Source of the DNA: Armatimonadota bacterium
GTDB lineage: Bacteria; Armatimonadota; SYMT01
Assembly (NCBI GenBank): GCA_046292385.1
Contig: JBKBRF010000004.1
Coordinates: 160,001 to 224,000 of the forward strand
Reading direction: 5' to 3'
Length of the DNA stretch: 64,000 nt
Shown here piece by piece: positions 1-64,000 of the stretch (within the stretch, counting starts at the first letter, position 1; every line of letters begins with the position of its first letter). The notes beneath the pieces are model-generated. The model saw only the letters and a program-made list of their open reading frames with translations. It did no database searches and was not told where the DNA came from. The position numbers and the translations under genes were made by a program.

Positions 1-2
1 CA

Positions 3-563
3 GACCGGCGTGTTCATGAGCGCCATGCGCTGCAGGAAGGCGGAGAAGGCCGGCCCCGCCGCCACCACGTGGAGCAGGAGCGCCAGGAGCACGACTCCGA
101 GGCCGGTGGCCGACCGCATCAGCCCGGTCCGCGCGAACGCCGCCTGGAAGTTGAGCCCCCCGGCCTCCTGCTCCGCCTCTCGCTCCAGGTCGTGCAGCAG
201 CGCCGCGGACATTCCCTGGCGCTGCTCCGGGGTGAGGCCGCGGAACTCCACCGCGGAGAGGAGCCGCTCGCGGAGCTGCGGGTACTTCCGTTCGACGAGG
301 ACCGCGATCTCCTCCGGGCTGCGCCGCTGCAGCAGCGGCCGCAGGATCAGGAAGAGGAAGAGGCCGGAGAAGAGGACGCCCAGCACGGCCCACACCGCCA
401 GCCGGACCCGCATGGGGAAGACGAGCCAGCGGTCCAGATGGAAGCAGACGAGGAACGCGGCGAGCAGGACCGCGGTGGTCCACAGGGTTCCTTCGGCGGC
501 CAGGAGCGCGCGCCAGTAACTGCGGGCACGGTCCAGCCTGGCGTTCAGCGCCATCTGGGTCAT
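3..563 (-). CDS. N-terminal part of a membrane-anchored protein (DUF4175-like); runs off the window edge
   Basis: Manual translation from ATG at 563: MTQMALNARLDRARSYWRALL..., two or three TM helices then ERKYPQLRERLLSAVEF; GGAG upstream; open to the window edge; absent from the ORF track. Confidence 0.7.
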   Translation of the reverse strand, partial: MTQMALNARLDRARSYWRALLAAEGTLWTTAVLLAAFLVCFHLDRWLVFPMRVRLAVWAVLGVLFSGLFLFLILRPLLQRRSPEEIAVLVERKYPQLRERLLSAVEFRGLTPEQRQGMSAALLHDLEREAEQEAGGLNFQAAFARTGLMRSATGLGVVLLALLLHVVAAGPAFSAFLQRMALMNTPV

Positions 564-608
564 CGGGGAATACTCCTCCCTCCGCGGCTGGGATGCGGGT
601 TACCCGGT

Positions 609-635
609 TAGACGCGGCCTTCTCCTGAAGGTTTC
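609..635 (-). promoter_or_regulatory. Possible ECF sigma promoter (GAAAC-n16-CGTC)
   Basis: Minus strand reads GAAACcttcaggagaaggccgCGTCTA about 45 bp upstream of the start at 563; the same spacing occurs at 41101. Confidence 0.35.
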
Positions 636-799
636 GGCGGCAGCCGCAAACGCGGCCGCCGGATAGCGGGAGTATAGCGCGGGATGCGCGCGCTGGCAGG
701 GGTGCTGCGCCTTGAACAGGTAGCTCGGCACCTCGACGCGGCCTCACTCCGATCCGAGGGGGTGGGGGAGGCCGCGTGAGAAGCAGTCGTCCGCGCCCG

Positions 800-3211
800 T
801 CAACCACCCCGCCCGACCACCCCATCCCGCTGCGACTTCAGCCAGCCGTCCAGCAGGGCCTGGCAGTTCACCACTTTCTCCACCAGGTCGGCCGGCACGT
901 AGTAGTAGTGGTTTGTCGCCTCGAAGCCGATGCGGGAGTCGCGCTGCTGGATCTGGTAGAGCCGCTTCGCCAGGGCGATCTCGCTCCGCAGCGTCGTCTC
1001 GAGCTGGTCACAGAGCGCGGCGACGCGGGCGGGCTCGCGCTCCGCGGCGAGCGCGTCCCGGTCGCGGACGAAGCGCGCCTGGTTCGCGACGCTGCGGAAA
1101 TGGATCGCGGCCGCCTCGGCGACATCCTGCTCGCGCGCCAGCTCCCGCCGCTGCTCCCGCGACGCCTTGCCGCCGAGCGCCTCGGTTTGCGCGCGGAGAT
1201 CGCGCAGGCCGGCGTCGAAACCGTCCGCCACCCGCTCGAGCTGGCCGATGAAGACGTCGGGCGGGAAGACGCTCCGCCAGCTCGCCAGATCGTCGTACGG
1301 GAAGCCGACCATCGTGGCGCCGTAGCCGGTCCGCTCCGCCCAGAGCGGGTTGGCGGGGCCGGTCTGCAGCGGCGCGTTGTAGACGACCCCGATGTGGTAG
1401 GGAAACTCCCGGAAGGCGGCGCTCCAGGCCCGCCAGGCCCGGACCACGTGCGGCGCGGCCGCCGGGCCGAAGCGCCGCTCCGCCACGCGCGCTATCGCGC
1501 CCTCCGGCGTCAGCTCCTGATGGCGGCCCAGCTCCGAGACGACCTCCAGGTTGGGAGAGGGGTAGCCGCCGAGGGTCCAGCCGAGCATCAGCCCGCGGAC
1601 CCCGCTCCCGCGCAGGTTGGCGGCGTGCTGGGCGACGTTTTCCACGGCGGGAATGTACGGCACGGCGGAGAGCTCCCACGTGTTGCCCGCCTGGATCTTC
1701 GCCATCGTCCCCAGCCCCGCCGCCCGGGCCGCCTGCCAGTGCCGCGTGGCGCGGGGGCCGGGGCCGACCGTGGAGATCGAGTACTCGCCGACCACGCTCT
1801 CCACCCCGCCGCGGCGGATCGGGATGCTCCACTCGCTCACGCTCATCAGCATCGACTGCTTCGGCAGGCGCCGGATCGCCTCTTCCGCCCAGTCGTCCGC
1901 CCAGCCCCAGTCCCACACCAGGAGCCGGGTCTTACTGCGGGCGCGGTCGATCCCCTCCTGGATCAGCGCGTTCGCCTCCGCGGTCACCACCGCCGCGCCG
2001 CGAGGGCCGCACCGGGGGCACTCGGTGCCGCGCCCGTGCGACCAGCAGTGCGTCAGGTTCTCGGAGCCGCTGATGGTGAACAATCCAGCCAGCTCCGGCA
2101 CCGTGCGGCAGATCCGCTCCACGGCGCCGGTCAGGTACGCCCGCACCTCCGGGACGCTGGTGCAGAGGGTGGCGTAGTCGCCCTCCACCACCCCCTTCAG
2201 GTGCGGGCGCGTCTCGAACCAGGAGAGGGGGAGGGCGCGCGGCTCGTTCAGGTAGAGATAGAGGCCGAGGTCGTGCCGCTTCGCCCGCGCGGCGAGGCGC
2301 TTCAGCCCCTGCAGCCGCTCCTCCCAGCGCGCGCTGCGGGTGGGCTCCCACGGGAACGGCGCCAGCTTTTGCAGGAGGCCCTGCAGCCAGACCCCGCCGA
2401 CGCCGGCATCCGCCAGCCGCGCCAGGTAGCCGTCCGGGAATGGATCGGCCTCGCGCTCCAGGAGGGGGTCGCCGTAGAGCGCGAAGTAGGAGTAGCAGTA
2501 GCGCGGCGAGAAGCCCGACGCGCCCGCCTCCACGCGCTCCCGCTTCTCCGGCGGGCGGGAGAGCTCCGTCACGAACTGGAAGAGCGGCTCGCGGATCGTC
2601 CCCGCCCCTTCACCGAACTGCTCCCGGACCACCCGCGCCACCTCCGCCGCGCGGCGGCGCGTCTCCGGGTCCGGCGCGGCGTACCGGAGCGTCTCGCACC
2701 TAGGCTTGCGGCTGCCGAGCTTGACGTAGAGGAAGTCGTCTTCCCGCAGCGTGAACGCCAGCTCCTCCGCGTCCCAGTCGAGGAGCTGCAGGAGCTGCTC
2801 GTACGGCAGCAGGTGCCAGTTCCGCTTGATGACGCTGATGTAGGAGCGCCGCTGCTGGTCCGCCGTGATCCGCGGCGGGCCGGAGAGCCCCAGCTCCCGA
2901 CCCAGCTCCCGGATCTGTGCGGCGGTGGCGCCGACCACCCGCCCCATCCGCTCCGCCGGTACGAGCTGCCAGTTGCGCCAGACGAAGGCGTGCAGGCGGC
3001 TGGGAAAGTGCGGGAACGGCACCGGGGCGGGCGCGTCGCCCACCGGCAGCTCCACGGGGGCGGAAGCCCCCTGCGGCGGCGCCGGCGGCTGCTTGCGCGC
3101 GGCGTCCGCGGGGACGGCGGAGGCGAGCAGGCCGCCCCCCAGGGCGAGGGTGGTCTGCTTCAGGAAGCGGCGGCGCGGGGACTCGGAGCGGGGATCATCT
3201 TCATAGCGCAT
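800..3211 (-). CDS. Tat-exported hypothetical protein, possibly glycoside-hydrolase-like TIM barrel
   Basis: 803 aa; RRRFLK twin-arginine signal; protein-like composition; family not pinned down. Confidence 0.75.
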   Translation of the reverse strand: MRYEDDPRSESPRRRFLKQTTLALGGGLLASAVPADAARKQPPAPPQGASAPVELPVGDAPAPVPFPHFPSRLHAFVWRNWQLVPAERMGRVVGATAAQIRELGRELGLSGPPRITADQQRRSYISVIKRNWHLLPYEQLLQLLDWDAEELAFTLREDDFLYVKLGSRKPRCETLRYAAPDPETRRRAAEVARVVREQFGEGAGTIREPLFQFVTELSRPPEKRERVEAGASGFSPRYCYSYFALYGDPLLEREADPFPDGYLARLADAGVGGVWLQGLLQKLAPFPWEPTRSARWEERLQGLKRLAARAKRHDLGLYLYLNEPRALPLSWFETRPHLKGVVEGDYATLCTSVPEVRAYLTGAVERICRTVPELAGLFTISGSENLTHCWSHGRGTECPRCGPRGAAVVTAEANALIQEGIDRARSKTRLLVWDWGWADDWAEEAIRRLPKQSMLMSVSEWSIPIRRGGVESVVGEYSISTVGPGPRATRHWQAARAAGLGTMAKIQAGNTWELSAVPYIPAVENVAQHAANLRGSGVRGLMLGWTLGGYPSPNLEVVSELGRHQELTPEGAIARVAERRFGPAAAPHVVRAWRAWSAAFREFPYHIGVVYNAPLQTGPANPLWAERTGYGATMVGFPYDDLASWRSVFPPDVFIGQLERVADGFDAGLRDLRAQTEALGGKASREQRRELAREQDVAEAAAIHFRSVANQARFVRDRDALAAEREPARVAALCDQLETTLRSEIALAKRLYQIQQRDSRIGFEATNHYYYVPADLVEKVVNCQALLDGWLKSQRDGVVGRGG

Positions 3212-3264
3212 ACCCCGCAGTTACCACCGCCCGCCGGCACCTCCTCCCCGGCGCAGACCGGCGG

Positions 3265-5235
3265 TTAGCGGACCTCGCCGGAGGAGCGGATCCGCTCGAT
3301 CACCTCGTCCTCGAACTCCTTGCCGGAGTCGACCGCGGCGTTCGGATCGTCACCCAGCGGCAGAAAGAGCTCCTTCGCGGCGGCGGCGAGCGCTTCCGGA
3401 TCGGCGAACACGAGCTCGGCCACCTGCCCGTCGCCCACCAGGGCGACAAAGCGCCGCCGCTCGCCCGCGTCGGCCAGCGCCCGGTTCGCGGCGTCGACCA
3501 CCGCCGTCACGTCGTACCAGTCGCCGAGGTTCTCCGCCTTGAACTTGTAGAGCTTGCCGCCGTGGATGAACTGCACCACGTACGGCGCCTCCTCGTCGTC
3601 ATCGGAGCCGAGCCAGCGCTCGTACGGCGCCTCCGGCTTGAACGCGCCGCCGCTGTGCCTGGCGAAGTCGCGCAGCAGGCGGTCGTGCCGCACCGGGATC
3701 ACGCCCGTCTCCGCGTCGAACGAGGTGAGAAGGCCCGCCGCTTCGAAGGTCGCGCCGAGAAACCGCTTCGCGCCGGTCGGATCGTCCGCTTCCCGCCCCG
3801 CCTGGGAGTACTCGTAGATACCGTCGTCGGTCAGGCGGTCGGCAGGCTCCTGCTTCAGAGCTGCCGCCAGCTTCGCCCGCGCGCGGGCCAGCGCCTTCTC
3901 ATCCAGCACCTTCAGCTCCCCCAGCCGCTGGAGCGCCTTCTCCGCCGTGATCCCGTGCTCCGCCCAGCGCACCGCCGCCCGGTCAGCCGGGTCGAGGCGG
4001 TCCGCCAGCGCGGCGGCGGCGCGGATGGCCGCGTCCCCACCGATCAGCAGCAGCGCCGAAGCGGCGGCGGGAGCGACTCCGTCGCCGTCCTGCGACCGGG
4101 CAGCGGTCTCGCGGAGGACGCGGACCAGCTCCGCGTCGCCGCTCCCGCGGCCCGCAGTGCCGAGCGTCGAGATGGCGGCACTCCGCAGCTCCGGGATCGA
4201 GAGGAGGGAGAGCGCCAGCGCGCGCCCGCGGGGCGGGTCTCGCCGCGCCAGCGCCTCCAGGGCCCGGGCGCGAAGGGGGTCCGGCGTCGTGGACGCGCGC
4301 GCCAGGCGCTCCAGCAGCTCCGCGGCCTTCGCGCCGCCGTGCTCCGCCACCGCCTCGAGGGCGGACGCCTCCCCGCCGCTCGTCCCGCCTCCCAGCCCGT
4401 CGTCCCGGCGGCGAGTCAGCGCCTGCGCACACGCCTCTACGGCTGCGGCGGAGACCGCGGGGGACTTCGCCGCGGCCGCCTCCGCCAGGCCGGTCAGATA
4501 CCAGTAGCTCTCCTGCTGGTCGGTGGACCGGAGCCGCGCCGCGCTGAGCCGAATCAGCTCTTCGGACGGCGCCGCCTGCGACAGCCAGAAGGCGGCGCGC
4601 CCACCGGTCTCATCCCCTTTGCGGATCAGCTCCAGCAGCCTCCGATTCATCGCCGGACTCGCCAGCCGCCCCGCCGCCTCCACCGCCACCCGGCGGAGCT
4701 CCCGGTCCCGCGAATCGAGGGAGCGGAGCACCACCCCCTCCAATCCCGGCAGCTTCGCGCGGTCCGCCGGGCCGAGCTCCGCCGCGGCGCCCAGCACTGC
4801 GAACGACTCACCAGGGACGGTGAGTGCCTTCCGCGCGGCGTCGATGCCCGCCGGGTCGCCCAGCCGCAGCAGCATGAACGCCGCCGCCGTCCGCTGGGAG
4901 TTACGGCTCCCCGCCGGCCCTTCGAGCTGTTTCCGCAGCACCGGGACCACCCCCGCCCGCCGCTTTCGGAGCGCCGCGAACGACTCCGCGTCGACGTCCG
5001 CCATCATGATCAGCGTGTCGAGCTCCTCTGCGCGGTCCTCCCGCTGCCGCCGCGCCCCCAGCTCCCGCGCCCGCCGGAGCGCCGCCGGATCGGCCGACAC
5101 CTCGATGCGGGTGGCAGCCGCTGCGGCGCGCACCACGTCCCCCGCCGCAGCCGGAGGCCCGCTCACCGCCCCGCAGCCCAGGAGCGAAAACCCCAACGGC
5201 ACAGCCCAAACCCAGCGGTAGCTCATCTCACGCAC
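3265..5235 (-). CDS. HEAT/ARM-repeat lipoprotein
   Basis: Lipobox LLGC; Ala/Leu-rich helical repeats (LRRVAVEAAGRL, LRARALEALAR); separate C-terminal alpha/beta domain. Confidence 0.7.
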   Translation of the reverse strand: MREMSYRWVWAVPLGFSLLGCGAVSGPPAAAGDVVRAAAAATRIEVSADPAALRRARELGARRQREDRAEELDTLIMMADVDAESFAALRKRRAGVVPVLRKQLEGPAGSRNSQRTAAAFMLLRLGDPAGIDAARKALTVPGESFAVLGAAAELGPADRAKLPGLEGVVLRSLDSRDRELRRVAVEAAGRLASPAMNRRLLELIRKGDETGGRAAFWLSQAAPSEELIRLSAARLRSTDQQESYWYLTGLAEAAAAKSPAVSAAAVEACAQALTRRRDDGLGGGTSGGEASALEAVAEHGGAKAAELLERLARASTTPDPLRARALEALARRDPPRGRALALSLLSIPELRSAAISTLGTAGRGSGDAELVRVLRETAARSQDGDGVAPAAASALLLIGGDAAIRAAAALADRLDPADRAAVRWAEHGITAEKALQRLGELKVLDEKALARARAKLAAALKQEPADRLTDDGIYEYSQAGREADDPTGAKRFLGATFEAAGLLTSFDAETGVIPVRHDRLLRDFARHSGGAFKPEAPYERWLGSDDDEEAPYVVQFIHGGKLYKFKAENLGDWYDVTAVVDAANRALADAGERRRFVALVGDGQVAELVFADPEALAAAAKELFLPLGDDPNAAVDSGKEFEDEVIERIRSSGEVR

Positions 5236-5358
5236 CCTCGAGCACGAAGCTCACCAAGAAACGCCAGGGAGTGATGCCTTACTTTCCAGGTCCGCCAGCA
5301 GACGCCCAAAAACCCTCAACCGCCTGCCAACCCGGCAACCGATCCACAGCCAAACCGC

Positions 5359-5640
5359 GGCGTCTGCAGGCCCAGCCGCAGGCTGGGCTGGAGGAGGCCA
5401 CCTGTGACCGCCCCTGGGCGCAGGGGCGGTAGCTCGACGGCGGTCGATTCAGCCCGTGATCCGCACTCCTGATGAAATCCGTCGCGGTGGCGCGGGAAGA
5501 GCCTTTCGGAGCGCACTCCCGGAGCAGCCCGCTAACGGAGCGAAGCGGAGTGTGAAAGGGCCGCGGAGGGCTTTCGCCGCGGGAGGGCTGAAGCGGCCGA
5601 CTAGGGCTCGGGGTCGGGCTTTCGGTACGGACGCTGCCTC
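5359..5640 (+). repeat. Structured intergenic element, copy A
   Basis: Shares TGTGAC hairpin, GATTCAGCCCGTGA, GGCGCGGGAAGAG, AAAGGGCCGCGGAGGGC and CGCGGGAGGGCTGAA blocks with the copies at 10587, 25386 and (more diverged) 45528. Confidence 0.85.
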
Positions 5641-5712
5641 TCGACCGCAGCCTGAGATCAACCCCACGTAGCCGACGCTGCCATCCGCCACGAGAGGTGA
5701 AACACTCGGTCC

Positions 5713-6963
5713 TCAGTCCCCCCGCATCACCCAATCCACTCCAAACCGCGCATGCCGGATCGCCTCCCGCAAGGGCCTCCCTTCCACGTCTTTCTGCGCC
5801 GCACGCTCCGGCAGGCTGTAAGTGTAGGTGGCATGGAGCGCGCCGTCCTTCGCCTCGATGATGGAGGGGTAGTGGAACCCGGTGCCGTCCGGCACGTCCC
5901 GCTCCAGGTGCCGGTTCCAGCGCCACGTCTTGCCGTCGTCGTCGGAGATCGAGACGAGCAGCGAGTGCCGCCCGCGCTCGGTGTCGTTGTTGATCAGGAC
6001 CCAGCGGCCGTCGCGCAGGGTGACGACGTCGACTCCGGAGCCGGGGTTCAGGATCTCGGAGTCGCGGACGGTCGACCAGGTCAGGCCGCCGTCCCGCGAC
6101 TCGCTGTAGAGGAGGCGCTGCGGCGGGCCGCCGTTATCCCGCATGAAGGCGGCGAGGGTGCCGTCCCGCTTCCGAGCGAGGGCGGGCTGCACCGGGCCGT
6201 CGCCGACCAGCGGCGTGCTGGTGGTCCAGGTCTCGCCCCAGTCATCGGTGATCGCCATCAGGGAGAAGTCGAAGCCGTCCGAGTAGAGCGGCAGGATCAT
6301 CCGGCGGCCGTCCAGGATATACGGGTGGACGCGGGGCATCCAGCCGAGGCGGTTGAAGTACCTGTCCGCGGCGTTGGCCCGGCGGCGCTCCAGATACTCC
6401 CGCACCGCCGGCCGCTGCGCCTCCGGGAAGGTGTCGACCCGGCGGAGGTCGCGCTCCACCGCTTCCTGTACGATTTGCGTGAACTCCGGCCCCGGCTTCA
6501 GGTGGACCACCCGCTCCTCCGCCCAGACCGGCGCGGCGCCGCGCCGCTGGTAATTGCGGGAGATGCGGCACTTGAGCAGCGCGGTGTGCCACTCGTTCGC
6601 CTGGATCACCGGCCAGAAAAGCCAGAGCCGCTCCTGCGGGTCGATGATCATGCAGGGGTTGCAGTCCGGAAAGCCGGGAACGTCCGCCATCAGGAACGGC
6701 TCGCTCCAGGCGGTGTCCCGCGGCCGCTTGCGGGCGCCCATGATGCGCACGTCATCCGCCCGCCGCTCGCCGGAGCCGAGGTACCAGCACGCCAGGAGGT
6801 CGCCGTTCGGGCACTGCACCACGCAGCTCCCGTGGCTGTGGAGGTGTCCGAGCGGAAAGATCAGCTCCGACCGCACCGGCGGCGGACTCCCCGCACACGC
6901 CGCCGAAGCCGCCCCCGCGGCGATCCCGCCACCCACCCCCATTAGGAACTCGCGCCGGTCCAT
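5713..6963 (-). CDS. Tat-exported sialidase-family (BNR/Asp-box) protein
   Basis: MDRREFL signal; Asp boxes TDDWGETW, SRDGGLTW, SDDDGKTW; YPS motif. Confidence 0.85.
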   Translation of the reverse strand: MDRREFLMGVGGGIAAGAASAACAGSPPPVRSELIFPLGHLHSHGSCVVQCPNGDLLACWYLGSGERRADDVRIMGARKRPRDTAWSEPFLMADVPGFPDCNPCMIIDPQERLWLFWPVIQANEWHTALLKCRISRNYQRRGAAPVWAEERVVHLKPGPEFTQIVQEAVERDLRRVDTFPEAQRPAVREYLERRRANAADRYFNRLGWMPRVHPYILDGRRMILPLYSDGFDFSLMAITDDWGETWTTSTPLVGDGPVQPALARKRDGTLAAFMRDNGGPPQRLLYSESRDGGLTWSTVRDSEILNPGSGVDVVTLRDGRWVLINNDTERGRHSLLVSISDDDGKTWRWNRHLERDVPDGTGFHYPSIIEAKDGALHATYTYSLPERAAQKDVEGRPLREAIRHARFGVDWVMRGD

Positions 6964-7130
6964 GCTCGCTCTCCCGTTTCGCTCTTTGCCTGACAGGGAG
7001 GCGGTTCGCCGCAGGGACCACGCTTCCATCCACGGAACTGGGCTCCATCGGACGCCCCGCCGGCGGAAGCGCTGAATGCCGCTTCAAACTCAGCCGCGTG
7101 CGCCATGTCCCTGATGGATAGAGGCTGCGG

Positions 7131-7649
7131 ATGATGGACTGGACCTCACTCTCCCTCGAATCAGCGAAGCCGGCACTCGCGTGGATGCAGGAGCCGGAAT
7201 CGCTCTTCCGGAAACCGGAGTACCGGAAGCGTCCGGGCGACGCCTGGATCGGACCGTTCTTCCGAGCGCTGGACGAGGGCCTAACCGAGCTGTGCGCGCA
7301 GGGACAGCAAGCCTTTGACCGCAGCGCCGTGACGATCGTCCAGCAGCTTCAGGTCGAGCTTGCCGAGCACGCGCGCCAGTACAACGTCACTGGGTTCTCC
7401 GCCTCGATCGAGGCAGGGCTCAGCGGCGACCACTGGTTCCTTCTGAATCACCGCTCATGGATCGAAGCCTACCTCCGCGCGCCGCGGCTCATCGAGCGAG
7501 TGATTGAGTATCCTCCGGAGGTGCTGGCGCGGATCGAAGCTGAGGACACGCTCCTGAGGTCGGTTGGCTCCCGCCTCCAGGAACTGCAACCGGAGTCACC
7601 AAGCGGGCGTGAGCCGCCGCATCACTGGTGGTGGCACGGAGAGGGGTAG
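7131..7649 (+). CDS. Hypothetical protein
   Basis: 172-aa ORF with GAGG upstream; ends PPHHWWWHG; no family recognised. Confidence 0.6.
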   Translation: MMDWTSLSLESAKPALAWMQEPESLFRKPEYRKRPGDAWIGPFFRALDEGLTELCAQGQQAFDRSAVTIVQQLQVELAEHARQYNVTGFSASIEAGLSGDHWFLLNHRSWIEAYLRAPRLIERVIEYPPEVLARIEAEDTLLRSVGSRLQELQPESPSGREPPHHWWWHGEG

Positions 7650-7688
7650 GGTGCGGTTTTTCTGGAACCGGCAATGAGAGGGAAGAGG

Positions 7689-8810
7689 ATGCGACGACGC
7701 GAGTTTCTTTCGTGGAGCGGCGGACTGGCGGCGGGACTGCTGGCGGTCCGCTCCGAGGCGGCGCAGGCGCGGCCGGAGGTGGATGGCGGGCTGGCGTGGT
7801 ACGACGTGCAGCAGTGGGGGGTAGAGGGCAAGGGCTGGCGGGAGACGGCGCGGTACTTCGACCGCCTCCCGTCACGCGCCGAGGGCGTGGTACGGGATCC
7901 GGTCTGGAGCCTGAGCCGCCACTCCGCGGGCATGCTGGTTCGGTTCGAGACCGACGCGCCCGCGATCCACGCGCGCTACTCCCTCCTCTCCGCCAACCTG
8001 GCGATGCCGCACATGCCGGCGACCGGCGTGAGCGGGCTCGACCTCTACGCGCGGGCCGAGGAGGGCCGCGACCGCTGGCTCGCCGTGGCACAGCCGCGGG
8101 ACCGGGAGGTGGAGGTGCGGCTGGCGCAGGGGATCGACCCCACTCCGGAGGGCCGGCCCCGGCTCTACACCATCTACCTGCCGCTCTACAACGGCACGGA
8201 GACGCTCAAGATCGGGGTCGATCCGCAGGCCCGCTTCCGACCGGTGCCGCCGCGGGAGGAGCGGCCGATCGTCTTCTACGGCACGTCGATCATGCACGGC
8301 GCCTGCGCGTCGCGGCCCGGGATGTCGATCTCCGCCATTCTCGGGCGGCGGCTGGAGCGCCCGACGATCAACCTTGGCTTCTCCGGAAATGGGAAGATGG
8401 AGGCGGAGGTCGGCGCGCTGCTGGCGGAGCTCGACCCGGCCGTCTACGCGATCGACTGCCTCCCGAACATGTCGCCGGAGGAGGTCGCCGCCCGCACGGA
8501 GCCGCTGGTGCGGCAGCTCCGGAAGGCACGGCCACAGACGCCGATCCTGCTGGTGGAAGACCGGACGTTCACCCAGGCGCGGTTCCACCGGAACGTCCGG
8601 GAGCAGCACGCGCAGCGGCGCGCCGCCCTGCGGGAGAGCTACGAGCGGTTGGTGAAAGACGGCGTGCGCCGGCTCGGCTATCTCCGCGGAGAGGAGCTGC
8701 TGGGCGATGACGGCGAAGCGGCGACCGACGGCTCCCATCCGAACGACCTGGGGATGGTGCGCTACGCGGACGCCTACGAGCGGCCGCTGCGGCGACTGCT
8801 CCGGAGCTGA
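7689..8810 (+). CDS. Tat-exported SGNH/GDSL hydrolase with N-terminal GxDLY domain
   Basis: MRRREFL signal; GLDLY; YGTSIMHG block I; NLGFSG; DGSHP catalytic motif. Confidence 0.9.
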   Translation: MRRREFLSWSGGLAAGLLAVRSEAAQARPEVDGGLAWYDVQQWGVEGKGWRETARYFDRLPSRAEGVVRDPVWSLSRHSAGMLVRFETDAPAIHARYSLLSANLAMPHMPATGVSGLDLYARAEEGRDRWLAVAQPRDREVEVRLAQGIDPTPEGRPRLYTIYLPLYNGTETLKIGVDPQARFRPVPPREERPIVFYGTSIMHGACASRPGMSISAILGRRLERPTINLGFSGNGKMEAEVGALLAELDPAVYAIDCLPNMSPEEVAARTEPLVRQLRKARPQTPILLVEDRTFTQARFHRNVREQHAQRRAALRESYERLVKDGVRRLGYLRGEELLGDDGEAATDGSHPNDLGMVRYADAYERPLRRLLRS

Positions 8811-8823
8811 GCGCGGACGCGGC

Positions 8824-10242
8824 TCACACCCGCTCCAACTCGGTCCAGTGGCTCAGGGCGCTGTCCAGCTTCACGCCGGGCGGCGACTTCACCACCAGCG
8901 CGCCGTTCAGCACGTCGCCGCGGTGGTGCAGGTCGAGGTGGAGGTGGTACGGCCGCCGGTTGGCATCCTCGGTGCCGATGTCGCCCGCGAAGCAGCCGGT
9001 GAGCCAGCCGTCTCGCAGCACCGGCTCGCTCACCAGGGTCGTAAGCTGGCTGCCCAGGCGCACGTGCACGTCGCTGTCCGGGTGGAACGCCAGCGCGAGT
9101 GGCAGCTCGGCCTCGCCGGTGGCGACCGTCCCCCGCCACTCGCCGCGGAGTGTGGGGTAGGGACGCGGCTCGCCGTCGGCCTCCGCAGGCGACGGCTTGC
9201 GGCGCGCCTGCTCCGCGATCCGGGGGACCAGCAGCGCCACCACTTCCCGCGCGACGTCGAACGGAAGGCTGGAGGCGGCGTTGCAGAGGGCGACCACCGC
9301 CAGCCGCTCGGCCGGAACCAGCAGCAGGATCGTGTTCACGCCGTCCATCCCACCGGTATGACTCACGCTCCGCGCGCCTTCCCATTCGTCGCTGATCCGC
9401 CAGCCGACGCCGTAGCCGACCGTCTCGGTGCAGGTGGCGGTCGGCTTCTGCATCTCCTCGATCCCGGCGTGGGTCAGGATCGGCTTCTGGTCCGGCAGCC
9501 CCGCCTGGAGATGGAACATGCCGAAGCGGAGGAGGTCGCGCGCGCTGCAGAAGACGGCGGAGGCCCCGGGGTGATCGAAGTCGTAGAACGGCAGCCGCAG
9601 CCCATCCGGCGCGTAGCGGGCCGCGGCGTACGGCTCCAGCCCGGGGCCGACGCCGACCGAGGCGCGGGTCATTCCGAGCAGTAGGAAGACCTCGCGGCGC
9701 ATGAACTCCGCGAAGCTCTGTCCGGAGACGTGGGAAATCACCTCGTCCAGCACGCCGTAGCCGAGGTTGGAGTACTGATAGCGCTCGCCCGGCGCGGTGA
9801 CCAGGTTCCCGTAGCGGCGCAGCGTCTCGCGGAAGGGTGGACGCCGGCGCGGCTCGTCCTCCGGAAAGAAGTGCCAGTGGAGCGGCAGGCCGGAGGTGTG
9901 GTTCGCCACCCGGCGCAGCGTCGCGTCGTCCGCGTCTCCCACCCGCGCGGTGAGGCGGGCGTCCCCCAGGTAGTCGTGCGCCGGCCGGTCCAGGTCCAGC
10001 TCGCCTCGCTCGTGCAGCACCATCAGCCCGGTCGCCGTGATCGGCTTGGAGATGGAGGCGAGGGAATAGAGCGTGTCCGGCGTGGCGGGAATCCGCGCCT
10101 CGCGGTCCGCCCAGCCGAACGCCTCCTCCCAGAGCGGCTCCCCGTGCTGGGCCACCGCTACGGCGAGCGACGGCAGCGATTCCTCACTCAGGCGGGCGCG
10201 GATCTCTCCGCGAAGGGCGTGGAACAGGTCGGCGCGGCTCAT
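8824..10242 (-). CDS. Serine hydrolase, beta-lactamase class C-like family
   Basis: SISK (SxxK), YSN and HTGG motifs; HTSGL. Confidence 0.9.
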   Translation of the reverse strand: MSRADLFHALRGEIRARLSEESLPSLAVAVAQHGEPLWEEAFGWADREARIPATPDTLYSLASISKPITATGLMVLHERGELDLDRPAHDYLGDARLTARVGDADDATLRRVANHTSGLPLHWHFFPEDEPRRRPPFRETLRRYGNLVTAPGERYQYSNLGYGVLDEVISHVSGQSFAEFMRREVFLLLGMTRASVGVGPGLEPYAAARYAPDGLRLPFYDFDHPGASAVFCSARDLLRFGMFHLQAGLPDQKPILTHAGIEEMQKPTATCTETVGYGVGWRISDEWEGARSVSHTGGMDGVNTILLLVPAERLAVVALCNAASSLPFDVAREVVALLVPRIAEQARRKPSPAEADGEPRPYPTLRGEWRGTVATGEAELPLALAFHPDSDVHVRLGSQLTTLVSEPVLRDGWLTGCFAGDIGTEDANRRPYHLHLDLHHRGDVLNGALVVKSPPGVKLDSALSHWTELERV

Positions 10243-10586
10243 GCGGCTCCTTCCGGGCAACAGCCAGCCGCCGCCCGGCAATCCGGCGGCGGCCACAATC
10301 CGGGTTCCACGTTGGCGGGAGGGGGGAGAACTTCCTGTCTTGCTTGTTCGGCGCGAGGGTCTTCCTCGCCCCGGAGCGAGGTGTCCCCCAATCGTACGCT
10401 GGATTCATCTCCCCGAGGAAGCCACCCCGTGCCCTTGCCGGATACTGTTGGCGAGATCTGGAAGCCGCTCCGAACGCACCGCTGGCGCGGGACGCGAAAG
10501 CAAGCATTCGCACTCCACATGCCGGACCGGAAGGGATTCCCTCGCGCCCGAAGGGAGACTGCCTCGGTGCAGTCGGCGGAGTCCGG

Positions 10587-10860
10587 GGCGTCCGGAGGAG
10601 CAGCCGGAGGCTGCGCCGGAGGATGGCATTTGTGACCACCCCTTGGCCAAGGGGTGGTTGCTCGAAGGGTCGGGATTCAGCCCGTGAACCAGGCTGCTGT
10701 AACGGTAGTGCGCACTGGCGCGGGAAGAGTGAATGGGAGCGCACTCCCGGAGCGGCCTGCTAGCGCCGGAGGCGCGTTAAAGGGCCGCGGAGGGCAATGT
10801 CGCGGGAGGGCTGAATCCCGACACAAGGGCACGGGGTTGACCTCGCGAAATCGACGCTGC
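10587..10860 (+). repeat. Structured intergenic element, copy B
   Basis: Same blocks as copy A; long-range pair TCGGGATTCAGCCC / GGGCTGAATCCCGA. Confidence 0.85.
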
Positions 10861-10936
10861 CACACGGCAAAAAGCGCGACGACTGGCGGCGGGTCGGCCC
10901 CGCGGCATTACACCGCGAGGCCGAACCCAGAACCCT

Positions 10937-12349
10937 CTAGCGCGACACGCTCTTGAACGAAGGCAGCCGCGCCGGCGCCGCCGCCGGGCTCGGGCTTGCT
11001 TCCGGACGTCGGCCCCGGCGGCTGCGGCTGCCGCTGCGGGCGGTGTCCTGCGTGCTTCCGCGCGACTCCCGCACCGGCGCGGAGCTCGTCGGCTGGGACC
11101 GCGTGCCGCTGCTCCGCTTCGGCGGCTGCGGGGCGGGCGCTGCCGGCCGCTCCTGGGCGCGCGGGCGCGCCTGGCCGCGCGGCTGCCGCGGCGGAGGCGG
11201 CACGGAGGGCGCGATGCCGCTCGACTGGTAGTCGAACCCGTCGGCTTTCGCCCGCGGCAGCGACTTCCCGAGCGCCTTCTCGATGTCTCGCAGGCACGCT
11301 TCTTCGTCCGGAGAGACGAACGTCACCGCGTCGCCGCTCGCCTCCGCGCGGGCCGTCCGCCCCACGCGGTGGATGTAGTCTTCCGTCACGTTCGGCACGT
11401 CGAAGTTGACCACGTGGCTCAGCCCGTGGACGTCGATCCCGCGGGCGGCGATGTCGGTCGCCACCAGCACGCGCGCCTCGCCGCTGCGGAAGCTCGCCAG
11501 CGCGTTGGTGCGCTGCGACTGGCTCCGGTTGCCGTGGATCCGCTCGCACGCGACGCCGTGCTTGGAGAGGAAGTCGGCCAGGCGGTTGGCACGGTGCTTG
11601 GTGCGGGTGAAGACGACGACCGACTGCATCTCTTCGCTCTGCAGCAGGTGGAGCAGCAGCGGCGACTTCAGCGTCTGCGCCACGGGGTAGAGCTTGTGCG
11701 CGATCTTCTTGGCGGGAGTCGCCCGGCGCTCGATGTTGAACGTCACCGGATTCACCAGCATGTCGCGCGCCAGCTCCGCGATCGGGCCGGGGAGCGTGGC
11801 GGAGAAGAGCAGCGTCTGCCGCTGCTTCGGCACGTGGCTCAGTACCCGTCGGATGTCCGGCAGGAAGCCCATGTCGAGCATGCGGTCGGCTTCGTCCAGC
11901 ACCAGGTGCTCGATGCCGTCCAGCCGGGCGTAGGGGCGGCTCAGGTGATCGAGCAGGCGGCCCGGCGTGGCGACGAGCACGTCGGCGCCGCGGCGGAACG
12001 CCTCTTCCTGGGGACCCATGCCGACCCCGCCGAAGATGGCGGCGCCGGTCAGGCGCGTGTAGCGGCCCAGGAGCTGCAGGTGCTCGTGGATCTGCGCCGC
12101 CAGCTCGCGGGTGGGGGCCAGGATCAGCGCCCGGGTGCGGCCACGGGGCTGCTTCAGGAGCTGGTTCAGGATCGGCAGGCCGAACGCGGCGGTCTTGCCG
12201 CTGCCGGTGGAAGCGCACCCCAGCACGTCGCGCCCCTCCAGGCCGGGAGGAATGGCGTCGCGCTGGATGGCGGTCGGCTCGGTGAAGCCGAGCTCCTGGA
12301 CCGCCCGCCGCAGGTCGGCGTGCAGCTCGAAAGAATCAAAGTGGGACAT
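10937..12349 (-). CDS. DEAD-box RNA helicase, RhlE-like
   Basis: Q motif, TGSGKT, PTRELA, DEAD, SAT, HRVGRTAR; basic C-terminal tail. Confidence 0.95.
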   Translation of the reverse strand: MSHFDSFELHADLRRAVQELGFTEPTAIQRDAIPPGLEGRDVLGCASTGSGKTAAFGLPILNQLLKQPRGRTRALILAPTRELAAQIHEHLQLLGRYTRLTGAAIFGGVGMGPQEEAFRRGADVLVATPGRLLDHLSRPYARLDGIEHLVLDEADRMLDMGFLPDIRRVLSHVPKQRQTLLFSATLPGPIAELARDMLVNPVTFNIERRATPAKKIAHKLYPVAQTLKSPLLLHLLQSEEMQSVVVFTRTKHRANRLADFLSKHGVACERIHGNRSQSQRTNALASFRSGEARVLVATDIAARGIDVHGLSHVVNFDVPNVTEDYIHRVGRTARAEASGDAVTFVSPDEEACLRDIEKALGKSLPRAKADGFDYQSSGIAPSVPPPPRQPRGQARPRAQERPAAPAPQPPKRSSGTRSQPTSSAPVRESRGSTQDTARSGSRSRRGRRPEASPSPAAAPARLPSFKSVSR

Positions 12350-12641
12350 ATCGATCTCGGCGCGGACTCGCGCTGAAGGGCAGCAAGTCGTCGCGCGAAA
12401 AAAGGCGCCGCATACCGCGGCAAACGGTGTGGAGGCCGTGGAGAAGGGGCAGCCGGGGACCCGCCCTGCGGCTCCGCGGAAGTCAATCCGGGTGCGGCGT
12501 CCCTCCGGGCGGAGGCTGACCGATCACACGGGCCCGGCGGGCGCTGCACGAGGGGGATCCCGATCGGGACCGCCTCCGGAGTGCGCCGCGCACTGCCCAG
12601 AGTGAGGGGGAACAGTGGACCTGGCCGAAGCCAGCACCGTC

Positions 12642-12670
12642 ACGTTATCACGTCCGGAAGATTAAAGCAA
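12642..12670 (-). promoter_or_regulatory. Candidate sigma70 promoter of the helicase (TTGCTT-n17-TAACGT)
   Basis: Read on the minus strand in the AT-richer part of the intergenic region; implies a 5' leader of about 290 nt. Confidence 0.4.
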
Positions 12671-12902
12671 GCAGTTCACTTTGTAGCGTTGAGAGCGAAT
12701 GGCGCTCCTGTCCGTAATCTGGTAGAGTTGAATCGCAAGTTCACATCGGGTTCGTAACGCATTATGGATCACGGAAGCTGTAGCCCGCTCCGCTAGTGCC
12801 TTACCCTCATCGGTGTAGCGCGCTGATAAAACCTGGCAGCGGTGCGGTAGGCCTGCCGCATCCAGCGACCGTCCCCGCTTGGGGAATCTTCCGAGGAACG
12901 TG

Positions 12903-13346
12903 ATGAGCAAGAGACTCTACGTCGGCAACCTGTCTTACGACATGTCGGAGCAGGAGCTGCAGTCCCTTTTCGAGCCGTACGGCGCACGCAGCGTCAACCT
13001 GATCACGGAGCACGATGGACGCTCGAAAGGCTTTGCCTTCGTGGAAGTTGACGACGAGCAGATGGACGCGGCGATCTCCGCGCTGAATGGCAAAGAGGTG
13101 CGGGGACGCAGCCTGAACGTCAATGAAGCGCGGCCGCGCGAGGACCGCGGTGGTGGCGGTGGTGGTTACGGCGGCGGCGGTGGCGGCGGCCGGCGCGGCG
13201 GCGGTGGCGGCGGCTACGGCGGCGGCGGTGGTTACGGCGGCGGCGGCGGTGGCTACGGTGGTGGTGGCGGCGGCTACGGCGGCGGCGGCGGCGGTGGTGG
13301 CCGGCGCGGTGGCGGCGGCGGCGGCCGGGACCGCGGCGGCTGGTAG
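12903..13346 (+). CDS. RRM RNA-binding protein with Gly/Tyr/Arg-rich tail
   Basis: RNP2 LYVGNL, RNP1 KGFAFVEV, long GGGGY tail. Confidence 0.95.
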   Translation: MSKRLYVGNLSYDMSEQELQSLFEPYGARSVNLITEHDGRSKGFAFVEVDDEQMDAAISALNGKEVRGRSLNVNEARPREDRGGGGGGYGGGGGGGRRGGGGGGYGGGGGYGGGGGGYGGGGGGYGGGGGGGGRRGGGGGGRDRGGW

Positions 13347-13599
13347 TTCCTCCTTCGGCCCGAGTTACACTCGGCGGAGGCTGAAAGTCGACTCACGCGG
13401 GCCGGACTTGCTCCGTAACCCGCGTGAGCGCTCTCGAGCGGGAGGGCCTCGCTCTCCTCTCCCCCGATCGAACCAAACCTGCTGTGCGTCTAGGCCCCGG
13501 GGCTTCTCCGGGGCCGTCCGCTGCGCGCGGGTGGAATACAACGTCCTGCAGCCGGCGCTGTGCGGACGGTCTAGGGATGTTTAGGAAAGGTGGAAGATC

Positions 13600-14202
13600 G
13601 TGAAGACCTGTGTCCTGTGTGACCTGGAAAAGCCGGAAGTGTCCCTGGTGCAAGTAGTACCCGCAACCTGGACTGGCTTTGGCCGGTTCGTCGCGATCTG
13701 CCCCGAGTGCCAGTCTTCGGACCGGTTCACCCGCCTGGTAAAGCAGAAGAAGATCGTCTCCGCCAAGCCGGCGAAAGCCGCCAAGGAGAGCACCGAAGCC
13801 GCCACCGCGGTCGCCGAGCCGGAGGCCCCGCGCGTCGTGAGTCCGGGTGTCAAGATCCGGCACCGGAAGTCGGGCGAAGTACTGCTGGAGCTGGAGACCA
13901 AGACGCTGACCGAGGCGTCGCTGGTCGGCGCGGCGCTCTCCAACGCGGACCTGCACGGCACCGGCCTGACGGGCGCGGACCTGCACAACGCCGACCTCCG
14001 CCTGGCCGACCTCGCCGGCGCCGATCTCCGGAACGTCGACCTGCGCAACGCCAACCTGCGCGGTGCCGATCTCCGCTCCACCGATCTCCGCGGCGCGCGC
14101 CTGCAGCGGGCCGATCTGCGGTTCGCGCTCTACGACGAGCAGACCCGCTGGCCGGAAGGCTTCGACACCGTCGCCTCCGGCGCCCAGCGCCAGGGCCGCT
14201 AG
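13600..14202 (+). CDS. Pentapeptide-repeat protein with N-terminal CxxC...CxxC zinc-binding motif
   Basis: CVLC...CPEC; A(D/N)Lxx repeats; C-terminal YDEQTRWPEGFD cap. Confidence 0.85.
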   Translation: MKTCVLCDLEKPEVSLVQVVPATWTGFGRFVAICPECQSSDRFTRLVKQKKIVSAKPAKAAKESTEAATAVAEPEAPRVVSPGVKIRHRKSGEVLLELETKTLTEASLVGAALSNADLHGTGLTGADLHNADLRLADLAGADLRNVDLRNANLRGADLRSTDLRGARLQRADLRFALYDEQTRWPEGFDTVASGAQRQGR

Positions 14203-14212
14203 CCCTTCGATT

Positions 14213-14297
14213 TGGTTGGCAGGTTAGCAGGTTCCAGGTTAGCGTCCCGTCTGCGAGAAGCTAAACTTGCAAACCTGCAACCTGCTAACCTGCAACT
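14213..14297. repeat. Inverted arrays of short repeats (CAGGTTAG-like / CTAACCTG-like) between convergent genes; likely bidirectional terminator hairpin
   Basis: GGCAGGTTAGCAGGTTCCAGGTTAGC followed by GCAAACCTGCAACCTGCTAACCTGC. Confidence 0.65.
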
Positions 14298-14311
14298 TCC
14301 TCCGCCCGCTC

Positions 14312-14635
14312 TCAGACCGTGACCAGGAGCTGTCCGTCCTCTTCCCGCACCGGGTAGGTACGGATGGCGCACGCCGCATCGTTCGCGCAGGCGCCGCCGG
14401 CCAGGTCGAACCGGTAGGCGTGGTAAGGACAGATCACCTCTCCGCCCCCGAGGATCCCTTCGGAGAGCGGCGCGCCGCGGTGGGGGCAGCGGTCCTGGGT
14501 GGCGTAGAGGCTCCCGTCGCGACCGCGGAAGACCGCGATCTCCTGCCCCAGCACCAGGAAGCGCCGCCCTTCCCCCGCCGGAACGCGCTCCACCGCGCCC
14601 AGCAACACTTCGGTCCGTTCCTCTGCCGCGTTCAT
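14312..14635 (-). CDS. nirD: Nitrite reductase small subunit, Rieske 2Fe-2S
   Basis: CPHRG...CPYH Rieske motifs; start overlaps nirB stop by 4 bp. Confidence 0.85.
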   Translation of the reverse strand: MNAAEERTEVLLGAVERVPAGEGRRFLVLGQEIAVFRGRDGSLYATQDRCPHRGAPLSEGILGGGEVICPYHAYRFDLAGGACANDAACAIRTYPVREEDGQLLVTV

Positions 14636-17091
14636 CGTCCACTCCTCGCCGCAGCCGGCGCGCCCAGGCTCTCCAGCGGGATCAGGCTGCCGGAGAACTG
14701 CTCCGGATGGTACGGGCGCTTCGCCTCTTCCCACGGGTCGACGTAGGCGTCGACCGCCCGCTGCATCTCCGCGTCCAGCTGCTCCGCGATCCCGTCCACG
14801 TCGTCGACCAGGAGCGCGCGCAGGCGGTCGATCCCGATCCGCTCCACGAAGGCGTGCGTCCGCTCCATCCACTTTCCGTGCTCCCGGTAGTACTGCATGA
14901 AGCGGCCGGCCAGCAGGAGCGCCTCCTCCTGGGTGCGCACCTCGCAGAGCAGGTCGGCGGCGCGGACCTTGCTCCCCGCCGCGCCGCCGATGAAGATCTC
15001 CCAGCCGTCGTCGACCGCCACGAAGCCGACGTCCTTCACCGTCGACTCGGCGCAGTTGCGGGGGCAGCCGCTCGCCGCGAGCTTGACCTTATGCGGGAAC
15101 TCGATGCCCTGGAACCGCCGCTCCGCCGCCACGCCGAGTGCCGTGGAATCGCCGACCCCGTAGCGGCAGAACTCGGTGCCGACACAGGTCTTGCAGGTCC
15201 GGAACGCCTTGGTGTAGGCATGTCCGCTCGGCATCCCCAGCTCGCGCCAGATCGCCGGCAGATCTTCCTTCTTCACTCCCAGAATGTCGATGCGCTGTCC
15301 GCCGGTGATCTTCACCATCCGCGCCTCGTACCGCTCCGCCACGTCGGCGATCCGCCGCAGCTCGTCCGGCGAGGTGATGCCGCCGTAGATCCGCGGAATC
15401 ACGGAGAAGGTGGCGTCCTTCTGGATGTTCGCGTGGACCCGATCGTTGATAAACCGGGCGTCCCGCTCGTCCTCGTACTCCTCGTTCCAGAGGGAGCGGA
15501 GAAGGGAGGCGAGTCCCATCTTGCTGGCGGCATCTTCCTGCCCGCCGGCAAGCTCGCGGAACACGGCGCTCACGCTGCGGAGGCCGCGCGCCCGGATCTC
15601 CCGCACTAGCTCCGGCTTGGAGTACGGCACGCCCGGCACGTACCAGTCGTCGCGCGGGTCCGGCGGCACGTTCCCCGCGTAGGCGTCGAGCAGCTCCACC
15701 AGCACCGGCTTGCAGCCGCCGCAGCCGGTCCCCGCCTTGGTACAGGCGGCGAGGGTGCTCATGGAGCAGCGTCCGCTGCCGATCGCCTCCAGCAGCTTCC
15801 CCTTGCTCACCTGGTGGCAGGAGCAGACCAGCACGTCGTTCGGCAGATCCTTCACCCCGCCGCCCGCGGCGCCGTCCGATGGAAAGAGTAGGGCGGCTCG
15901 GCGGGCCGGCACGTCGGCGTCGCGATTGAAGAGGTCGAGCAGCGTCGCGGCATTGTCGGCGTTCCCCAGCAGGTAGCCCGCCACCAGCTTGCCGTCCCGC
16001 ACGATGAGCCGCTTGTAGATCCCCGCCTCCGGCTCCGCGTAGCTCACCACCTCGTCGCCCGGGTGCACGTCGGAGACGCGGCCGAGAGAGACCAGGTCGA
16101 CCCCCATGATCTTCAGCTTCGTCGCCAGCTTGGAGCCGAGGTAGAGCGAGTGGGGCGAGGCGCCGGTCAGCACGTCGGCCAGCACCTGCGCCTGCTCGTA
16201 GAGGGGGGCGACGAGGCCGTAGACCATCCCCCGGTGCTGCGCGCACTCGCCGACCGCGAAGATCGACGGGTCGGAGGTGCGGAGCTGGTCGTCCACCACG
16301 ATTCCCCGCTCCACCGGCAGGCCGCAGTCCCGCGCCAGCTCGGAGTTGGCGCGGATCCCGCAGCTGATCACCACCATGTCGGCCTCGAGGGTGGTGCCGT
16401 CCGCCAGCTCCAGGCCGGTAGCGCGCCCGTTCCCGGCGATGCGGCTGGAGCGGCACTCGGTGCGGGCGGCGATCCCCATCCCCTCCAGCGTCTTCCGCAG
16501 CACGGCGCCGCCGTCCGCGTCGATCTGCTGCACCATCAGGTGGGGCGCCACCTCCACCACCGTCACCCGCACGTCGTGGGTCTGCAGCCCGCGCGCCGCC
16601 TCCAACCCCAGCAGCCCGCCCCCGAGCACGATCGCCGTCTCGCAGTCGCGGGCGTACTCCGCGATCTGCCGGCAGTCGTCGAGAGTGCGGAATAGGAAGA
16701 CACCCTCTTTGTCGGTCCCCTCCATCGGCGGGACGAACGGCCGCGATCCGGTGGCGAAGATCAGCCAGTCGTACGGCTCCTCCACGCCGTTCGCGCCGAC
16801 GACGACCTTCCGCTCCCGATCGACCGAGACCACGCGCACCCCGGCATGCAGGGAGATCCCGTTCCGCTCGTACCACTCCAGCGGGTTCATAAAGATCTCC
16901 CGCTCCGACTGCGCGCCGTTCAGCACGTTCGAGAGCAGGATCCGGTTGTAGTTGCCGTACGGCTCGTCTCCGAACATCGTGATCTGGAACCTCGGAGTGC
17001 CGTCGACCTGCTGCCGGGCGAGGATCTCCTCCACCACGCGCGCGCCGACCATTCCGTTACCGATCACGACCACTCGGGGTGCTCTATCCAT
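14632..17091 (-). CDS. nirB: NAD(P)H nitrite reductase large subunit
   Basis: GNGMVG FAD motif; BFD-like CSC...CGGC; HANIQKD; siroheme/4Fe-4S CKTCVGTEFC...GCPRNC. Confidence 0.95.
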   Translation of the reverse strand: MDRAPRVVVIGNGMVGARVVEEILARQQVDGTPRFQITMFGDEPYGNYNRILLSNVLNGAQSEREIFMNPLEWYERNGISLHAGVRVVSVDRERKVVVGANGVEEPYDWLIFATGSRPFVPPMEGTDKEGVFLFRTLDDCRQIAEYARDCETAIVLGGGLLGLEAARGLQTHDVRVTVVEVAPHLMVQQIDADGGAVLRKTLEGMGIAARTECRSSRIAGNGRATGLELADGTTLEADMVVISCGIRANSELARDCGLPVERGIVVDDQLRTSDPSIFAVGECAQHRGMVYGLVAPLYEQAQVLADVLTGASPHSLYLGSKLATKLKIMGVDLVSLGRVSDVHPGDEVVSYAEPEAGIYKRLIVRDGKLVAGYLLGNADNAATLLDLFNRDADVPARRAALLFPSDGAAGGGVKDLPNDVLVCSCHQVSKGKLLEAIGSGRCSMSTLAACTKAGTGCGGCKPVLVELLDAYAGNVPPDPRDDWYVPGVPYSKPELVREIRARGLRSVSAVFRELAGGQEDAASKMGLASLLRSLWNEEYEDERDARFINDRVHANIQKDATFSVIPRIYGGITSPDELRRIADVAERYEARMVKITGGQRIDILGVKKEDLPAIWRELGMPSGHAYTKAFRTCKTCVGTEFCRYGVGDSTALGVAAERRFQGIEFPHKVKLAASGCPRNCAESTVKDVGFVAVDDGWEIFIGGAAGSKVRAADLLCEVRTQEEALLLAGRFMQYYREHGKWMERTHAFVERIGIDRLRALLVDDVDGIAEQLDAEMQRAVDAYVDPWEEAKRPYHPEQFSGSLIPLESLGAPAAARSGR

Positions 17092-19213
17092 GGTGAACCT
17101 CCAACTGCGGGAGAGCGATGGCCTCGGGAGCTGCGGAGCCCGGCTCCAGGACCAGCGGCTCGATGCGGGCCGCGCAGACCTTGAACTCGGGCATGCGGGA
17201 GATCGGGTCGAGGGCCGGGTTCGTGAGACGGTTCACGCATTCGGCCCCGCCCCAGTGGAACGGCATGAAGAGGGTGTCCGGCCGGATCGCGCGGGTGAGC
17301 CGCGCCCGCGCCCTCGCCTCGCCCCGGCGGGTGCGGAGCCGCACCGGCGCGCCGTCCGCGATGCCGAAGCGGGACGCCAGCGCCGGGTGCATCTCCAGCA
17401 GCGGCTCCGGCGCCGCCTCGCGCAGCGCGGGGATGCGGCGGGTCTGCGTGCCGGACTGGTAGTGGCGCATCACCCGGCCGGTGGTGAGGAAGAATGGGTA
17501 CTCCTCGCACGGCTCTTCCGCGGCGGGGCGGTGCTCCACCGCGTGGAAGCGGGCGCGACCGTCCGGCGTGGAGAACCGCTCCAGGAACATCCGCGGCGTG
17601 CCCGCGTGTGTCTCGTCCGGACAGGGCCAGAAGACGCCGTTCTCCGCCTCCACCCGAGCGTAGGTGATGCCGGCGTAGTCCGCGGGGCCGCCGGACGTCG
17701 CCCGCCGCAACTCGTTAAAGACCGTCTCCGGGTGCGTGGGGAACCGGTCGACGCAGCCGAGACGCGCCGCGAGCCCCGCCAGGATCTGCAGGTCGGTGCG
17801 CACCCCGTCCGGCGGCGCGGCGGCGGCGCGGCGCAGCAGCACGCGGCCTTCCAGGTTGGTGAGCGTTCCGGTCTCTTCCGCCCACTGGGCGCTCGGGAGC
17901 ACCACGTCGGCCTCCTCCGCCGTCTCCGAGAGGAAGAAGTCGCAGACCGCCAGGAAGTCGAGCGCCCGGAGCCGCTCCCGCACGTGACCCGCGTTCGGGG
18001 CGGAGACGACCGGGTTCGAGCCCATCACGAGCAGCGCGCGGACCCCGCCTTCGGTGCCGAGGCGGTCGAGCATCTCGTAAGCGGAGAGGCCGGGGCCGGG
18101 GAGGCTCTCCGGCTCCACTCCCCACACCGCCGCCACGTGCGCTCGCGCCGCCGGATCGTCCAGACGGCGGTAGCCGGGAAGCTGGTCCGCCTTCTGCCCG
18201 TGTTCCCGTCCGCCCTGGCCGTTCCCCTGGCCGGTGAGGCAGCCGTAGCCGCAGAGCGGGCGACCCGCCTTCCCAAGCGCCAGCGCCAGGTTGATGAACG
18301 CCAGCGCGGTGTCGGTGCCCTTGCTGTGCTGCTCCGCGCCGCGCGCGGTGAGCACCATGCCGGTCGGCGCCTCTCCCAGCAGGTGCGCCGCTTCGACGAT
18401 CTTTCCGGTGGGGACGCCGGTGAGCTGCTCCACCCGCTCCGGCCAGTAGGCAAGCACCGCCCGCCGCACCCCATCGAAACCGGTGGTGCGCTCGGCGATG
18501 AACGCCTCGTCGAGCAGCCCGTCGCGGACCGCCACGTGGAGCAGCCCGTTCGCCAGGGCGAGATCGGAGCCGGGCACCGGCTGCAGGTGCAGCGTGGCTC
18601 CCGCCGCGATCGGCGTAACGCGCGGATCGACCACCACCAGCCGTCCGCCGCGCCGCTGCTGCTCGTCGAAGTACTGCATCACCGGCGGCATGCACTCCAC
18701 CGGGTTGCTGCCGACCAGCAGGATCGCGTCGGTCCGGGCGAGGTCGACCAGCGGGAACGGGAGCCCGCGATCGATCCCGAAGGCGCGGAGGCCGGCCGCC
18801 GCGGCGGAAGACATGCAGAAGCGGCCGTTGTAGTCGATGCTCGGGGTCCGCAGCGCCACCCGCGCAAACTTGCCCAGGAGGTAGGCCTTTTCGTTCGTCA
18901 GCCCGCCCCCGCCGAAGAGTCCCGCCGCGGAGGCGCCATACCGCTCCTGCGCGAGCTTCAGCTCGCCGGCGATCCGGCTCAGCGCCGCTTCCCAGGAGAC
19001 CGCCCGCAGCGGCTCGCCCCGGCGCGCGCGCATCAGCGGCCGCCTCAGCCGCTCCGGGTGCCGGAGCAGCTCTACGGAGGTCCAGCCCTTCTGGCAGAGT
19101 CCGCCCCGGTTGGTGGGAAACTCCGGCCGCGGCGCCACCGCCAGGCCTTCCTCCGCGGGGACCAGGTTCATCCCACACTGGAGCGCGCAGTAGGGGCAGT
19201 GGGTCGCCGTCAT
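17084..19213 (-). CDS. nasA: Assimilatory nitrate reductase catalytic (molybdopterin) subunit
   Basis: THCPYCALQC...LCQKG 4Fe-4S; NGRFCMSSA; LTGQGNGQGGRE; C-terminal MPEFK. Confidence 0.9.
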   Translation of the reverse strand: MTATHCPYCALQCGMNLVPAEEGLAVAPRPEFPTNRGGLCQKGWTSVELLRHPERLRRPLMRARRGEPLRAVSWEAALSRIAGELKLAQERYGASAAGLFGGGGLTNEKAYLLGKFARVALRTPSIDYNGRFCMSSAAAAGLRAFGIDRGLPFPLVDLARTDAILLVGSNPVECMPPVMQYFDEQQRRGGRLVVVDPRVTPIAAGATLHLQPVPGSDLALANGLLHVAVRDGLLDEAFIAERTTGFDGVRRAVLAYWPERVEQLTGVPTGKIVEAAHLLGEAPTGMVLTARGAEQHSKGTDTALAFINLALALGKAGRPLCGYGCLTGQGNGQGGREHGQKADQLPGYRRLDDPAARAHVAAVWGVEPESLPGPGLSAYEMLDRLGTEGGVRALLVMGSNPVVSAPNAGHVRERLRALDFLAVCDFFLSETAEEADVVLPSAQWAEETGTLTNLEGRVLLRRAAAAPPDGVRTDLQILAGLAARLGCVDRFPTHPETVFNELRRATSGGPADYAGITYARVEAENGVFWPCPDETHAGTPRMFLERFSTPDGRARFHAVEHRPAAEEPCEEYPFFLTTGRVMRHYQSGTQTRRIPALREAAPEPLLEMHPALASRFGIADGAPVRLRTRRGEARARARLTRAIRPDTLFMPFHWGGAECVNRLTNPALDPISRMPEFKVCAARIEPLVLEPGSAAPEAIALPQLEVHHG

Positions 19214-20661
19214 GACGCCGCTCCCAGCGTGACCGGCAGCTCGCGCGTCTCCCGCAGGCCGCGGTCGACGAGCGCCTTTACCAGCGTCTTGCAGGAGCCG
19301 CAGCCGGTGCCGGCACGCGTCGCCTGCATCACCGCGTGGAGCCCGCAGGCGCCGCCCGCCAGGCACTCCAGCAGGTCCCCCTTGCTGACCCCGTTGCAGT
19401 GGCAGACGGTGGCGTCGTCCTCCATTTCCGCCAGCGAGAGCGCTCCGGCCCCGCCGCCGAGGTCGAAGAGCAGCGCAGCGCGCTCGTCCGGCAGCGGCGC
19501 GGCGCGCTCGAACGCCTGGATCAGGTGCGGTGCCCGCGCGGCGTCCCCCAGCAGGATGGCGCCGGCGAGGCGGCCGTCGCGGATCACCAGCTTCTTGTAG
19601 ATCCCGCGGCGCGGCTCCAGGAACTGCACCACCTCGTCCCGCTCCAGGTCCGGCAGCACGGCGCCCATGGCGGTCACGTCGAGCCCGGCGACCTTGAGCC
19701 GCGTGGAGACCCGGGAGCCGGCGTAAGCGGCGCGCTCGTTTCCGACCAGCGCCTCGGCCAGCACCCGCGCCTGCTCCCACGCGGGCGCGACCAGCCCGTG
19801 CACGATACCTCCGTGCTCCGCGCACTCTCCGACGGCGAAGATGCGCGGGTCGGTCACGGAGCGGAGCTGGTCGTCGACCAGAATGCCGCGGCCCACCGCC
19901 AGCCCCGCCGCCGCCGCGGCTTCCACGTTCGGGCGGATCCCGCAGGCGAAGACGACCAGGTCGGCCGGGAGCACGTCGCCTTCCTCGAGCTGCAGGCTGG
20001 TCACGCGCTCCTCGCCGAGCACCGCTTCCGTCTCCCGGCCGAGGTGCAGCCGGATGCCGAGCCCCCGGATCGCGGCAGCGAGGACTGCCGACGCCTCCGG
20101 ATCGAGCTGCCGCTCCATCAGGTGGGGGTGACGGTGGACCAGGTGGACCTCCAGCCCGAGCCCGAGCAGCCCGTACGCTGCTTCGAGGCCCAGGAGCCCC
20201 CCGCCAACCACCACCGCCGTCCGCGAGCTCTCCACCTGCTCCGCGAGACGACGGCAGTCGTCCAGCGTCCGAAACACGAAGACGCCCGGGGTCTCCGTCC
20301 CCGGGACCTCCGGCACGAGCGGGCGGCTGCCGATGGCGAGGATCAGGCGGTCGTACGGCGTCTCCCCGCCATCCGCGTCCCGCACGAGGCGGCGCTCCCG
20401 ATCGATCTCCACGGCGCGGCAGGGCGCGCGCAGGGTCACCCCGTTCTCCGCGTACCAGGAGCGCGGGTGGAGGAAGATCTCCCGCGCCTCCCGCACGCCG
20501 CGGAGGACGTCCGACAGCAGGATGCGGTTGTAGCTGCCGTGCGGCTCTTCGCCGAGCACGGTGATCTCGTACCGCGCGGACCCACCCCGGGCGAGCAACT
20601 CCTGCACCACCCGCGCGCCGGCCATGCCGTTGCCGACCACCACCAGTCGCTCCCGGGTCAT
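19210..20661 (-). CDS. NAD(P)/FAD oxidoreductase, nitrate reductase electron-transfer subunit (NirB N-terminal half-like)
   Basis: GNGMAG, YNRILLS, GGGLLGLEAA, C-terminal CHC...CGSC; no siroheme domain. Confidence 0.85.
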   Translation of the reverse strand: MTRERLVVVGNGMAGARVVQELLARGGSARYEITVLGEEPHGSYNRILLSDVLRGVREAREIFLHPRSWYAENGVTLRAPCRAVEIDRERRLVRDADGGETPYDRLILAIGSRPLVPEVPGTETPGVFVFRTLDDCRRLAEQVESSRTAVVVGGGLLGLEAAYGLLGLGLEVHLVHRHPHLMERQLDPEASAVLAAAIRGLGIRLHLGRETEAVLGEERVTSLQLEEGDVLPADLVVFACGIRPNVEAAAAAGLAVGRGILVDDQLRSVTDPRIFAVGECAEHGGIVHGLVAPAWEQARVLAEALVGNERAAYAGSRVSTRLKVAGLDVTAMGAVLPDLERDEVVQFLEPRRGIYKKLVIRDGRLAGAILLGDAARAPHLIQAFERAAPLPDERAALLFDLGGGAGALSLAEMEDDATVCHCNGVSKGDLLECLAGGACGLHAVMQATRAGTGCGSCKTLVKALVDRGLRETRELPVTLGAAS

Positions 20662-21878
20662 TCCGCGCCTCCGGTGGCGAGTGCCGCAGCCGGAGCGGCC
20701 TCCGGGTGCCAGGCGCGGGACTTGACCGTCACGAGAGCCAGGCAGAAGAGCGCGTAGCCGGCGGCGAGCAAAAAGCCGAGCGTGAAGCTGCCGCTGGCGC
20801 CCTTCACCGCGCCCAGGAGCGACGGCAGGAAGAAGCCGCCGGCGCCTCCCGCCGCGCCGACCAGCCCCGTCAGCACCCCGACCTCCCGGGGAAAGCGCTG
20901 CGGCACGAGCTGGAAGACCGCGCCGTTGCCCATCCCGAGCAGCGCCATCAGCAGGAAGAAGAGCACCGTTACCAGCGCGACCGGCGGCAGGGTGGCGATC
21001 CCGAGCGCCAGCAGCACCACGCCACCCAGCAGGAGCTGCAGCATCCGCGAGCCGCCCAGGCGGTCCGACAGGTAGCCGCCCACCGGCCGCAGGAAGCTCC
21101 CCGAGAGCACGCAGAGGGTGGTCAGGTCGCCGCTGGTGATGCGGGAGACGGCGTACTGGTCGCGGAAGAAGGTGGAGAGGAAACTCGCCAGCCCGACGAA
21201 GCCGCCGAACGTAAGGCTGTAGAGCAGGCAGAACCAGACTGCGTCCGCCTGCTTCAACACGCCGAGGTAGTCGGCCGCGCTCTTGGGGACCGCGGTTCCG
21301 GGCCGGTCCTTCGCCAGCAGCACGAACAGAACCAGCACCGCGAGCAGCGGGAGCGTTACGAGCGCGAAGACCGGCTTCCACCCGCCCAGCCACTCCGCCA
21401 GCCGCGGCGCGAAGAGCGTCGCCAGCAGCGTGCCGCTGTTCCCCGCGCCGGCGATCCCCATCGCCAGCCCCTGGTGCTCCGGCGGATACCAGCGGCTCGC
21501 CAGCGGCAGCGCCACCGCGAAGCTGGCGCCTGCCACGCCGAGCAGCAGCCCCACCAGGTACAGCTGCGGCAGCGACTCGGCCCAGAGCCAGCCGAGCAGG
21601 AGCGGGAGCAGCGTGAGCAGCATTCCGGCGATGCCGACCCGCCGCCCGCCGAGCCGGTCGGCCAGCGGCCCCAGGAACAGGCGGAAGAGCGAGCCGCCCA
21701 GGAGCGGGATCGCCGTGAGCAGACCCTTCTCCGCCGGGCTCAGCTTTAGGTCGTCCGCGATGAAGACGGCGAGCGGCCCCAGCAGGACCCAGATCATGAA
21801 GCTGACGTCGAAGTAGAGAAAGGCGCTGAGCAGCGTGGGGGGATGTCCGCTGCGCGCGAATTCGCGAAGGTGACCCAT
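20658..21878 (-). CDS. narK: NarK/NasA-family nitrate/nitrite MFS transporter
   Basis: GASFAVAL, AGAGNSG, TFGGFVG, GNGAVFQLVP; about 12 TM segments; first gene of the operon. Confidence 0.9.
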   Translation of the reverse strand: MGHLREFARSGHPPTLLSAFLYFDVSFMIWVLLGPLAVFIADDLKLSPAEKGLLTAIPLLGGSLFRLFLGPLADRLGGRRVGIAGMLLTLLPLLLGWLWAESLPQLYLVGLLLGVAGASFAVALPLASRWYPPEHQGLAMGIAGAGNSGTLLATLFAPRLAEWLGGWKPVFALVTLPLLAVLVLFVLLAKDRPGTAVPKSAADYLGVLKQADAVWFCLLYSLTFGGFVGLASFLSTFFRDQYAVSRITSGDLTTLCVLSGSFLRPVGGYLSDRLGGSRMLQLLLGGVVLLALGIATLPPVALVTVLFFLLMALLGMGNGAVFQLVPQRFPREVGVLTGLVGAAGGAGGFFLPSLLGAVKGASGSFTLGFLLAAGYALFCLALVTVKSRAWHPEAAPAAALATGGAE

Positions 21879-22048
21879 CGGGCTTCTCCCGCCGGAACCG
21901 GGGTAGAGCGGTCCGTCAGAAAGCAAAGGAGGGGCCGTCCAGGGCGTGCTCGTCCACGCGCCGGTCCGGCCCCTCCCGACATTGGAAGGAACGCCTGTCA
22001 CCTCCCGCGCGGCAGCGTCGCCGGATCGCAGGAGCTCGTTACGATTGA

Positions 22049-22102
22049 AGATTACCCGGGGTCTGTTTCGCGGCTGTTAAGCGAGAGTGAAGTCTCGGTT
22101 AC
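22049..22102 (-). promoter_or_regulatory. GlnR-like phased operator plus -10 element for the nitrate operon
   Basis: Minus strand GTAAC-n6-TTCAC-n6-TTAAC-n6-GAAAC with exact 11-bp period, then TAATCT. Confidence 0.65.
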
Positions 22103-22346
22103 CTCCCATCTCACACGAAGTGCGGGGTGACAGAACAACGCAGCACCTCCGCAGCCGCTCTCCGTTGGAGCATGTACCGGGGTGACATGGTAACGAGAGC
22201 GGGTAGACCTGAAGGCCGTTACCTCGTTACCCAGACGTGCCCCGCTGGATGGCGGCTGGCGAGATCCTTCAGCGCCCTCGGAGTGAGTGCTGCTGGTGAG
22301 TGACCGCTCAAGCGGGGTGCCGAGGGTCGTCGGCGGGAGGGGGAGC

Positions 22347-24068
22347 TTAACCCAGCTTCACGATGCCGGCCCGCGCGAGCGACGAGAGCGTGAGCCACGC
22401 GCCGAGGAAGAAGAGCACCGCGCCGCTGACCGCCGGGAGCACGCGGATCCAGCGGCTCTCGCCGGTGAAGCGCGCCATGAAGTCCTTGGCGGTCACCATC
22501 AGCACCCCGAGCGCCACCAGCACCGCCGCCATGCCGACGCTGAACGCGGCAATGATGGCGAGGCCGATCCCGATGCTGCCGAGGTTCACCGCCGCCAGGA
22601 GAATGGCGAGGGCGTCGGTGCAGGGGACGATGCCGCTGGCCACCCCGAGACCGACCACTCCCCAGCGCCCGAACGCGCCCGCCGGCTTGGGCGGGGCGCC
22701 GCGGTAGTCCTCCAGGGGCGCGTCGCGCGGGGGCTGCCGCTCGGCGGAGACGGTCTCTCCCCCCGCCGGCGTCTCCGCCTGCGCGTGGGTGTGACCGGGG
22801 CCGTGTGCGTCTCCGTGCTCGTGAGCATGCCCGTGCGAATGCTCGTGGGCGTGCCCGTGCTCGTGCGAATGGCCGTGCGTGTGCCCGAAGGGGCCGCCGT
22901 GGCTGTGACCGGGCATCGGCTTGAGGCCGTGATAGGCGAGGAGCCCGCGCTGGAAGAGCCAGAAGCCGATGCCGAGCACCAACGCCCCGGAGACGGCGCC
23001 GAGCCAGTGCGCCACCACCTCCGCCTGGATGCGGGTGGTGAGCCAGAGGCAGAGCGCGCCGAGGACGTAGACCATCAGCGTGTGCGTGATCGTGACGGTG
23101 ATGCCGAGCACCACGGCGTCGGTCACGGTCCCGCGGGAGCCGACGAGGTAGGCGGCGACCATCGACTTCCCATGTCCCGGCGTCAACGCGTGGGCGGCGC
23201 CGGCCATGAGCGCCGCGAGCAGGCCGAGCACGATCATCCACGGCGAGAGCGGCTTGCCGAGCAGCCCCTTCACGCCCGACATCTCGCCGCCGTGCTCGTC
23301 CGGCTCCCGCGCCACCAGGATCTTCGTCTCGTCCGGGAAGATCGGGGCGTTGCCGAGGTCGATCCCTTCCAGCGAGCGCGGCCCGGCCGGGGCGTTTCCG
23401 GGTGCGTTGGCGGTGAGCGCCAGGTTGGGGAGGCGGTCGCCCGGCGGCAGCGGCACCGCCATCGAGGGGTTCTGCTCCAGCTTCGTCCCCTCGATCGCGA
23501 AGGTGACTTCCGTGGTGCGGCCGTCCTCCGACATCCGCGGCTCGCTCGCCGCGACACCGGTCGGGTAGACCTGGGCCATCGGGAAGGAGGCGGTGAACTG
23601 CGGGAAGGTGAGGTCCTGCAGCGTCACCTTCGTGCCGGCCCGGGTGAGCTTCGGGAGCGGCGCGCGGAGCCGCAGCTTGATCGGCGCGAAGTCGCCGCCG
23701 AAGAACTGCTGCTTGCTCGGGTACTCGTACGCCTCCAGCTCCGGCCGCGCGAGCTTCTCGCCCACCTTCAGCACCAGCCCGGAGGCGAGGCCGCGGGCGT
23801 GCGCTTCCTGCTCCGCTTCGGAGAGGTCGCCGCTGCCGTCCGCGTCGATCTCGGACCAGACCGCCTGCGCCAGCAGACCGCCGACCTGCGTGGCATGCTG
23901 CAGCGAGACGGCGCCGGGCTCCGCCTCCAGCCAGACGTAGTGGTAGACGATCGCCTCGTCGCCGGGATGCGCCGCTGCCGGGAGCGCCAGGCCAGCCACC
24001 CCGGCTGCCGCCAGCGCCGCGCCGAGCAATGCCACACGCCCCCGCGTTACCACTTCCGTCCACCGCAT
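22347..24068 (-). CDS. RcnA/HoxN-type Ni/Co transporter with extra N-terminal exported domain
   Basis: HALTPGHGKS, His-rich loop, VPCTDA; signal peptide ending AAA-HP; EF-hand-like DADGSGDLSEAE. Confidence 0.85.
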   Translation of the reverse strand: MRWTEVVTRGRVALLGAALAAAGVAGLALPAAAHPGDEAIVYHYVWLEAEPGAVSLQHATQVGGLLAQAVWSEIDADGSGDLSEAEQEAHARGLASGLVLKVGEKLARPELEAYEYPSKQQFFGGDFAPIKLRLRAPLPKLTRAGTKVTLQDLTFPQFTASFPMAQVYPTGVAASEPRMSEDGRTTEVTFAIEGTKLEQNPSMAVPLPPGDRLPNLALTANAPGNAPAGPRSLEGIDLGNAPIFPDETKILVAREPDEHGGEMSGVKGLLGKPLSPWMIVLGLLAALMAGAAHALTPGHGKSMVAAYLVGSRGTVTDAVVLGITVTITHTLMVYVLGALCLWLTTRIQAEVVAHWLGAVSGALVLGIGFWLFQRGLLAYHGLKPMPGHSHGGPFGHTHGHSHEHGHAHEHSHGHAHEHGDAHGPGHTHAQAETPAGGETVSAERQPPRDAPLEDYRGAPPKPAGAFGRWGVVGLGVASGIVPCTDALAILLAAVNLGSIGIGLAIIAAFSVGMAAVLVALGVLMVTAKDFMARFTGESRWIRVLPAVSGAVLFFLGAWLTLSSLARAGIVKLG

Positions 24069-24151
24069 CCGGCTGCACTCCCTCACGCTGCGTCCCTGTC
24101 CCGCTACTTATACGTGACGCAGCGGCGTCCCGGCGTCAGAGCTGCAGACTC

Positions 24152-25279
24152 TCATAGATGCTTTCCCAGCCACTCCCAGGCGGTGGGGTCGTGAAACTCG
24201 TGCCCGCCGGGGAAGACGACGAAGCGGAAGTCGTCTCCCCGCCCCAGCTTGCGGTAGTGCTCCGCCACCTGCGGCGCCAGTGTCTTGCCCATCTCCCGGT
24301 GCGTGGCGTTGTCCGTCGCGCCCGCCTGGATCTCCAGCGGGCGCGGGCAGATGAGCGCGCCGAGCTCCGAATCGCGCAGGAGGGTGAAGCGGTCCGGGAA
24401 GCGGAAGTCGCTCGGCACCGAGAGCTCGTCCCGCTCGTACCGGTACTCCTGCACGCCGAAGTAGCAGCTCGAGACCCCGGTCTTGATCCGCGGCTCCAGC
24501 GCCATCGTGACCAGCGTGTAGTAGCCGCCGTACGAGAGGCCGACCATCCCCACGCGCTTCGGGTCGACCTCCGGCCGCTTCAGCAGCACGTCGAGCCCGC
24601 GCGTGATCTTCGCGATCTCCACCGCGGTGAGGCTGGTGCCGACCAGCCGCAGCCGCTCGTCCATCCGGTTGCGGACGTCGGCGGGGTACCCCTCCGCGCG
24701 GAAGAGATGGGTCGGCGCCCAGACCACGTAGCCGCGCTTCACCCCGCCGCGGACCATGTCGTGGTAGTTCGCCCCGCCGTGGAAGAGCGCCACCTCCGGC
24801 GAGCCGCCGCCCCCGTGCATGGAGATCACCAGCGGCGCCCTGCCCTTCAGCCCCTTCGGCACGATGTAGATGCCGGCGGCGTGCACCCCCGGCAGCACCG
24901 GGATCGAGGTCCGGTAGTAGGTCCCGAGAGAGTCCTCACCCAGCCGCGTGAAGGTGGCGGGCTCCGCCTCCGGCTCGCCAGGCGGCGGGTAGCCGATGCT
25001 CTTCGCGAACGCCTCCCGCAGACCCCGGGTCGAGCGCTGGTAGGCGCGGACGGAGGAGTAGTCCGGCTTGAAGACCGCGGCCAGCCGGGAGCGGTCGTTC
25101 TTCAGCCCCGCGATGTAGGCGTCGAGCTCGCGCGCCTGCTCCGTGCGGATCGGGTTCGAGGCGGAGACTTCTTCTTCGTAGTAGGGCGACTTCGGGCGTT
25201 CCTGCGCGGCGCCGGGCTGCAGCGCGGCGGCCGTGCACGCGAGGGCGGCGAGGGTGAGGAGGAGGGTGGGGGTGCGCAT
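24152..25279 (-). CDS. Secreted alpha/beta hydrolase (dienelactone hydrolase / acetyl-xylan-esterase-like)
   Basis: Signal peptide; HGGG; GLSYGG nucleophile elbow; C-terminal GGHEF. Confidence 0.85.
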   Translation of the reverse strand: MRTPTLLLTLAALACTAAALQPGAAQERPKSPYYEEEVSASNPIRTEQARELDAYIAGLKNDRSRLAAVFKPDYSSVRAYQRSTRGLREAFAKSIGYPPPGEPEAEPATFTRLGEDSLGTYYRTSIPVLPGVHAAGIYIVPKGLKGRAPLVISMHGGGGSPEVALFHGGANYHDMVRGGVKRGYVVWAPTHLFRAEGYPADVRNRMDERLRLVGTSLTAVEIAKITRGLDVLLKRPEVDPKRVGMVGLSYGGYYTLVTMALEPRIKTGVSSCYFGVQEYRYERDELSVPSDFRFPDRFTLLRDSELGALICPRPLEIQAGATDNATHREMGKTLAPQVAEHYRKLGRGDDFRFVVFPGGHEFHDPTAWEWLGKHL

Positions 25280-25385
25280 GACGGGGGGTAGTTCTCTCGT
25301 TCCCTGGTGGTTCCCCTCCGGTGCGTTGGTCTTCTTGTTGGTGGGCAGAGGGTCGACTCCGGTGTGGGGTGTTGCTTGTCGATGA

Positions 25386-25666
25386 GCAGCGATGATTCCG
25401 TGGGTCCGACCCGGCGCCCTAGTTCCGGGATTCAGCCCTCCCGCGACGAAGGCCCTCCGCTGGCCCTTTCACACTGCGCTTCGCTCCGTTAGCGGGCCGC
25501 TCCGGGAATTGGTAACGGGGGCGCTCTTCCCGCGCCACTTTCGTGATCTCCCCACCGGCTCTGTTCACGGGCTGAATCCCGGCCCGTCGAGCGACGGCCC
25601 CTGACGCCCAGGGGCCGTCACAGGTGGCGCCCTTCGGAGCTGCCTGCGGCTGCTCCTCCGGACGCC
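25386..25666 (-). repeat. Structured intergenic element, copy C
   Basis: Reverse complement carries the same blocks as A and B; pair CCGGGATTCAGCCC / GGGCTGAATCCCGG. Confidence 0.85.
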
Positions 25667-25879
25667 TGGAGTTCTAGGCTGGGTTTGCGGCGAGAGGGAC
25701 GACTTGCGTACTCCGTCGCCGACATCTACGGGGAGGTCCCCGAAGGGGGCCCCCCATACGGGGGATGAAACTTGGTGCGGTTGTTGCCGCGGTTTCAACC
25801 GCCCGGAAAGCGGGCAGGCTTCCGGCCGTCGTGTCGTCGAACCCCTTTGCGTTGGTTGTCTGCACGAGGGGAGGGCGGC

Positions 25880-26860
25880 GTGGCGGATCGGACGATTGTC
25901 TATGTCGGCACGGTGGGGCAGAGCCTCTGGCGGAGCCTGGACGGGGGGCTTACCTTCGCCCGGGCGAGCGTCGGGGCGCCTTCGAAGTGCGACGTGCGCG
26001 CGCTTCTGGTCCACCGGGACGACTCGCGCTGCCTCCACCTCGGCACGGAAACCGGGCTTTTCGTCTCGCGGGACGGAGCTGACTCGTGGGAGCGGGTGCC
26101 GTCTCCGATGGACGGGATGCGGATCTGGAGCCTGGCGCAGCACCCGCACGATCGGTCGGTCCTACTCGCGGGGACCAGCCCCGCCGGGCTCTACCTGAGC
26201 CGGGACGGCGGCGAGACGTGGCAGGCGCTCGACGCGGGGATGCCGGACCGGTGCGTGAACGGCGCGCCGCTGACGCCGCGGGTCACCTGCATCCTGATCG
26301 ATCCGGAGGACGGCACGTTCTACGCCGGCGTGGAGATCGGCGGACTCCGTCGGAGCCGGGACGGCGGCGAGACCTGGGAGGCGCTGGGGGAGGGGCTCTC
26401 CAGCCAGGATGTCCACGGGCTGGCGGCGGTCGGCACCGGGAAGCGAGTCCTGCTGGCGACTACCAACAACGACGTCAACCGCAGCGACGACCTCGGCGAG
26501 ACCTGGACGCCGCTCCGGGTGGGAGAGCAGCTCCCCTGGCCCTACACCCGCGCCTGCGCCGTGCCGCCGGGAGAGACGGAGACGGTGTGGGTCGGCGCCG
26601 GCAACGGCCCTCCCGGCAGCCAGGGCGGCCTCTACCGCACGCCCGACTTCGGCGCCACGTGGGAGCGGCTCCCGCTGCCGGGCGTCGCCAACAGCACCCT
26701 CTGGAACCTCGGCTTCCGCCCCTCCGACCCGCGCCGCGTCTACGCCACCAGCATCCTCGGTCAGTTCTACCGCACCCTCGACGGCGGCGAGAGCTGGACG
26801 AAGCTCCCCTGGGAGTTCGGAGAGGTGCGGGCAGTCGCGTGGGTGCCGGGCTCGGAGTAA
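25880..26860 (+). CDS. BNR/Asp-box beta-propeller protein
   Basis: Repeated SxDGGxTW motifs; GTG start after GGGGAGG. Confidence 0.85.
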   Translation: MADRTIVYVGTVGQSLWRSLDGGLTFARASVGAPSKCDVRALLVHRDDSRCLHLGTETGLFVSRDGADSWERVPSPMDGMRIWSLAQHPHDRSVLLAGTSPAGLYLSRDGGETWQALDAGMPDRCVNGAPLTPRVTCILIDPEDGTFYAGVEIGGLRRSRDGGETWEALGEGLSSQDVHGLAAVGTGKRVLLATTNNDVNRSDDLGETWTPLRVGEQLPWPYTRACAVPPGETETVWVGAGNGPPGSQGGLYRTPDFGATWERLPLPGVANSTLWNLGFRPSDPRRVYATSILGQFYRTLDGGESWTKLPWEFGEVRAVAWVPGSE

Positions 26861-26932
26861 CCGCGTCGCCTTGCGTCGATCCTGGCTACTCGCCGACGAC
26901 GGACCACAGTCGCCTACTCCGGCGGCGACGCG

Positions 26933-27694
26933 TTACGACTTCCTCGCTATCACAAAGACGCGATCCTCGCTCTCCGGTGTACTGATCGGCGTGGCGAGCT
27001 CTGGCTCGCGAGCGAAGTAGATCGAATACCACCCGCTTTCCTGCAGCAGCACCTCCACGCTTTGCAGATCGAAAGCGGTGTTGAAGAACGTCTCGCTGAA
27101 CCGGTCATAGCGGTGGTCCGAGCCTCGGACAAACCCGCTGATCCGGGCGTAGGCTTTCGACTGCTCCGGGATGTACATCGACCGGCTCACGAGCATCAGC
27201 TCGGCTTCGTCAGTTACGGTGACGCCGGTCCACTTCTCCAGGCGGGCGCGGGTATTCAGATCGAAGATGAAATAGCCGCTCGGCACGAGAGCCTCGGCGA
27301 CGCGCCGCAGGCACGCGCGCAGCTCGTTCTCACCGTCCAGGTGGTTCAGGGAGTCGTACAACGCCACCGCCGCGCCGAACTGTTCGTCCAGGGTGAAATC
27401 GCGGGCGTCCGCGCAAACGAAACGGGCCTGGCTTGCCTCAACGAAGGGGGCCGTGTTCCGCGCCGCATGGCGCAGCATCGCTTCCGATGCGTCGACGCCG
27501 ACCAACCGGTAGCCGCGCTTCAGGGCTTCAATGGAGAACTGGCCGGTCCCACAGCAGAGATCCAGGATCGAGCGGTTCTTCGCGTCAACCGATCTGGCCG
27601 CGAGGAAGTCCAGGACGGCGGGCGCCACGCGCCTGGCGAATCCCGCCCACCGGTTGTCGTAGACTCGCGCGAACACCTCGCCGTACTCTTGCAT
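26933..27694 (-). CDS. Class I SAM-dependent methyltransferase
   Basis: ILDLCCGTG, GVDASEAML, DSLNHL, GYFIFD. Confidence 0.9.
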   Translation of the reverse strand: MQEYGEVFARVYDNRWAGFARRVAPAVLDFLAARSVDAKNRSILDLCCGTGQFSIEALKRGYRLVGVDASEAMLRHAARNTAPFVEASQARFVCADARDFTLDEQFGAAVALYDSLNHLDGENELRACLRRVAEALVPSGYFIFDLNTRARLEKWTGVTVTDEAELMLVSRSMYIPEQSKAYARISGFVRGSDHRYDRFSETFFNTAFDLQSVEVLLQESGWYSIYFAREPELATPISTPESEDRVFVIARKS

Positions 27695-27821
27695 AGGGTG
27701 GTCCTTCCGCTAGGCGGGAGAGGAGCTTTCCGGCTTCCAGTTGTTCTGCCAGGCGCCCGAAGCTACTCTTGACCTTCCGTCAGACTGCTCCCTGCGGCTC
27801 CCTATGCCTCTGCGCCCCTGG

Positions 27822-29111
27822 TCAGCGCCGCCGGCCGGTGCGGCTCTCGTTCAGGATGCTGGCCACCCATCCGCGCCAGCTCTTCGGGAGCGGCTTGCGG
27901 AGCGCCTTTGCGGCTTCTCGCGCGGCGGCGGCGCGCTGGCCTTGGCGCTGGAACACCCACGCGAGCTGGGCCTGCGCGCGCCCACCGGGGTGGCGCAGCT
28001 CGATCGCGCGGTTCAGCGCCTCTTCGGCGCGGGGTAAGTCGCCGGTTCGCGCTAGCGCGAGGCCGAGCGTGTACCAGGGTTCGGGTGATTCAGGTGCGAG
28101 GCGCGCCGCCTCTTCGAGGTGAGGGAGGGCCGCTTCGAAGTCGTTTACCTGGGCGTAGGTTGCGCCGAGGCCTTGCTGCGCGTGGCGGTCGGAGGGATCA
28201 AGCTCGACTGCTGCCCGGTAACATTCAAGGCTCCTGGTGTGCTCGCCGGTCTTTGCGGTCGCGAGGCCGAGGTTCTGAAGGATCCACAGGCGGGTGGAGG
28301 TGTCGATCTTGTCCTCGAGGGCCGCCGCCAGATGAGCAATCGCCGTCCGGTAGTCACCCAGCTCGACGAGTGCGGCTCCAAGCTCTCTCCGGCAGTCCCG
28401 TTCGCTATAGCCGAGCTCTCGCGCGGTTTCGAGCGCGACCTTCGCCCGCGGGTAATCGCCGGCACGGTTAGCCACCGCTCCCAGGGTGTACCACGCCTCG
28501 CCGTCGTCAGGCTGTACCGAGACGGCACTCTCGGCGGCAGGGAGAACGCTGACGGGCAGCCCCCGGCGGAATTGAAGATGCGCGATTTCGGCGAGCACCC
28601 ACGACTTTTCCGGCGTGAGCACGACCGCCTGCTCCAGGTGACGCAAGCGCGCTTCATCGTCCTTCAGGGCTTCGTACGACGCTGCCGCCATGCGGTGGAC
28701 CCAGCTGCGCGTATCGTCATCCGTAGGTAGCGTCAGGGCACGCTCCGCAAACTCGGCTCCTGCCGCCGGATCGCCTGCTTGTCGCGCGAGATTGGCTCTC
28801 CGGCCGAGGCATAGGGCAGTTTCCGGCGCCAGCTCCTCGTAGCGCTCGCGGGCTCGTCGGACGGTTTCCTCGGCCCCGGTCCGGGCAGCGGCCATTCCGA
28901 GGAAGTACCAGACCTGCGCGTTCTCCGGGTCGGCCTCCGCGGCGCGGGAGAGGTGCTCGACCGCCTCGTCGAAACGACCCAGGTGCCCCAGCAGCCACCC
29001 GGCGCGCGCGTTGGCTGCAGGGTCCTCCGGGTGCGCCGCCAGGTGCTTCCGGACGGCCGCCAGCTCTTCTTCCAACGCTTCGGGGTTGGCGGCTCGCTCG
29101 GCAGAGGTCAT
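27822..29111 (-). CDS. Tetratricopeptide-repeat protein
   Basis: Many TPR units (AWYTLG...A...ALE; PWYTLG). Confidence 0.85.
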   Translation of the reverse strand: MTSAERAANPEALEEELAAVRKHLAAHPEDPAANARAGWLLGHLGRFDEAVEHLSRAAEADPENAQVWYFLGMAAARTGAEETVRRARERYEELAPETALCLGRRANLARQAGDPAAGAEFAERALTLPTDDDTRSWVHRMAAASYEALKDDEARLRHLEQAVVLTPEKSWVLAEIAHLQFRRGLPVSVLPAAESAVSVQPDDGEAWYTLGAVANRAGDYPRAKVALETARELGYSERDCRRELGAALVELGDYRTAIAHLAAALEDKIDTSTRLWILQNLGLATAKTGEHTRSLECYRAAVELDPSDRHAQQGLGATYAQVNDFEAALPHLEEAARLAPESPEPWYTLGLALARTGDLPRAEEALNRAIELRHPGGRAQAQLAWVFQRQGQRAAAAREAAKALRKPLPKSWRGWVASILNESRTGRRR

Positions 29112-29210
29112 AGCTTCCTCAACGGAGAGCATGGCGTGTCGGATACGTACGAGTGCGGCGACCAACCCCAGATTAGGGAGGGAGTGATCAGACTTCGAGC
29201 GCAGCGCATC

Positions 29211-29693
29211 TCAGCCGAGGGGCTTCGTCATGAAAACGAACGCAAGCACGAGGCGCGCCCCGAGTGGGTGGAGGACCTCGTGCTCGATGCGGTACCCCGA
29301 CTGCTCGTAGAACGGCACCGCATTCAGCGAAGCATCCAGGTGCAGCCGCTCAAGTCCGGCGGTTCGAGCCCGCTCTTCCAGGGTCCGCAGCAATCGCGTG
29401 CCGATTCCACGCCGCGTCCACGCCGGCTGGACGTAGACGGCTTCTACCTCCCGCGTCTCCGGCTCGAGCTGCCCGAACCCGACCACGGTTCCATTCGCGT
29501 CTTCGGCCGCCACAATCCGTCCTTTTCGGATGGACGCGTGGTAGCTCTCGGGGGTGCGGCGCCCGACCCAGACTTCGATCTGCTCCGGGGAATAGTGCTC
29601 CCGAGCCCCGTGGCGAATCGCCGCGGCACGCAGCTGCCAGAGCCCGAGAGCATCGTCTTCTATCGCGGGGCGGATGCGCGCGGAGTCGTCCAT
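29211..29693 (-). CDS. GNAT acetyltransferase
   Basis: AVYVQPAWTRRGIG acetyl-CoA motif; ASLNAVPFYE. Confidence 0.9.
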   Translation of the reverse strand: MDDSARIRPAIEDDALGLWQLRAAAIRHGAREHYSPEQIEVWVGRRTPESYHASIRKGRIVAAEDANGTVVGFGQLEPETREVEAVYVQPAWTRRGIGTRLLRTLEERARTAGLERLHLDASLNAVPFYEQSGYRIEHEVLHPLGARLVLAFVFMTKPLG

Positions 29694-29767
29694 TCGATTG
29701 AGTTCCGTCGCTCTACGGAATCAGCGTGGTACTCTCGCACCGGCTTAAGCGAAGGCACGGGCCCGGC

Positions 29768-30157
29768 TCATCCGGGGCGGCAGTTCCCTTCTTCGTCCCG
29801 GTACCGCCAGCTGAGCCAGTCCGCACGGAAGATCGGGGCGATGCAGATCTGGCGCCGAGAGCCGTCGGGCGCTTCCGTCCGCCAGAGGCCCGAATGGGTC
29901 ACGTCGTGGAACTCATCGAACTCGGACGCGTCGGCGCTCATATCATCCGCCTCCGAGCGGGCGGTCCAGTCGCGGCAGAAGGTGACGTAGGCTCGAACCC
30001 GTCGCTCCAGCTCGCTGCTCGGCTGGGTCGCGCGTTGCCGGTAGTCACCGTACCAGGTGTCGTCGCTCGCCTAGACGCCGGAGACTTCCGCCACCAGGAG
30101 GTCTCCGTACCGGATCGAGAGCGAGTCAAAGTGGGTTTGCGTCAGATCCGGTTGCAT
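29768..30157 (-). pseudogene. Small hypothetical gene (129 codons) interrupted by an in-frame TAG at codon 29
   Basis: GGAGG then ATG at 30157; MQPDLTQTHFDSLSIRYGDLLVAEVSGV*ASDDTWYGDYRQ...ADWLSWRYRDEEGNCRPG; frame stays open to TGA at 29768. Confidence 0.65.
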
Positions 30158-30214
30158 GCTCGGCGCCTCCCTATCGTGCCGGATTCGGACCCGGACCGCC
30201 CGCGTCCACGCAGT

Positions 30215-30820
30215 CTACTTCTCTGGCGCCACGGCTTTCGGTTTCGTGCCTCTCTGCGGCGAATCGGCGTCACCGATCTGCGTCTCGAAGGGGACGGTCG
30301 TGGTGGCGATGCCGGTCTGCAGCTGCAACTCGCCCTTCTGCTTTCCGGTGACGGTGGGCGTAACCGGGATCTTCAGGGTCCAGGCCGCGCCGGGCGCCAT
30401 CTGCTGGTTGTACGCCCAGGTCTTGCCGCCGAAACCGAGCTGCGGAGTCGTGGGGGCGGGCTTCGGGTCGCCGAAGCTGAAGCGCTCCGCGGTGCTGGGG
30501 GAGACGCGGACGGCGTCGATGGTGAACGGCTCCCTCCCGGCGTTCCGCACCGTCAGGGTGAGGGTAAACGGCTTGCTCGGCGGGGTGCGGCTGGGGACCA
30601 CCGCCTCCGCGCGTAGGCCGGCGGGCGGCTGAGTGCGGGCGAGAAGCAGCATGCCGCCGTAGGCCGCCAGGGAGCCGAAGAGCACCAGGCCCGCGCAGCC
30701 GGAGCCGATGCCGACCGCCCACCGCGCCGGCTGGGGCCAGGTGCCGAACGGCCGGGGGGCGTCCTCCGGCCGTTCGGCAGGCGTCAGGCCGAGGTCGAAG
30801 CCGTCCGGGGTCGCGCTCAT
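30215..30820 (-). CDS. Single-pass membrane protein with Ig-like extracytoplasmic domain
   Basis: MSATPDGF start; one TM helix; beta-rich FTLTLTVRN domain. Confidence 0.65.
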   Translation of the reverse strand: MSATPDGFDLGLTPAERPEDAPRPFGTWPQPARWAVGIGSGCAGLVLFGSLAAYGGMLLLARTQPPAGLRAEAVVPSRTPPSKPFTLTLTVRNAGREPFTIDAVRVSPSTAERFSFGDPKPAPTTPQLGFGGKTWAYNQQMAPGAAWTLKIPVTPTVTGKQKGELQLQTGIATTTVPFETQIGDADSPQRGTKPKAVAPEK

Positions 30821-30938
30821 CGCCGCACCGCTCCCAGATCGGGAATCGCGCTGCGGAGGGACCGCCGGATTTGGGGCAGAATGCTGGTGTGTCTCATCGC
30901 TCACCCCTATCCTACGCCAGAAGCGCGGGAGGCGGCCG

Positions 30939-32297
30939 ATGCTCCAGGTGGATGGACCCAACTTGCGCCTTTGCAACCGGGTGAGCCGGCGCTCCATGCT
31001 GCAGGTCGGCTCGATCGGCGCGCTCGGGCTCTCGCTGCCCGCCTTCTTCCAGGCCCGCGCGGAGGCCGCGGCGCCGCGCGACCTCAACTGCATCATGCTC
31101 TGGCTCTGGGGGGCGCCGTCACACGTCGACACGTGGGACATGAAGCCGGACCAGCCCGCCGAGGTCCGGGGGCTCTGGCGCCCGATCCGGAGCAGCGTGC
31201 CGGGCATGGAGGCGGTGGAGCACCTGCCGCGGTTTGCGAAGCAGATGCGGCGCATCACGCAGGTGCGGACGATGCACAACGACGCGCCGGACCACCCTGA
31301 GGGCGCCGCCATCGCGCTCTCCGGCTTCAAGTTCGTGCCTGGCAAGCCGGACAAGGAAGGCCCGCACCTCGGCTCGGTGGTGGCGCGGTTCGCACGACCC
31401 GCCTCCACGCTGCCGCAGTACGTGGTGCTCGGGCGAGAGCTGTGGGACAACGGCGCGCGGGTTCCGGGGCAGTACGGCGGCTTCCTCGGCGGCGCGTATG
31501 GCCCGTTCCGGGTGGAGGATCCGCGCGTGGGGGTGGACCGCTTCCCCTCCCTCACGCTGCCGGCCGGGGTTACGCCGGAGCGGTTCGGCCGGAGAGACAC
31601 GCTGCGCCGCCAGCTCGATCACTTCCACGAGCAGGTCGAGAACCGCGATACGCGTTCGTTCGATGGCAGCACGCAGCAGGCGCTGAGCCTGCTCACCTCC
31701 AGCGAGGTGAAGAGCGCGTTCGATCTCTCCCAGGAGACTCCCGCCACGCGCGACCGGTACGGCCACTCCTTCTTCGGCCAGAGCTGCCTCGCGGCGCGGA
31801 GGCTGGTGGAGTCGGGCGTCCGCTACGTCCAGGTGAACTGGAGCCGGCACCCCGGCGCGGATGGCCTGGAAGGGTGGGACGTGCACGGCAACTTCGGCGG
31901 GGTGCTCACCGATTATCCCAAGAAGCAGTTCCCCACCTTCGACCAGGCCGCGCCGGCGCTGCTGGACGACCTGGCGGACCGCGGGCTGCTGGAGAACACG
32001 CTGGTGATCTTCGGGACGGAGTTCGGCCGGACGCCGCAGATCAACAAGTACGGCGGGCGCGACCATTGGTCGAGCTGCTACACGGTCATGTTCGCCGGGG
32101 CGGGCGTGGAAGGAGGGCGCGTGATCGGAGAGAGCGACGCCCAGGGCGCTTATCCCGCCACCCAGGCGTTCGGCACGCGAAACATGCTGATGAGCGTCTA
32201 CCAGCACCTGGGACTGGATACCACCGTGGAGCTGCGGCAGGCCGGCATCGTGGACCAGGACGCGCCGATCCCGGGGCTCTTCGGCAACGCCGGCTGA
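30939..32297 (+). CDS. DUF1501 family protein
   Basis: GAPSHVDTWDMKP, FGQSCLAARRLVE, WDVH, EFGRTP, GRDHW. Confidence 0.9.
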   Translation: MLQVDGPNLRLCNRVSRRSMLQVGSIGALGLSLPAFFQARAEAAAPRDLNCIMLWLWGAPSHVDTWDMKPDQPAEVRGLWRPIRSSVPGMEAVEHLPRFAKQMRRITQVRTMHNDAPDHPEGAAIALSGFKFVPGKPDKEGPHLGSVVARFARPASTLPQYVVLGRELWDNGARVPGQYGGFLGGAYGPFRVEDPRVGVDRFPSLTLPAGVTPERFGRRDTLRRQLDHFHEQVENRDTRSFDGSTQQALSLLTSSEVKSAFDLSQETPATRDRYGHSFFGQSCLAARRLVESGVRYVQVNWSRHPGADGLEGWDVHGNFGGVLTDYPKKQFPTFDQAAPALLDDLADRGLLENTLVIFGTEFGRTPQINKYGGRDHWSSCYTVMFAGAGVEGGRVIGESDAQGAYPATQAFGTRNMLMSVYQHLGLDTTVELRQAGIVDQDAPIPGLFGNAG

Positions 32298-32415
32298 GGC
32301 TGGCCCGTACCCTTGGGTAAGCTCACACCGTTGTACAGGAGCGGTGGCGCCGAAGGGTCGCGCAGCCCCGGCAGCGAACGGGTCGCCAGCGGCGCAGCGA
32401 GGGGAGGAGACGGGA

Positions 32416-33441
32416 ATGAGTGGTTTCTTCGGACGGTTGATGAACCAGTGGATCGAGGTGATCGAGTGGACCGATCCCACCAACAACACCATGGTCTACC
32501 GGTTCCCGGTGGCGAACAACGAGATCAAGATGGGGGCCAAGCTCACCGTCCGCGAGGGGCAGGTGGCGGTCTTCGTCAACGAGGGGCAGATCGCGGATGT
32601 CTTCGGCCCCGGTCTCTACACCCTCTCCACCCAGAACATGCCGGTGATGACGATGCTGCGGTCCTGGCCGCACGGCTTCAACTCGCCGTTCAAGGCGGAG
32701 GTCTACTACGTCAGCACCCGGCAGTTCACCGATCTGAAGTGGGGCACCGCCAACCCGATCCCAATGCGGGACGCGGACTTCGGTATGGTCCGCATCCGCG
32801 CCTTCGGCAGCTACGCCGTCCGGGTGACCGATGCCGCCAGGTTCATCCGCGAGGTGGTGGGGACCGACGGCCTCTTCCAGACCGGCGAGATCCACGGGCA
32901 GCTCCGCAACCTGGTGATGAACGAGTTCGCCAGCGCGCTGGGCGAGCTGCAGATTGCGGTGCTCGATCTCGCCGCGAACTACCGCCACCTCTCCCAGAAG
33001 ATCGAGCAGACCCTCGACCCGCACTTCGCGGAATACGGTCTCGACCTCACCAAGTTCCTGATCGAGAACATCTCCGTGCCGCCGGAAGTGGAAGCGGCGA
33101 TGGACAAGCGGTCGAGCATGGGGGTGGTCGGCGTGCGCGACTATGCGACTTTCCAGGCCGCCAACGCGCTGGAGACCGGCGCGGCGAACCCGGGCGGCGG
33201 CAGCCCCGCCTCAGACATGATGCAGATGATGGCCGGCATGGCGATGGGCCAGAAGATGATGCAGGGGCTCGACACCCCCGGCGGCGCGCCCGCGCCCGCG
33301 GCAGAGGCGCAGCCCGCGCCGCCCGCCGACACCCGCTCCGCCGCGGAGCGCCTGAAAGAGATCCACGCCCTCCACGAGGCCGGCATCCTCTCCGACGAGG
33401 AGTACGCCGCCAAGCGCGCGGAGCTGATCAAGCTGCTTTAG
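32416..33441 (+). CDS. SPFH/band-7 (YdjI-like) protein with C-terminal SHOCT domain
   Basis: IEVIEW, LTVREGQ, KWGTANP; GILSDEEYAAKRAELI. Confidence 0.85.
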   Translation: MSGFFGRLMNQWIEVIEWTDPTNNTMVYRFPVANNEIKMGAKLTVREGQVAVFVNEGQIADVFGPGLYTLSTQNMPVMTMLRSWPHGFNSPFKAEVYYVSTRQFTDLKWGTANPIPMRDADFGMVRIRAFGSYAVRVTDAARFIREVVGTDGLFQTGEIHGQLRNLVMNEFASALGELQIAVLDLAANYRHLSQKIEQTLDPHFAEYGLDLTKFLIENISVPPEVEAAMDKRSSMGVVGVRDYATFQAANALETGAANPGGGSPASDMMQMMAGMAMGQKMMQGLDTPGGAPAPAAEAQPAPPADTRSAAERLKEIHALHEAGILSDEEYAAKRAELIKLL

Positions 33442-33445
33442 GAAG

Positions 33446-33553
33446 GGTGCAGCGTTCAGGGGGTAGCGTGTAGGGCTGGCGGGGGCGGGGGTGACCTTCC
33501 GGCCAAGGCCGTTCCTGCTCCTGCTCTTACTCCTGCTCCTGCTCGCTGGCGAC
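33446..33553 (+). repeat. Composite heptamer + hexamer repeat element, copy 1
   Basis: Four heptamers (GGTGCAG CGTTCAG GGGGTAG CGTGTAG), then (CTCCTG/CTCTTA)n and CTCGCTGGCGAC; same layout at 59574. Confidence 0.7.
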
Positions 33554-33752
33554 CTGCGGATCTCCGCCGCGGAGCGGTTCAGGTGATCCCTCTCCTCACC
33601 GTGTCCGGGGGGCGGAGTGAACTCCGCGGTTCATTCCGCCGGCAGTCAACTGCCGGCGATCCTCGTTCTCACGGCAGCGTCTGGTACGAGAAGACGGGGG
33701 AGCCGCCATCTTGTGCGGCTCCCCCGTCTTCTCAAATCCCAGTTCCCGTTCG

Positions 33753-34325
33753 TTAGCGGATCAGCTCGAAGTTCTCCAGCGGCCAGTAGCGCACCCACGC
33801 CTTGGCCTGGATGTTGTCGATCGGGAGCTCGCCCCAGGCGCGGCTGTCGTTGCTGTTGTCCCGGTTGTCGCCCATTACGAAGACCATTCCGGGCTTGATC
33901 TTCTCCGCGGGGCGGTCGTCGTGCCACTCCCGGTGCAGGTACGGCTCGTCCAGCTGCTTGCCGTTTACGTAGACCTTGCTGTCGCGGATCTCCAGCGTCT
34001 CGCCCGGGAGGGCGACCACCCGCTTGATGAACGCGGTTTCCGGCTTGTGCGGGGGACGGAAGACGACCACGTCGCCGCGCTGCACGCCGCCGAGCAGGGC
34101 GACTTTGCTGCCGAGGAGGCGCTGGCCCGTCGCCAGGTTCGGCTCCATGCAGCTCCCGAAGACCTGATAACCCTGCACCAGGAAAGTCTGGCCGAAGAGG
34201 AAGAGGATCACGCTCAGGACCATCGCGTCCGCTACGGCGCGCCACTTGCGGCGGCGAGGGCGAATGACCACGTGCGTGGTGTCATCGACAGCGTGAACGG
34301 CAGGGTTTACAACTACGTCTTGCAT
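33753..34325 (-). CDS. lepB: Signal peptidase I (S26) with Cys at the catalytic Ser position
   Basis: TM anchor, VFGSCMEPNL box B, RGDVVVF, FIKRVVALPG, GDNRDNSNDSR. Confidence 0.9.
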   Translation of the reverse strand: MQDVVVNPAVHAVDDTTHVVIRPRRRKWRAVADAMVLSVILFLFGQTFLVQGYQVFGSCMEPNLATGQRLLGSKVALLGGVQRGDVVVFRPPHKPETAFIKRVVALPGETLEIRDSKVYVNGKQLDEPYLHREWHDDRPAEKIKPGMVFVMGDNRDNSNDSRAWGELPIDNIQAKAWVRYWPLENFELIR

Positions 34326-34597
34326 GAGCTCTCCGGCCGGACGGAGCGGTCTGGCGGCCCCACCGGCATAGTCGGACGCGTGCGCGGTCCGCTGGAACGG
34401 GCGTGGAGACAATTTCCTCCGGCGGCGCTTTCGTATCGCGGGATGCGTCGTTGCGTTCGGGCAGCCGGTGCGGGAGGGGGCCGTCCGGTCGCCGCCCACG
34501 CCCCTGCCGCCGTGGTGGCGGCGCGTGGAATGTCTCGCAGCATCAGTATAGACGACTGAGGGTGGGGTCTAGGTTTCCTTTCCGCGGCGGGCGGGTA

Positions 34598-35395
34598 TCA
34601 TCGCCGGATTCCCGCGGCAGTCCAGACGTAGGGCAGCCAACCGTGGATCGTCACCTCGAACGCCGGCGAAATGAGCGCGCGCAGCTCCTTTCGGGTGAAG
34701 CGATGGAAGAAGATCTCGCCGGAGTGGTGACCCTCACGCGGCGCCACCGGAGCCAGCGCCGGGCTGTACCGGTAAGCGGAGAGGGCGAGGCGGGCGCGCG
34801 GCTCGAGCGCGCGGTGCAGCTCGGACAGGGCGGCGCGGCGCAGCGCCTCGGAGGGGAGGTGCTGGAGCACGCTGCAGGCCAGCCCGCGCGTCGCCCAGCC
34901 GTCCCGCACCGGCAGCCGGGAGAGCTCCCCCTGCACCAGCAGCACGCGCTCGGAGGAGGGCAGCTTGCGGCGCAGCAGCTCCAGCGAGGCGGCGGAGTGG
35001 TCGACTCCGATCAGCGCTTCGCACCGGCCGGCCAACCGGGTGGTGAGGCGCCCCGTGCCGCAGCCGAGCTCCAGCACGCGGTCGGACGGGCCGCTCCGCA
35101 GCGGACGGAGCAGCGCCGGCGCCTCGAAGAGCGTGAAGAGGCGCAGCCCGAGGAGCCGGTCGTAAGCCTCCGCCTCGTGGTCGCGCCGCCGCGCTTCCGC
35201 GGCAAGCTCCCGGCGCTCCGCCTCCGATTCCGCGGCGGAGCGGGGCATCATCCGGAGCACCCCGGTGCGAAGGGGGAACGCGCGTCCGCACGCGGGGCAG
35301 CGCAGACCGTCCGGATCCGGCACCGGCGGGCCGGCGCCGTCGTCCGGGCAGCGCAGCGCGGACCTCAGCTCTGCCGGAATCGGGCTCAAGACCAT
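34598..35395 (-). CDS. Class I SAM methyltransferase with N-terminal Trm112-like zinc ribbon
   Basis: LRCPDD...LRCPACGRAFP; VLELGCGTG. Confidence 0.8.
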   Translation of the reverse strand: MVLSPIPAELRSALRCPDDGAGPPVPDPDGLRCPACGRAFPLRTGVLRMMPRSAAESEAERRELAAEARRRDHEAEAYDRLLGLRLFTLFEAPALLRPLRSGPSDRVLELGCGTGRLTTRLAGRCEALIGVDHSAASLELLRRKLPSSERVLLVQGELSRLPVRDGWATRGLACSVLQHLPSEALRRAALSELHRALEPRARLALSAYRYSPALAPVAPREGHHSGEIFFHRFTRKELRALISPAFEVTIHGWLPYVWTAAGIRR

Positions 35396-35448
35396 GAGAA
35401 AGCGCCCCAGCCGAAGCCGGGGCGCTCGAAGGTGGGGATTGGCCGCGG

Positions 35449-36162
35449 CTACTGCGCCGAGACCTGCGCCGGCTCGGACTGCGGGGACAGGGTGAGGTGG
35501 TCGAAGTCCTCGCCGGTGGCGCGGGAGACCTTGCGCTTGATGCGGGCGAGCGCGTTGTCAACCGACTTCGTCTTGCAGCGCAGCTCGTCCGCGATCTCCC
35601 GGTACGACTTGCCCAGCCGGTAGCCGGCCAGCACGCTCCACTCGAAGTCGCTCAGGAGCTGCTGCAGCATCTCCTGGCGGCTCTCGGTGTCCTCCCGCTG
35701 CAGGACCAGCTCTTCCGGATCCATGGTGTCATCCGTCTGCAGGATGTCCGACATGTTCCAGTCGCAGTAGTCGTCTTCGGAGGGGACTTCGAGGGAGAGG
35801 GAGGTGTTGAGGGGGAGCTGCTTCTGCCGGGTGGCCGCCTTGATGGCGGTGATGATGTGCCGGTGGATACAGACTTTGGCGAAGGCCGGGAACGAGGTGG
35901 CCTTGGCCGGCTTGTAGTCCACGATCGCCTGCCAGAGGCCGATCATGCCGACCTGGAGAAGGTCCTCCCGCTCGGCGCCGACCAGGAAGTAGGACTTCAC
36001 CTTGGAGCGCACCAGGTTGCGGTATTTGTAGAGCAGGTGCTCCGCCGCGTCCTGGTAACCACGCTGCGCCCGGAGAACTACGTCGGCATCGGGCCAGTTC
36101 GTGTAGCGGGACCAGTTGGACCCGTTCATGAAGTCGTCGCTAATATCGATCAGGCTTCTCAC
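35449..36162 (-). CDS. sigH: SigH-family RNA polymerase sigma factor
   Basis: YFLVGAEREDLLQVGMIGL, ITAIKAATRQKQLPLN, KSVDNALARIKRK; start could be ATG at 36129. Confidence 0.85.
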   Translation of the reverse strand: MRSLIDISDDFMNGSNWSRYTNWPDADVVLRAQRGYQDAAEHLLYKYRNLVRSKVKSYFLVGAEREDLLQVGMIGLWQAIVDYKPAKATSFPAFAKVCIHRHIITAIKAATRQKQLPLNTSLSLEVPSEDDYCDWNMSDILQTDDTMDPEELVLQREDTESRQEMLQQLLSDFEWSVLAGYRLGKSYREIADELRCKTKSVDNALARIKRKVSRATGEDFDHLTLSPQSEPAQVSAQ

Positions 36163-36899
36163 GCCGCCTCCTCACTACCTACCGCAATAGTTGAAGCACT
36201 GCTGCCGTGGCTGCCTAGCCACGTGCGCCGGACTCAATCTTGGTGCCGGCGTGCCGGCAGAACTACGTCGAAGCAGATCCGCTTCGGGGCTGCCGGCCCG
36301 TGGGGATCGGGGAGGCGGCGCCCGGCGAGACTTGATTCTGGGCTCTCCGGAGCAACGTCCGGCGGCGGTGGGAGGGGGCCACGCGGCGGGAGAGCGCTTT
36401 GGGACTACGTCGAAACTACTCCAAAAGAAGCGCCCGGTGGTGGACCGGTGATCGCTGGATCGCTCGCCGGCGGTGGGCTTGCCCTGCTATCCGGAATTAT
36501 ACAGACCGCCTGAGCGCTTGCCAAGTACCCGCTCGATGGACACTGTGATCCTAGTGAATGAGGACGCGGGGAGCTGCGAGCCCGGCTGCGCCGCTAGATT
36601 AAGGATCGCTAAGGAACACGCATCTGTCCGGTCCGAAGTTCCGCCAACCTAAAAAAGGAGGAGCCTCCTTGTGCCTGTTAACCAGGTTTCAGAGCGCAAT
36701 CGCAACAATCGTTGTTCGAGAGGCGCGGGGCAACACGCTGGACTGCCTGGCCGGGCGCGAAGCGGTGAGCCGGAGGTTATAGAGGCGGGCGTCTCCGCAG
36801 CGGCAAGCGCACCGGTCCCGTACCGCCGAATTGTAGGAAGATAAGCGGCGGTGCCGCGGCCGGGCGGCGGGCGCCGGTGCTCTGCTGGAAAGGATTCCC

Positions 36900-37901
36900 A
36901 TGCGGTACGACGTTTTCGGGATGTGCAACGCGCTCTTCGATCTCCAGGCGGAGGTGGACGATTCCACCCTCACGGAGCTGAATCTGGAGAAGGGCAGCAT
37001 GGTGCTGCTGGACGAGGAGCAGCAGCGGAGCATCGTCCCTCGGATCTACACGCACCTGGTCAACACCGAGGCCGGCGGCTCCGGCGCCAACACGATGTTC
37101 GGCGTGGCGCTCCTGGGGGGCACCGCCTGCTACACCAGCCGGGTGGGGAGCGACGAGCACGCGCAGCTCTACCGGCAGGGCCTGGAGGCGAAGGGCGTGA
37201 AGCCGAACCTCGGCAGCGGGGAGGGGGCGACCGGCGTGTCGCTGATCTTCGTCACTCCGGATGCCCAGCGCACGATGTGCACCTACCTGGGGCGCTCCCG
37301 CGAGCTGACCGCGGCGGACGTCAACCTGGAGGACCTCCGCCAGAGCCGCTACCTCTACGTCACCGCCTACCTGTGGGACACCGACAACCAGAAGGAAGCG
37401 GTGCTGCACGCCATGCGCGAAGCGAACCGGGCCGGTGTGCGGGTGGCGCTGAGCCTCTCCGATCCGTTCTGCGTGCACCGCCACAAAGACGAGCTCCTCG
37501 AGCTGATCCGGAACCATGTCGACGTGCTCTTCGGCAACTGGCACGAGGCTCAGACGCTCACCGATACGGAGACTCCCCGGGACGCGGTCCGCGCGCTGGC
37601 GCAGTACAGCGACGTGGCGGTGGTGACGATGGACGAGAAGGGCTCCCTCCTGCAGCAGGGGGAGCAGGTAGTGGAGGTGCCGGTCTACCCGGTGACGCCG
37701 GTCGATACCACCGGCGCCGGCGACATGTACGCCGCCGGGATCCTCTACGGCCTCACCCAGGGCTACTCCCTGGAAGTGACCGGCCGTATCGCCGCCTACG
37801 CCGCCGCCCAGGTGGTCGCCAAGCTGGGGCCCCGCCTGGAGGAGATCGACGAAGACGTGCTCCGCCGCCTCCGGACCGGAGCCGACCTCACCGAGATCTA
37901 G
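36900..37901 (+). CDS. PfkB-family kinase (adenosine/inosine kinase-like)
   Basis: GGSGANT, QRTMCTYLG, DTTGAGD. Confidence 0.9.
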   Translation: MRYDVFGMCNALFDLQAEVDDSTLTELNLEKGSMVLLDEEQQRSIVPRIYTHLVNTEAGGSGANTMFGVALLGGTACYTSRVGSDEHAQLYRQGLEAKGVKPNLGSGEGATGVSLIFVTPDAQRTMCTYLGRSRELTAADVNLEDLRQSRYLYVTAYLWDTDNQKEAVLHAMREANRAGVRVALSLSDPFCVHRHKDELLELIRNHVDVLFGNWHEAQTLTDTETPRDAVRALAQYSDVAVVTMDEKGSLLQQGEQVVEVPVYPVTPVDTTGAGDMYAAGILYGLTQGYSLEVTGRIAAYAAAQVVAKLGPRLEEIDEDVLRRLRTGADLTEI

Positions 37902-38051
37902 CAGACAAGCTCGCAGAGGGAAGATGAGAGAAGAGAGCAATTGATACCGGTGGGCCGGCTCTTCTCCCGTCTCCCTTCTACTCTCTCGCTTCTTCAAGTC
38001 TTGAAACCGGCAGTAACGGAGGAGCCCGGGGCGCCGCTCCCGCGGGCGGCG

Positions 38052-38627
38052 ATGTGGGCGCTTTGCGGCTGGCTGTGGGTTGCAGCGGCTTCCCAGGTGT
38101 TCTTTCTGGCGCACTGGCCGATGTACCTGTACGGGGTAAGCATCGAGCGGCTCCCGGCGCTGGGGGTGGCGCTGCTCCGGATGGCGGTCTACAGCAGCCT
38201 GGCGTGGGGGATTGCGCAGCGCGCCCCGGCCGCGTGGGGCGCGACCATCCTGGAGCTGTGGCGCTCCCTGCTCGCGCTGCTGGTGGTAATGGTCGTGCGG
38301 AGCTCCGCGGGCGGGGGAGACTTCTACCCGGCGGCGTGGGCCCAGGGGCTGCTGAGCGGAGCGCTCCCGAGCCTGTTCCTGGTGAGCGCGGCGCTCTGGA
38401 GCGGCTGGCGACCGGGCGGGGAGCTGGAGCTGGCGGTCGCGGTGGCGGTCCGGCTGCTTGCCGGCGGGGCCGGAGTGGCCGCGATCTGGCTGCGATCCGC
38501 GTACTGCTGGTTCGGAGCGCCCGCGCCGACGTGGCGCGCGGTCGGCGCCTGCGGGGCGGGCGGCGCGGCCTGGCTGCTCGCCGCGGAGCTTGCGGCGGTC
38601 TGGTGGTCGCTGCGGGGCGGAGGATGA
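38052..38627 (+). CDS. Hypothetical membrane protein (start uncertain)
   Basis: Several hydrophobic helices; stop overlaps the next ATG. Confidence 0.55.
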   Translation: MWALCGWLWVAAASQVFFLAHWPMYLYGVSIERLPALGVALLRMAVYSSLAWGIAQRAPAAWGATILELWRSLLALLVVMVVRSSAGGGDFYPAAWAQGLLSGALPSLFLVSAALWSGWRPGGELELAVAVAVRLLAGGAGVAAIWLRSAYCWFGAPAPTWRAVGACGAGGAAWLLAAELAAVWWSLRGGG

Positions 38628-39181
38628 TGCGCGCTTGGCGAGCCAGTTCGGGGCTGGGAGTGCTCTCCTGGGTGGGGATGGCGTGCGTCTACTCCGCCGC
38701 GCTCTGGCTGCTGGGCCTGTTCCTGAGCGCCTTCGGCGGGTGGCCGGAGGGCGCGGTGGCGATGGCGCTCCGGATGGCCGGCACCCTGGCGCTCGGCGTG
38801 GGCCTCTGCGCGTTGGAGCGCTGGGCCTGGGCCACCGCCGTCTGCCTCGCCGGGCTTTACGCGGTGGTGAGCGTGGGGTGGGCGGCGACCGCCGGCTGGG
38901 CGTGGCTCTCGGCGCGGCCGGGGACCCTCTCCTGGATGCCGGTGTTCCTGGGCCTGAACCTGGAGAGCTGCGCCCGGCTCTCCGTGCTGGCGGTGGCGGC
39001 CGCCCTGGTGAGCGGCGGTCTCTGTTATCTGCTCTGGCGCGCGCAGCCGGAGTACGACGTCCCCTACCGGCGCCCGTACACGGTGCTCTTTCAAGATGGC
39101 GCGCCTAGGGCGCTGCTGCTGGTGGCGATCGACGCCTTCCTCGGCGCCGCCTGGTGGGCCGCCGCCGCGGTCGGCGGTTGA
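38624..39181 (+). CDS. Hypothetical membrane protein
   Basis: MMRAWRAS start; about five TM helices; lies directly before the plsY fusion. Confidence 0.6.
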   Translation: MMRAWRASSGLGVLSWVGMACVYSAALWLLGLFLSAFGGWPEGAVAMALRMAGTLALGVGLCALERWAWATAVCLAGLYAVVSVGWAATAGWAWLSARPGTLSWMPVFLGLNLESCARLSVLAVAAALVSGGLCYLLWRAQPEYDVPYRRPYTVLFQDGAPRALLLVAIDAFLGAAWWAAAAVGG

Positions 39182-39276
39182 TCCGGCCCCGCGCAGAACG
39201 GCGTTCCCCCCGCGGCCGGGTGGGGGTATGATTGCTCGAACAGGAGGAGCCGATCGGCGGCTCCTGTGGTACGAAT

Positions 39277-41067
39277 ATGCCTGACGGTCTTCGCCTGGCA
39301 CTACCCATCCTCATCGGGTACGTGCTCGGCTCCATTCCCTTCGGATACGTGGTCGTGCGCCTGATGCGCGGGATCGACATCCGGGAGTACGGGTCCCACA
39401 ACATCGGCGCCACCAACGTCCTGCGCGTGGTGGGGTGGTTTCCGGCGCTGCTCACGCTGCTGGGCGACATCGGCAAAGGCGCGGTGCCGCCGCTCCTGGC
39501 GGCTTCGAGTCTCTTCAGCGTGGGCCAGGTGAACGCGTGGGTGGTGGTCCTCTCCGCCCTGGCGGCGATCTGGGGCCACGCCTACTCCGGCTTCTTCTAC
39601 CTGCGGGAGCGCCGCTTCGCGCGCGGCAAGGCGGTAGCGACCGGCCTCGGCGCGGTGATCGGGTTCGTCGCCTCCGGGCAGGTCTGGTGGCCCGCCCTGG
39701 CCGCCGTGACCGCGGTCTGGTTCTCCGCCATCCTCCTGCCCCGGCTGGTGAGCGGCAAGCTCGGCTGGGTTTCGCTCGCCTCGATCCTCGCCGCGGTCTC
39801 GCTGCCGATCTGCTTCTGGATCGTGGGCGCTGCGTATCCGTACGTCCTCTTCGGCGCGGCCGCCGCGCTGTTCGTGACCTGGAAGCACAAGGAAAACATC
39901 GGGCGGCTGCTCGATGGCGTGGAGCCGCGCCTGGGGGAACGGCTGCCCCTGGCGGGAGTAGATGAGGACGAGCTGTCCTGCGCGTTCATGGTGCACGCCA
40001 TGACCCCAGACGATTGGTGGCAGACGCGGCGCTTCTCCTGGGCGGTACGACTGTATCGTGCCGGCCTCATCCCGCTGGGGGTTCTTAAGCGGCTGATGTA
40101 TTACGTGCGACCGATCAAGACCGATACGATCCGCGGCATCCGCGCCGCGGATGGCCGCACGGTAGAGGTCCACCTGATCGCCGTTCCCTGGCTCCCGGAG
40201 ATGATCAAGGCGAATCCGAAGATGGCGGTGGTCCGCGCGGCGCAGGCGGCGCGGGTAGGCCGCGACCTGGGCGCGCGCTGCATGGGCCTCGGCGCCTTCT
40301 GGAGCGTGGTGGGGAACAAGGGGAAGGAAGTGCAGGACGCCGCCCCCTTCATCCCGATCACCAACGGTGGAGGCTACACCGCCGGCAGCGTAAAGCAGGC
40401 GGTGCCGATGGTCTTTACCAAGCTGCGCGCGCGCGGCGTGGATCCGGAATCGGCCACCGCCGCCGTGGTGGGCGCGAACGGCGTGGTCGGTTTCGGAATC
40501 TGCCGTCAGCTCGCCGGACGCGTGCGGCGGCTGGTGATGGTGGGGACCGATGCCGAGCGGCTGGAGCGCTCCGCGGCGCGCCTCCGCCGCCGCGGCGGCC
40601 CTGCCGAGACCGAAGTGGTGGTGACCACCGACGTCGCCCTCTGCGACGAGGCCGACGTGATCTTCGCCGCCACCTCCACCGTGGAGCCGGTGCTGTTCCC
40701 GCCTCACGTGAAGCCCGGCGCCATCATTTACGACCTCGGCCGGCCCGCCGACGTGGACGACTCCGTGCTCGACGTCCCGGGTGTCTCCGTGATTCCGGGC
40801 GGCGTAGTCCGGCCTCCCGGTCGCATGGAGCACCGGCTCGACACCCACTTTGGCGAAGGGCAGATCCCGGCCTGTATGGCGGAGACGATCCTGATCGCCC
40901 TGGACGAGTGCTACGACCGCTGCAGCCTGGGCGAGGGCACTCGCGGCGAGGACATCGACTACTTCGTCGACCTCGCGGAGCGGCTCGGGTTCCAGGTGGT
41001 GGATGAAGCGATCCGGCCGCAAGAGCCGGCCCCCGCCACCGTGATGGCCCCCGTCCGCGCGAGCTAA
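39277..41067 (+). CDS. plsY: PlsY glycerol-3-phosphate acyltransferase fused to an acyl-ACP-reductase-like dehydrogenase
   Basis: GSIPFG, GSHNIGATN, GKAVAT, HKENI; then GLGAFWSVVG, TNGGGYT, VVGANGVVG, DLGRPADV, ACMAE. Confidence 0.85.
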   Translation: MPDGLRLALPILIGYVLGSIPFGYVVVRLMRGIDIREYGSHNIGATNVLRVVGWFPALLTLLGDIGKGAVPPLLAASSLFSVGQVNAWVVVLSALAAIWGHAYSGFFYLRERRFARGKAVATGLGAVIGFVASGQVWWPALAAVTAVWFSAILLPRLVSGKLGWVSLASILAAVSLPICFWIVGAAYPYVLFGAAAALFVTWKHKENIGRLLDGVEPRLGERLPLAGVDEDELSCAFMVHAMTPDDWWQTRRFSWAVRLYRAGLIPLGVLKRLMYYVRPIKTDTIRGIRAADGRTVEVHLIAVPWLPEMIKANPKMAVVRAAQAARVGRDLGARCMGLGAFWSVVGNKGKEVQDAAPFIPITNGGGYTAGSVKQAVPMVFTKLRARGVDPESATAAVVGANGVVGFGICRQLAGRVRRLVMVGTDAERLERSAARLRRRGGPAETEVVVTTDVALCDEADVIFAATSTVEPVLFPPHVKPGAIIYDLGRPADVDDSVLDVPGVSVIPGGVVRPPGRMEHRLDTHFGEGQIPACMAETILIALDECYDRCSLGEGTRGEDIDYFVDLAERLGFQVVDEAIRPQEPAPATVMAPVRAS

Positions 41068-41100
41068 CCCCGCCGGCGGGCTTTTTCTTCCATCGAATTC

Positions 41101-41156
41101 GGAACCAACGCGCCGTTTCTCCGTCTTATTAGATGGATGGCTAATTGTCTAATTGC
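41101..41156 (+). promoter_or_regulatory. ECF-type promoter with adjacent AT-rich ArsR operator candidate
   Basis: GGAAC-n16-CGTC followed by ATTAG...CTAAT inverted and direct repeats just upstream of sdpR. Confidence 0.5.
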
Positions 41157-41165
41157 GGGGAGCCG

Positions 41166-41495
41166 ATGGACCAGGTTTTCAAGGCGTTGGCCGATCCGAC
41201 GCGGCGCGAGATCTTGCGGCTGCTCGGCGGCGGAGAGCTGACCGCGGGGCAGCTCTGCGAGCGGTTCGAGATCAGCGCGCCGTCGATGTCGCACCACTTC
41301 AACGTGCTGAAGCAGGCGGATCTGATCAGCGCGCGCCGGGAGGGTCAGCAGATCTACTACGCGCTCAACACGACGGTGGCGCAGGATGCCCTGGCGGCGC
41401 TCTGGGACCTGCTCCAGCCGGCCGCGCGGTCATCCGCGGACCGGGTGCGCGCGCCGGCTGGGGATGCGACGAGAAAGGACGAGGTGGGACGATGA
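41166..41495 (+). CDS. sdpR: ArsR-family autorepressor, SdpR-like
   Basis: FKALADPTRREIL, SMSHHFNVLK, GQQIYYALNTTV. Confidence 0.85.
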   Translation: MDQVFKALADPTRREILRLLGGGELTAGQLCERFEISAPSMSHHFNVLKQADLISARREGQQIYYALNTTVAQDALAALWDLLQPAARSSADRVRAPAGDATRKDEVGR

Positions 41496-42145
41496 GGACC
41501 TGGACTTCGCTGGCGTTGAGCCTGGCGGCGGCACTTGGGGCACTCGCCTACGGGCTGGCGATCTACGGCGCGCTGCCGGAGCTGATCCCCACCCACTGGA
41601 ATCTGCAGGGCGAGGTGGATGGCTGGATGCCGAAGTCGCTGGCGGTCTGGCTGAGTCCCGCGCTCGCGATCGGGTTTACGCTGCTGATGCAGGGGCTGCG
41701 AGCGGTTTCGCCGGTGCGGTACCGGGTGGAGCCGTTCCTGCCGACGTTCAACTACGTCGTCCTCCTGGTGGCGGGGCTCTTGGCCTCCCTGCACGTGGTT
41801 TCACTGCAGGCGGCACTGCATCCGGACCTCGAGTCCGGGCGCGTGGTGGTCGGCGGGCTGCTGCTGTTCTTCGGACTGCTCTCCAACGTGCTGGGCAAGG
41901 TGCGGCGCAACTTCTGGGTCGGATTCCGGACGCCGTGGACGCTCGCGAGCGACCGGGTGTGGGTTGCCACCCACCGCCTGGCGGCCCGGCTCGGGGTGGT
42001 GGTGGGGATCGTGGGCGTGCTGATGCTCTGGCTCGGGGCGCCGGTGCCGCTGGCGTTCGTGCTGGTGGTAGCGTGGGTGGTCGTGCCGGTGGTCTACTCG
42101 CTGGTGGTCTACCGGCAGTGGGGCGGCGACGGGCAAGCCGCCTGA
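41492..42145 (+). CDS. sdpI: SdpI-family immunity membrane protein (DUF1648 + SdpI)
   Basis: IPTHWN...VDGW; NFWVGFRTPWTL...W...HR; coupled to sdpR. Confidence 0.85.
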   Translation: MRTWTSLALSLAAALGALAYGLAIYGALPELIPTHWNLQGEVDGWMPKSLAVWLSPALAIGFTLLMQGLRAVSPVRYRVEPFLPTFNYVVLLVAGLLASLHVVSLQAALHPDLESGRVVVGGLLLFFGLLSNVLGKVRRNFWVGFRTPWTLASDRVWVATHRLAARLGVVVGIVGVLMLWLGAPVPLAFVLVVAWVVVPVVYSLVVYRQWGGDGQAA

Positions 42146-42260
42146 GTGGGGTGGGAGGCAGTGAGGGGATTGCCTCCCGCGGACTGTGCTTTCCCGCGAA
42201 CCGTCCCCGCCTGAGCTTCGTTAGACTTCTGGAAACAAACCTGAGGCGAAGGAGCGTGCG

Positions 42261-44243
42261 ATGCGACTGGCTCGGTACCTGGCTCTCCCGCTGCTGCTGG
42301 CGCTGCCGGCGGCGGCCCAGCAGCAGGACGGCATCCTGCGGCAGGATGAGCGGCTTCAGAAGCGCGTGTCGGTGCGGTGGAAGAAGGCGACGCTGCATGA
42401 AGCGCTGGAGGAGTTGAGCCGTGCCACCGGCGCGCGCCTGACCCCCGCGCGGATGCTGGTGGACGAGCCGGTGATGGCCTCCGCCGCGAACGTGCCCGCG
42501 CACGAGGTGATGGAGCAGCTCGCGAAGCTGACGCACTTTACCTGGGCCCGGTCGGGCACCGACCCGATGAAGCCGACCTATCTCTTCTTCCAGGGCAAGG
42601 CGGCGCAGGACGAAGAGCAGGCGGAGATCGACGGCGCCAAGAGAGCGGTGCTGGAGGCGCTCAACCGCGAGGTGGAGAAGTACCGGCGCATCGCCAGCCT
42701 CTCGCCGGATCAGCTCGAGCAGGAGCTGCGGAAGTCGGACCAGCAGCTTTCCGCGCTCTTCCAGAACGGAGGCATCGCGAGCCTCGGCAGCAACGCCGCC
42801 GCCGGCCGTACGATGATGGACGGGATGGCGGTCCGGAGCGTCGCCTCTCCGCTCGGCCGGACTATGGTCCGCATGCTGGACGATCTTTCCCCCGCGGAGT
42901 GGCAGCAGCTCGAGAGCGGGGAGCCGATCGTCTACAGCACCGCGCCCCGCTCCGGAGAGCGCCACCTGGCGCCGGTCTACCGGGACAGCATTCGGGACGC
43001 GGCCCCGACCTTTCCGTTCCCCAAGGAGCTGTTCAACTCGTTCGGCGGGGGCGTTTCCAACGCCATCAACGAGCTCGAAGGCCGGATGAAGAACGAGTGG
43101 GGGAGGGCGACCGGTTACAAGATCAGCGTCAGCCTGAGCCTGAACATGGGCTCTCAGCCGGTCGGGATGCTGCGCGTAAGTCCTGAGCCGATGGGGGGAG
43201 ACGAGGACGTGGCGCCGATCTTTGCGGTCGCCGGCCTCACCATCGTCGGCGCGCCGCAGCTCCTGGAAGAGCCGGAGGAAGATCCGCAGGAGCGAGAGAA
43301 GCGCCTCGCCGCCGACCCTTTCCTGGGCAAGAAAGCGAAGCTGAAGCTGCCGCCGCTGGAGAAGCGGACCGGCTTTCTGGCGATGCTCGGCAACGCCTAC
43401 CGCGTGGCCGAGATCCTTCCGGCGGTGGAAGAGGCGTTCGGAGTGCCGATTGTCGCGGACGCGTACAACCGCAGCGCGATGGCGGTGATCCCGCCACCGG
43501 GAGACCAGGAACTGCCGCTCTTCAAAGTGCTGGATCAGATGGCGGGCAGCACGCGCCGCTGGGAGCGGGACGGGTCCGTGATCCGGCTGCGGAGCCGCAC
43601 CTGGGCACACGACCGCCGCGGCGAGATCCCGTCGCGCTATATGAAGCGGTGGCTGGAGGTGCGGGAGGCGAAGGACGGCTTCACGCTGGAAGACCTCGCG
43701 GAGATCGCCGCAATGCTCCGGGACGAGCAGGTCGAGTCGCTGATGTTCAGCGCCATGGAGCTCGGCTCGACCGACTTTACCGACTTCGTCATGATCAGCG
43801 CGAACCGGGAGATCCTGCGGTTCTACGGAAAGCTCCTCCCGCTCCAGCGGCAGCGCCTCTACAAGGGGGAGCCGATTCCGGTGCGGACCCTCTTTCCGTT
43901 CCAGCAGGCGCTGCTGGCGCGGGTGAACCGCGGGCAGAACCAGTCGCTCTTCTCGCTGGCGATGGGAGCCCGCGCGAGCCGCTCCCCGCAGGTTCTCGCC
44001 GCCGGCTCCATTAGCCTGGAGCGCGCGGAGCCGGGAGGAGGCGCCGCGCCCGCACAGCCCCGAGCGCGCGTGAGCATCAACGTCGGCGGCGCCGGGGCCA
44101 GCGGCAGCGTCAGCGGAATCGGCACCGTCTACACGCTGCGCATCCTGCTGCCGGACGGCCAGAAGGACGAGTTCCGGATCCCGCTCAGCAAACCCTCGCG
44201 CGTGCCGGCAGAGGCACCGGAACCGGTCGAGCGCAAGGAGTAG
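42261..44243 (+). CDS. Secreted hypothetical protein
   Basis: Signal peptide; 660 aa; host-like codon usage; family not recognised. Confidence 0.75.
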   Translation: MRLARYLALPLLLALPAAAQQQDGILRQDERLQKRVSVRWKKATLHEALEELSRATGARLTPARMLVDEPVMASAANVPAHEVMEQLAKLTHFTWARSGTDPMKPTYLFFQGKAAQDEEQAEIDGAKRAVLEALNREVEKYRRIASLSPDQLEQELRKSDQQLSALFQNGGIASLGSNAAAGRTMMDGMAVRSVASPLGRTMVRMLDDLSPAEWQQLESGEPIVYSTAPRSGERHLAPVYRDSIRDAAPTFPFPKELFNSFGGGVSNAINELEGRMKNEWGRATGYKISVSLSLNMGSQPVGMLRVSPEPMGGDEDVAPIFAVAGLTIVGAPQLLEEPEEDPQEREKRLAADPFLGKKAKLKLPPLEKRTGFLAMLGNAYRVAEILPAVEEAFGVPIVADAYNRSAMAVIPPPGDQELPLFKVLDQMAGSTRRWERDGSVIRLRSRTWAHDRRGEIPSRYMKRWLEVREAKDGFTLEDLAEIAAMLRDEQVESLMFSAMELGSTDFTDFVMISANREILRFYGKLLPLQRQRLYKGEPIPVRTLFPFQQALLARVNRGQNQSLFSLAMGARASRSPQVLAAGSISLERAEPGGGAAPAQPRARVSINVGGAGASGSVSGIGTVYTLRILLPDGQKDEFRIPLSKPSRVPAEAPEPVERKE

Positions 44244-44260
44244 CCCACCCGGCCCTCGCC

Positions 44261-44309
44261 GCACGTACACTCTCCCGACGCAGTTAGCGCGCCGGGAGAG
44301 TGTACGTGC
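44261..44309. terminator. 17-bp perfect hairpin after the stop codon
   Basis: GCACGTACACTCTCCCG ... CGGGAGAGTGTACGTGC. Confidence 0.6.
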
Positions 44310-44431
44310 GTCTTACGTTATTGGAAGTTAAAGAAGGGGGATTTGCGTCGACGTCGAATGATCGTCACAAGCACGGCGCGCAGGGAGCAATGCTGCTTCC
44401 GTCAACGTCCGTGTAGAGGAGATTCTCGACG

Positions 44432-45244
44432 ATGAGGCGCAGAGGCTTCACACTCATCGAGCTGCTCGTGGTAATCGCGATCATAGCAATCCTAGCGGCG
44501 ATTCTCTTCCCGGTCTTCGCCCAGGCTCGCGAGAAGGCGCGGCAGGCTTCCTGCCTGAGCAACCTGAAGCAGATCGGCGCAGGGCTGATGATGTACAGCC
44601 AGGACTATGACGAGGAGTATCCGATGGGCACCTACGGGAGCCCGCGGAACTGGGAAGTCAATCCGGACGTGGAAGGCAACCAGGGCTGGAACGACTGCAC
44701 CGGCTTATGGGCCGGCGTGAATCCCGGCGATGGCGGCGCGCCCCTGACCGGATGCGCCTACGGTGCGGACTTCTACCGCACCGTGGCCACGATCCAGATC
44801 GGCCCCTACACCAAGAACATGCAGATCTGGTACTGCCCGTCCGACCCGTATCGCCGCCCGAACCAGAACAACATCCGGCGCGGCCTGCAGTCGTACTTCT
44901 GGTTCCCGAACTGGGTGTTCAACACCTGGTGCCCGGGCAGCACCGCGGGCGCCAGCGGTCCGTATCCGTGCGTCCGGTATCCGGAGGGCTATCGGTCTCT
45001 GCACGACGATCCGCCGAGCGCCAGGACGGATCGGCCCGCCGAGCGGATCATCTTCTCGGAACGCGGGATGTTCGGGTGGTCGGGTCCGGATGCCCATGGC
45101 GGTCGGGCCCCGAACAACGACACCAACCACCAGATGGGCTACAACGCCCTCTACATGGACGGCCACGCCAAGCTGATCCCCTTCCGCAAGAAGTGGACCA
45201 CCGTCCCCGCCACCGGCTGGCCGCCGGAAGACGCGCCGCGCTAG
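44432..45244 (+). CDS. Prepilin-type N-terminal cleavage/methylation protein with H-X9-DG motif (DUF1559-like)
   Basis: [56 protein letters not shown]. Confidence 0.92.
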
Positions 45245-45270
45245 GATTACGGCGTATCTGAAGCGTCAGC

Positions 45271-45307
45271 GCAGCGGCCGCCTTTCTCTCTGAGAGGCGG
45301 CCGCTGC
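45271..45307. terminator. GC-rich hairpin downstream of the prepilin-like gene
   Basis: GCAGCGGCCGCCT ... AGGCGGCCGCTGC. Confidence 0.55.
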
Positions 45308-45527
45308 GTGCTACTGGTCTGTCCAGTTGCCTCTCAGACGTGGGAGTCGGAGTAAGGGAGAGTGCGGGAGTGGGAGAGCCGCTCCCTCGCGGCTGTGATC
45401 AGGTTCCCGGTGAGCAGGTTCCAGGTTCCGAACCCCACCCATCGGGGAGCTCAACCCAACCTGCCACAGCGCGGCTGATGCCGCAACCAAGCTCATGGCG
45501 GCGGGAGAATGCTCGGTTAGTCGAGAT

Positions 45528-45800
45528 CAGCATCGCGGCGAGGGTCCACCCCGCGCCCTCCCCACCCGGAGCGGCCCTCCCGCGTGGGTGGCCCTCCGCG
45601 GCCCTTTCACGCTCCGGCTTCGCCTCCGCTAGCGGGCGCTGCGGGCGTGCTGCCCCAAGCGCTGCGTTCCGCGTCCGAAAGGGGCGTCTACAGCGAGACG
45701 GCGGTTCACGGACCGCTCCGGGCGGCTCAAGCGACCACCCCTCGCAGGGGTGGTCACAAGTGAAACCCTCCAGCTCTGCCTCCGGCAGCGCTTCCGGGCT
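45528..45800 (-). repeat. Structured intergenic element, copy D (most diverged)
   Basis: Reverse complement: TGTGACCACCCCT-GCG-AGGGGTGGTC, CCGTGAA, GTGAAAGGGCCGCGGAGGGC, CGCGGGAGGG; long-range pair rewritten to CCCGGAGCGGTCC / GGGCCGCTCCGGG. Confidence 0.8.
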
Positions 45801-45923
45801 CCTTAAGAGCACTCTCCGGCGAGAAACTGCACATCCCGGCAAAATCCTCACGGTGAGTTGTACGTCTCCGCCCCCCTTGCGAAAGCCACCTACTAATTCG
45901 GGGCTGACGGAGTACTACTGAGG

Positions 45924-46967
45924 ATGGAAGAGATGCTGCGGATAGGGATCATCGGGGCGGGCGGCATCGTGCGGACGCGGCACCTGCCGGGGCTGCGGGC
46001 GCTGCCGGAGGTGGCGGTCACCGCGGTCTGCAACCGCAGCCGCGAGAGCGGCGAGGCGGTGGCGCGGGAGTGGGGAATTCCCGAAGTGCTGACCGATTGG
46101 CGCGAGCTGGTGCGCCGCGGCGACCTCGACGCGGTGCTGATCGGCACCTGGCCGTACACCCATGCCGAAATGAGCATCGCCGCGCTGGAGGCGGGAAAGC
46201 ACGTCTTCTGCCAGGCGCGGATGGCCCGCACCGCCGCGGAAGCACGCGCGATGTTGGCGGCGGCCGACGCTCATCCTGCGCAGGTGGCGATGCTCTGCCC
46301 CCCGCCGCACGGGATGCGGGGCGATCGGCTGATGTGCCGTCTCCTCCGCGAGGGCTACCTCGGCGACCTGCGGGAGGTGCACGCGGAAGGTCTTTCGGAC
46401 GCGAACCTCGACCCGGAGGCGCCGCTCCACTGGCGCCAGGACTTCGAGCTCCAGGGGTACAACACCCTCACCCTCGGCATGTGGCTGGAGGTGATCCACC
46501 GGTGGGTCGGCCGGCACCGGCGGGTCTCGGCCATCGTCAAGACGCACGCGCCGGACCGGCGGGATCCGGCAACCAGCGAGCTCAAGCCGGTGCGGATTGC
46601 CGAGTCGCTGGCGATCTCCGCCGAGCTGGCGAACGGCGCCGTCGGCTCGTACCGGTTCAGCGGCGTCACGCTTCACCCGCCGGCGAACGCCATCCGGCTC
46701 TACGGCTCCGAGGGGACGATCCAGTACGACCTCACGACGGACGAGATCACCGGCGCCCGTCGGGGCGACGCGGCGCTCTCGCCGATCCCGGTACCGGCGA
46801 GCGAGGCCTGCGAGTGGACCGTGGAAGCGGACTTCGTCCGCGCCATCCGGGAAGGCGGCCCGGCCGAGCCCTCCTTCGCGGATGGCGTGCTCTACATGGA
46901 ATTCACCGAGGCGGTCTACCGCTCCGCGGAGAGCGGCCGGACGGTCGAGCTGCCGCTGCCTGAATAG
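45924..46967 (+). CDS. Gfo/Idh/MocA-family oxidoreductase
   Basis: IGIIGAGGI; AGKHVFCQARMA (variant of the EKP motif). Confidence 0.9.
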   Translation: MEEMLRIGIIGAGGIVRTRHLPGLRALPEVAVTAVCNRSRESGEAVAREWGIPEVLTDWRELVRRGDLDAVLIGTWPYTHAEMSIAALEAGKHVFCQARMARTAAEARAMLAAADAHPAQVAMLCPPPHGMRGDRLMCRLLREGYLGDLREVHAEGLSDANLDPEAPLHWRQDFELQGYNTLTLGMWLEVIHRWVGRHRRVSAIVKTHAPDRRDPATSELKPVRIAESLAISAELANGAVGSYRFSGVTLHPPANAIRLYGSEGTIQYDLTTDEITGARRGDAALSPIPVPASEACEWTVEADFVRAIREGGPAEPSFADGVLYMEFTEAVYRSAESGRTVELPLPE

Positions 46968-47030
46968 CTCCGGAGCTCTCAGCCGCGGCCGTGAGCCCCA
47001 GCCTGCGCCGGGTACTCTGTCCCGTCTCCG

Positions 47031-48491
47031 TCAGGCCAGGATCTGCGTGATCGGCTTGCCGATATCCATCTCCAGCCGCTTGCGGCCGGGGATCTCCATC
47101 GCGTGGGGGTCGAGGCCGAGCAGGTGGAGGACGGTGGCGTGGATGTCGGTCACGTAGTGGCGGTCCTGCACGGCGTGGAAGCCGAGCTCGTCCGTGGCGC
47201 CGTGGGTGACGCCGCCTTTTACGCCGGCGCCCGCCAGCCAGGCGCAGAAGCCCTGCGGGTGATGGTCGCGCCCCGTGCCTTCGGCGCCGGGGGAGCGCCC
47301 GAACTCAGTGCCCCAGACCACCAGCGTGTCGTCGAGCATCCCGCGCCGCTTCAGGTCTTTCAGCAGGCCGGAGATCGGCTTGTCCACCTGCTCCGCCAGG
47401 CGGGTGTGGTTGTTCTTGATCTCGGAATGCGCGTCCCACTCTCCGCCGCCCCCGCCGCCGTGGAAGAGCTGCACGTAGCGCACCCCGCGCTCCACCAGGC
47501 GCCGCGCCACCAGGCACTGCTCGCCGAAGGCGCGGGTCGACGGCTGGTCCAGCCCGTAGAGCTGCTTCGTCTCTTCGCTCTCCTGATCCAGCCGCACCGT
47601 TTCCGGCACTGCCTTTTGCATCAGGAACGCCAGCTCATACGCCTTGATCCGCGCGCGGAGGTTGGCGTCGTCCGGGTAGTCGATGCCGGCGAGCCGGTTG
47701 AGCCGGCCCAGCAGGCTGAACTCGGCCGCCTGTTCCTCGTCCAGGACTTCCGGACTGGCCGGCGAGATGAACGGAAGCGGGTTCTTCGGGTCGGTGGCCA
47801 GCCGCACCCCGGAGTATTCCGGGCCCAGGTAGCCCCCGCCGAAGGTCCAGGTCCCACCGCAGCAGTCGCCGGTCGGGGTGCCGAGCACCACGTACTCCGG
47901 CAGGTTCTCGTTGAGGCTGCCGAGCCCGTAGCTGATCCACGCGCCGATCGTCGGAATCCCGCCCTCGCGGGGATGGCGGCCGGTGTGCCAGGTGAGCTGG
48001 GCGCCGTGGTCGTTGTGAATCGTCCAGAGGGAGCGGACCACCGCCAGGTCGTCGGCGCACTCGCCGGTGTGCCGGAACCAGTCTCCCACCGGCAGGCCGC
48101 ACTCGCCGTACTGTCGGTAGCCGGTCTGCAGCGGCATGATCGTCTTGCGGTTCCCGTGGGCCGGGTTGCCGCCGACGATGTTCGCCTCCACCTTCTTCGG
48201 GTCGAGCACCCCGCGGTATGGCGTCTCCTCGATCGACTTCCCCGCGTACTTGTTCAGCTCCGGCTTTACGTCGAAGCTCTCCACGTGACTGACGCCGCCG
48301 CAGAGGAAGATCCAGATGACCGACTTCGCCTTCGGCGCGCGCGCCGGCTTACCGGCCGGGGCCGCCTGCGCCACGCCGTCCCGGAAGAGCATCGCTCCCA
48401 GCGCCAGGCCGGTAAAGCCCATGCCGGTATCGGCCAGGAACGAGCGGCGGGTCATGCCGCAGCCGGGGACTCTCGCGCGTCGCGGTTTCAT
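47031..48491 (-). CDS. DUF1501 family protein (Tat signal)
   Basis: TRRSFL; GGVSHVESFD; RRLVERGVR; WDAH; TEFGRSP; GRDHHP. Confidence 0.9.
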   Translation of the reverse strand: MKPRRARVPGCGMTRRSFLADTGMGFTGLALGAMLFRDGVAQAAPAGKPARAPKAKSVIWIFLCGGVSHVESFDVKPELNKYAGKSIEETPYRGVLDPKKVEANIVGGNPAHGNRKTIMPLQTGYRQYGECGLPVGDWFRHTGECADDLAVVRSLWTIHNDHGAQLTWHTGRHPREGGIPTIGAWISYGLGSLNENLPEYVVLGTPTGDCCGGTWTFGGGYLGPEYSGVRLATDPKNPLPFISPASPEVLDEEQAAEFSLLGRLNRLAGIDYPDDANLRARIKAYELAFLMQKAVPETVRLDQESEETKQLYGLDQPSTRAFGEQCLVARRLVERGVRYVQLFHGGGGGGEWDAHSEIKNNHTRLAEQVDKPISGLLKDLKRRGMLDDTLVVWGTEFGRSPGAEGTGRDHHPQGFCAWLAGAGVKGGVTHGATDELGFHAVQDRHYVTDIHATVLHLLGLDPHAMEIPGRKRLEMDIGKPITQILA

Positions 48492-48757
48492 CGCTGCCTC
48501 ACGTGACGATTCCAGTATCATCCCTGAGAGACAAGCCGGAGCCTGGAAAGTATCAGGAATCGTGCGCGGCCGCGTTACGCACGGGCCCAAAAGCACCCGA
48601 ATTGCCCGATGGTCGGCCGCCAATCGAGCGGTAGACGTTTTAAGCCTCGCCCTTCCTGGGAACGTTAGCCCGGGGCGTTAAGTGTAACCCGAACCCCTCC
48701 TTACGCAGCGCCCGCACGCGGGCCTGCTTGTATGAAGAATCCTGGAGGAACCACCAG

Positions 48758-49438
48758 ATGCGTTTGATGGCCATTGGCGCGGCTTTGCTGGGTCTGCTTG
48801 CCGCCGCCCCTGCCTCGGCTCAGGACGTGGAGCCGATCTCTACGGAGAACCGTGTCCGCCTGCCTAACTTCCTGGGCACTACTGGGTTGCTGTACACGCC
48901 CAGCGCTTACACCATCGGCGACCGCACCGGCGCCGCCCACATCCATGGCAACTCCGACTTCGTCGGCGGCGGCGTGCTGGCGGGCTTCAGCGACCGGTTC
49001 GAGCTCGGCGTCACCGTCCTCGACCTGGACGACGATATCGGCAGCGGAGACACCGAGTTCTTGCTGAACGGAAAGTTCCTGCTCCTGGAGGAGCGGGACA
49101 ACGTGCCGGCGATCTCGTTCGGTGTGATCGACGCCCTGAGCGAGCTGAACGGCGACGTGAGCTGGTACGTGGTGGCGAGCAAGTACTTCACCCGTGCCGA
49201 TACGGAGGAGGACTTTGCGCTGGTCGGCCACCTCGGCTACGGCGACGGAATCTTCGACGACAGCATCTTCGCGGGGGCGGAGCTGATCTTCAACCGGAAC
49301 TTCAGCGCGATGGCGGAGTTCCAGAACGACGACTTCAACGTCGGTGTCCGCGGCCGCTGGCGGGAGTTCGCCGCCACGGTCGGCCTGTTCGACCTGAAGC
49401 ACTTCGGTGCCGGCGTGAGCTACAACGCCCGCTTCTAA
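48758..49438 (+). CDS. Small outer-membrane beta-barrel, YjbH-like
   Basis: Signal peptide; GTTGLLYTPSA; amphipathic beta strands; terminal Phe. Confidence 0.75.
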   Translation: MRLMAIGAALLGLLAAAPASAQDVEPISTENRVRLPNFLGTTGLLYTPSAYTIGDRTGAAHIHGNSDFVGGGVLAGFSDRFELGVTVLDLDDDIGSGDTEFLLNGKFLLLEERDNVPAISFGVIDALSELNGDVSWYVVASKYFTRADTEEDFALVGHLGYGDGIFDDSIFAGAELIFNRNFSAMAEFQNDDFNVGVRGRWREFAATVGLFDLKHFGAGVSYNARF

Positions 49439-49467
49439 CGGCGTAAGCTCTACCGCGAGTAAGACCC

Positions 49468-49503
49468 AGGGGCGAGTGCCGTTTCGAACGGCACTCGCCC
49501 CTC
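49468..49503 (+). terminator. Hairpin terminator
   Basis: AGGGGCGAGTGCCGTT-TCG-AACGGCACTCGCCCCT. Confidence 0.6.
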
Positions 49504-49804
49504 TCGTTGTACGCCATCCCGTTCCGTGTGGTGCGAGGTCACAACCGAATACCGGCGCGACCACCCCGCTGTGCAGGCCGGAAGCGCGCGGACGCACGGC
49601 GGGCCGAAGAAGGCGCTCGTCGCGATCGGCCGTGTCGGCGCAGGGCCTCTCGGGAACAGGAGAGTTGACCTTCTCAGTGCGGCGAAACGAAAAGGACTTT
49701 CCCGGCTCGCGCCAAATTGACTGGCAAGCGAGAGTGCGGGTCTTCTGTGTCGTTTAGTCATCCACAGTTGCACCATCCAATCCTCGCCATCGGGAGGAAC
49801 CGCC

Positions 49805-52135
49805 GTGCCGGATGTTCTCGGGACCCAGAAGAATTTCTCAAGCCTCTCTGTGAGGGATTTGCTGTTCGCGCGCGACCTGTACCACTACCACCTGCTCAAC
49901 AAGGAGAACGTGGTTGGCACCGCCGTCGGGCTCTATCTGATCCGCAAGGAAGACCCGTATCCGGAGCAGATACGGAAGTCACGGACCGAGGCCAGAAACG
50001 ACAGGGGGGAACGATCCTCGAACCGATCCGCCCGTACCTTCGCGAATTCAGAGGTTCGAGACTACTCGTGGCCGTGTGTCCTGGCGCTGGTGCGGGACTG
50101 GGTGAAGGAGTCTGACTTTGGTGGACGGGGTCTGCATCCGGAACAGATGGTTCCGAAGACCCTCTACTTGCCAGACGGCCGCATGGTCCCGGTCTGCGTG
50201 GTGGAAGTACAGCAGGGAGAGCCGAGCGAGCTTGTGCTCCCCAACTGGCAGTGGCCGTCCGGGCTGTTCGGAGGGGGCATGCCGATCGTGGCGGAAAACC
50301 AGGGAGTCTCCCGGCGAGCAACCACGGGCTGCCTCGTCACAGACGGACGTACCACTTACGCTCTCACGAGCCGCCACGCGTGCGGCGAGCCAGGGCAGCC
50401 CGTCTACACCATAGCGCGAGGGGAGCGCCGCCAGATCGGGCGCTCCAGCGACAAGCAGCTGAGTCGGCTGGAGTTTGTCGAGCTGTACCCGGAGTTCGCC
50501 GGGCAGCGAACCTACGTCAACCTCGACGTGGGCCTTGTCGAGTTGGATGATCTGAATGACTGGACCTCCCAGGTCTATGGGCTGGGCCAGGTTGGGGCCC
50601 TCGCGGACCTTAGCGAGGTCAACATCACTACCAGGCTGATTGACCAGCCGGTAGTCGCGTTGGGTGCCACCTCAGGTCGATTGGAAGGGCGGATCAAGGC
50701 GCTCTTTTACCGCTACAAGTCGGTCGGCGGGTACGACTACGTTGCCGACTTTCTAATCGCGCCCCGAGCGCTGGGTGCGTCTACCTCAAGGGAACAGCGG
50801 CATACCCAGACAGAGCCCGGCGACTCGGGGGCCGTGTGGCACCTCGTGACCAACCAGAAGCTCACCGGGGCCGATCCTGGTTGGACGGAGGACGACGAAT
50901 TCGAGGGTGAGCTCCGCCCGCTAGCCACCCAGTGGGGAGGACAGGTATTCGTTGAGAGTGCGGCGGAGCAGCGCTTCTCCTTCGCCCTGGCTACCAGTCT
51001 CACCATCGTGTCGCGGACTCTCGATGTGGAGCTGGTGCAGGAGCACAATACGGGCGTGCGGCCCTACTGGGGTCAAATGGGGCACTATAGCATCGCCACC
51101 TTTGCAACGCGGGCCCTGGCGAGCGGCAAGTTGAAGACCCTGGTCTCGAACAACGTAGACCGCATCAGCTTCGCCCCTGGAGAGCTCACACCATCGGAGA
51201 TTGCGGCACGACTCAAGGAAGCACGTGACACGGGTGGCTTCGTGCCGCTGGCGGACGTGCCGGACATCATCTGGAAGAAGCACAAATCCCAAGTGAAGGG
51301 TGGTCGGGATGACCAGTTTGTCGGCGGGCGCCCGACGGGTCCGGAGCACCCTACTCACTACGCCGACATCGACGAGCCTCGTCAAACAGATCAGAAGACG
51401 CTGCGGCAGCTCTGTCTCGAAAACGCGGCGAACCTTTCCGTCTCCTTCTGGCAACAGTTCTATGACGCTGCCGGACACCATGCGTCGCGCGACCGCGGCC
51501 TTCTCCCTTTCAGGGTGTGGCAGTTCTTCGACGAAATGAAGAAATCAGCCGCCGAGAAAGATGTGGACCGCTTTCTCTGTGCGGCGGGTATTGTCTCTCA
51601 CTACGTTGGTGACGCGTGCCAGACTCTCCACGGATCGATCTACGCGGACGGGTATCCGGACGGAGGTGGAAAGGGGATTCACTCCGCCTACGAGACCCGG
51701 ATGATCGACCGATATGCGTCAGATCTGAGGAAGGGGATCAGCCAGGCGGTACAGGACCCGGGAGCCCCACTGCCGACGATCCAAACCGGCAAGCAAGCAG
51801 CACTCGCAGTAATCGAGCTGATGGATCGGAGTGCGCAGCGGATACCTCCGACGGAGCTGGTCGACAAGTACATCGATGCCGGTGGGGGCGCGTCGGCCAA
51901 AGTCTTGAAGGCACTTTGGGACGCGTTCGGCGACGCTACGATCCAGGCCATGGCCGACGGTGCCCGCGTCCTCGCACAGATTTGGGCTGGAGCGTGGAAC
52001 GCGGGACAGGGAGACAAGATCACCACGGGTCAGTTGGTCGGCCGAGACTGGGGCAAGCTCCAGACCCTCTACGAGGACCCTGACTTCGTACCGTCTCTGG
52101 ACCTGGACCACATCGGAACCGTGCTCCAGCCTTGA
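49805..52135 (+). CDS. Fusion of Nal1/trypsin-like serine protease and S1/P1-family zinc nuclease
   Basis: Triad LTSRH(191), NLD(241)VGLV, PGDS(341)G; nuclease ligands W422GQMGH, ADVPD, HYADID, HYVGDACQTLH, IHSAYE; no signal peptide. Confidence 0.8.
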   Translation: MPDVLGTQKNFSSLSVRDLLFARDLYHYHLLNKENVVGTAVGLYLIRKEDPYPEQIRKSRTEARNDRGERSSNRSARTFANSEVRDYSWPCVLALVRDWVKESDFGGRGLHPEQMVPKTLYLPDGRMVPVCVVEVQQGEPSELVLPNWQWPSGLFGGGMPIVAENQGVSRRATTGCLVTDGRTTYALTSRHACGEPGQPVYTIARGERRQIGRSSDKQLSRLEFVELYPEFAGQRTYVNLDVGLVELDDLNDWTSQVYGLGQVGALADLSEVNITTRLIDQPVVALGATSGRLEGRIKALFYRYKSVGGYDYVADFLIAPRALGASTSREQRHTQTEPGDSGAVWHLVTNQKLTGADPGWTEDDEFEGELRPLATQWGGQVFVESAAEQRFSFALATSLTIVSRTLDVELVQEHNTGVRPYWGQMGHYSIATFATRALASGKLKTLVSNNVDRISFAPGELTPSEIAARLKEARDTGGFVPLADVPDIIWKKHKSQVKGGRDDQFVGGRPTGPEHPTHYADIDEPRQTDQKTLRQLCLENAANLSVSFWQQFYDAAGHHASRDRGLLPFRVWQFFDEMKKSAAEKDVDRFLCAAGIVSHYVGDACQTLHGSIYADGYPDGGGKGIHSAYETRMIDRYASDLRKGISQAVQDPGAPLPTIQTGKQAALAVIELMDRSAQRIPPTELVDKYIDAGGGASAKVLKALWDAFGDATIQAMADGARVLAQIWAGAWNAGQGDKITTGQLVGRDWGKLQTLYEDPDFVPSLDLDHIGTVLQP

Positions 52136-52278
52136 CGTAATCAGCTCCGGTACTCCAGTCCGCTCGCTGCCTGTTCTGCTCTGTCGGCCAGGCAGTGAGC
52201 GGCACTCTTGCATCACATCCGCCGAACCGTCGCCAACCGCCCGAATGGAAGAGCGTCAGGATAGGTAGCGACCGGCGG

Positions 52279-53877
52279 TCAGTCCGGAGGCGGGAAGAGC
52301 ACGTTCAGCGCGAGGAAGGCGAAGCCGTTGTTGACGAAGTGGGCCACCATTGCCGGCACCAGCGACTGCCGCCATTCGTAGAGCGCCGCGAAGGCGGCTC
52401 CGAGCAGGGCGATCGGGATGAAGCCGAGCGGGAGCTGGGGGTGCAGGAACGAGAAGAAAGCCGCGCTCGCGAGCAGCGCGTACGCGATGCCGTGGTGCCG
52501 GCGGATGGCGCCGTAGAGGCAGCCGCGGAAGAAGATCTCTTCCAGCAGCGGCGCGCCGATCGCGGCGCCGATGAAGAGCGCCGTCCGGATCTCCCAGCTC
52601 GCGGAGGTGGCGACCATCCCGGAGAGCGGATGGTAGGGCGGAGGGACGCCCGGGAAGAGCTTGTTGCTCACCCACTGGATCAGGAGCCCGACCACCAGGT
52701 TGGCCGGAATCAGGATCACCGCGGCCATCACGCCGATCAGCACGTTCGCGCCGAAGTGCCGGCGCGTGAGGCCGATCTCCCCCAGGTTGAGGCCCCGCCC
52801 GCGCAGCCGGATCCAGAGGTAGGCGATCGCCGGCAGCTGCGCCACGTCCTGCGCCAGCAGGAGGCCCGCGGCGAGCCCGGGCTGCAGCTCCGGGGAGATG
52901 CGGCGGCCGCCGGACACCAGCAGCGACGGCAGCACCGTGAGCGCCATCATCAGGATGAAGGTCTCCCACAGGATCGGCGCCACCGCGTGCAGCCGCACCG
53001 GCGCGCGGCGCAGCACCCCCTGCGCTACCAGCACCCAGATCACCGCGGCAGAGATCAGCCCGAGCAGCGGAAGCCCGAGCAGCGTGAACAGGTTGATCGC
53101 GCCGGTATTGGCAGTCTGCACGCTGGCGGTGCGATAGACCTCCTGCTCCACCGCCGGAGGCACCGTGTCCTCACCCAGCCGGCGATAGGCGGCGAGCTTG
53201 GCGAGGGAGCGGAACCAGCCGAGCTGCCAGCGGTCGAGCTGCCGGGACGCGGCTTCGATCTCCGCGGGCGTCGGCGGCTTCGGGCCGAACAGCTCGCTCC
53301 AGACCTGCCGCTCCAGCCGGGCGCGCGCGGGGTCGCGGCGTGGATCGGAGAGGATCTTGGCGGTCGCGCGCAGCTCTTTGAGCGCGCCGGCATAATCCCC
53401 CCGCTCGGCGAGCATGATCCCGAGGGTCCGGTGGATCGCCGCGCTTTCCGGCAGGAGCTCCGAGGCCTTTCGGACCTTCTCGACCGCCTCGTCTGGATTC
53501 AGCCGGGCTTCCGAGGCGATCGATTGCCCGGCGAAGCGCGCGAACGCGGCGCGGTAGGTGGCGACTCCCTCCACGTACTGTTCGAAGCCCCTTCCCTGCG
53601 GTCGCGGCCCTCCCTTCTGGGGAACCCACTGCGAGGTGAAGAGGAAGCAGGTGATCCCGCCGAGCAGCGCAAAGCCGGCGCGGCGCGCCACGCTCCGCGC
53701 ATCTCCGCCCCAGCCCTCGCCGTCGTAGCCGAGTACCCGGTAGAGCAGCAGCAGGACGAGGAGCGACACGACGATCCGCAGCGCGGCCATCCCCCACGGC
53801 GGGAGGTCGAGCGGGGCGGCGAGGAAGCCGGCGAGGTAGGGGAGACCCGGAAGATCGGGGAGGGAGGGGGAGAGCAT
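52279..53877 (-). CDS. CPBP/Abi-family intramembrane metalloprotease with TPR-like domain
   Basis: EEIFFRG, FSFLH, HFVNN; multiple TM helices. Confidence 0.85.
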   Translation of the reverse strand: MLSPSLPDLPGLPYLAGFLAAPLDLPPWGMAALRIVVSLLVLLLLYRVLGYDGEGWGGDARSVARRAGFALLGGITCFLFTSQWVPQKGGPRPQGRGFEQYVEGVATYRAAFARFAGQSIASEARLNPDEAVEKVRKASELLPESAAIHRTLGIMLAERGDYAGALKELRATAKILSDPRRDPARARLERQVWSELFGPKPPTPAEIEAASRQLDRWQLGWFRSLAKLAAYRRLGEDTVPPAVEQEVYRTASVQTANTGAINLFTLLGLPLLGLISAAVIWVLVAQGVLRRAPVRLHAVAPILWETFILMMALTVLPSLLVSGGRRISPELQPGLAAGLLLAQDVAQLPAIAYLWIRLRGRGLNLGEIGLTRRHFGANVLIGVMAAVILIPANLVVGLLIQWVSNKLFPGVPPPYHPLSGMVATSASWEIRTALFIGAAIGAPLLEEIFFRGCLYGAIRRHHGIAYALLASAAFFSFLHPQLPLGFIPIALLGAAFAALYEWRQSLVPAMVAHFVNNGFAFLALNVLFPPPD

Positions 53878-53884
53878 GCGCGCC

Positions 53885-54574
53885 TTACCGGGCAGCTCGG
53901 GCCGGCATCAGGGTGCTGCCCTCCCGCTGCAGCCGCTCCCACTCCTCGCGGCGGATTACCATGTCGATGATGAGTGGACGCACCAGCCCGTAGTCCCACC
54001 GGAAGAGGTGGCGGATCGGCTGGTACTCCGGATTGCGGAACACGCCCGCGGAGTCGGTCTGCGGCTCGCCCCAGCGCTCTCCGGAGCGCCGGAAGCCGCA
54101 CTTCTGGTAAACGCGGAAGGCGCGGTGGTTGAACGCCGCTACGTCGAGGAAGAGCACCTTCATCTGCAGGCCGGTGAAATAGTAGCGCAGGAAGGTGCGC
54201 AGGGCGTCGGTGCCGAGCCCCTGGTCCAGCCGCTCCGGATGGAACGAGATGCCGAGCACGGAGGCGCCGGCGTGCCAGTCGATGTCCCGGATCGAGATGC
54301 GGCCGACGTACTCGCCGCCCAGGTCGTCCACGCTGTACTGGCGCGAATTCGGCGCGGTGCGGTGCTGCTGGTAGTAGACGTCGCGCTGGCGGGGGCTCAG
54401 GTTCGGCGCGTTGTAGCCGTCCCAGAGCGGATCCCGGTGGCGGGGCCAGGCGATCCAGCGGTCCACGTCGGCGCGGGCGAACTCCCGCAAGACCGTCTTC
54501 TCCCCACGGCAGAGAATCCGGGACGCGGCAGGGGGTGCGGCTGCGGGTGTCGGGACGCGCCTCCCGAAAATCAT
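53885..54574 (-). CDS. GNAT acetyltransferase, RimJ/RimL-like
   Basis: DQGLGTDAL; FNHRAFRVYQKCGF. Confidence 0.85.
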   Translation of the reverse strand: MIFGRRVPTPAAAPPAASRILCRGEKTVLREFARADVDRWIAWPRHRDPLWDGYNAPNLSPRQRDVYYQQHRTAPNSRQYSVDDLGGEYVGRISIRDIDWHAGASVLGISFHPERLDQGLGTDALRTFLRYYFTGLQMKVLFLDVAAFNHRAFRVYQKCGFRRSGERWGEPQTDSAGVFRNPEYQPIRHLFRWDYGLVRPLIIDMVIRREEWERLQREGSTLMPARAAR

Positions 54575-54826
54575 GCTCTTCCTCCACCCCACGGTCGGCT
54601 GAACGGGGCTACGCTCGACTCGTTCCCACCGCATGCCGCGCGGCAAACTCCGGCACCGCCCCGGCCGGTCACCTCTGCACTCTATCTGAAGTGTAACGGA
54701 CCTTCGCCGCCTCTGCCGCGACCGGCCAACCCCTCGTTCTGCCGGGCGGGGCGGAGGTCCCTGCTCTCCCGGTCGAGAATCGCCTGGTAGAGAGCTTCTC
54801 GGAACACTTTGGGAGACCAGATTGGC

Positions 54827-55990
54827 ATGAACCGCTTGGGTGCGCTCTTCAACCGCCGCGCCGGTGCCGGCGCCGAGCCGGCCGCGCCGGGTGAGCCGTC
54901 GGCAGAGGGATCGGCCGACCTCGCCGCTGAGATCGCCGAGGGATTCGACTTCCTCTACGGAGAGCTTCAGAAGCTCGCCGCGCGGGTGGAGGAGCTGGAG
55001 CAGGGGCGGCCGGCACAGGCGGCGGAGGCGCGGAGCGCGAGGGAGCTGGCCGCCAGCGCCCTGGAGCGGCTGGAGCGATTGGAAAAGCAGCCGCGTCCGC
55101 AGTCCGCGGTGAGCCCTGCCGCCGCTTCCACCCCGCCGCCGGCCCCCGCCTCGGCGCTGTCGGCGGCGTGGTCCGGCGCGCCGCTCGCGCTGCGGATCGG
55201 CTTCCTGAGCGCCCTGCTGGGGGCCGAGCATCCGCTGCAGGGCGCGCTTCACAAGGCGGCCGGTCTGCTCGACCTGCTCCAGCGCCCGGACGACCTCCGA
55301 ACCTGGGCGCGGCAGGATCCGCAGGCGCTGGCAGAGGCGAGGGCGACCGTGCAGCAGGGCGCGGGCTTTGCGGCGGGAACCGATCCGGAGACGCTCGCCG
55401 TGGAGATCGTCCGGGAGGCGGCCGGCTCCGTCGAGGCCGGCCTCTCTCGCCTCGACCCCGGCAGCGGACCCGCGGCGGCGGCGCCGCCTCCGGTGACGGC
55501 CGCTACGAGCTCCGCCGTGCCGGAGGCATCCGATCTCGGCTGGCTGCAGGTGCTGGAGGAACAGAGCCGGGGGGAATCGTCGTGGGCGGTGAGCACCGCG
55601 ATGCGCGCCCTGACTCAGCTCACCGAGGCCGCGGGGCGCGGGGAGCCGGATGAGGGCTCGCTGCGGCGGCAATTGACCTCCCTCCTCCCGCTGCTTTCCG
55701 CCGACGACGGCGCGCCGCCGGCTGGCGTGCCGGAGAGCTGGCTGGACGGCTTCCTGGCGGTGCGGCCGGAGCTGCTGGCCTGGCTCCGCTCGGCGCTGCA
55801 GGTGGAGCTCGGCGCGCCGGAGCCCGGAACGCCGTTCGATCCCGCTGTCATGGAAGCCGTGGGGGAGCGGCAGCCGATGAATCCCGCGGATGCCGGCACC
55901 GTGGCCCGCGCGGAGCGGGTGGGCGCCTACCGGCACGGCCGGGTGCTCGTTCCCACGCGCGTGGTGCGATATGTCTCCACGGTGGAGTAG
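54827..55990 (+). CDS. Hypothetical protein with C-terminal GrpE-like domain
   Basis: PGTPFDPAVMEAV...GTVARAERVGAYRHGRVLVPTRV resembles the GrpE beta domain; N-terminal coiled coil. Confidence 0.65.
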   Translation: MNRLGALFNRRAGAGAEPAAPGEPSAEGSADLAAEIAEGFDFLYGELQKLAARVEELEQGRPAQAAEARSARELAASALERLERLEKQPRPQSAVSPAAASTPPPAPASALSAAWSGAPLALRIGFLSALLGAEHPLQGALHKAAGLLDLLQRPDDLRTWARQDPQALAEARATVQQGAGFAAGTDPETLAVEIVREAAGSVEAGLSRLDPGSGPAAAAPPPVTAATSSAVPEASDLGWLQVLEEQSRGESSWAVSTAMRALTQLTEAAGRGEPDEGSLRRQLTSLLPLLSADDGAPPAGVPESWLDGFLAVRPELLAWLRSALQVELGAPEPGTPFDPAVMEAVGERQPMNPADAGTVARAERVGAYRHGRVLVPTRVVRYVSTVE

Positions 55991-56117
55991 CGTCCCATCC
56001 GGGTCGGGCAGGACCCGCCGGTCACTCTCCCGAACGGGGGCTCAGCGCCCGGCCCGCGGAGGCCGCGTCCGCCGGCTACGATTTGCGGCTCTGCCGCGCG
56101 AAAGACAGGAGCTATCG

Positions 56118-57656
56118 ATGAGGAAACGCGCCTTGCTGGTCGTCCCCGCGACCCTGGGCCTGCTGGCGGCCGCCCCGGCCGCGGCGGAGGTGAGCCCCAA
56201 CCCGCTCTTCTCCGACAACATGGTGCTGCAGCAGGGGAAGTCGGTACCGGTATGGGGGACCGCCCGGGACGGCGAGCGGGTGACGGTGCGGTTCGGCACC
56301 CAGACCATCTCCACCACCGCTCGCGACGGCAAGTGGATGGTCCGCCTCCGCCCTCTCGCGGCGAGCAGCGACCCGCAGCGGATGACGATCTCCGGCGACA
56401 ACACCCTTACGCTCAATAACGTGCTGGTGGGGGAGGTCTGGATCTGCAGCGGGCAGTCGAACATGCAGTGGCCGGTGAGCCTGAGCCACGATCCGGACAG
56501 CGTGGCGGCGCGCAGCTACGACGAGATCCGCCTGCTTACTGTGCCGCGCGTGGCGACCAACGAGCCGCTCTCCCGCGTCCAGGTGAGCTGGGTGGAGCCG
56601 GACGACAAGTCGATCCGGGACTTCTCCGCGGTGGCGCTCCACTTCGGCAAGACGCTCCAGCGGGAGCTCGGCGTGCCGATCGGACTGATCAGCACCAACT
56701 TCGGCGGCACCCCGGCGGAGGCGTGGACCCGCCGCGAGATCCTGGCGAGGGAATTCCCGCAGATCCTGGAGAACCAGAGCCGCGCGGAGGCGAATTACGC
56801 CGCGGCGAGGGTCGACTACCAGCTCGCGCTCTCCGCGCACCGCCGCGCGGTGGAAGAGGCGAAGGCGCGCGGGCAGCAGCCGCCCCCCGCGCCGCGCCAG
56901 CCCGGCGACCCGGGCCAGAGCCCGCAGCGGCCGACCGGCCTCTACAACGCGATGATCGCGCCGCTGGTCCCGTACGCCATCCGCGGGGCGATCTGGTACC
57001 AGGGCGAGTCGAACGCCGGGGCCGCCCACCAGTACCATCGCCTCTTCCCGGCGATGATCCGCAACTGGCGCGAGGACTGGGGCCAGGGAGACTTCCCGTT
57101 CCTCTTCGTCCAGCTCGCCCCGTTCATGCAGATCACCCGCCAGCCGACCGAGAGCGCCTGGGCGGAGCTCCGCGAGGCGCAGCTCTACACGCTCCGCACC
57201 GTGCCGAACACCGGCATGGCGGTGATCACCGACGTCGGCGACGAGAAGGACATCCACCCGAAGGCGAAGGAGCCGGTCGGCTACCGTCTCGCCCTCTCCG
57301 CGCTCGGCACGGTCTACGGCCGCAACATCGTTCACTCCGGCCCGGTCTACCGCAGCCAGTCGGTGGCCGGCGATCGGATCGTCCTGAGCTTCGACCACGT
57401 AGGCAGCGGCCTCAGCTCCCAGGGCGGCACCCTGACCGGTTTCACCATCGCCGGGCCGGACCGCAAGTGGGTCGACGCGCAGGCGGAGATCCGCGGCGGC
57501 CAGGTGGTGGTGTGGAGCCCCCAGGTGAAGAACCCGGTGGCGGTGCGCTACGGCTGGGCGAACTTCCCGCTCGGCAACCTGTGGAACCGGGACGGCCTCC
57601 CCGCCACCCCGTTCCGCACGGACGACTTCCCGCTCACCACCGCGCCGAAGCAGTAG
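56118..57656 (+). CDS. Sialate O-acetylesterase (SASA) family protein
   Basis: FSDNMVLQ, GEVWICSGQSNM, WYQGESN, DIHP, AVRYGW. Confidence 0.92.
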   Translation: MRKRALLVVPATLGLLAAAPAAAEVSPNPLFSDNMVLQQGKSVPVWGTARDGERVTVRFGTQTISTTARDGKWMVRLRPLAASSDPQRMTISGDNTLTLNNVLVGEVWICSGQSNMQWPVSLSHDPDSVAARSYDEIRLLTVPRVATNEPLSRVQVSWVEPDDKSIRDFSAVALHFGKTLQRELGVPIGLISTNFGGTPAEAWTRREILAREFPQILENQSRAEANYAAARVDYQLALSAHRRAVEEAKARGQQPPPAPRQPGDPGQSPQRPTGLYNAMIAPLVPYAIRGAIWYQGESNAGAAHQYHRLFPAMIRNWREDWGQGDFPFLFVQLAPFMQITRQPTESAWAELREAQLYTLRTVPNTGMAVITDVGDEKDIHPKAKEPVGYRLALSALGTVYGRNIVHSGPVYRSQSVAGDRIVLSFDHVGSGLSSQGGTLTGFTIAGPDRKWVDAQAEIRGGQVVVWSPQVKNPVAVRYGWANFPLGNLWNRDGLPATPFRTDDFPLTTAPKQ

Positions 57657-57781
57657 GACATCCGTTTGCTGCTGGGGTCCGGATCGGCAAAAAGGGGGGA
57701 GGCACCTTTACGGGGAGTGCCTCCCCCTTCTGGTTCCCCCGCGCCCATTAGCCGACGAGCGATGTCGAGATCCTCGCGCAG

Positions 57782-58015
57782 TCAATCCGGCGCCGACGTG
57801 ACTTCACAGATCGCACCGAGCGCGGCGATCTCGCCTGCCAGCTCCACTGGAGACAGCCCGCTCGGAATCTCGACCACCGCGGACCGCCCTTCGAGCACGG
57901 CGTCCACCACGCCCTTGGCTTCCGGTAAGGAAAGCCGCGCCCGCGCCTGGAGGAGGCGGGTCAGCTGAATCTTACGAAGACCGGGCTTAAAGCCATTCAC
58001 GACCAGTCGGTTCAT
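57782..58015 (-). CDS. Small protein resembling the ribosomal L7/L12 C-terminal domain
   Basis: KIQLTRLLQARARLSLPEAKGVVD...LGAICEV; AAGGA upstream. Confidence 0.6.
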   Translation of the reverse strand: MNRLVVNGFKPGLRKIQLTRLLQARARLSLPEAKGVVDAVLEGRSAVVEIPSGLSPVELAGEIAALGAICEVTSAPD

Positions 58016-58139
58016 GTCGCTCGTCCTTGCCGCTGAAACAAGCCTGCGGGGCCTGCTTTCGCTATCCCGGGTCCACCGGAGCAAACTCCCGGTCACCCGC
58101 TGCGCTCCTTGCAATTCTGCCGGTTCCTCGCGCCGATCC

Positions 58140-58451
58140 TCAGTAGCGAAAGCAGGCGTCTTTGCCGTCTATGTGAAGCACGAACTCTCTCACGACCCTA
58201 CCGCTCGACAGGGAGTGCAAGCTTAACCCCAGGGCGTCAATCCGGTCGTAGCACTTCTCCCACTCCTCCAGCTGGTCTTCATTCAACAAGCGCAGCTCTT
58301 CTTCGAAGATCAGACCTACCTGCTCAAAGCTCGCTGTAGGAATGAACTCACCGTTGAGCCAGGGCTGATCTAGACTCGTGAGGGATATCACGCCGAGCGC
58401 TTCTTCCCCCCGTCTCAGCTCCCACCGCTCCACCACTCGGCTCGTGCCCAT
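58140..58451 (-). CDS. Small acidic hypothetical protein
   Basis: 103 aa, GGAG upstream, lower GC than flanks. Confidence 0.65.
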   Translation of the reverse strand: MGTSRVVERWELRRGEEALGVISLTSLDQPWLNGEFIPTASFEQVGLIFEEELRLLNEDQLEEWEKCYDRIDALGLSLHSLSSGRVVREFVLHIDGKDACFRY

Positions 58452-58660
58452 AGCTCTCCCTGACTTCGGACGGCTCCACTCCTGATCTCCGAGCCGGCGG
58501 CGCACCCTTTGCCGCGGAACGGTTCTCGACGATCGGGATTTCGACCGGGAGTCGGCAGTCGGACGAGCACGGCCGATCATTCATGATACATGAGACCACT
58601 CTCGTTTTGAGGCGGGAGACTCCGCCTCCCATCCCATCGACCACCCGGCCGGGTCCACAC

Positions 58661-59560
58661 GTGACCGACAGCTACGACCGCACCATTCAGGAGTTCCTGG
58701 GCCACCTGCGGGGGGAGCGCGCGCTTTCGCCGAACACCGTGGCCGCGTACGGGCGCGACCTCCGGGAGCTGGCGCGGTTCATGCGGGAGCGGGGGACCAC
58801 CCTGGCGCAGCTCGGCCGGGATGACCTGTTCGCGTTCGAGGCGCGGCTGCAGCGGCTGGGGCGGCGGCCGGCCAGCGTGGCGCGCAAACTCTCCGCGGTG
58901 AAGATGTTCCTAGCCTTCGCCTACCGGGAAGGTGACCGCGAGACCGCTCCTCCGGAGATCGAGGCGCCGCGGCTGCCCCGGTCGCTGCCGCACGCGCTGA
59001 CGGTCGAGGAAGTAGCCTTCCTACTCCGCGCGCCGGAGACCGATCATCCGGAGGGGCTGCGTGACCGCGCCATGCTGGAGCTGCTCTACGCCTCCGGCCT
59101 GCGCGTCTCGGAGCTCGTCTCCCTCAAGCCGGACGACGTGCGGATGGGGGAGGGGCTGGTGCGGTGCGTCGGCAAGGGCAGCAAGGAGCGTTTGGTGCCG
59201 GTCGCCGGAGCGGCGCTGCAGTGGCTCCGCCGCTACCTGGATGAAGCGCGTCCCGTGCTGGCGCAGGCGTGCCGCTCCCCCGCGCCGGAGCTGTTCCTGA
59301 CGGAGCGCGGCGCCGCCGACTCCCGCACCGCCGTCTGGAAGCGGATCAAGGAATACGCCCGGCAGGCGGGGATCCAGAGCCACGTGAGCCCGCACACGCT
59401 GCGCCACTCCTTCGCCACACACCTCCTCGCCGGCGGCGCCGACCTCCGCGCGATCCAGGAGATGCTGGGACACGCCGACATCGGCACCACCCAGATCTAC
59501 ACCCACGTCGACGACAGTCACCTCGGCGAGGTGTTCAAGAAGTTCCATCCGCGTGCCTGA
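58661..59560 (+). CDS. xerD: Site-specific tyrosine recombinase XerD
   Basis: SPNTVAAY, RDRAMLELLYASGLRVSEL, GKGSKER, PHTLRHSFATH, LGHADIGTTQIYTHV, C-terminal HPRA. Confidence 0.92.
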   Translation: MTDSYDRTIQEFLGHLRGERALSPNTVAAYGRDLRELARFMRERGTTLAQLGRDDLFAFEARLQRLGRRPASVARKLSAVKMFLAFAYREGDRETAPPEIEAPRLPRSLPHALTVEEVAFLLRAPETDHPEGLRDRAMLELLYASGLRVSELVSLKPDDVRMGEGLVRCVGKGSKERLVPVAGAALQWLRRYLDEARPVLAQACRSPAPELFLTERGAADSRTAVWKRIKEYARQAGIQSHVSPHTLRHSFATHLLAGGADLRAIQEMLGHADIGTTQIYTHVDDSHLGEVFKKFHPRA

Positions 59561-59573
59561 GGCGCTTCGCGCC

Positions 59574-59871
59574 AGGGTTTAGGGTTTAGGGTTTAGGGTT
59601 TAGGGTGTGGGGCCGGCGATGGCGTGCTGCGCCAATCGATTACGGCTACTCCTGCTCTTACTCTTGCTCCTGCTCCTGCTCGCTGGCGACCACCGGTGCT
59701 CCGGCCGTCTCCGTCAGCCCGCCCAGAACCCGCCTGTCCCCCGAGCCGCGTCCTGGGTGCCGGCGATCCATCCCCCCGCCGCAGGTGAGCAGTCGCCTTC
59801 GCACGGCGGCCCCGTTCCCACAGACCTAAACGCTACCCCCTAACCGCTACACGCTGTACAGCGCTACACGC
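59574..59871 (+). repeat. Composite heptamer + hexamer repeat element, copy 2, with (AGGGTTT)4 and an inverted heptamer array
   Basis: (AGGGTTT)x4 at 59574-59601; hexamers plus CTCGCTGGCGAC at 59649-59690; CTAAACG CTACCCC CTAACCG CTACACG at 59826-59853. Confidence 0.75.
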
Positions 59872-59889
59872 TTTGGCAAAGCCCCAACG

Positions 59890-59898
59890 TGATACAAT
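59890..59898 (+). promoter_or_regulatory. Extended -10 promoter candidate
   Basis: TGaTACAAT about 70 bp upstream of the next start. Confidence 0.45.
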
Positions 59899-59969
59899 CG
59901 AATGGTTTTTGACGCGCCGCCGCGGCCCCGAGGGGGTGCATGCGGCGCATTGATGCAGGAGGCTCTCGG

Positions 59970-60437
59970 ATGGCGGAGGTCGCCAAGCCCGCTCCCCCGC
60001 ACGGCCGCTACAAGCGACGCCTGGCGGATGCGGACTTCAGCCTGGAAGCGAACACAGAGTCGGTGCCCGCGGACGGCAGGTTCTATGTAATGCGGAACGA
60101 CGAAGTGGTGATGGCTTCGGAGGACTTCGAGGAAGCGACCACCGAGTACCACCGCCTTTGCCGCGGCTTCTGGGAAGCCCGTCTGGAAGATCCGTCGCCG
60201 CAGGTGCGGGTTGCCGCCGCCTGGGGGCTGCTGGGTCTCGATTCCGGCAACAAGCAGGCGCAGGCGATCATCCAGCAGGACGGCACCCCGCAGGAGAAGA
60301 AGCGCCTGGAGCAGGCCCAGTCGCGCCGCCGCGCACTGCGGGCCCGCAATGCTCCCAAAGTCGCGCGGGAGAAGCCGCAGGAAGAAGAGAGCAGCGACGC
60401 CTCCGAGAAGGAAGAGAGCGAGTCCGAAGACGAATAG
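59970..60437 (+). CDS. Hypothetical protein with acidic tail
   Basis: GGAGG RBS; one HEAT-like unit (DPSPQVRVAAAWGL). Confidence 0.7.
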   Translation: MAEVAKPAPPHGRYKRRLADADFSLEANTESVPADGRFYVMRNDEVVMASEDFEEATTEYHRLCRGFWEARLEDPSPQVRVAAAWGLLGLDSGNKQAQAIIQQDGTPQEKKRLEQAQSRRRALRARNAPKVAREKPQEEESSDASEKEESESEDE

Positions 60438-60476
60438 CCTCGGCTCGCACCACGCTTTTCGGCCGCGCCGTCCGGA

Positions 60477-61319
60477 TCACGATCCCGGACGGCGCGGCCG
60501 GCTTCGTTTCTGGCTGCTGAAGAGATAGAAGAGCGGCTGGCCGAAGCGGTCCTTGCCGAAAGAAGAGACCACCTTTCGGGCTGCCGGGCTCTGCAGATAG
60601 CGGACGAACGCCGCCGCTCCCTCCGCGTTCAGCGCGGGGTGCTTCCGCCGGTCGACCGCGATCACCGCGTACGGGTTCCGCAGCTCCCCGCCGCCCTGGT
60701 AAAGCACCTGCAGGCGCAGCCGCCGCTTCAGGGCGAGAAAGGTGGCGCGGTCGGTGAGCGTGTAGGCCGCACGCTCGGAGGCCATCCGCAGCGTCTCTCC
60801 CATGCCGGAGCCGGCGGAGACATACCAGCGGCCCCGCGGCGCGATCCTGGCCGCCGACCAGAGCTCCTGCTCCTTCTGGTGCGTGCCGGACTGGTCCCCA
60901 CGGGAGATGAACGGCGCCGTCCCCCGGGAGAGGGCGGTCAGCGCCGCCGCCGCCGAGCGCGCTCGCTTTACGCCGCTCGGATCGTCGGCCGGGCCGGCGA
61001 GGATGAAGTCGTTGTAGAACACGGGGATGCGCCAGACTCCGTGCCCCTGCCGCACGAACTCCGCCTCCGCTCTTGGGGCGTGGACCAGCAGCACGTCGGC
61101 ATCGCCGCGCCGCCCCAGCTCCAGCGCCTGGCCGGTGCCGACCGCGATCACCTTCACCCGCAGGCCCGATTGGCGCTCGAACGGCGGCACCAGCGTGTCG
61201 AGGAGGCCGCTGTCCTCCGTCGAGGTGGTGGTCGCGAGGATCAGCTCCCCGGGAGCCGCCGGGAGGGCTCCGGCAGTGAGGAGCGCGAGCAGGAGCGCGA
61301 GGCAGGATCTTCGGAGCAT
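60477..61319 (-). CDS. tupA: Tungstate ABC transporter substrate-binding protein
   Basis: ATTTSTEDSGLL, GTGQAL, FISRGDQSGTH, YTLTDRAT. Confidence 0.9.
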   Translation of the reverse strand: MLRRSCLALLLALLTAGALPAAPGELILATTTSTEDSGLLDTLVPPFERQSGLRVKVIAVGTGQALELGRRGDADVLLVHAPRAEAEFVRQGHGVWRIPVFYNDFILAGPADDPSGVKRARSAAAALTALSRGTAPFISRGDQSGTHQKEQELWSAARIAPRGRWYVSAGSGMGETLRMASERAAYTLTDRATFLALKRRLRLQVLYQGGGELRNPYAVIAVDRRKHPALNAEGAAAFVRYLQSPAARKVVSSFGKDRFGQPLFYLFSSQKRSRPRRPGS

Positions 61320-61322
61320 GCG

Positions 61323-62030
61323 TTACCAGACCATCTGACCGGAGAGGAAGTCGCGAGCCGCGGGGGAGGCTTCCCGGCCGAAGAACCGCTCGGCCGCGCT
61401 CTGCTCCGCCACTTCGCCGCGCAGCAGCAGGACCACCTCCGAGGCGACCCGGTGCGCCTGCGAGGGTGCGTGCGTGACCCACACGACGGTCGTGCCCCGC
61501 TCCGCCTGGACTTCCCGCACCAGCTCCTCGAAGAGCGCCACGTTTTCCGGGTCAAGGTTGGCGGTCGGCTCATCGAGCAGCAGCACCTCCGGCTCGAGCA
61601 GCAGCGTGCGGGCGAGCGCAACCCGCTGTGCCTCTCCGCCGGAGAGAGTGCGGGCCGACTGGCGCGCCCGCTCCGCCAGCCCCAGGCGCTCCAACAGGGG
61701 GAGGGCACGGGCCGCGGCGTGCCGCTCGCCCCGAAGACGCAGCCCCAGGCTGGCGTTGTGCAGCACGCTCCCGCGGATCAGGATCGGCCGCTGGAAGAGC
61801 AGCGCGCAGGTGGGCGGTCGCGGCGGTTGCCTCCGCCAGGTCACCTCGCCCGCGTCGGGACGCTGGAGCCCTGCCAGCAGACGGAGCAGCGTACTCTTGC
61901 CGGCGCCGCTGGGGCCGAGCAAGGCGGTAGTCGTGGCCACGGGGAGAATCAGCCGCGGGATGCGGAGCGCCGCGCGGGAGCCGTAGCGCACCTCCACTGC
62001 GGTGAGGGTCAGCTCGCCCCTGGAGCTCAC
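61323..62030 (-). CDS. tupC: Tungstate ABC transporter ATPase
   Basis: GPSGAGKS, LSGGEAQR, LLLDEPTANLD. Confidence 0.85.
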   Translation of the reverse strand: MSSRGELTLTAVEVRYGSRAALRIPRLILPVATTTALLGPSGAGKSTLLRLLAGLQRPDAGEVTWRRQPPRPPTCALLFQRPILIRGSVLHNASLGLRLRGERHAAARALPLLERLGLAERARQSARTLSGGEAQRVALARTLLLEPEVLLLDEPTANLDPENVALFEELVREVQAERGTTVVWVTHAPSQAHRVASEVVLLLRGEVAEQSAAERFFGREASPAARDFLSGQMVW

Positions 62031-62692
62031 CGCTCCGCCCGTCCCTGCAGCAGGAGCAGCAGCGCGCTCGCCATCAGGGTGACACCCAGTAGCACCACGC
62101 CGAGACCCAGCGCCAGCTCGAAGTGGCCCTGCCGGGTCTCCAGCACGATGGCGGTGGTGACCACGCGGGTCTCGCCCTTCACGTTGCCGCCCACCATCAT
62201 CACGGCGCCGACTTCGCTGATGACGCTGCCGAAGCCGGCGATCAGCGCCGCCACGATGCCGCCGCTCGCCTCTCGCAGGACCAGGAGGCCTTCCTGCCAC
62301 GGCTGCGCGCCGAGCGCGCGGAGCTGGAGGCGGAGCTCCGGGTCAACTCCACCGACCGCGGCGGCGGAGAGGGAGGCGATCACCGGGAAGGCGATCAGCG
62401 TCTGCGCCAGGACCATGCCCTCGGGGGAGAAGAGCCAGCCGAGCGCGCCGAGCGGGCCCTCCCGGGAGAGCAGCAGGTAGAGGGCGAGGCCGACCACCAC
62501 CGGCGGCAGCCCCATTCCGGTGTAGAGCAGCGAGAGGACGGTCCCCCGCCCACGAAAGCGGAAGAGCCCCACCACGGCGCCCGTCGGGATGCCGGCGACC
62601 GCCGCGAGGGCGGTCGCCAGGCCGGTGACCTGCAGCGTGAGCAGGACGATCTGCCGCAGTTCGCCGTCTACCCCATGTCCGGGGTCCGCCAC
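62027..62692 (-). CDS. tupB: Tungstate ABC transporter permease (start uncertain)
   Basis: MGLPPVVVGL, ISEVGAVMMVGGN, TRVVTTAI. Confidence 0.88.
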   Translation of the reverse strand: MADPGHGVDGELRQIVLLTLQVTGLATALAAVAGIPTGAVVGLFRFRGRGTVLSLLYTGMGLPPVVVGLALYLLLSREGPLGALGWLFSPEGMVLAQTLIAFPVIASLSAAAVGGVDPELRLQLRALGAQPWQEGLLVLREASGGIVAALIAGFGSVISEVGAVMMVGGNVKGETRVVTTAIVLETRQGHFELALGLGVVLLGVTLMASALLLLLQGRAER

Positions 62693-63999
62693 GCCCGCCC
62701 GTCACGCGCCAGCAGCGCATCCGCCTCCGCCGGGCCCCACGAGCCGGCGGGATACTGGGGCAGCGATTCACACTCGTCGTCTTCCCAGCAGGTCAGGATC
62801 GGGTCGATCAGCTCCCAGGAGAGCTCCATCCAGTCGTCCCGGCTGAAGAGCGTGATGTCGCCGAGCATACAGTCGAGGAGCAGCCGCTCGTACGCGTCCG
62901 GCGGCTCCGCCTCGAACTCCTGCTGGTAGTCGAACCGCATGTGGACGGGCCGGATCTTCATCCCCGAGCCGGGCACCTTCACCCCGAAGCGCAGCCCGAT
63001 CCCCTCGTTCGGCTGGATGCGGATTGTCAGCACGTTCCGCTCCGGCGCGGTATCGCCGAAGCCGCGGAAGAGCAGGTGCGGCGCCCGGCGGAAGTGGATC
63101 GACACCTCCGTCACGCGGCACGGCAGCCGCTTACCGGAGCGCAGGTAGAACGGCACGCCGGCCCACCGCCAGTTCTCGATGCTCCACTTGACGGCGGCGT
63201 AGGTCTCGGTTCGTGACGCCGGCGCCACGCCCGGCTCCTCTTTGTAGCCCGGGACCGCCTTGCCGTCGATCTCCCCGGCGGAGTACTGGCCGCGGGCCGT
63301 CCACTCCGGCACCTCTTCCACGGAGATGGGGCGGATCGCCTCCAGCACCTTCGTCTTCTCGTTGCGGACGGCACGGTGGTCCATCGAGGCGGGCGGCTCC
63401 ATCGCCACCAGGCAGAGCACCTGCATCAGGTGGTTCTGAACCATGTCCCGCAGCGCGCCGGCTTCCTCGTAGTAGGCGCCGCGGCCCTCTACCCCCAGCT
63501 CTTCGGAGACCGAGATCTGCACGTGGTCCACGTAGCGGCGGTTCCAGATCGGCTCGAAGATGCCGTTCGCGAACCGGAAGACCATCAGGTTCTGGACCGT
63601 CTCCTTGCCCAGGTAGTGGTCGATCCGGTAGATCTGGTGCTCCCCGAAGACCTGCTTCAGCTCCTGGTTCAGCTCCCGCGCGGAGCGCAGGTTGTGACCG
63701 AACGGCTTCTCCACGATTACGCGCGCCCAGCCGCCCTTGCCTTCCTCCGCCGCCAGGCCGGAAGCGCCGAGCTGCTGCACGATCTCCGCGTAGCCGCTGG
63801 GCGGGGTGGCAAGGTAGAAGAGGTTGTTGCCGCAGGAGCCGCGCTCGTCGCAGAGGCGGTCGAGCAGCGCGCTCAGCTGCTGGTAGCAGTCCGGCTGGTC
63901 GTACCGCCCCTGCAGATAGAAGAGCCCCGCGGAGAACGTCTCCCACTCCGCCTCGTCAACCTGGCGGAAGCGGGAGTGGCGCTCCGCCGCCTCGCGCGC
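62668..63999 (-). CDS. zwf: Glucose-6-phosphate 1-dehydrogenase; 5' end outside the window
   Basis: EKPFG, RIDHYLGKETVQN, RDMVQNH, GVPFYLRSGK, YPAGSWGP. Confidence 0.95.
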   Translation of the reverse strand, partial: AREAAERHSRFRQVDEAEWETFSAGLFYLQGRYDQPDCYQQLSALLDRLCDERGSCGNNLFYLATPPSGYAEIVQQLGASGLAAEEGKGGWARVIVEKPFGHNLRSARELNQELKQVFGEHQIYRIDHYLGKETVQNLMVFRFANGIFEPIWNRRYVDHVQISVSEELGVEGRGAYYEEAGALRDMVQNHLMQVLCLVAMEPPASMDHRAVRNEKTKVLEAIRPISVEEVPEWTARGQYSAGEIDGKAVPGYKEEPGVAPASRTETYAAVKWSIENWRWAGVPFYLRSGKRLPCRVTEVSIHFRRAPHLLFRGFGDTAPERNVLTIRIQPNEGIGLRFGVKVPGSGMKIRPVHMRFDYQQEFEAEPPDAYERLLLDCMLGDITLFSRDDWMELSWELIDPILTCWEDDECESLPQYPAGSWGPAEADALLARDGRAWRTPDMG

Positions 64000-64000
64000 T

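What the first reader, a model, noticed from the sequence alone, without database searches (positions are those of the whole stretch)
5359..45800. Roughly 280-bp intergenic element in four diverged copies with compensatory base pairing
Seen: copies at about 5359-5640 (+), 10587-10860 (+), 25386-25666 (-) and 45528-45800 (-). One hairpin covaries: ACCGCCCCT/AGGGGCGGT (A), ACCACCCCT/AGGGGTGGT (B, D), ACGGCCCCT/AGGGGCCGT (C). A long-range helix enclosing well over 100 nt also covaries: GGGATTCAGCCC/GGGCTGAATCCC (B, C) versus CCCGGAGCGGTCC/GGGCCGCTCCGGG (D). Linker blocks (TGTGAC, CCGTGA, AAAGGGCC, CGGAGGGC, CGCGGGAGGG) are conserved. No shared ORF or terminal inverted repeats are evident. Inference: structure is selected over sequence, as in a large structured ncRNA or a non-autonomous RNA/ssDNA-mobilised element. 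Four copies in 64 kb would imply many copies genome-wide if density is uniform. I do not recognise it as a known family.
Basis: partly seen in the sequence, partly recalled or inferred. Interest (0 to 1): 0.8.

Follow-up and report, generated by a model that had tools for sequence, protein, structure and literature searches.

The report
Large structured intergenic repeat family
The four look-alike stretches belong to a repeat found about 140 times between the genes of this soil and hot-spring bacterium; each copy folds on one strand into the same complex shape, has inserted itself at many sites, and matches no catalogued RNA or mobile-element family.

Summary
The four copies are real. They belong to a family with 149 profile hits (135 near full length) and 142 covariance-model hits in this 7.04-Mb Armatimonadota genome.

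- **Structure:** a core of about 220 nt folds on one strand only. In 39 modelled pairs, 97.4% of cells are paired against 82.4% in shuffles; G·U outnumbers A·C 262 to 16. Compensatory changes maintain the fold even between nearest-neighbour copies.
- **Known families:** Rfam holds nothing like it.
- **Position:** copies are intergenic and randomly oriented towards genes. No gene family is associated with them.
- **Pairing:** 27 of 27 close neighbours are head-to-head, and 25 of these join the two main arm types. In the youngest subfamily the copied unit is the whole ~0.8-kb doublet.
- **Insertion:** copies sit in two prophage gene junctions that are short and empty in a related phage.
- **Spread:** the family occurs in 4 of 8 genomes of its class and in 2 metagenome contigs.
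- **Mobilising enzyme:** no transposase lies beside a copy, and no reverse transcriptase or TnpB was found.

Best reading: a non-autonomous, giant REPIN/BIME-like mobile repeat, perhaps moved as single-stranded DNA. An expressed structured RNA is not excluded.

The scan holds notes on analogous, not homologous, repeats in other phyla.

The parts
5357..5660 (+). Copy A, arm type '8' (single copy): 5' hairpin P0, core, start of the 3' tail
   Evidence: nhmmer hit C4:165357-165642, 257 bits. CM hit 165389-165641, 239 bits. The tail end is approximate and follows the type-8 tail conservation.
5407..5430 (+). Copy A, hairpin P1 (ACCGCCCCT ... AGGGGCGGT), preceded by the conserved TGTGAC
   Evidence: Sequence. 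Alignment columns 32-40/64-72 of A5. 7 of 9 pairs change on both sides and 96.8% of cells are paired.
5431..5435 (+). Copy A, 5' strand of closing helix P2; it pairs with 5604-5608
   Evidence: A5 columns 73-77/301-305. 99.1% of cells are paired. Pair 73-305 is CG 42, UA 20, AU 19. U-G at 76-302 occurs in 84 of 86 sequences.
5441..5455 (+). Copy A, 5' strand of the 15-bp long-range helix P3; it pairs with 5585-5599 and encloses about 130 nt
Evidence: A5 columns 103-117/281-296. 10 of 15 pairs change on both sides and 96.6% of cells are paired.
5585..5608 (+). Copy A, 3' strands of P3 (5585-5599) and P2 (5604-5608)
10585..10864 (+). Copy B, arm type '8' (single copy)
   Evidence: nhmmer hit C4:170585-170864, 251 bits. 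CM hit, 225 bits.
25382..25669 (-). Copy C, arm type '8' (single copy)
   Evidence: nhmmer hit C4:185669-185382, 249 bits. CM hit, 212 bits. The minimum-energy fold shows P0, P1, P2 and P3.
45464..45805 (-). Copy D, arm type '2' (single copy), with its conserved ~80-nt 3' tail
   Evidence: nhmmer hit C4:205805-205540, 196 bits. CM hit 205523-205772, 193 bits. The tail is read against the type-2 tail conservation.
45816..45864 (.). Short hairpin module just 5' of copy D; by eye it resembles the end of the type-8 tail in reverse orientation
   Evidence: By-eye comparison with the subfamily consensus printed. Not tested statistically.

Best explanation
**What it is.** A lineage-restricted family of large, non-coding, non-autonomous mobile repeats that sit between genes. 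Each arm has four parts:
- a 5' hairpin of variable length;
- the motif TGTGAC and hairpin P1;
- a core of about 220 nt, closed by helices P2 and P3 around a multi-helix junction with conserved purine-rich loops;
- a 3' tail of 50-150 nt that ends in a small hairpin.

There are two diverged arm types (64 and 57 copies). The unit that was copied most recently is a head-to-head doublet of about 0.8 kb with one arm of each type. Single arms are either remnants or independently viable.

**Shown here**
- The fold exists on one strand only.
- Compensatory substitutions keep the fold.
- Copies have been inserted into intergenic DNA, including prophage gene junctions.
- No protein gene travels with the element.

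**Inferred**
- The folded single strand is what a trans-acting enzyme recognises.
- The intermediate is single-stranded DNA rather than RNA. My odds are about 0.3 for a HUH/Y1 (RAYT-like) transposase, about 0.25 for another or unknown enzyme, and the rest for the rivals below.
- Most copies are still under selection where they lie. Nearest-neighbour copies differ by about 15%, yet they keep the fold.
For: **Family and copy number.** 149 nhmmer hits, of which 135 span at least 200 model positions. 142 covariance-model hits.

**Structure.**
- 97.4% of 3343 cells are paired, against 82.4% in shuffles (0 of 500 reach it). 22 of 39 pairs change on both sides.
- 76 of 84 copies keep at least 90% of the pairs.

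**Strand.** G·U 262 against A·C 16 in 3276 stem cells.

**Selection.** In 68 nearest-neighbour comparisons at 74-97% identity:
- 152 stem pairs changed on both sides and stayed paired, against about 10 in a neutral simulation;
- 82 were disrupted, against about 316 in the simulation.

**Not a gene leader.** Flank orientations in 135 copies are 37 convergent, 28 divergent, 30 tandem-same, 34 tandem-opposite and 6 with a flank missing.

**No partner gene.** Among 178 flanking proteins the largest homologue cluster has 4 members.

**Doublet.**
- 27 of 27 neighbours closer than 1 kb are head-to-head.
- 25 of these 27 join type 8 with type 2.
- In the 14-copy subfamily at 90% identity or more, similarity covers the whole ~805-nt doublet and stops at discrete ends.

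**Insertion.**
- 7-8 copies lie between genes of a prophage late operon.
- The model finds 0 matches in 80 related phage loci, 888 kb in all.
- The terminase-portal and capsid-next-gene junctions are about 40-50 nt and 83 nt in related phage L211. They are 356 and 416 nt, each with one copy, in the prophage.

**Spread.** 142, 16, 8 and 1 hits in 4 of the 8 genomes of the class. 0 of 33 other Armatimonadota searched. 2 of 7 metagenome pattern hits are true homologues with compensatory changes.

**ssDNA rather than RNA copying.** No RVT_1 hit. Five Y1 transposase homologues are present. Single copies are biased towards the strand opposite to the locally G-rich one, 36 against 15, p = 0.005.
Against: - **No transposase beside a copy.** 0 of 7 Y1 or IS110 genes lie within 5 kb; the nearest is 5.1 kb away. 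The Y1 genes are flanked by other repeat families.
- **No end signatures.** No target-site duplication and no terminal inverted repeat were seen at the doublet ends.
- **Little recent copying.** Only 11 of 135 copies have a relative at 95% identity or more. The median nearest-neighbour identity is 85.6%. This fits a long-resident, selected element better than an active transposon.
- **Doublets are not better kept.** Doublet arms score no higher than single arms, unlike REPINs.
- **Loops are conserved across genera**. That would also fit an RNA with a function of its own.
- **No precise empty site.** Synteny with the relatives was too poor.
- **The strand bias is weak evidence.** It is one of several tests. 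Its sign does not match the IS608 rule, if the leading strand is G-rich here.
- **Method limits.** Gene calls come from my own GC3 filter, not from a gene finder.
Confidence: 0.55

Rival explanations
1. Each arm is an expressed, structured non-coding RNA. It would act in cis at its locus (RNA stability, termination, insulation, antisense control) or in trans (a scaffold or guide for an unrecognised protein). Copies are kept by selection on that RNA function. Spread by transposition would be secondary or long past.
For: - G·U pairs are tolerated and A·C pairs are not, 262 against 16.
- Unpaired motifs are conserved across genera while helices covary.
- Nearest neighbours differ by about 15%, yet 152 compensatory changes stand against about 10 expected. 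This points to selection on copies after they separated.
- 76 of 84 copies keep at least 90% of the pairs.
- A head-to-head doublet presents one sense arm to transcription from either side (inference).
Against: - Orientation towards flanking genes is random.
- No associated gene family exists.
- No sigma-70-like promoter or intrinsic terminator was found at copies A and B. By eye there is no AT-rich stretch in the doublet spacer.
- About 140 redundant trans-acting genes would each be under very weak selection.
- G·T wobble is also tolerated in folded ssDNA, so the strand asymmetry does not prove RNA.
- All 7-8 prophage copies lie antisense to the late operon.
Confidence: 0.3
2. An ordinary MITE: the fused ends of a DDE-type insertion sequence, cut and pasted by a transposase that binds terminal inverted repeats in double-stranded DNA. 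The internal 'structure' would be incidental palindromy.
For: - The element is short, non-coding, multi-copy and intergenic.
- The doublet has two inverted arms.
Against: - The supposed TIR is helix P3, which covaries: 10 of 15 pairs change on both sides.
- The doublet ends are not inverted repeats, and no target-site duplication is seen.
- The arms are only 56-69% identical.
- Strand-specific wobble pairing is not expected for a double-stranded protein site.
- No full-length parent with a gene between arms exists: no minus/plus pair of copies 0.3-6 kb apart.
Confidence: 0.07
3. A SINE-like retroelement, or a group II intron or retron derivative, copied through RNA by a reverse transcriptase.
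For: - The fold is strand-specific.
- Simple heptamer tracts lie next to some unit ends. ACAGA is enriched 4-6 fold there.
Against: - No RVT_1 match in a genome that is 98.45% complete.
- No Rfam intron or retron match.
- The copied unit holds two arms on opposite strands, which one transcript would not fold symmetrically.
Confidence: 0.03
4. A CRISPR-linked RNA, such as a leader or trailer element or a repeat-carrying decoy.
For: In relative G035, 4 of 16 copies sit at the ends of two type I-E-like arrays. They lie on the arrays' strand, with solitary CRISPR repeats beside them.
Against: - In the window's own genome, none of the 2-4 arrays has a copy within 11 kb.
- 12 of 16 G035 copies, and all copies fetched from G021, are not at arrays.
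- The G035 pattern is explained by insertion into non-coding array DNA plus local duplication (families D6-D10).
Confidence: 0.03

Closest known systems
REPINs / REP-BIME elements mobilised by RAYT (Y1 HUH) transposases. Source: PMC3337134, passages read; PMC3116915, abstract only.
   Same: - Extragenic, with hundreds of copies.
- The replicating unit is an inverted doublet, with singlets also present.
- Structure is kept while sequence drifts.
[quoted passage not shown]
- Long persistence within one lineage.
- Mosaic combination with other short repeat modules.
   Different: - Each arm is about 250-400 nt with a multi-helix junction. A REP is a palindrome of about 20-40 nt, and the whole REPIN described in PMC3337134 is 89 bp.
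- The two arms are diverged paralogues (56-69% identity) that fold separately instead of pairing with each other.
- No Y1 gene is flanked by copies.
- Doublets are not better conserved than singlets.
- No abundant master sequence exists.
IS200/IS605-family non-autonomous derivatives (PATEs) and the single-strand transposition of IS608/ISDra2. Source: PMC6006769, abstract only; the rest is own knowledge.
   Same: - Strand-specific folded ends.
- No TIR and no TSD.
- Orientation bias with respect to replication is expected, and a weak bias is seen.
- Y1 transposase genes are present in the genome.
   Different: - The hairpins of those elements are small and sit on one strand at both ends. Here the two arms fold on opposite strands.
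- No TnpB is present.
- The sign of the bias is opposite to the IS608 rule, if the leading strand is G-rich.
HEARO / IscB omega-RNA and other large multi-copy structured RNAs of mobile elements (own knowledge)
   Same: - A large structured non-coding element of more than 200 nt.
- Many copies per genome, often without an adjacent ORF.
- Conserved loops with covarying helices.
   Different: - No Rfam match, HEARO included.
- No copy lies next to a nuclease ORF.
- The RRXRR search was uninformative because its control rang nowhere.
ERIC/IRU, Correia/NEMIS, BOX and RUP intergenic repeats (own knowledge)
   Same: Non-coding repeats of 100-300 bp that fold as RNA when transcribed. They are modular, and their orientation towards genes is variable.
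   Different: Those repeats are simple imperfect palindromes or TIR-bounded MITEs. None has a branched core with loops conserved across genera, or a fixed hetero-doublet.

Membership tests
Any Rfam 15 family | Match to a curated covariance model at its gathering score | tested here: not met
   0 matches in the whole window. At E<=10 only short hits far below gathering score on copies A and C.
REP/REPIN-RAYT | The unit is a short imperfect palindrome (REP), and two of them form one near-perfect hairpin (the REPIN described is 89 bp) | tested here: not met
   Arms are about 250-400 nt with at least 7 helices. Paired arms are 56-69% identical. The definition comes from PMC3337134.
REP/REPIN-RAYT | Inverted doublet as the replicating unit | tested here: met
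   27 of 27 close neighbours are head-to-head. The youngest subfamily shares the whole doublet.
REP/REPIN-RAYT | The RAYT (Y1) gene is flanked by its repeats | tested here: not met
   For the 5 Y1 hits in the own genome, the nearest copy is 5.1, 22 or 48 kb away, or there is none on the contig. In G074 the single Y1 gene is 2.7 kb from the single copy, but its own flanks hold a different REP-like repeat. That case is suggestive only.
REP/REPIN-RAYT | Doublets are better conserved than singlets | tested here: not met
   Median profile score, paired against single: type 8, 170 against 180 bits; type 2, 129 against 122 bits.
MITE (DDE transposon derivative) | Terminal inverted repeats and a target-site duplication | tested here: not met
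   The ends and flanks of 14 doublets were listed. No TIR and no direct repeat of the flank was seen (by eye).
IS200/IS605 PATE | A TnpA(Y1) and/or TnpB partner in the genome, with strand-biased insertion | tested here: inconclusive
   TnpB zinc-ribbon domain: 0 hits. Y1: 5 hits, none adjacent. Strand bias of single copies: 36 against 15, p = 0.005.
Retroelement (SINE-like, group II intron, retron) | A reverse transcriptase in the genome | tested here: not met
   PF00078: 0 hits at 98.45% completeness; the control genomes rang.
IscB/IsrB omega-RNA (HEARO) | An adjacent RuvC/HNH nuclease ORF and a HEARO model match | tested here: not met
   No Rfam match. No recurrent flanking protein. The RRXRR family search is uninformative.
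Integron attC sites | An array of same-strand sites separating cassettes, next to an IntI integrase | not tested
   Only contig C40 has a same-strand series, and that region is a prophage late operon. No IntI search was run.

The most novel reading that the evidence does not exclude
Each arm encodes a new class of large bacterial RNA: a ribozyme, or a scaffold or guide for a protein not yet recognised. Its activity would itself drive or control the element's spread or the expression of neighbouring DNA. This would resemble HEARO before IscB was understood. The loops conserved across genera, the hetero-doublet conserved across genera, and the in-situ compensatory evolution would then be signatures of that activity and not of transposase recognition.
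Probability: 0.15. Interest if true: 0.85.

Novelty: new variant of a known kind. Interest (0 to 1): 0.6.

Why it matters
Bacterial intergenic repeats such as REP, BIME, REPIN, ERIC and Correia are usually short, simple palindromes. This family is different in several ways:
- its branched core of about 220 nt keeps its loops across genera;
- it has a fixed two-arm-type doublet;
- compensatory evolution is clear among about 140 copies in one genome.

The family therefore offers a large natural data set for asking what is selected in such repeats: transposase recognition, or a local RNA or DNA function.

If the fold is recognised by a HUH enzyme, it widens the known substrate range of that enzyme class. 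If the fold is an RNA, it is a new large ncRNA class from a poorly studied phylum.

On the practical side, the covariance model explains many long 'empty' intergenic regions in these genomes. It also marks insertion events in a prophage and at CRISPR arrays.

Tried and rejected
- **RNA evidence.** No RNA holder was listed among the public runs.
- **Laid contigs.** Contigs of four DNA runs (X2, X3, X5, X6) were only short pieces. None bridged or skipped a copy cleanly.
- **Loose pattern scan of genome contigs.** None of the fetched loci matched the profile, so these are chance hits in GC-rich genomes.
- **Stricter pattern.** The single genome-contig hit (L097) is not homologous. 5 of 7 metagenome hits do not match the profile. 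Viral contigs gave 0 hits.
- **blastn of copy C.** No match in the phage or plasmid collections.
- **Earlier-findings look-up by sequence.** Nothing found.
- **Empty sites in relatives.**
  - The protein left of copy A found no homologue in 5 relatives.
  - The oxidoreductase right of copy D has orthologues of 69-74% identity in 3 relatives, with no copy within 1.5 kb.
  - Its neighbours differ, so no site can be aligned.
- **Orthologous locus for metagenome contig L100.** Rejected. Its flank is a C-terminal domain with 79 matches in the own genome.
- **General CRISPR link.** Rejected.
- **Single-sequence folding energy.** It does not separate the strands: z = -2.9 against -2.7.
- **Local coherence of orientation.** Outside contig C40 it is 8 same against 9 different.
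- **Promoter and terminator scan at copies A and B.** Nothing found.
- **RRXRR (IscB) family search.** Its control rang nowhere, so it is uninformative.
- **Literature.**
  - 'Armatimonadetes' + 'repeat' + 'noncoding RNA': 0 papers.
  - 'Armatimonadota' + 'repetitive elements': 6 listings, none on such repeats judging by title and abstract start.
  - No search for the motifs themselves is possible in that tool.


Full report
**Observation**

I read the four stretches and aligned them. Mean column identity is 72%, with long invariant blocks. RNAalifold on the four predicts 69 pairs, 17 of them with compensatory change.

Rfam 15 gives no match at gathering score in the 64-kb window. At E<=10 on copies A and C it gives only short noise hits.

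**Copy number and context**

The window is C4:160001-224000 of a genome of 7.04 Mb, 91 contigs and 69% G+C. Earlier notes of this scan call it an uncultured Armatimonadota.

- A profile of the four copies finds 149 hits at E<1e-3. Of these, 135 span at least 200 of about 290 profile positions.
- A covariance model built later finds 142 hits. Only 150 candidates were scored, so this may be a lower bound.
- Overall density is one copy per 52 kb. On contigs C8 and C40 it is one per 8 kb.

I called genes with my own filter on third-position G+C, not with a gene finder. On those calls nearly all copies are intergenic. Orientation towards the two flanking genes looks random: 37 convergent, 28 divergent, 30 tandem-same, 34 tandem-opposite and 6 with a flank missing.

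The genes flanking the window copies are unrelated: a BNR protein, a beta-lactamase-fold protein, a DEAD helicase, an esterase, a DUF1559 protein and an oxidoreductase. Among 178 proteins within 700 bp of a copy, the largest homologue cluster has 4 members. So this is neither a leader of a regulon nor a passenger of a gene.

**Structure**

I aligned 86 sequences with MAFFT: 4 window copies, 80 of the other 131 near-full copies (batches 1, 2, 4 and 5 of a list sorted by score), and 2 metagenome homologues. I added P1 and P2 extensions to the RNAalifold consensus.

For the 39-pair structure:

| Measure | Observed | Shuffled control |
|---|---|---|
| Cells forming standard pairs | 97.4% | 82.4% (0 of 500 shuffles reach it) |
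| Cells changed on both sides | 495 | 155 |
| Covariation score | 0.425 | 0.152 |

With partners slid by 1-3 columns, 35-51% of cells pair. 22 of 39 pairs show changes on both sides.

Some pairs carry three or more pair types. Examples are columns 110-289 (UA 29, AU 28, GC 21, GU 5) and 73-305 (CG 42, UA 20, AU 19).

The per-copy fraction of pairs formed has a median of 0.97 and a minimum of 0.85. 76 of 84 copies reach 0.9 or more.

The strand is defined by wobble pairs. G·U occurs 262 times and A·C 16 times in 3276 stem cells. Leaving out pairs where G·U is the majority, the counts are 131 and 16. Folding energy alone does not tell the strands apart. The folding strand is 41% G.

The inner junction is only partly resolved. 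Alternative pairings of the CCC stretch with two GGG stretches remain open.

**Subfamilies, doublets and the copied unit**

Mean pairwise identity of the core is 69%, with a range of 46-98%. Two clusters dominate, 'type 8' with 64 copies and 'type 2' with 57.

- All 27 pairs of copies closer than 1 kb are head-to-head, and none is tandem or tail-to-tail (0.25^27 if orientations were free).
- 25 of the 27 join one type-8 arm and one type-2 arm, which are 56-69% identical.

In the youngest subfamily (14 type-8 copies at 90% identity or more), similarity covers the whole doublet of about 805 nt and then stops abruptly. One end begins CACAGCGCGG; the other ends GAGTAGTACAGAG. I saw no inverted termini and no duplicated flank.

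The flanks often hold ACAGAGG-like heptamer tracts. ACAGA is 4-6 fold enriched near unit ends.

By eye, the spacer between the arms holds three small hairpins and no AT-rich stretch.

**Selection**

The median nearest-neighbour identity is 85.6%. Only 11 of 135 copies have a relative at 95% or more. The tree therefore has long terminal branches.

In 68 nearest-neighbour comparisons:
- 152 stem pairs differ on both sides and remain paired;
- 75 differ on one side and remain paired;
- 82 are disrupted in one copy.

A neutral simulation with the same number of stem substitutions gives about 10, 79 and 316. Divergence is 0.089 in stem columns and 0.164 in unpaired columns.

So the fold was under selection on the lineages that separate today's copies. 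With such long terminal branches I infer that much of this selection acted on copies where they now lie. That step is inference. A population of many slowly replicating lineages would give a similar picture.

**Mobility**

Contig C40 carries a prophage late operon on the plus strand, with terminase, portal, capsid, head-completion and tail-completion genes. A Rad52-like gene lies nearby.

- Seven to eight copies of five different clusters sit between these genes, all on the minus strand.
- The model finds nothing in 80 IMG/VR loci (887,865 bases) of phages whose terminase is 30-60% identical.
- In the syntenic phage L211, the terminase-portal and capsid-next-gene junctions are about 40-50 nt and 83 nt and lack the element.
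- In the prophage the same junctions are 356 and 416 nt, and each holds one copy.

This is the clearest evidence for insertion.

In relative G035, four copies lie at the ends of two type I-E-like CRISPR arrays, with solitary repeats beside them. In the own genome no array has a copy within 11 kb. I read the G035 case as insertion into tolerant non-coding DNA plus local duplication.

**Taxonomic spread**

- A strict motif pattern occurs 104 times in this genome. It is absent from 6 same-family genomes and 1 same-order genome. It occurs once, probably by chance, in about 393 other Armatimonadota genomes.
- The more sensitive covariance model finds 16 copies in G035, 8 in G021 and 1 in G074. It finds none in G005, G048, G086 and G061. 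These are all 8 genomes of the class, the own genome included. It finds none in 33 other Armatimonadota.
- G035 again has head-to-head pairs at 4 loci. By eye their arms fall into two types.
- Two metagenome contigs (L100, L101) carry diverged homologues with compensatory helix changes and the same loop motifs.
- The model was built from this genome's copies and is biased towards them.

**Who moves it**

| Query | Result |
|---|---|
| TnpB zinc-ribbon domain | 0 hits |
| Reverse transcriptase | 0 hits |
| IS110 family | 2 hits |
| Y1 transposase | 5 hits |

None of these 7 genes lies within 5 kb of any of the 149 hits.

The Y1 genes carry their own, different flanking repeats. One of these families also sits just 5' of copy B and interrupts two copies elsewhere.

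Across the 8 genomes of the class, Y1 counts only loosely track element counts: 5, 9, 6, 4, 1, 1, 0, 0 against 142, 16, 8, 0, 1, 0, 0, 0.

In G074 the only Y1 gene, which has a classical REP-like cluster beside it, lies 2.7 kb from the only copy, on a 6.6-kb contig. That is suggestive, but it is a single case in a fragmented assembly.

Single copies show a bias of the folding strand against the locally G-rich strand: 36 against 15, with 30 undecided, p = 0.005.

**Comparison with known kinds**

The closest analogue is the REPIN/BIME world (PMC3337134, passages read). Shared features are:
- extragenic position;
- an inverted doublet as the unit;
- a fold kept while sequence drifts;
- long residence in one lineage.

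The defining features of that kind were tested and not met. These are a short palindromic REP, arms that pair with each other, a RAYT flanked by its repeats, and doublets better kept than singlets. So I describe the element as working like a giant REPIN, not as a member of that family.

It is not a TIR/TSD MITE, not a retroelement and not any Rfam family.

The scan's earlier notes describe analogous structured repeats in other phyla. One note in Saccharibacteria also reports head-to-head pairs. None is similar in sequence.

**Verdict**

This is a real, previously uncatalogued family of structured repeats. It is most probably a non-autonomous mobile element whose folded single strand is the selected feature. 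An RNA function of its own remains a live alternative.

Noticed in passing
window 10476-10525 (reverse strand), just 5' of copy B; also G000:C83:9411-9460 and 10245-10295, C40:35339-35409, C74:20728-20799: A second, unrelated repeat family of about 50-190 nt, built around inverted GTGGAGTGC / GCACTCCAC motifs. It flanks a 242-aa Y1-transposase-like gene on both sides. It also interrupts two copies of the main element at the loop of hairpin P1. It looks like the cognate repeat of that Y1 gene.
   Followed up: partly
G000:C40:17000-40000 (another contig of this genome): A prophage-like region with terminase, SPP1-type portal, capsid, head-completion and tail-completion genes, plus a Rad52-family gene. 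It carries 7-8 copies of the element between its genes, all antisense to the late operon.
   Followed up: yes
L201 = G035:C3:827000-840000: A type I-E-like CRISPR locus (cas1, cas2, two arrays with 61-nt period and about 45 and 30 repeats). Four element copies and solitary CRISPR repeats lie at the array ends, on the strand on which the arrays would be transcribed.
   Followed up: partly
flanks of doublets, e.g. G000:C8 near 52951 and 55814, C10 near 72980, C30 near 16828: Tracts of ACAGAGG-like heptamer repeats abut the outer ends of many doublets. The doublet ends themselves resemble the heptamer. Earlier notes on this genome describe such heptamer tracts as dispersed repeats.
   Followed up: partly
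L290 = G074:C207:1-6571: The only Y1 transposase gene found in this relative (3261-3599) is followed by four REP-like 77-nt units (3890-4372), a classical RAYT/REP arrangement. It lies 2.7 kb from the genome's only detected copy of the element (6334-6568, at the contig end).
   Followed up: partly
G000 contig ends: C39:1-121, C61:1-120, C49:4-121, C47:1-117, C38:1-117, C40:62821-62940: An identical stretch of about 120 nt sits at many contig ends, and there is a related stretch near the IS110-family gene on C6. This is probably a recent high-copy insertion sequence that breaks the assembly.
   Followed up: no
G021:C236:9048-11983 and G021:C47:3657-4942: In this relative the element occurs as same-strand tandem series of three copies, 430-2050 nt apart, not as head-to-head pairs.
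   Followed up: no
L100:572-823 and 79 places in G000: A C-terminal protein domain of about 80 aa is present in at least 79 predicted proteins of this genome. Many of them exceed 800 aa. It is probably a secretion or sorting tag. I did not identify it.
   Followed up: no
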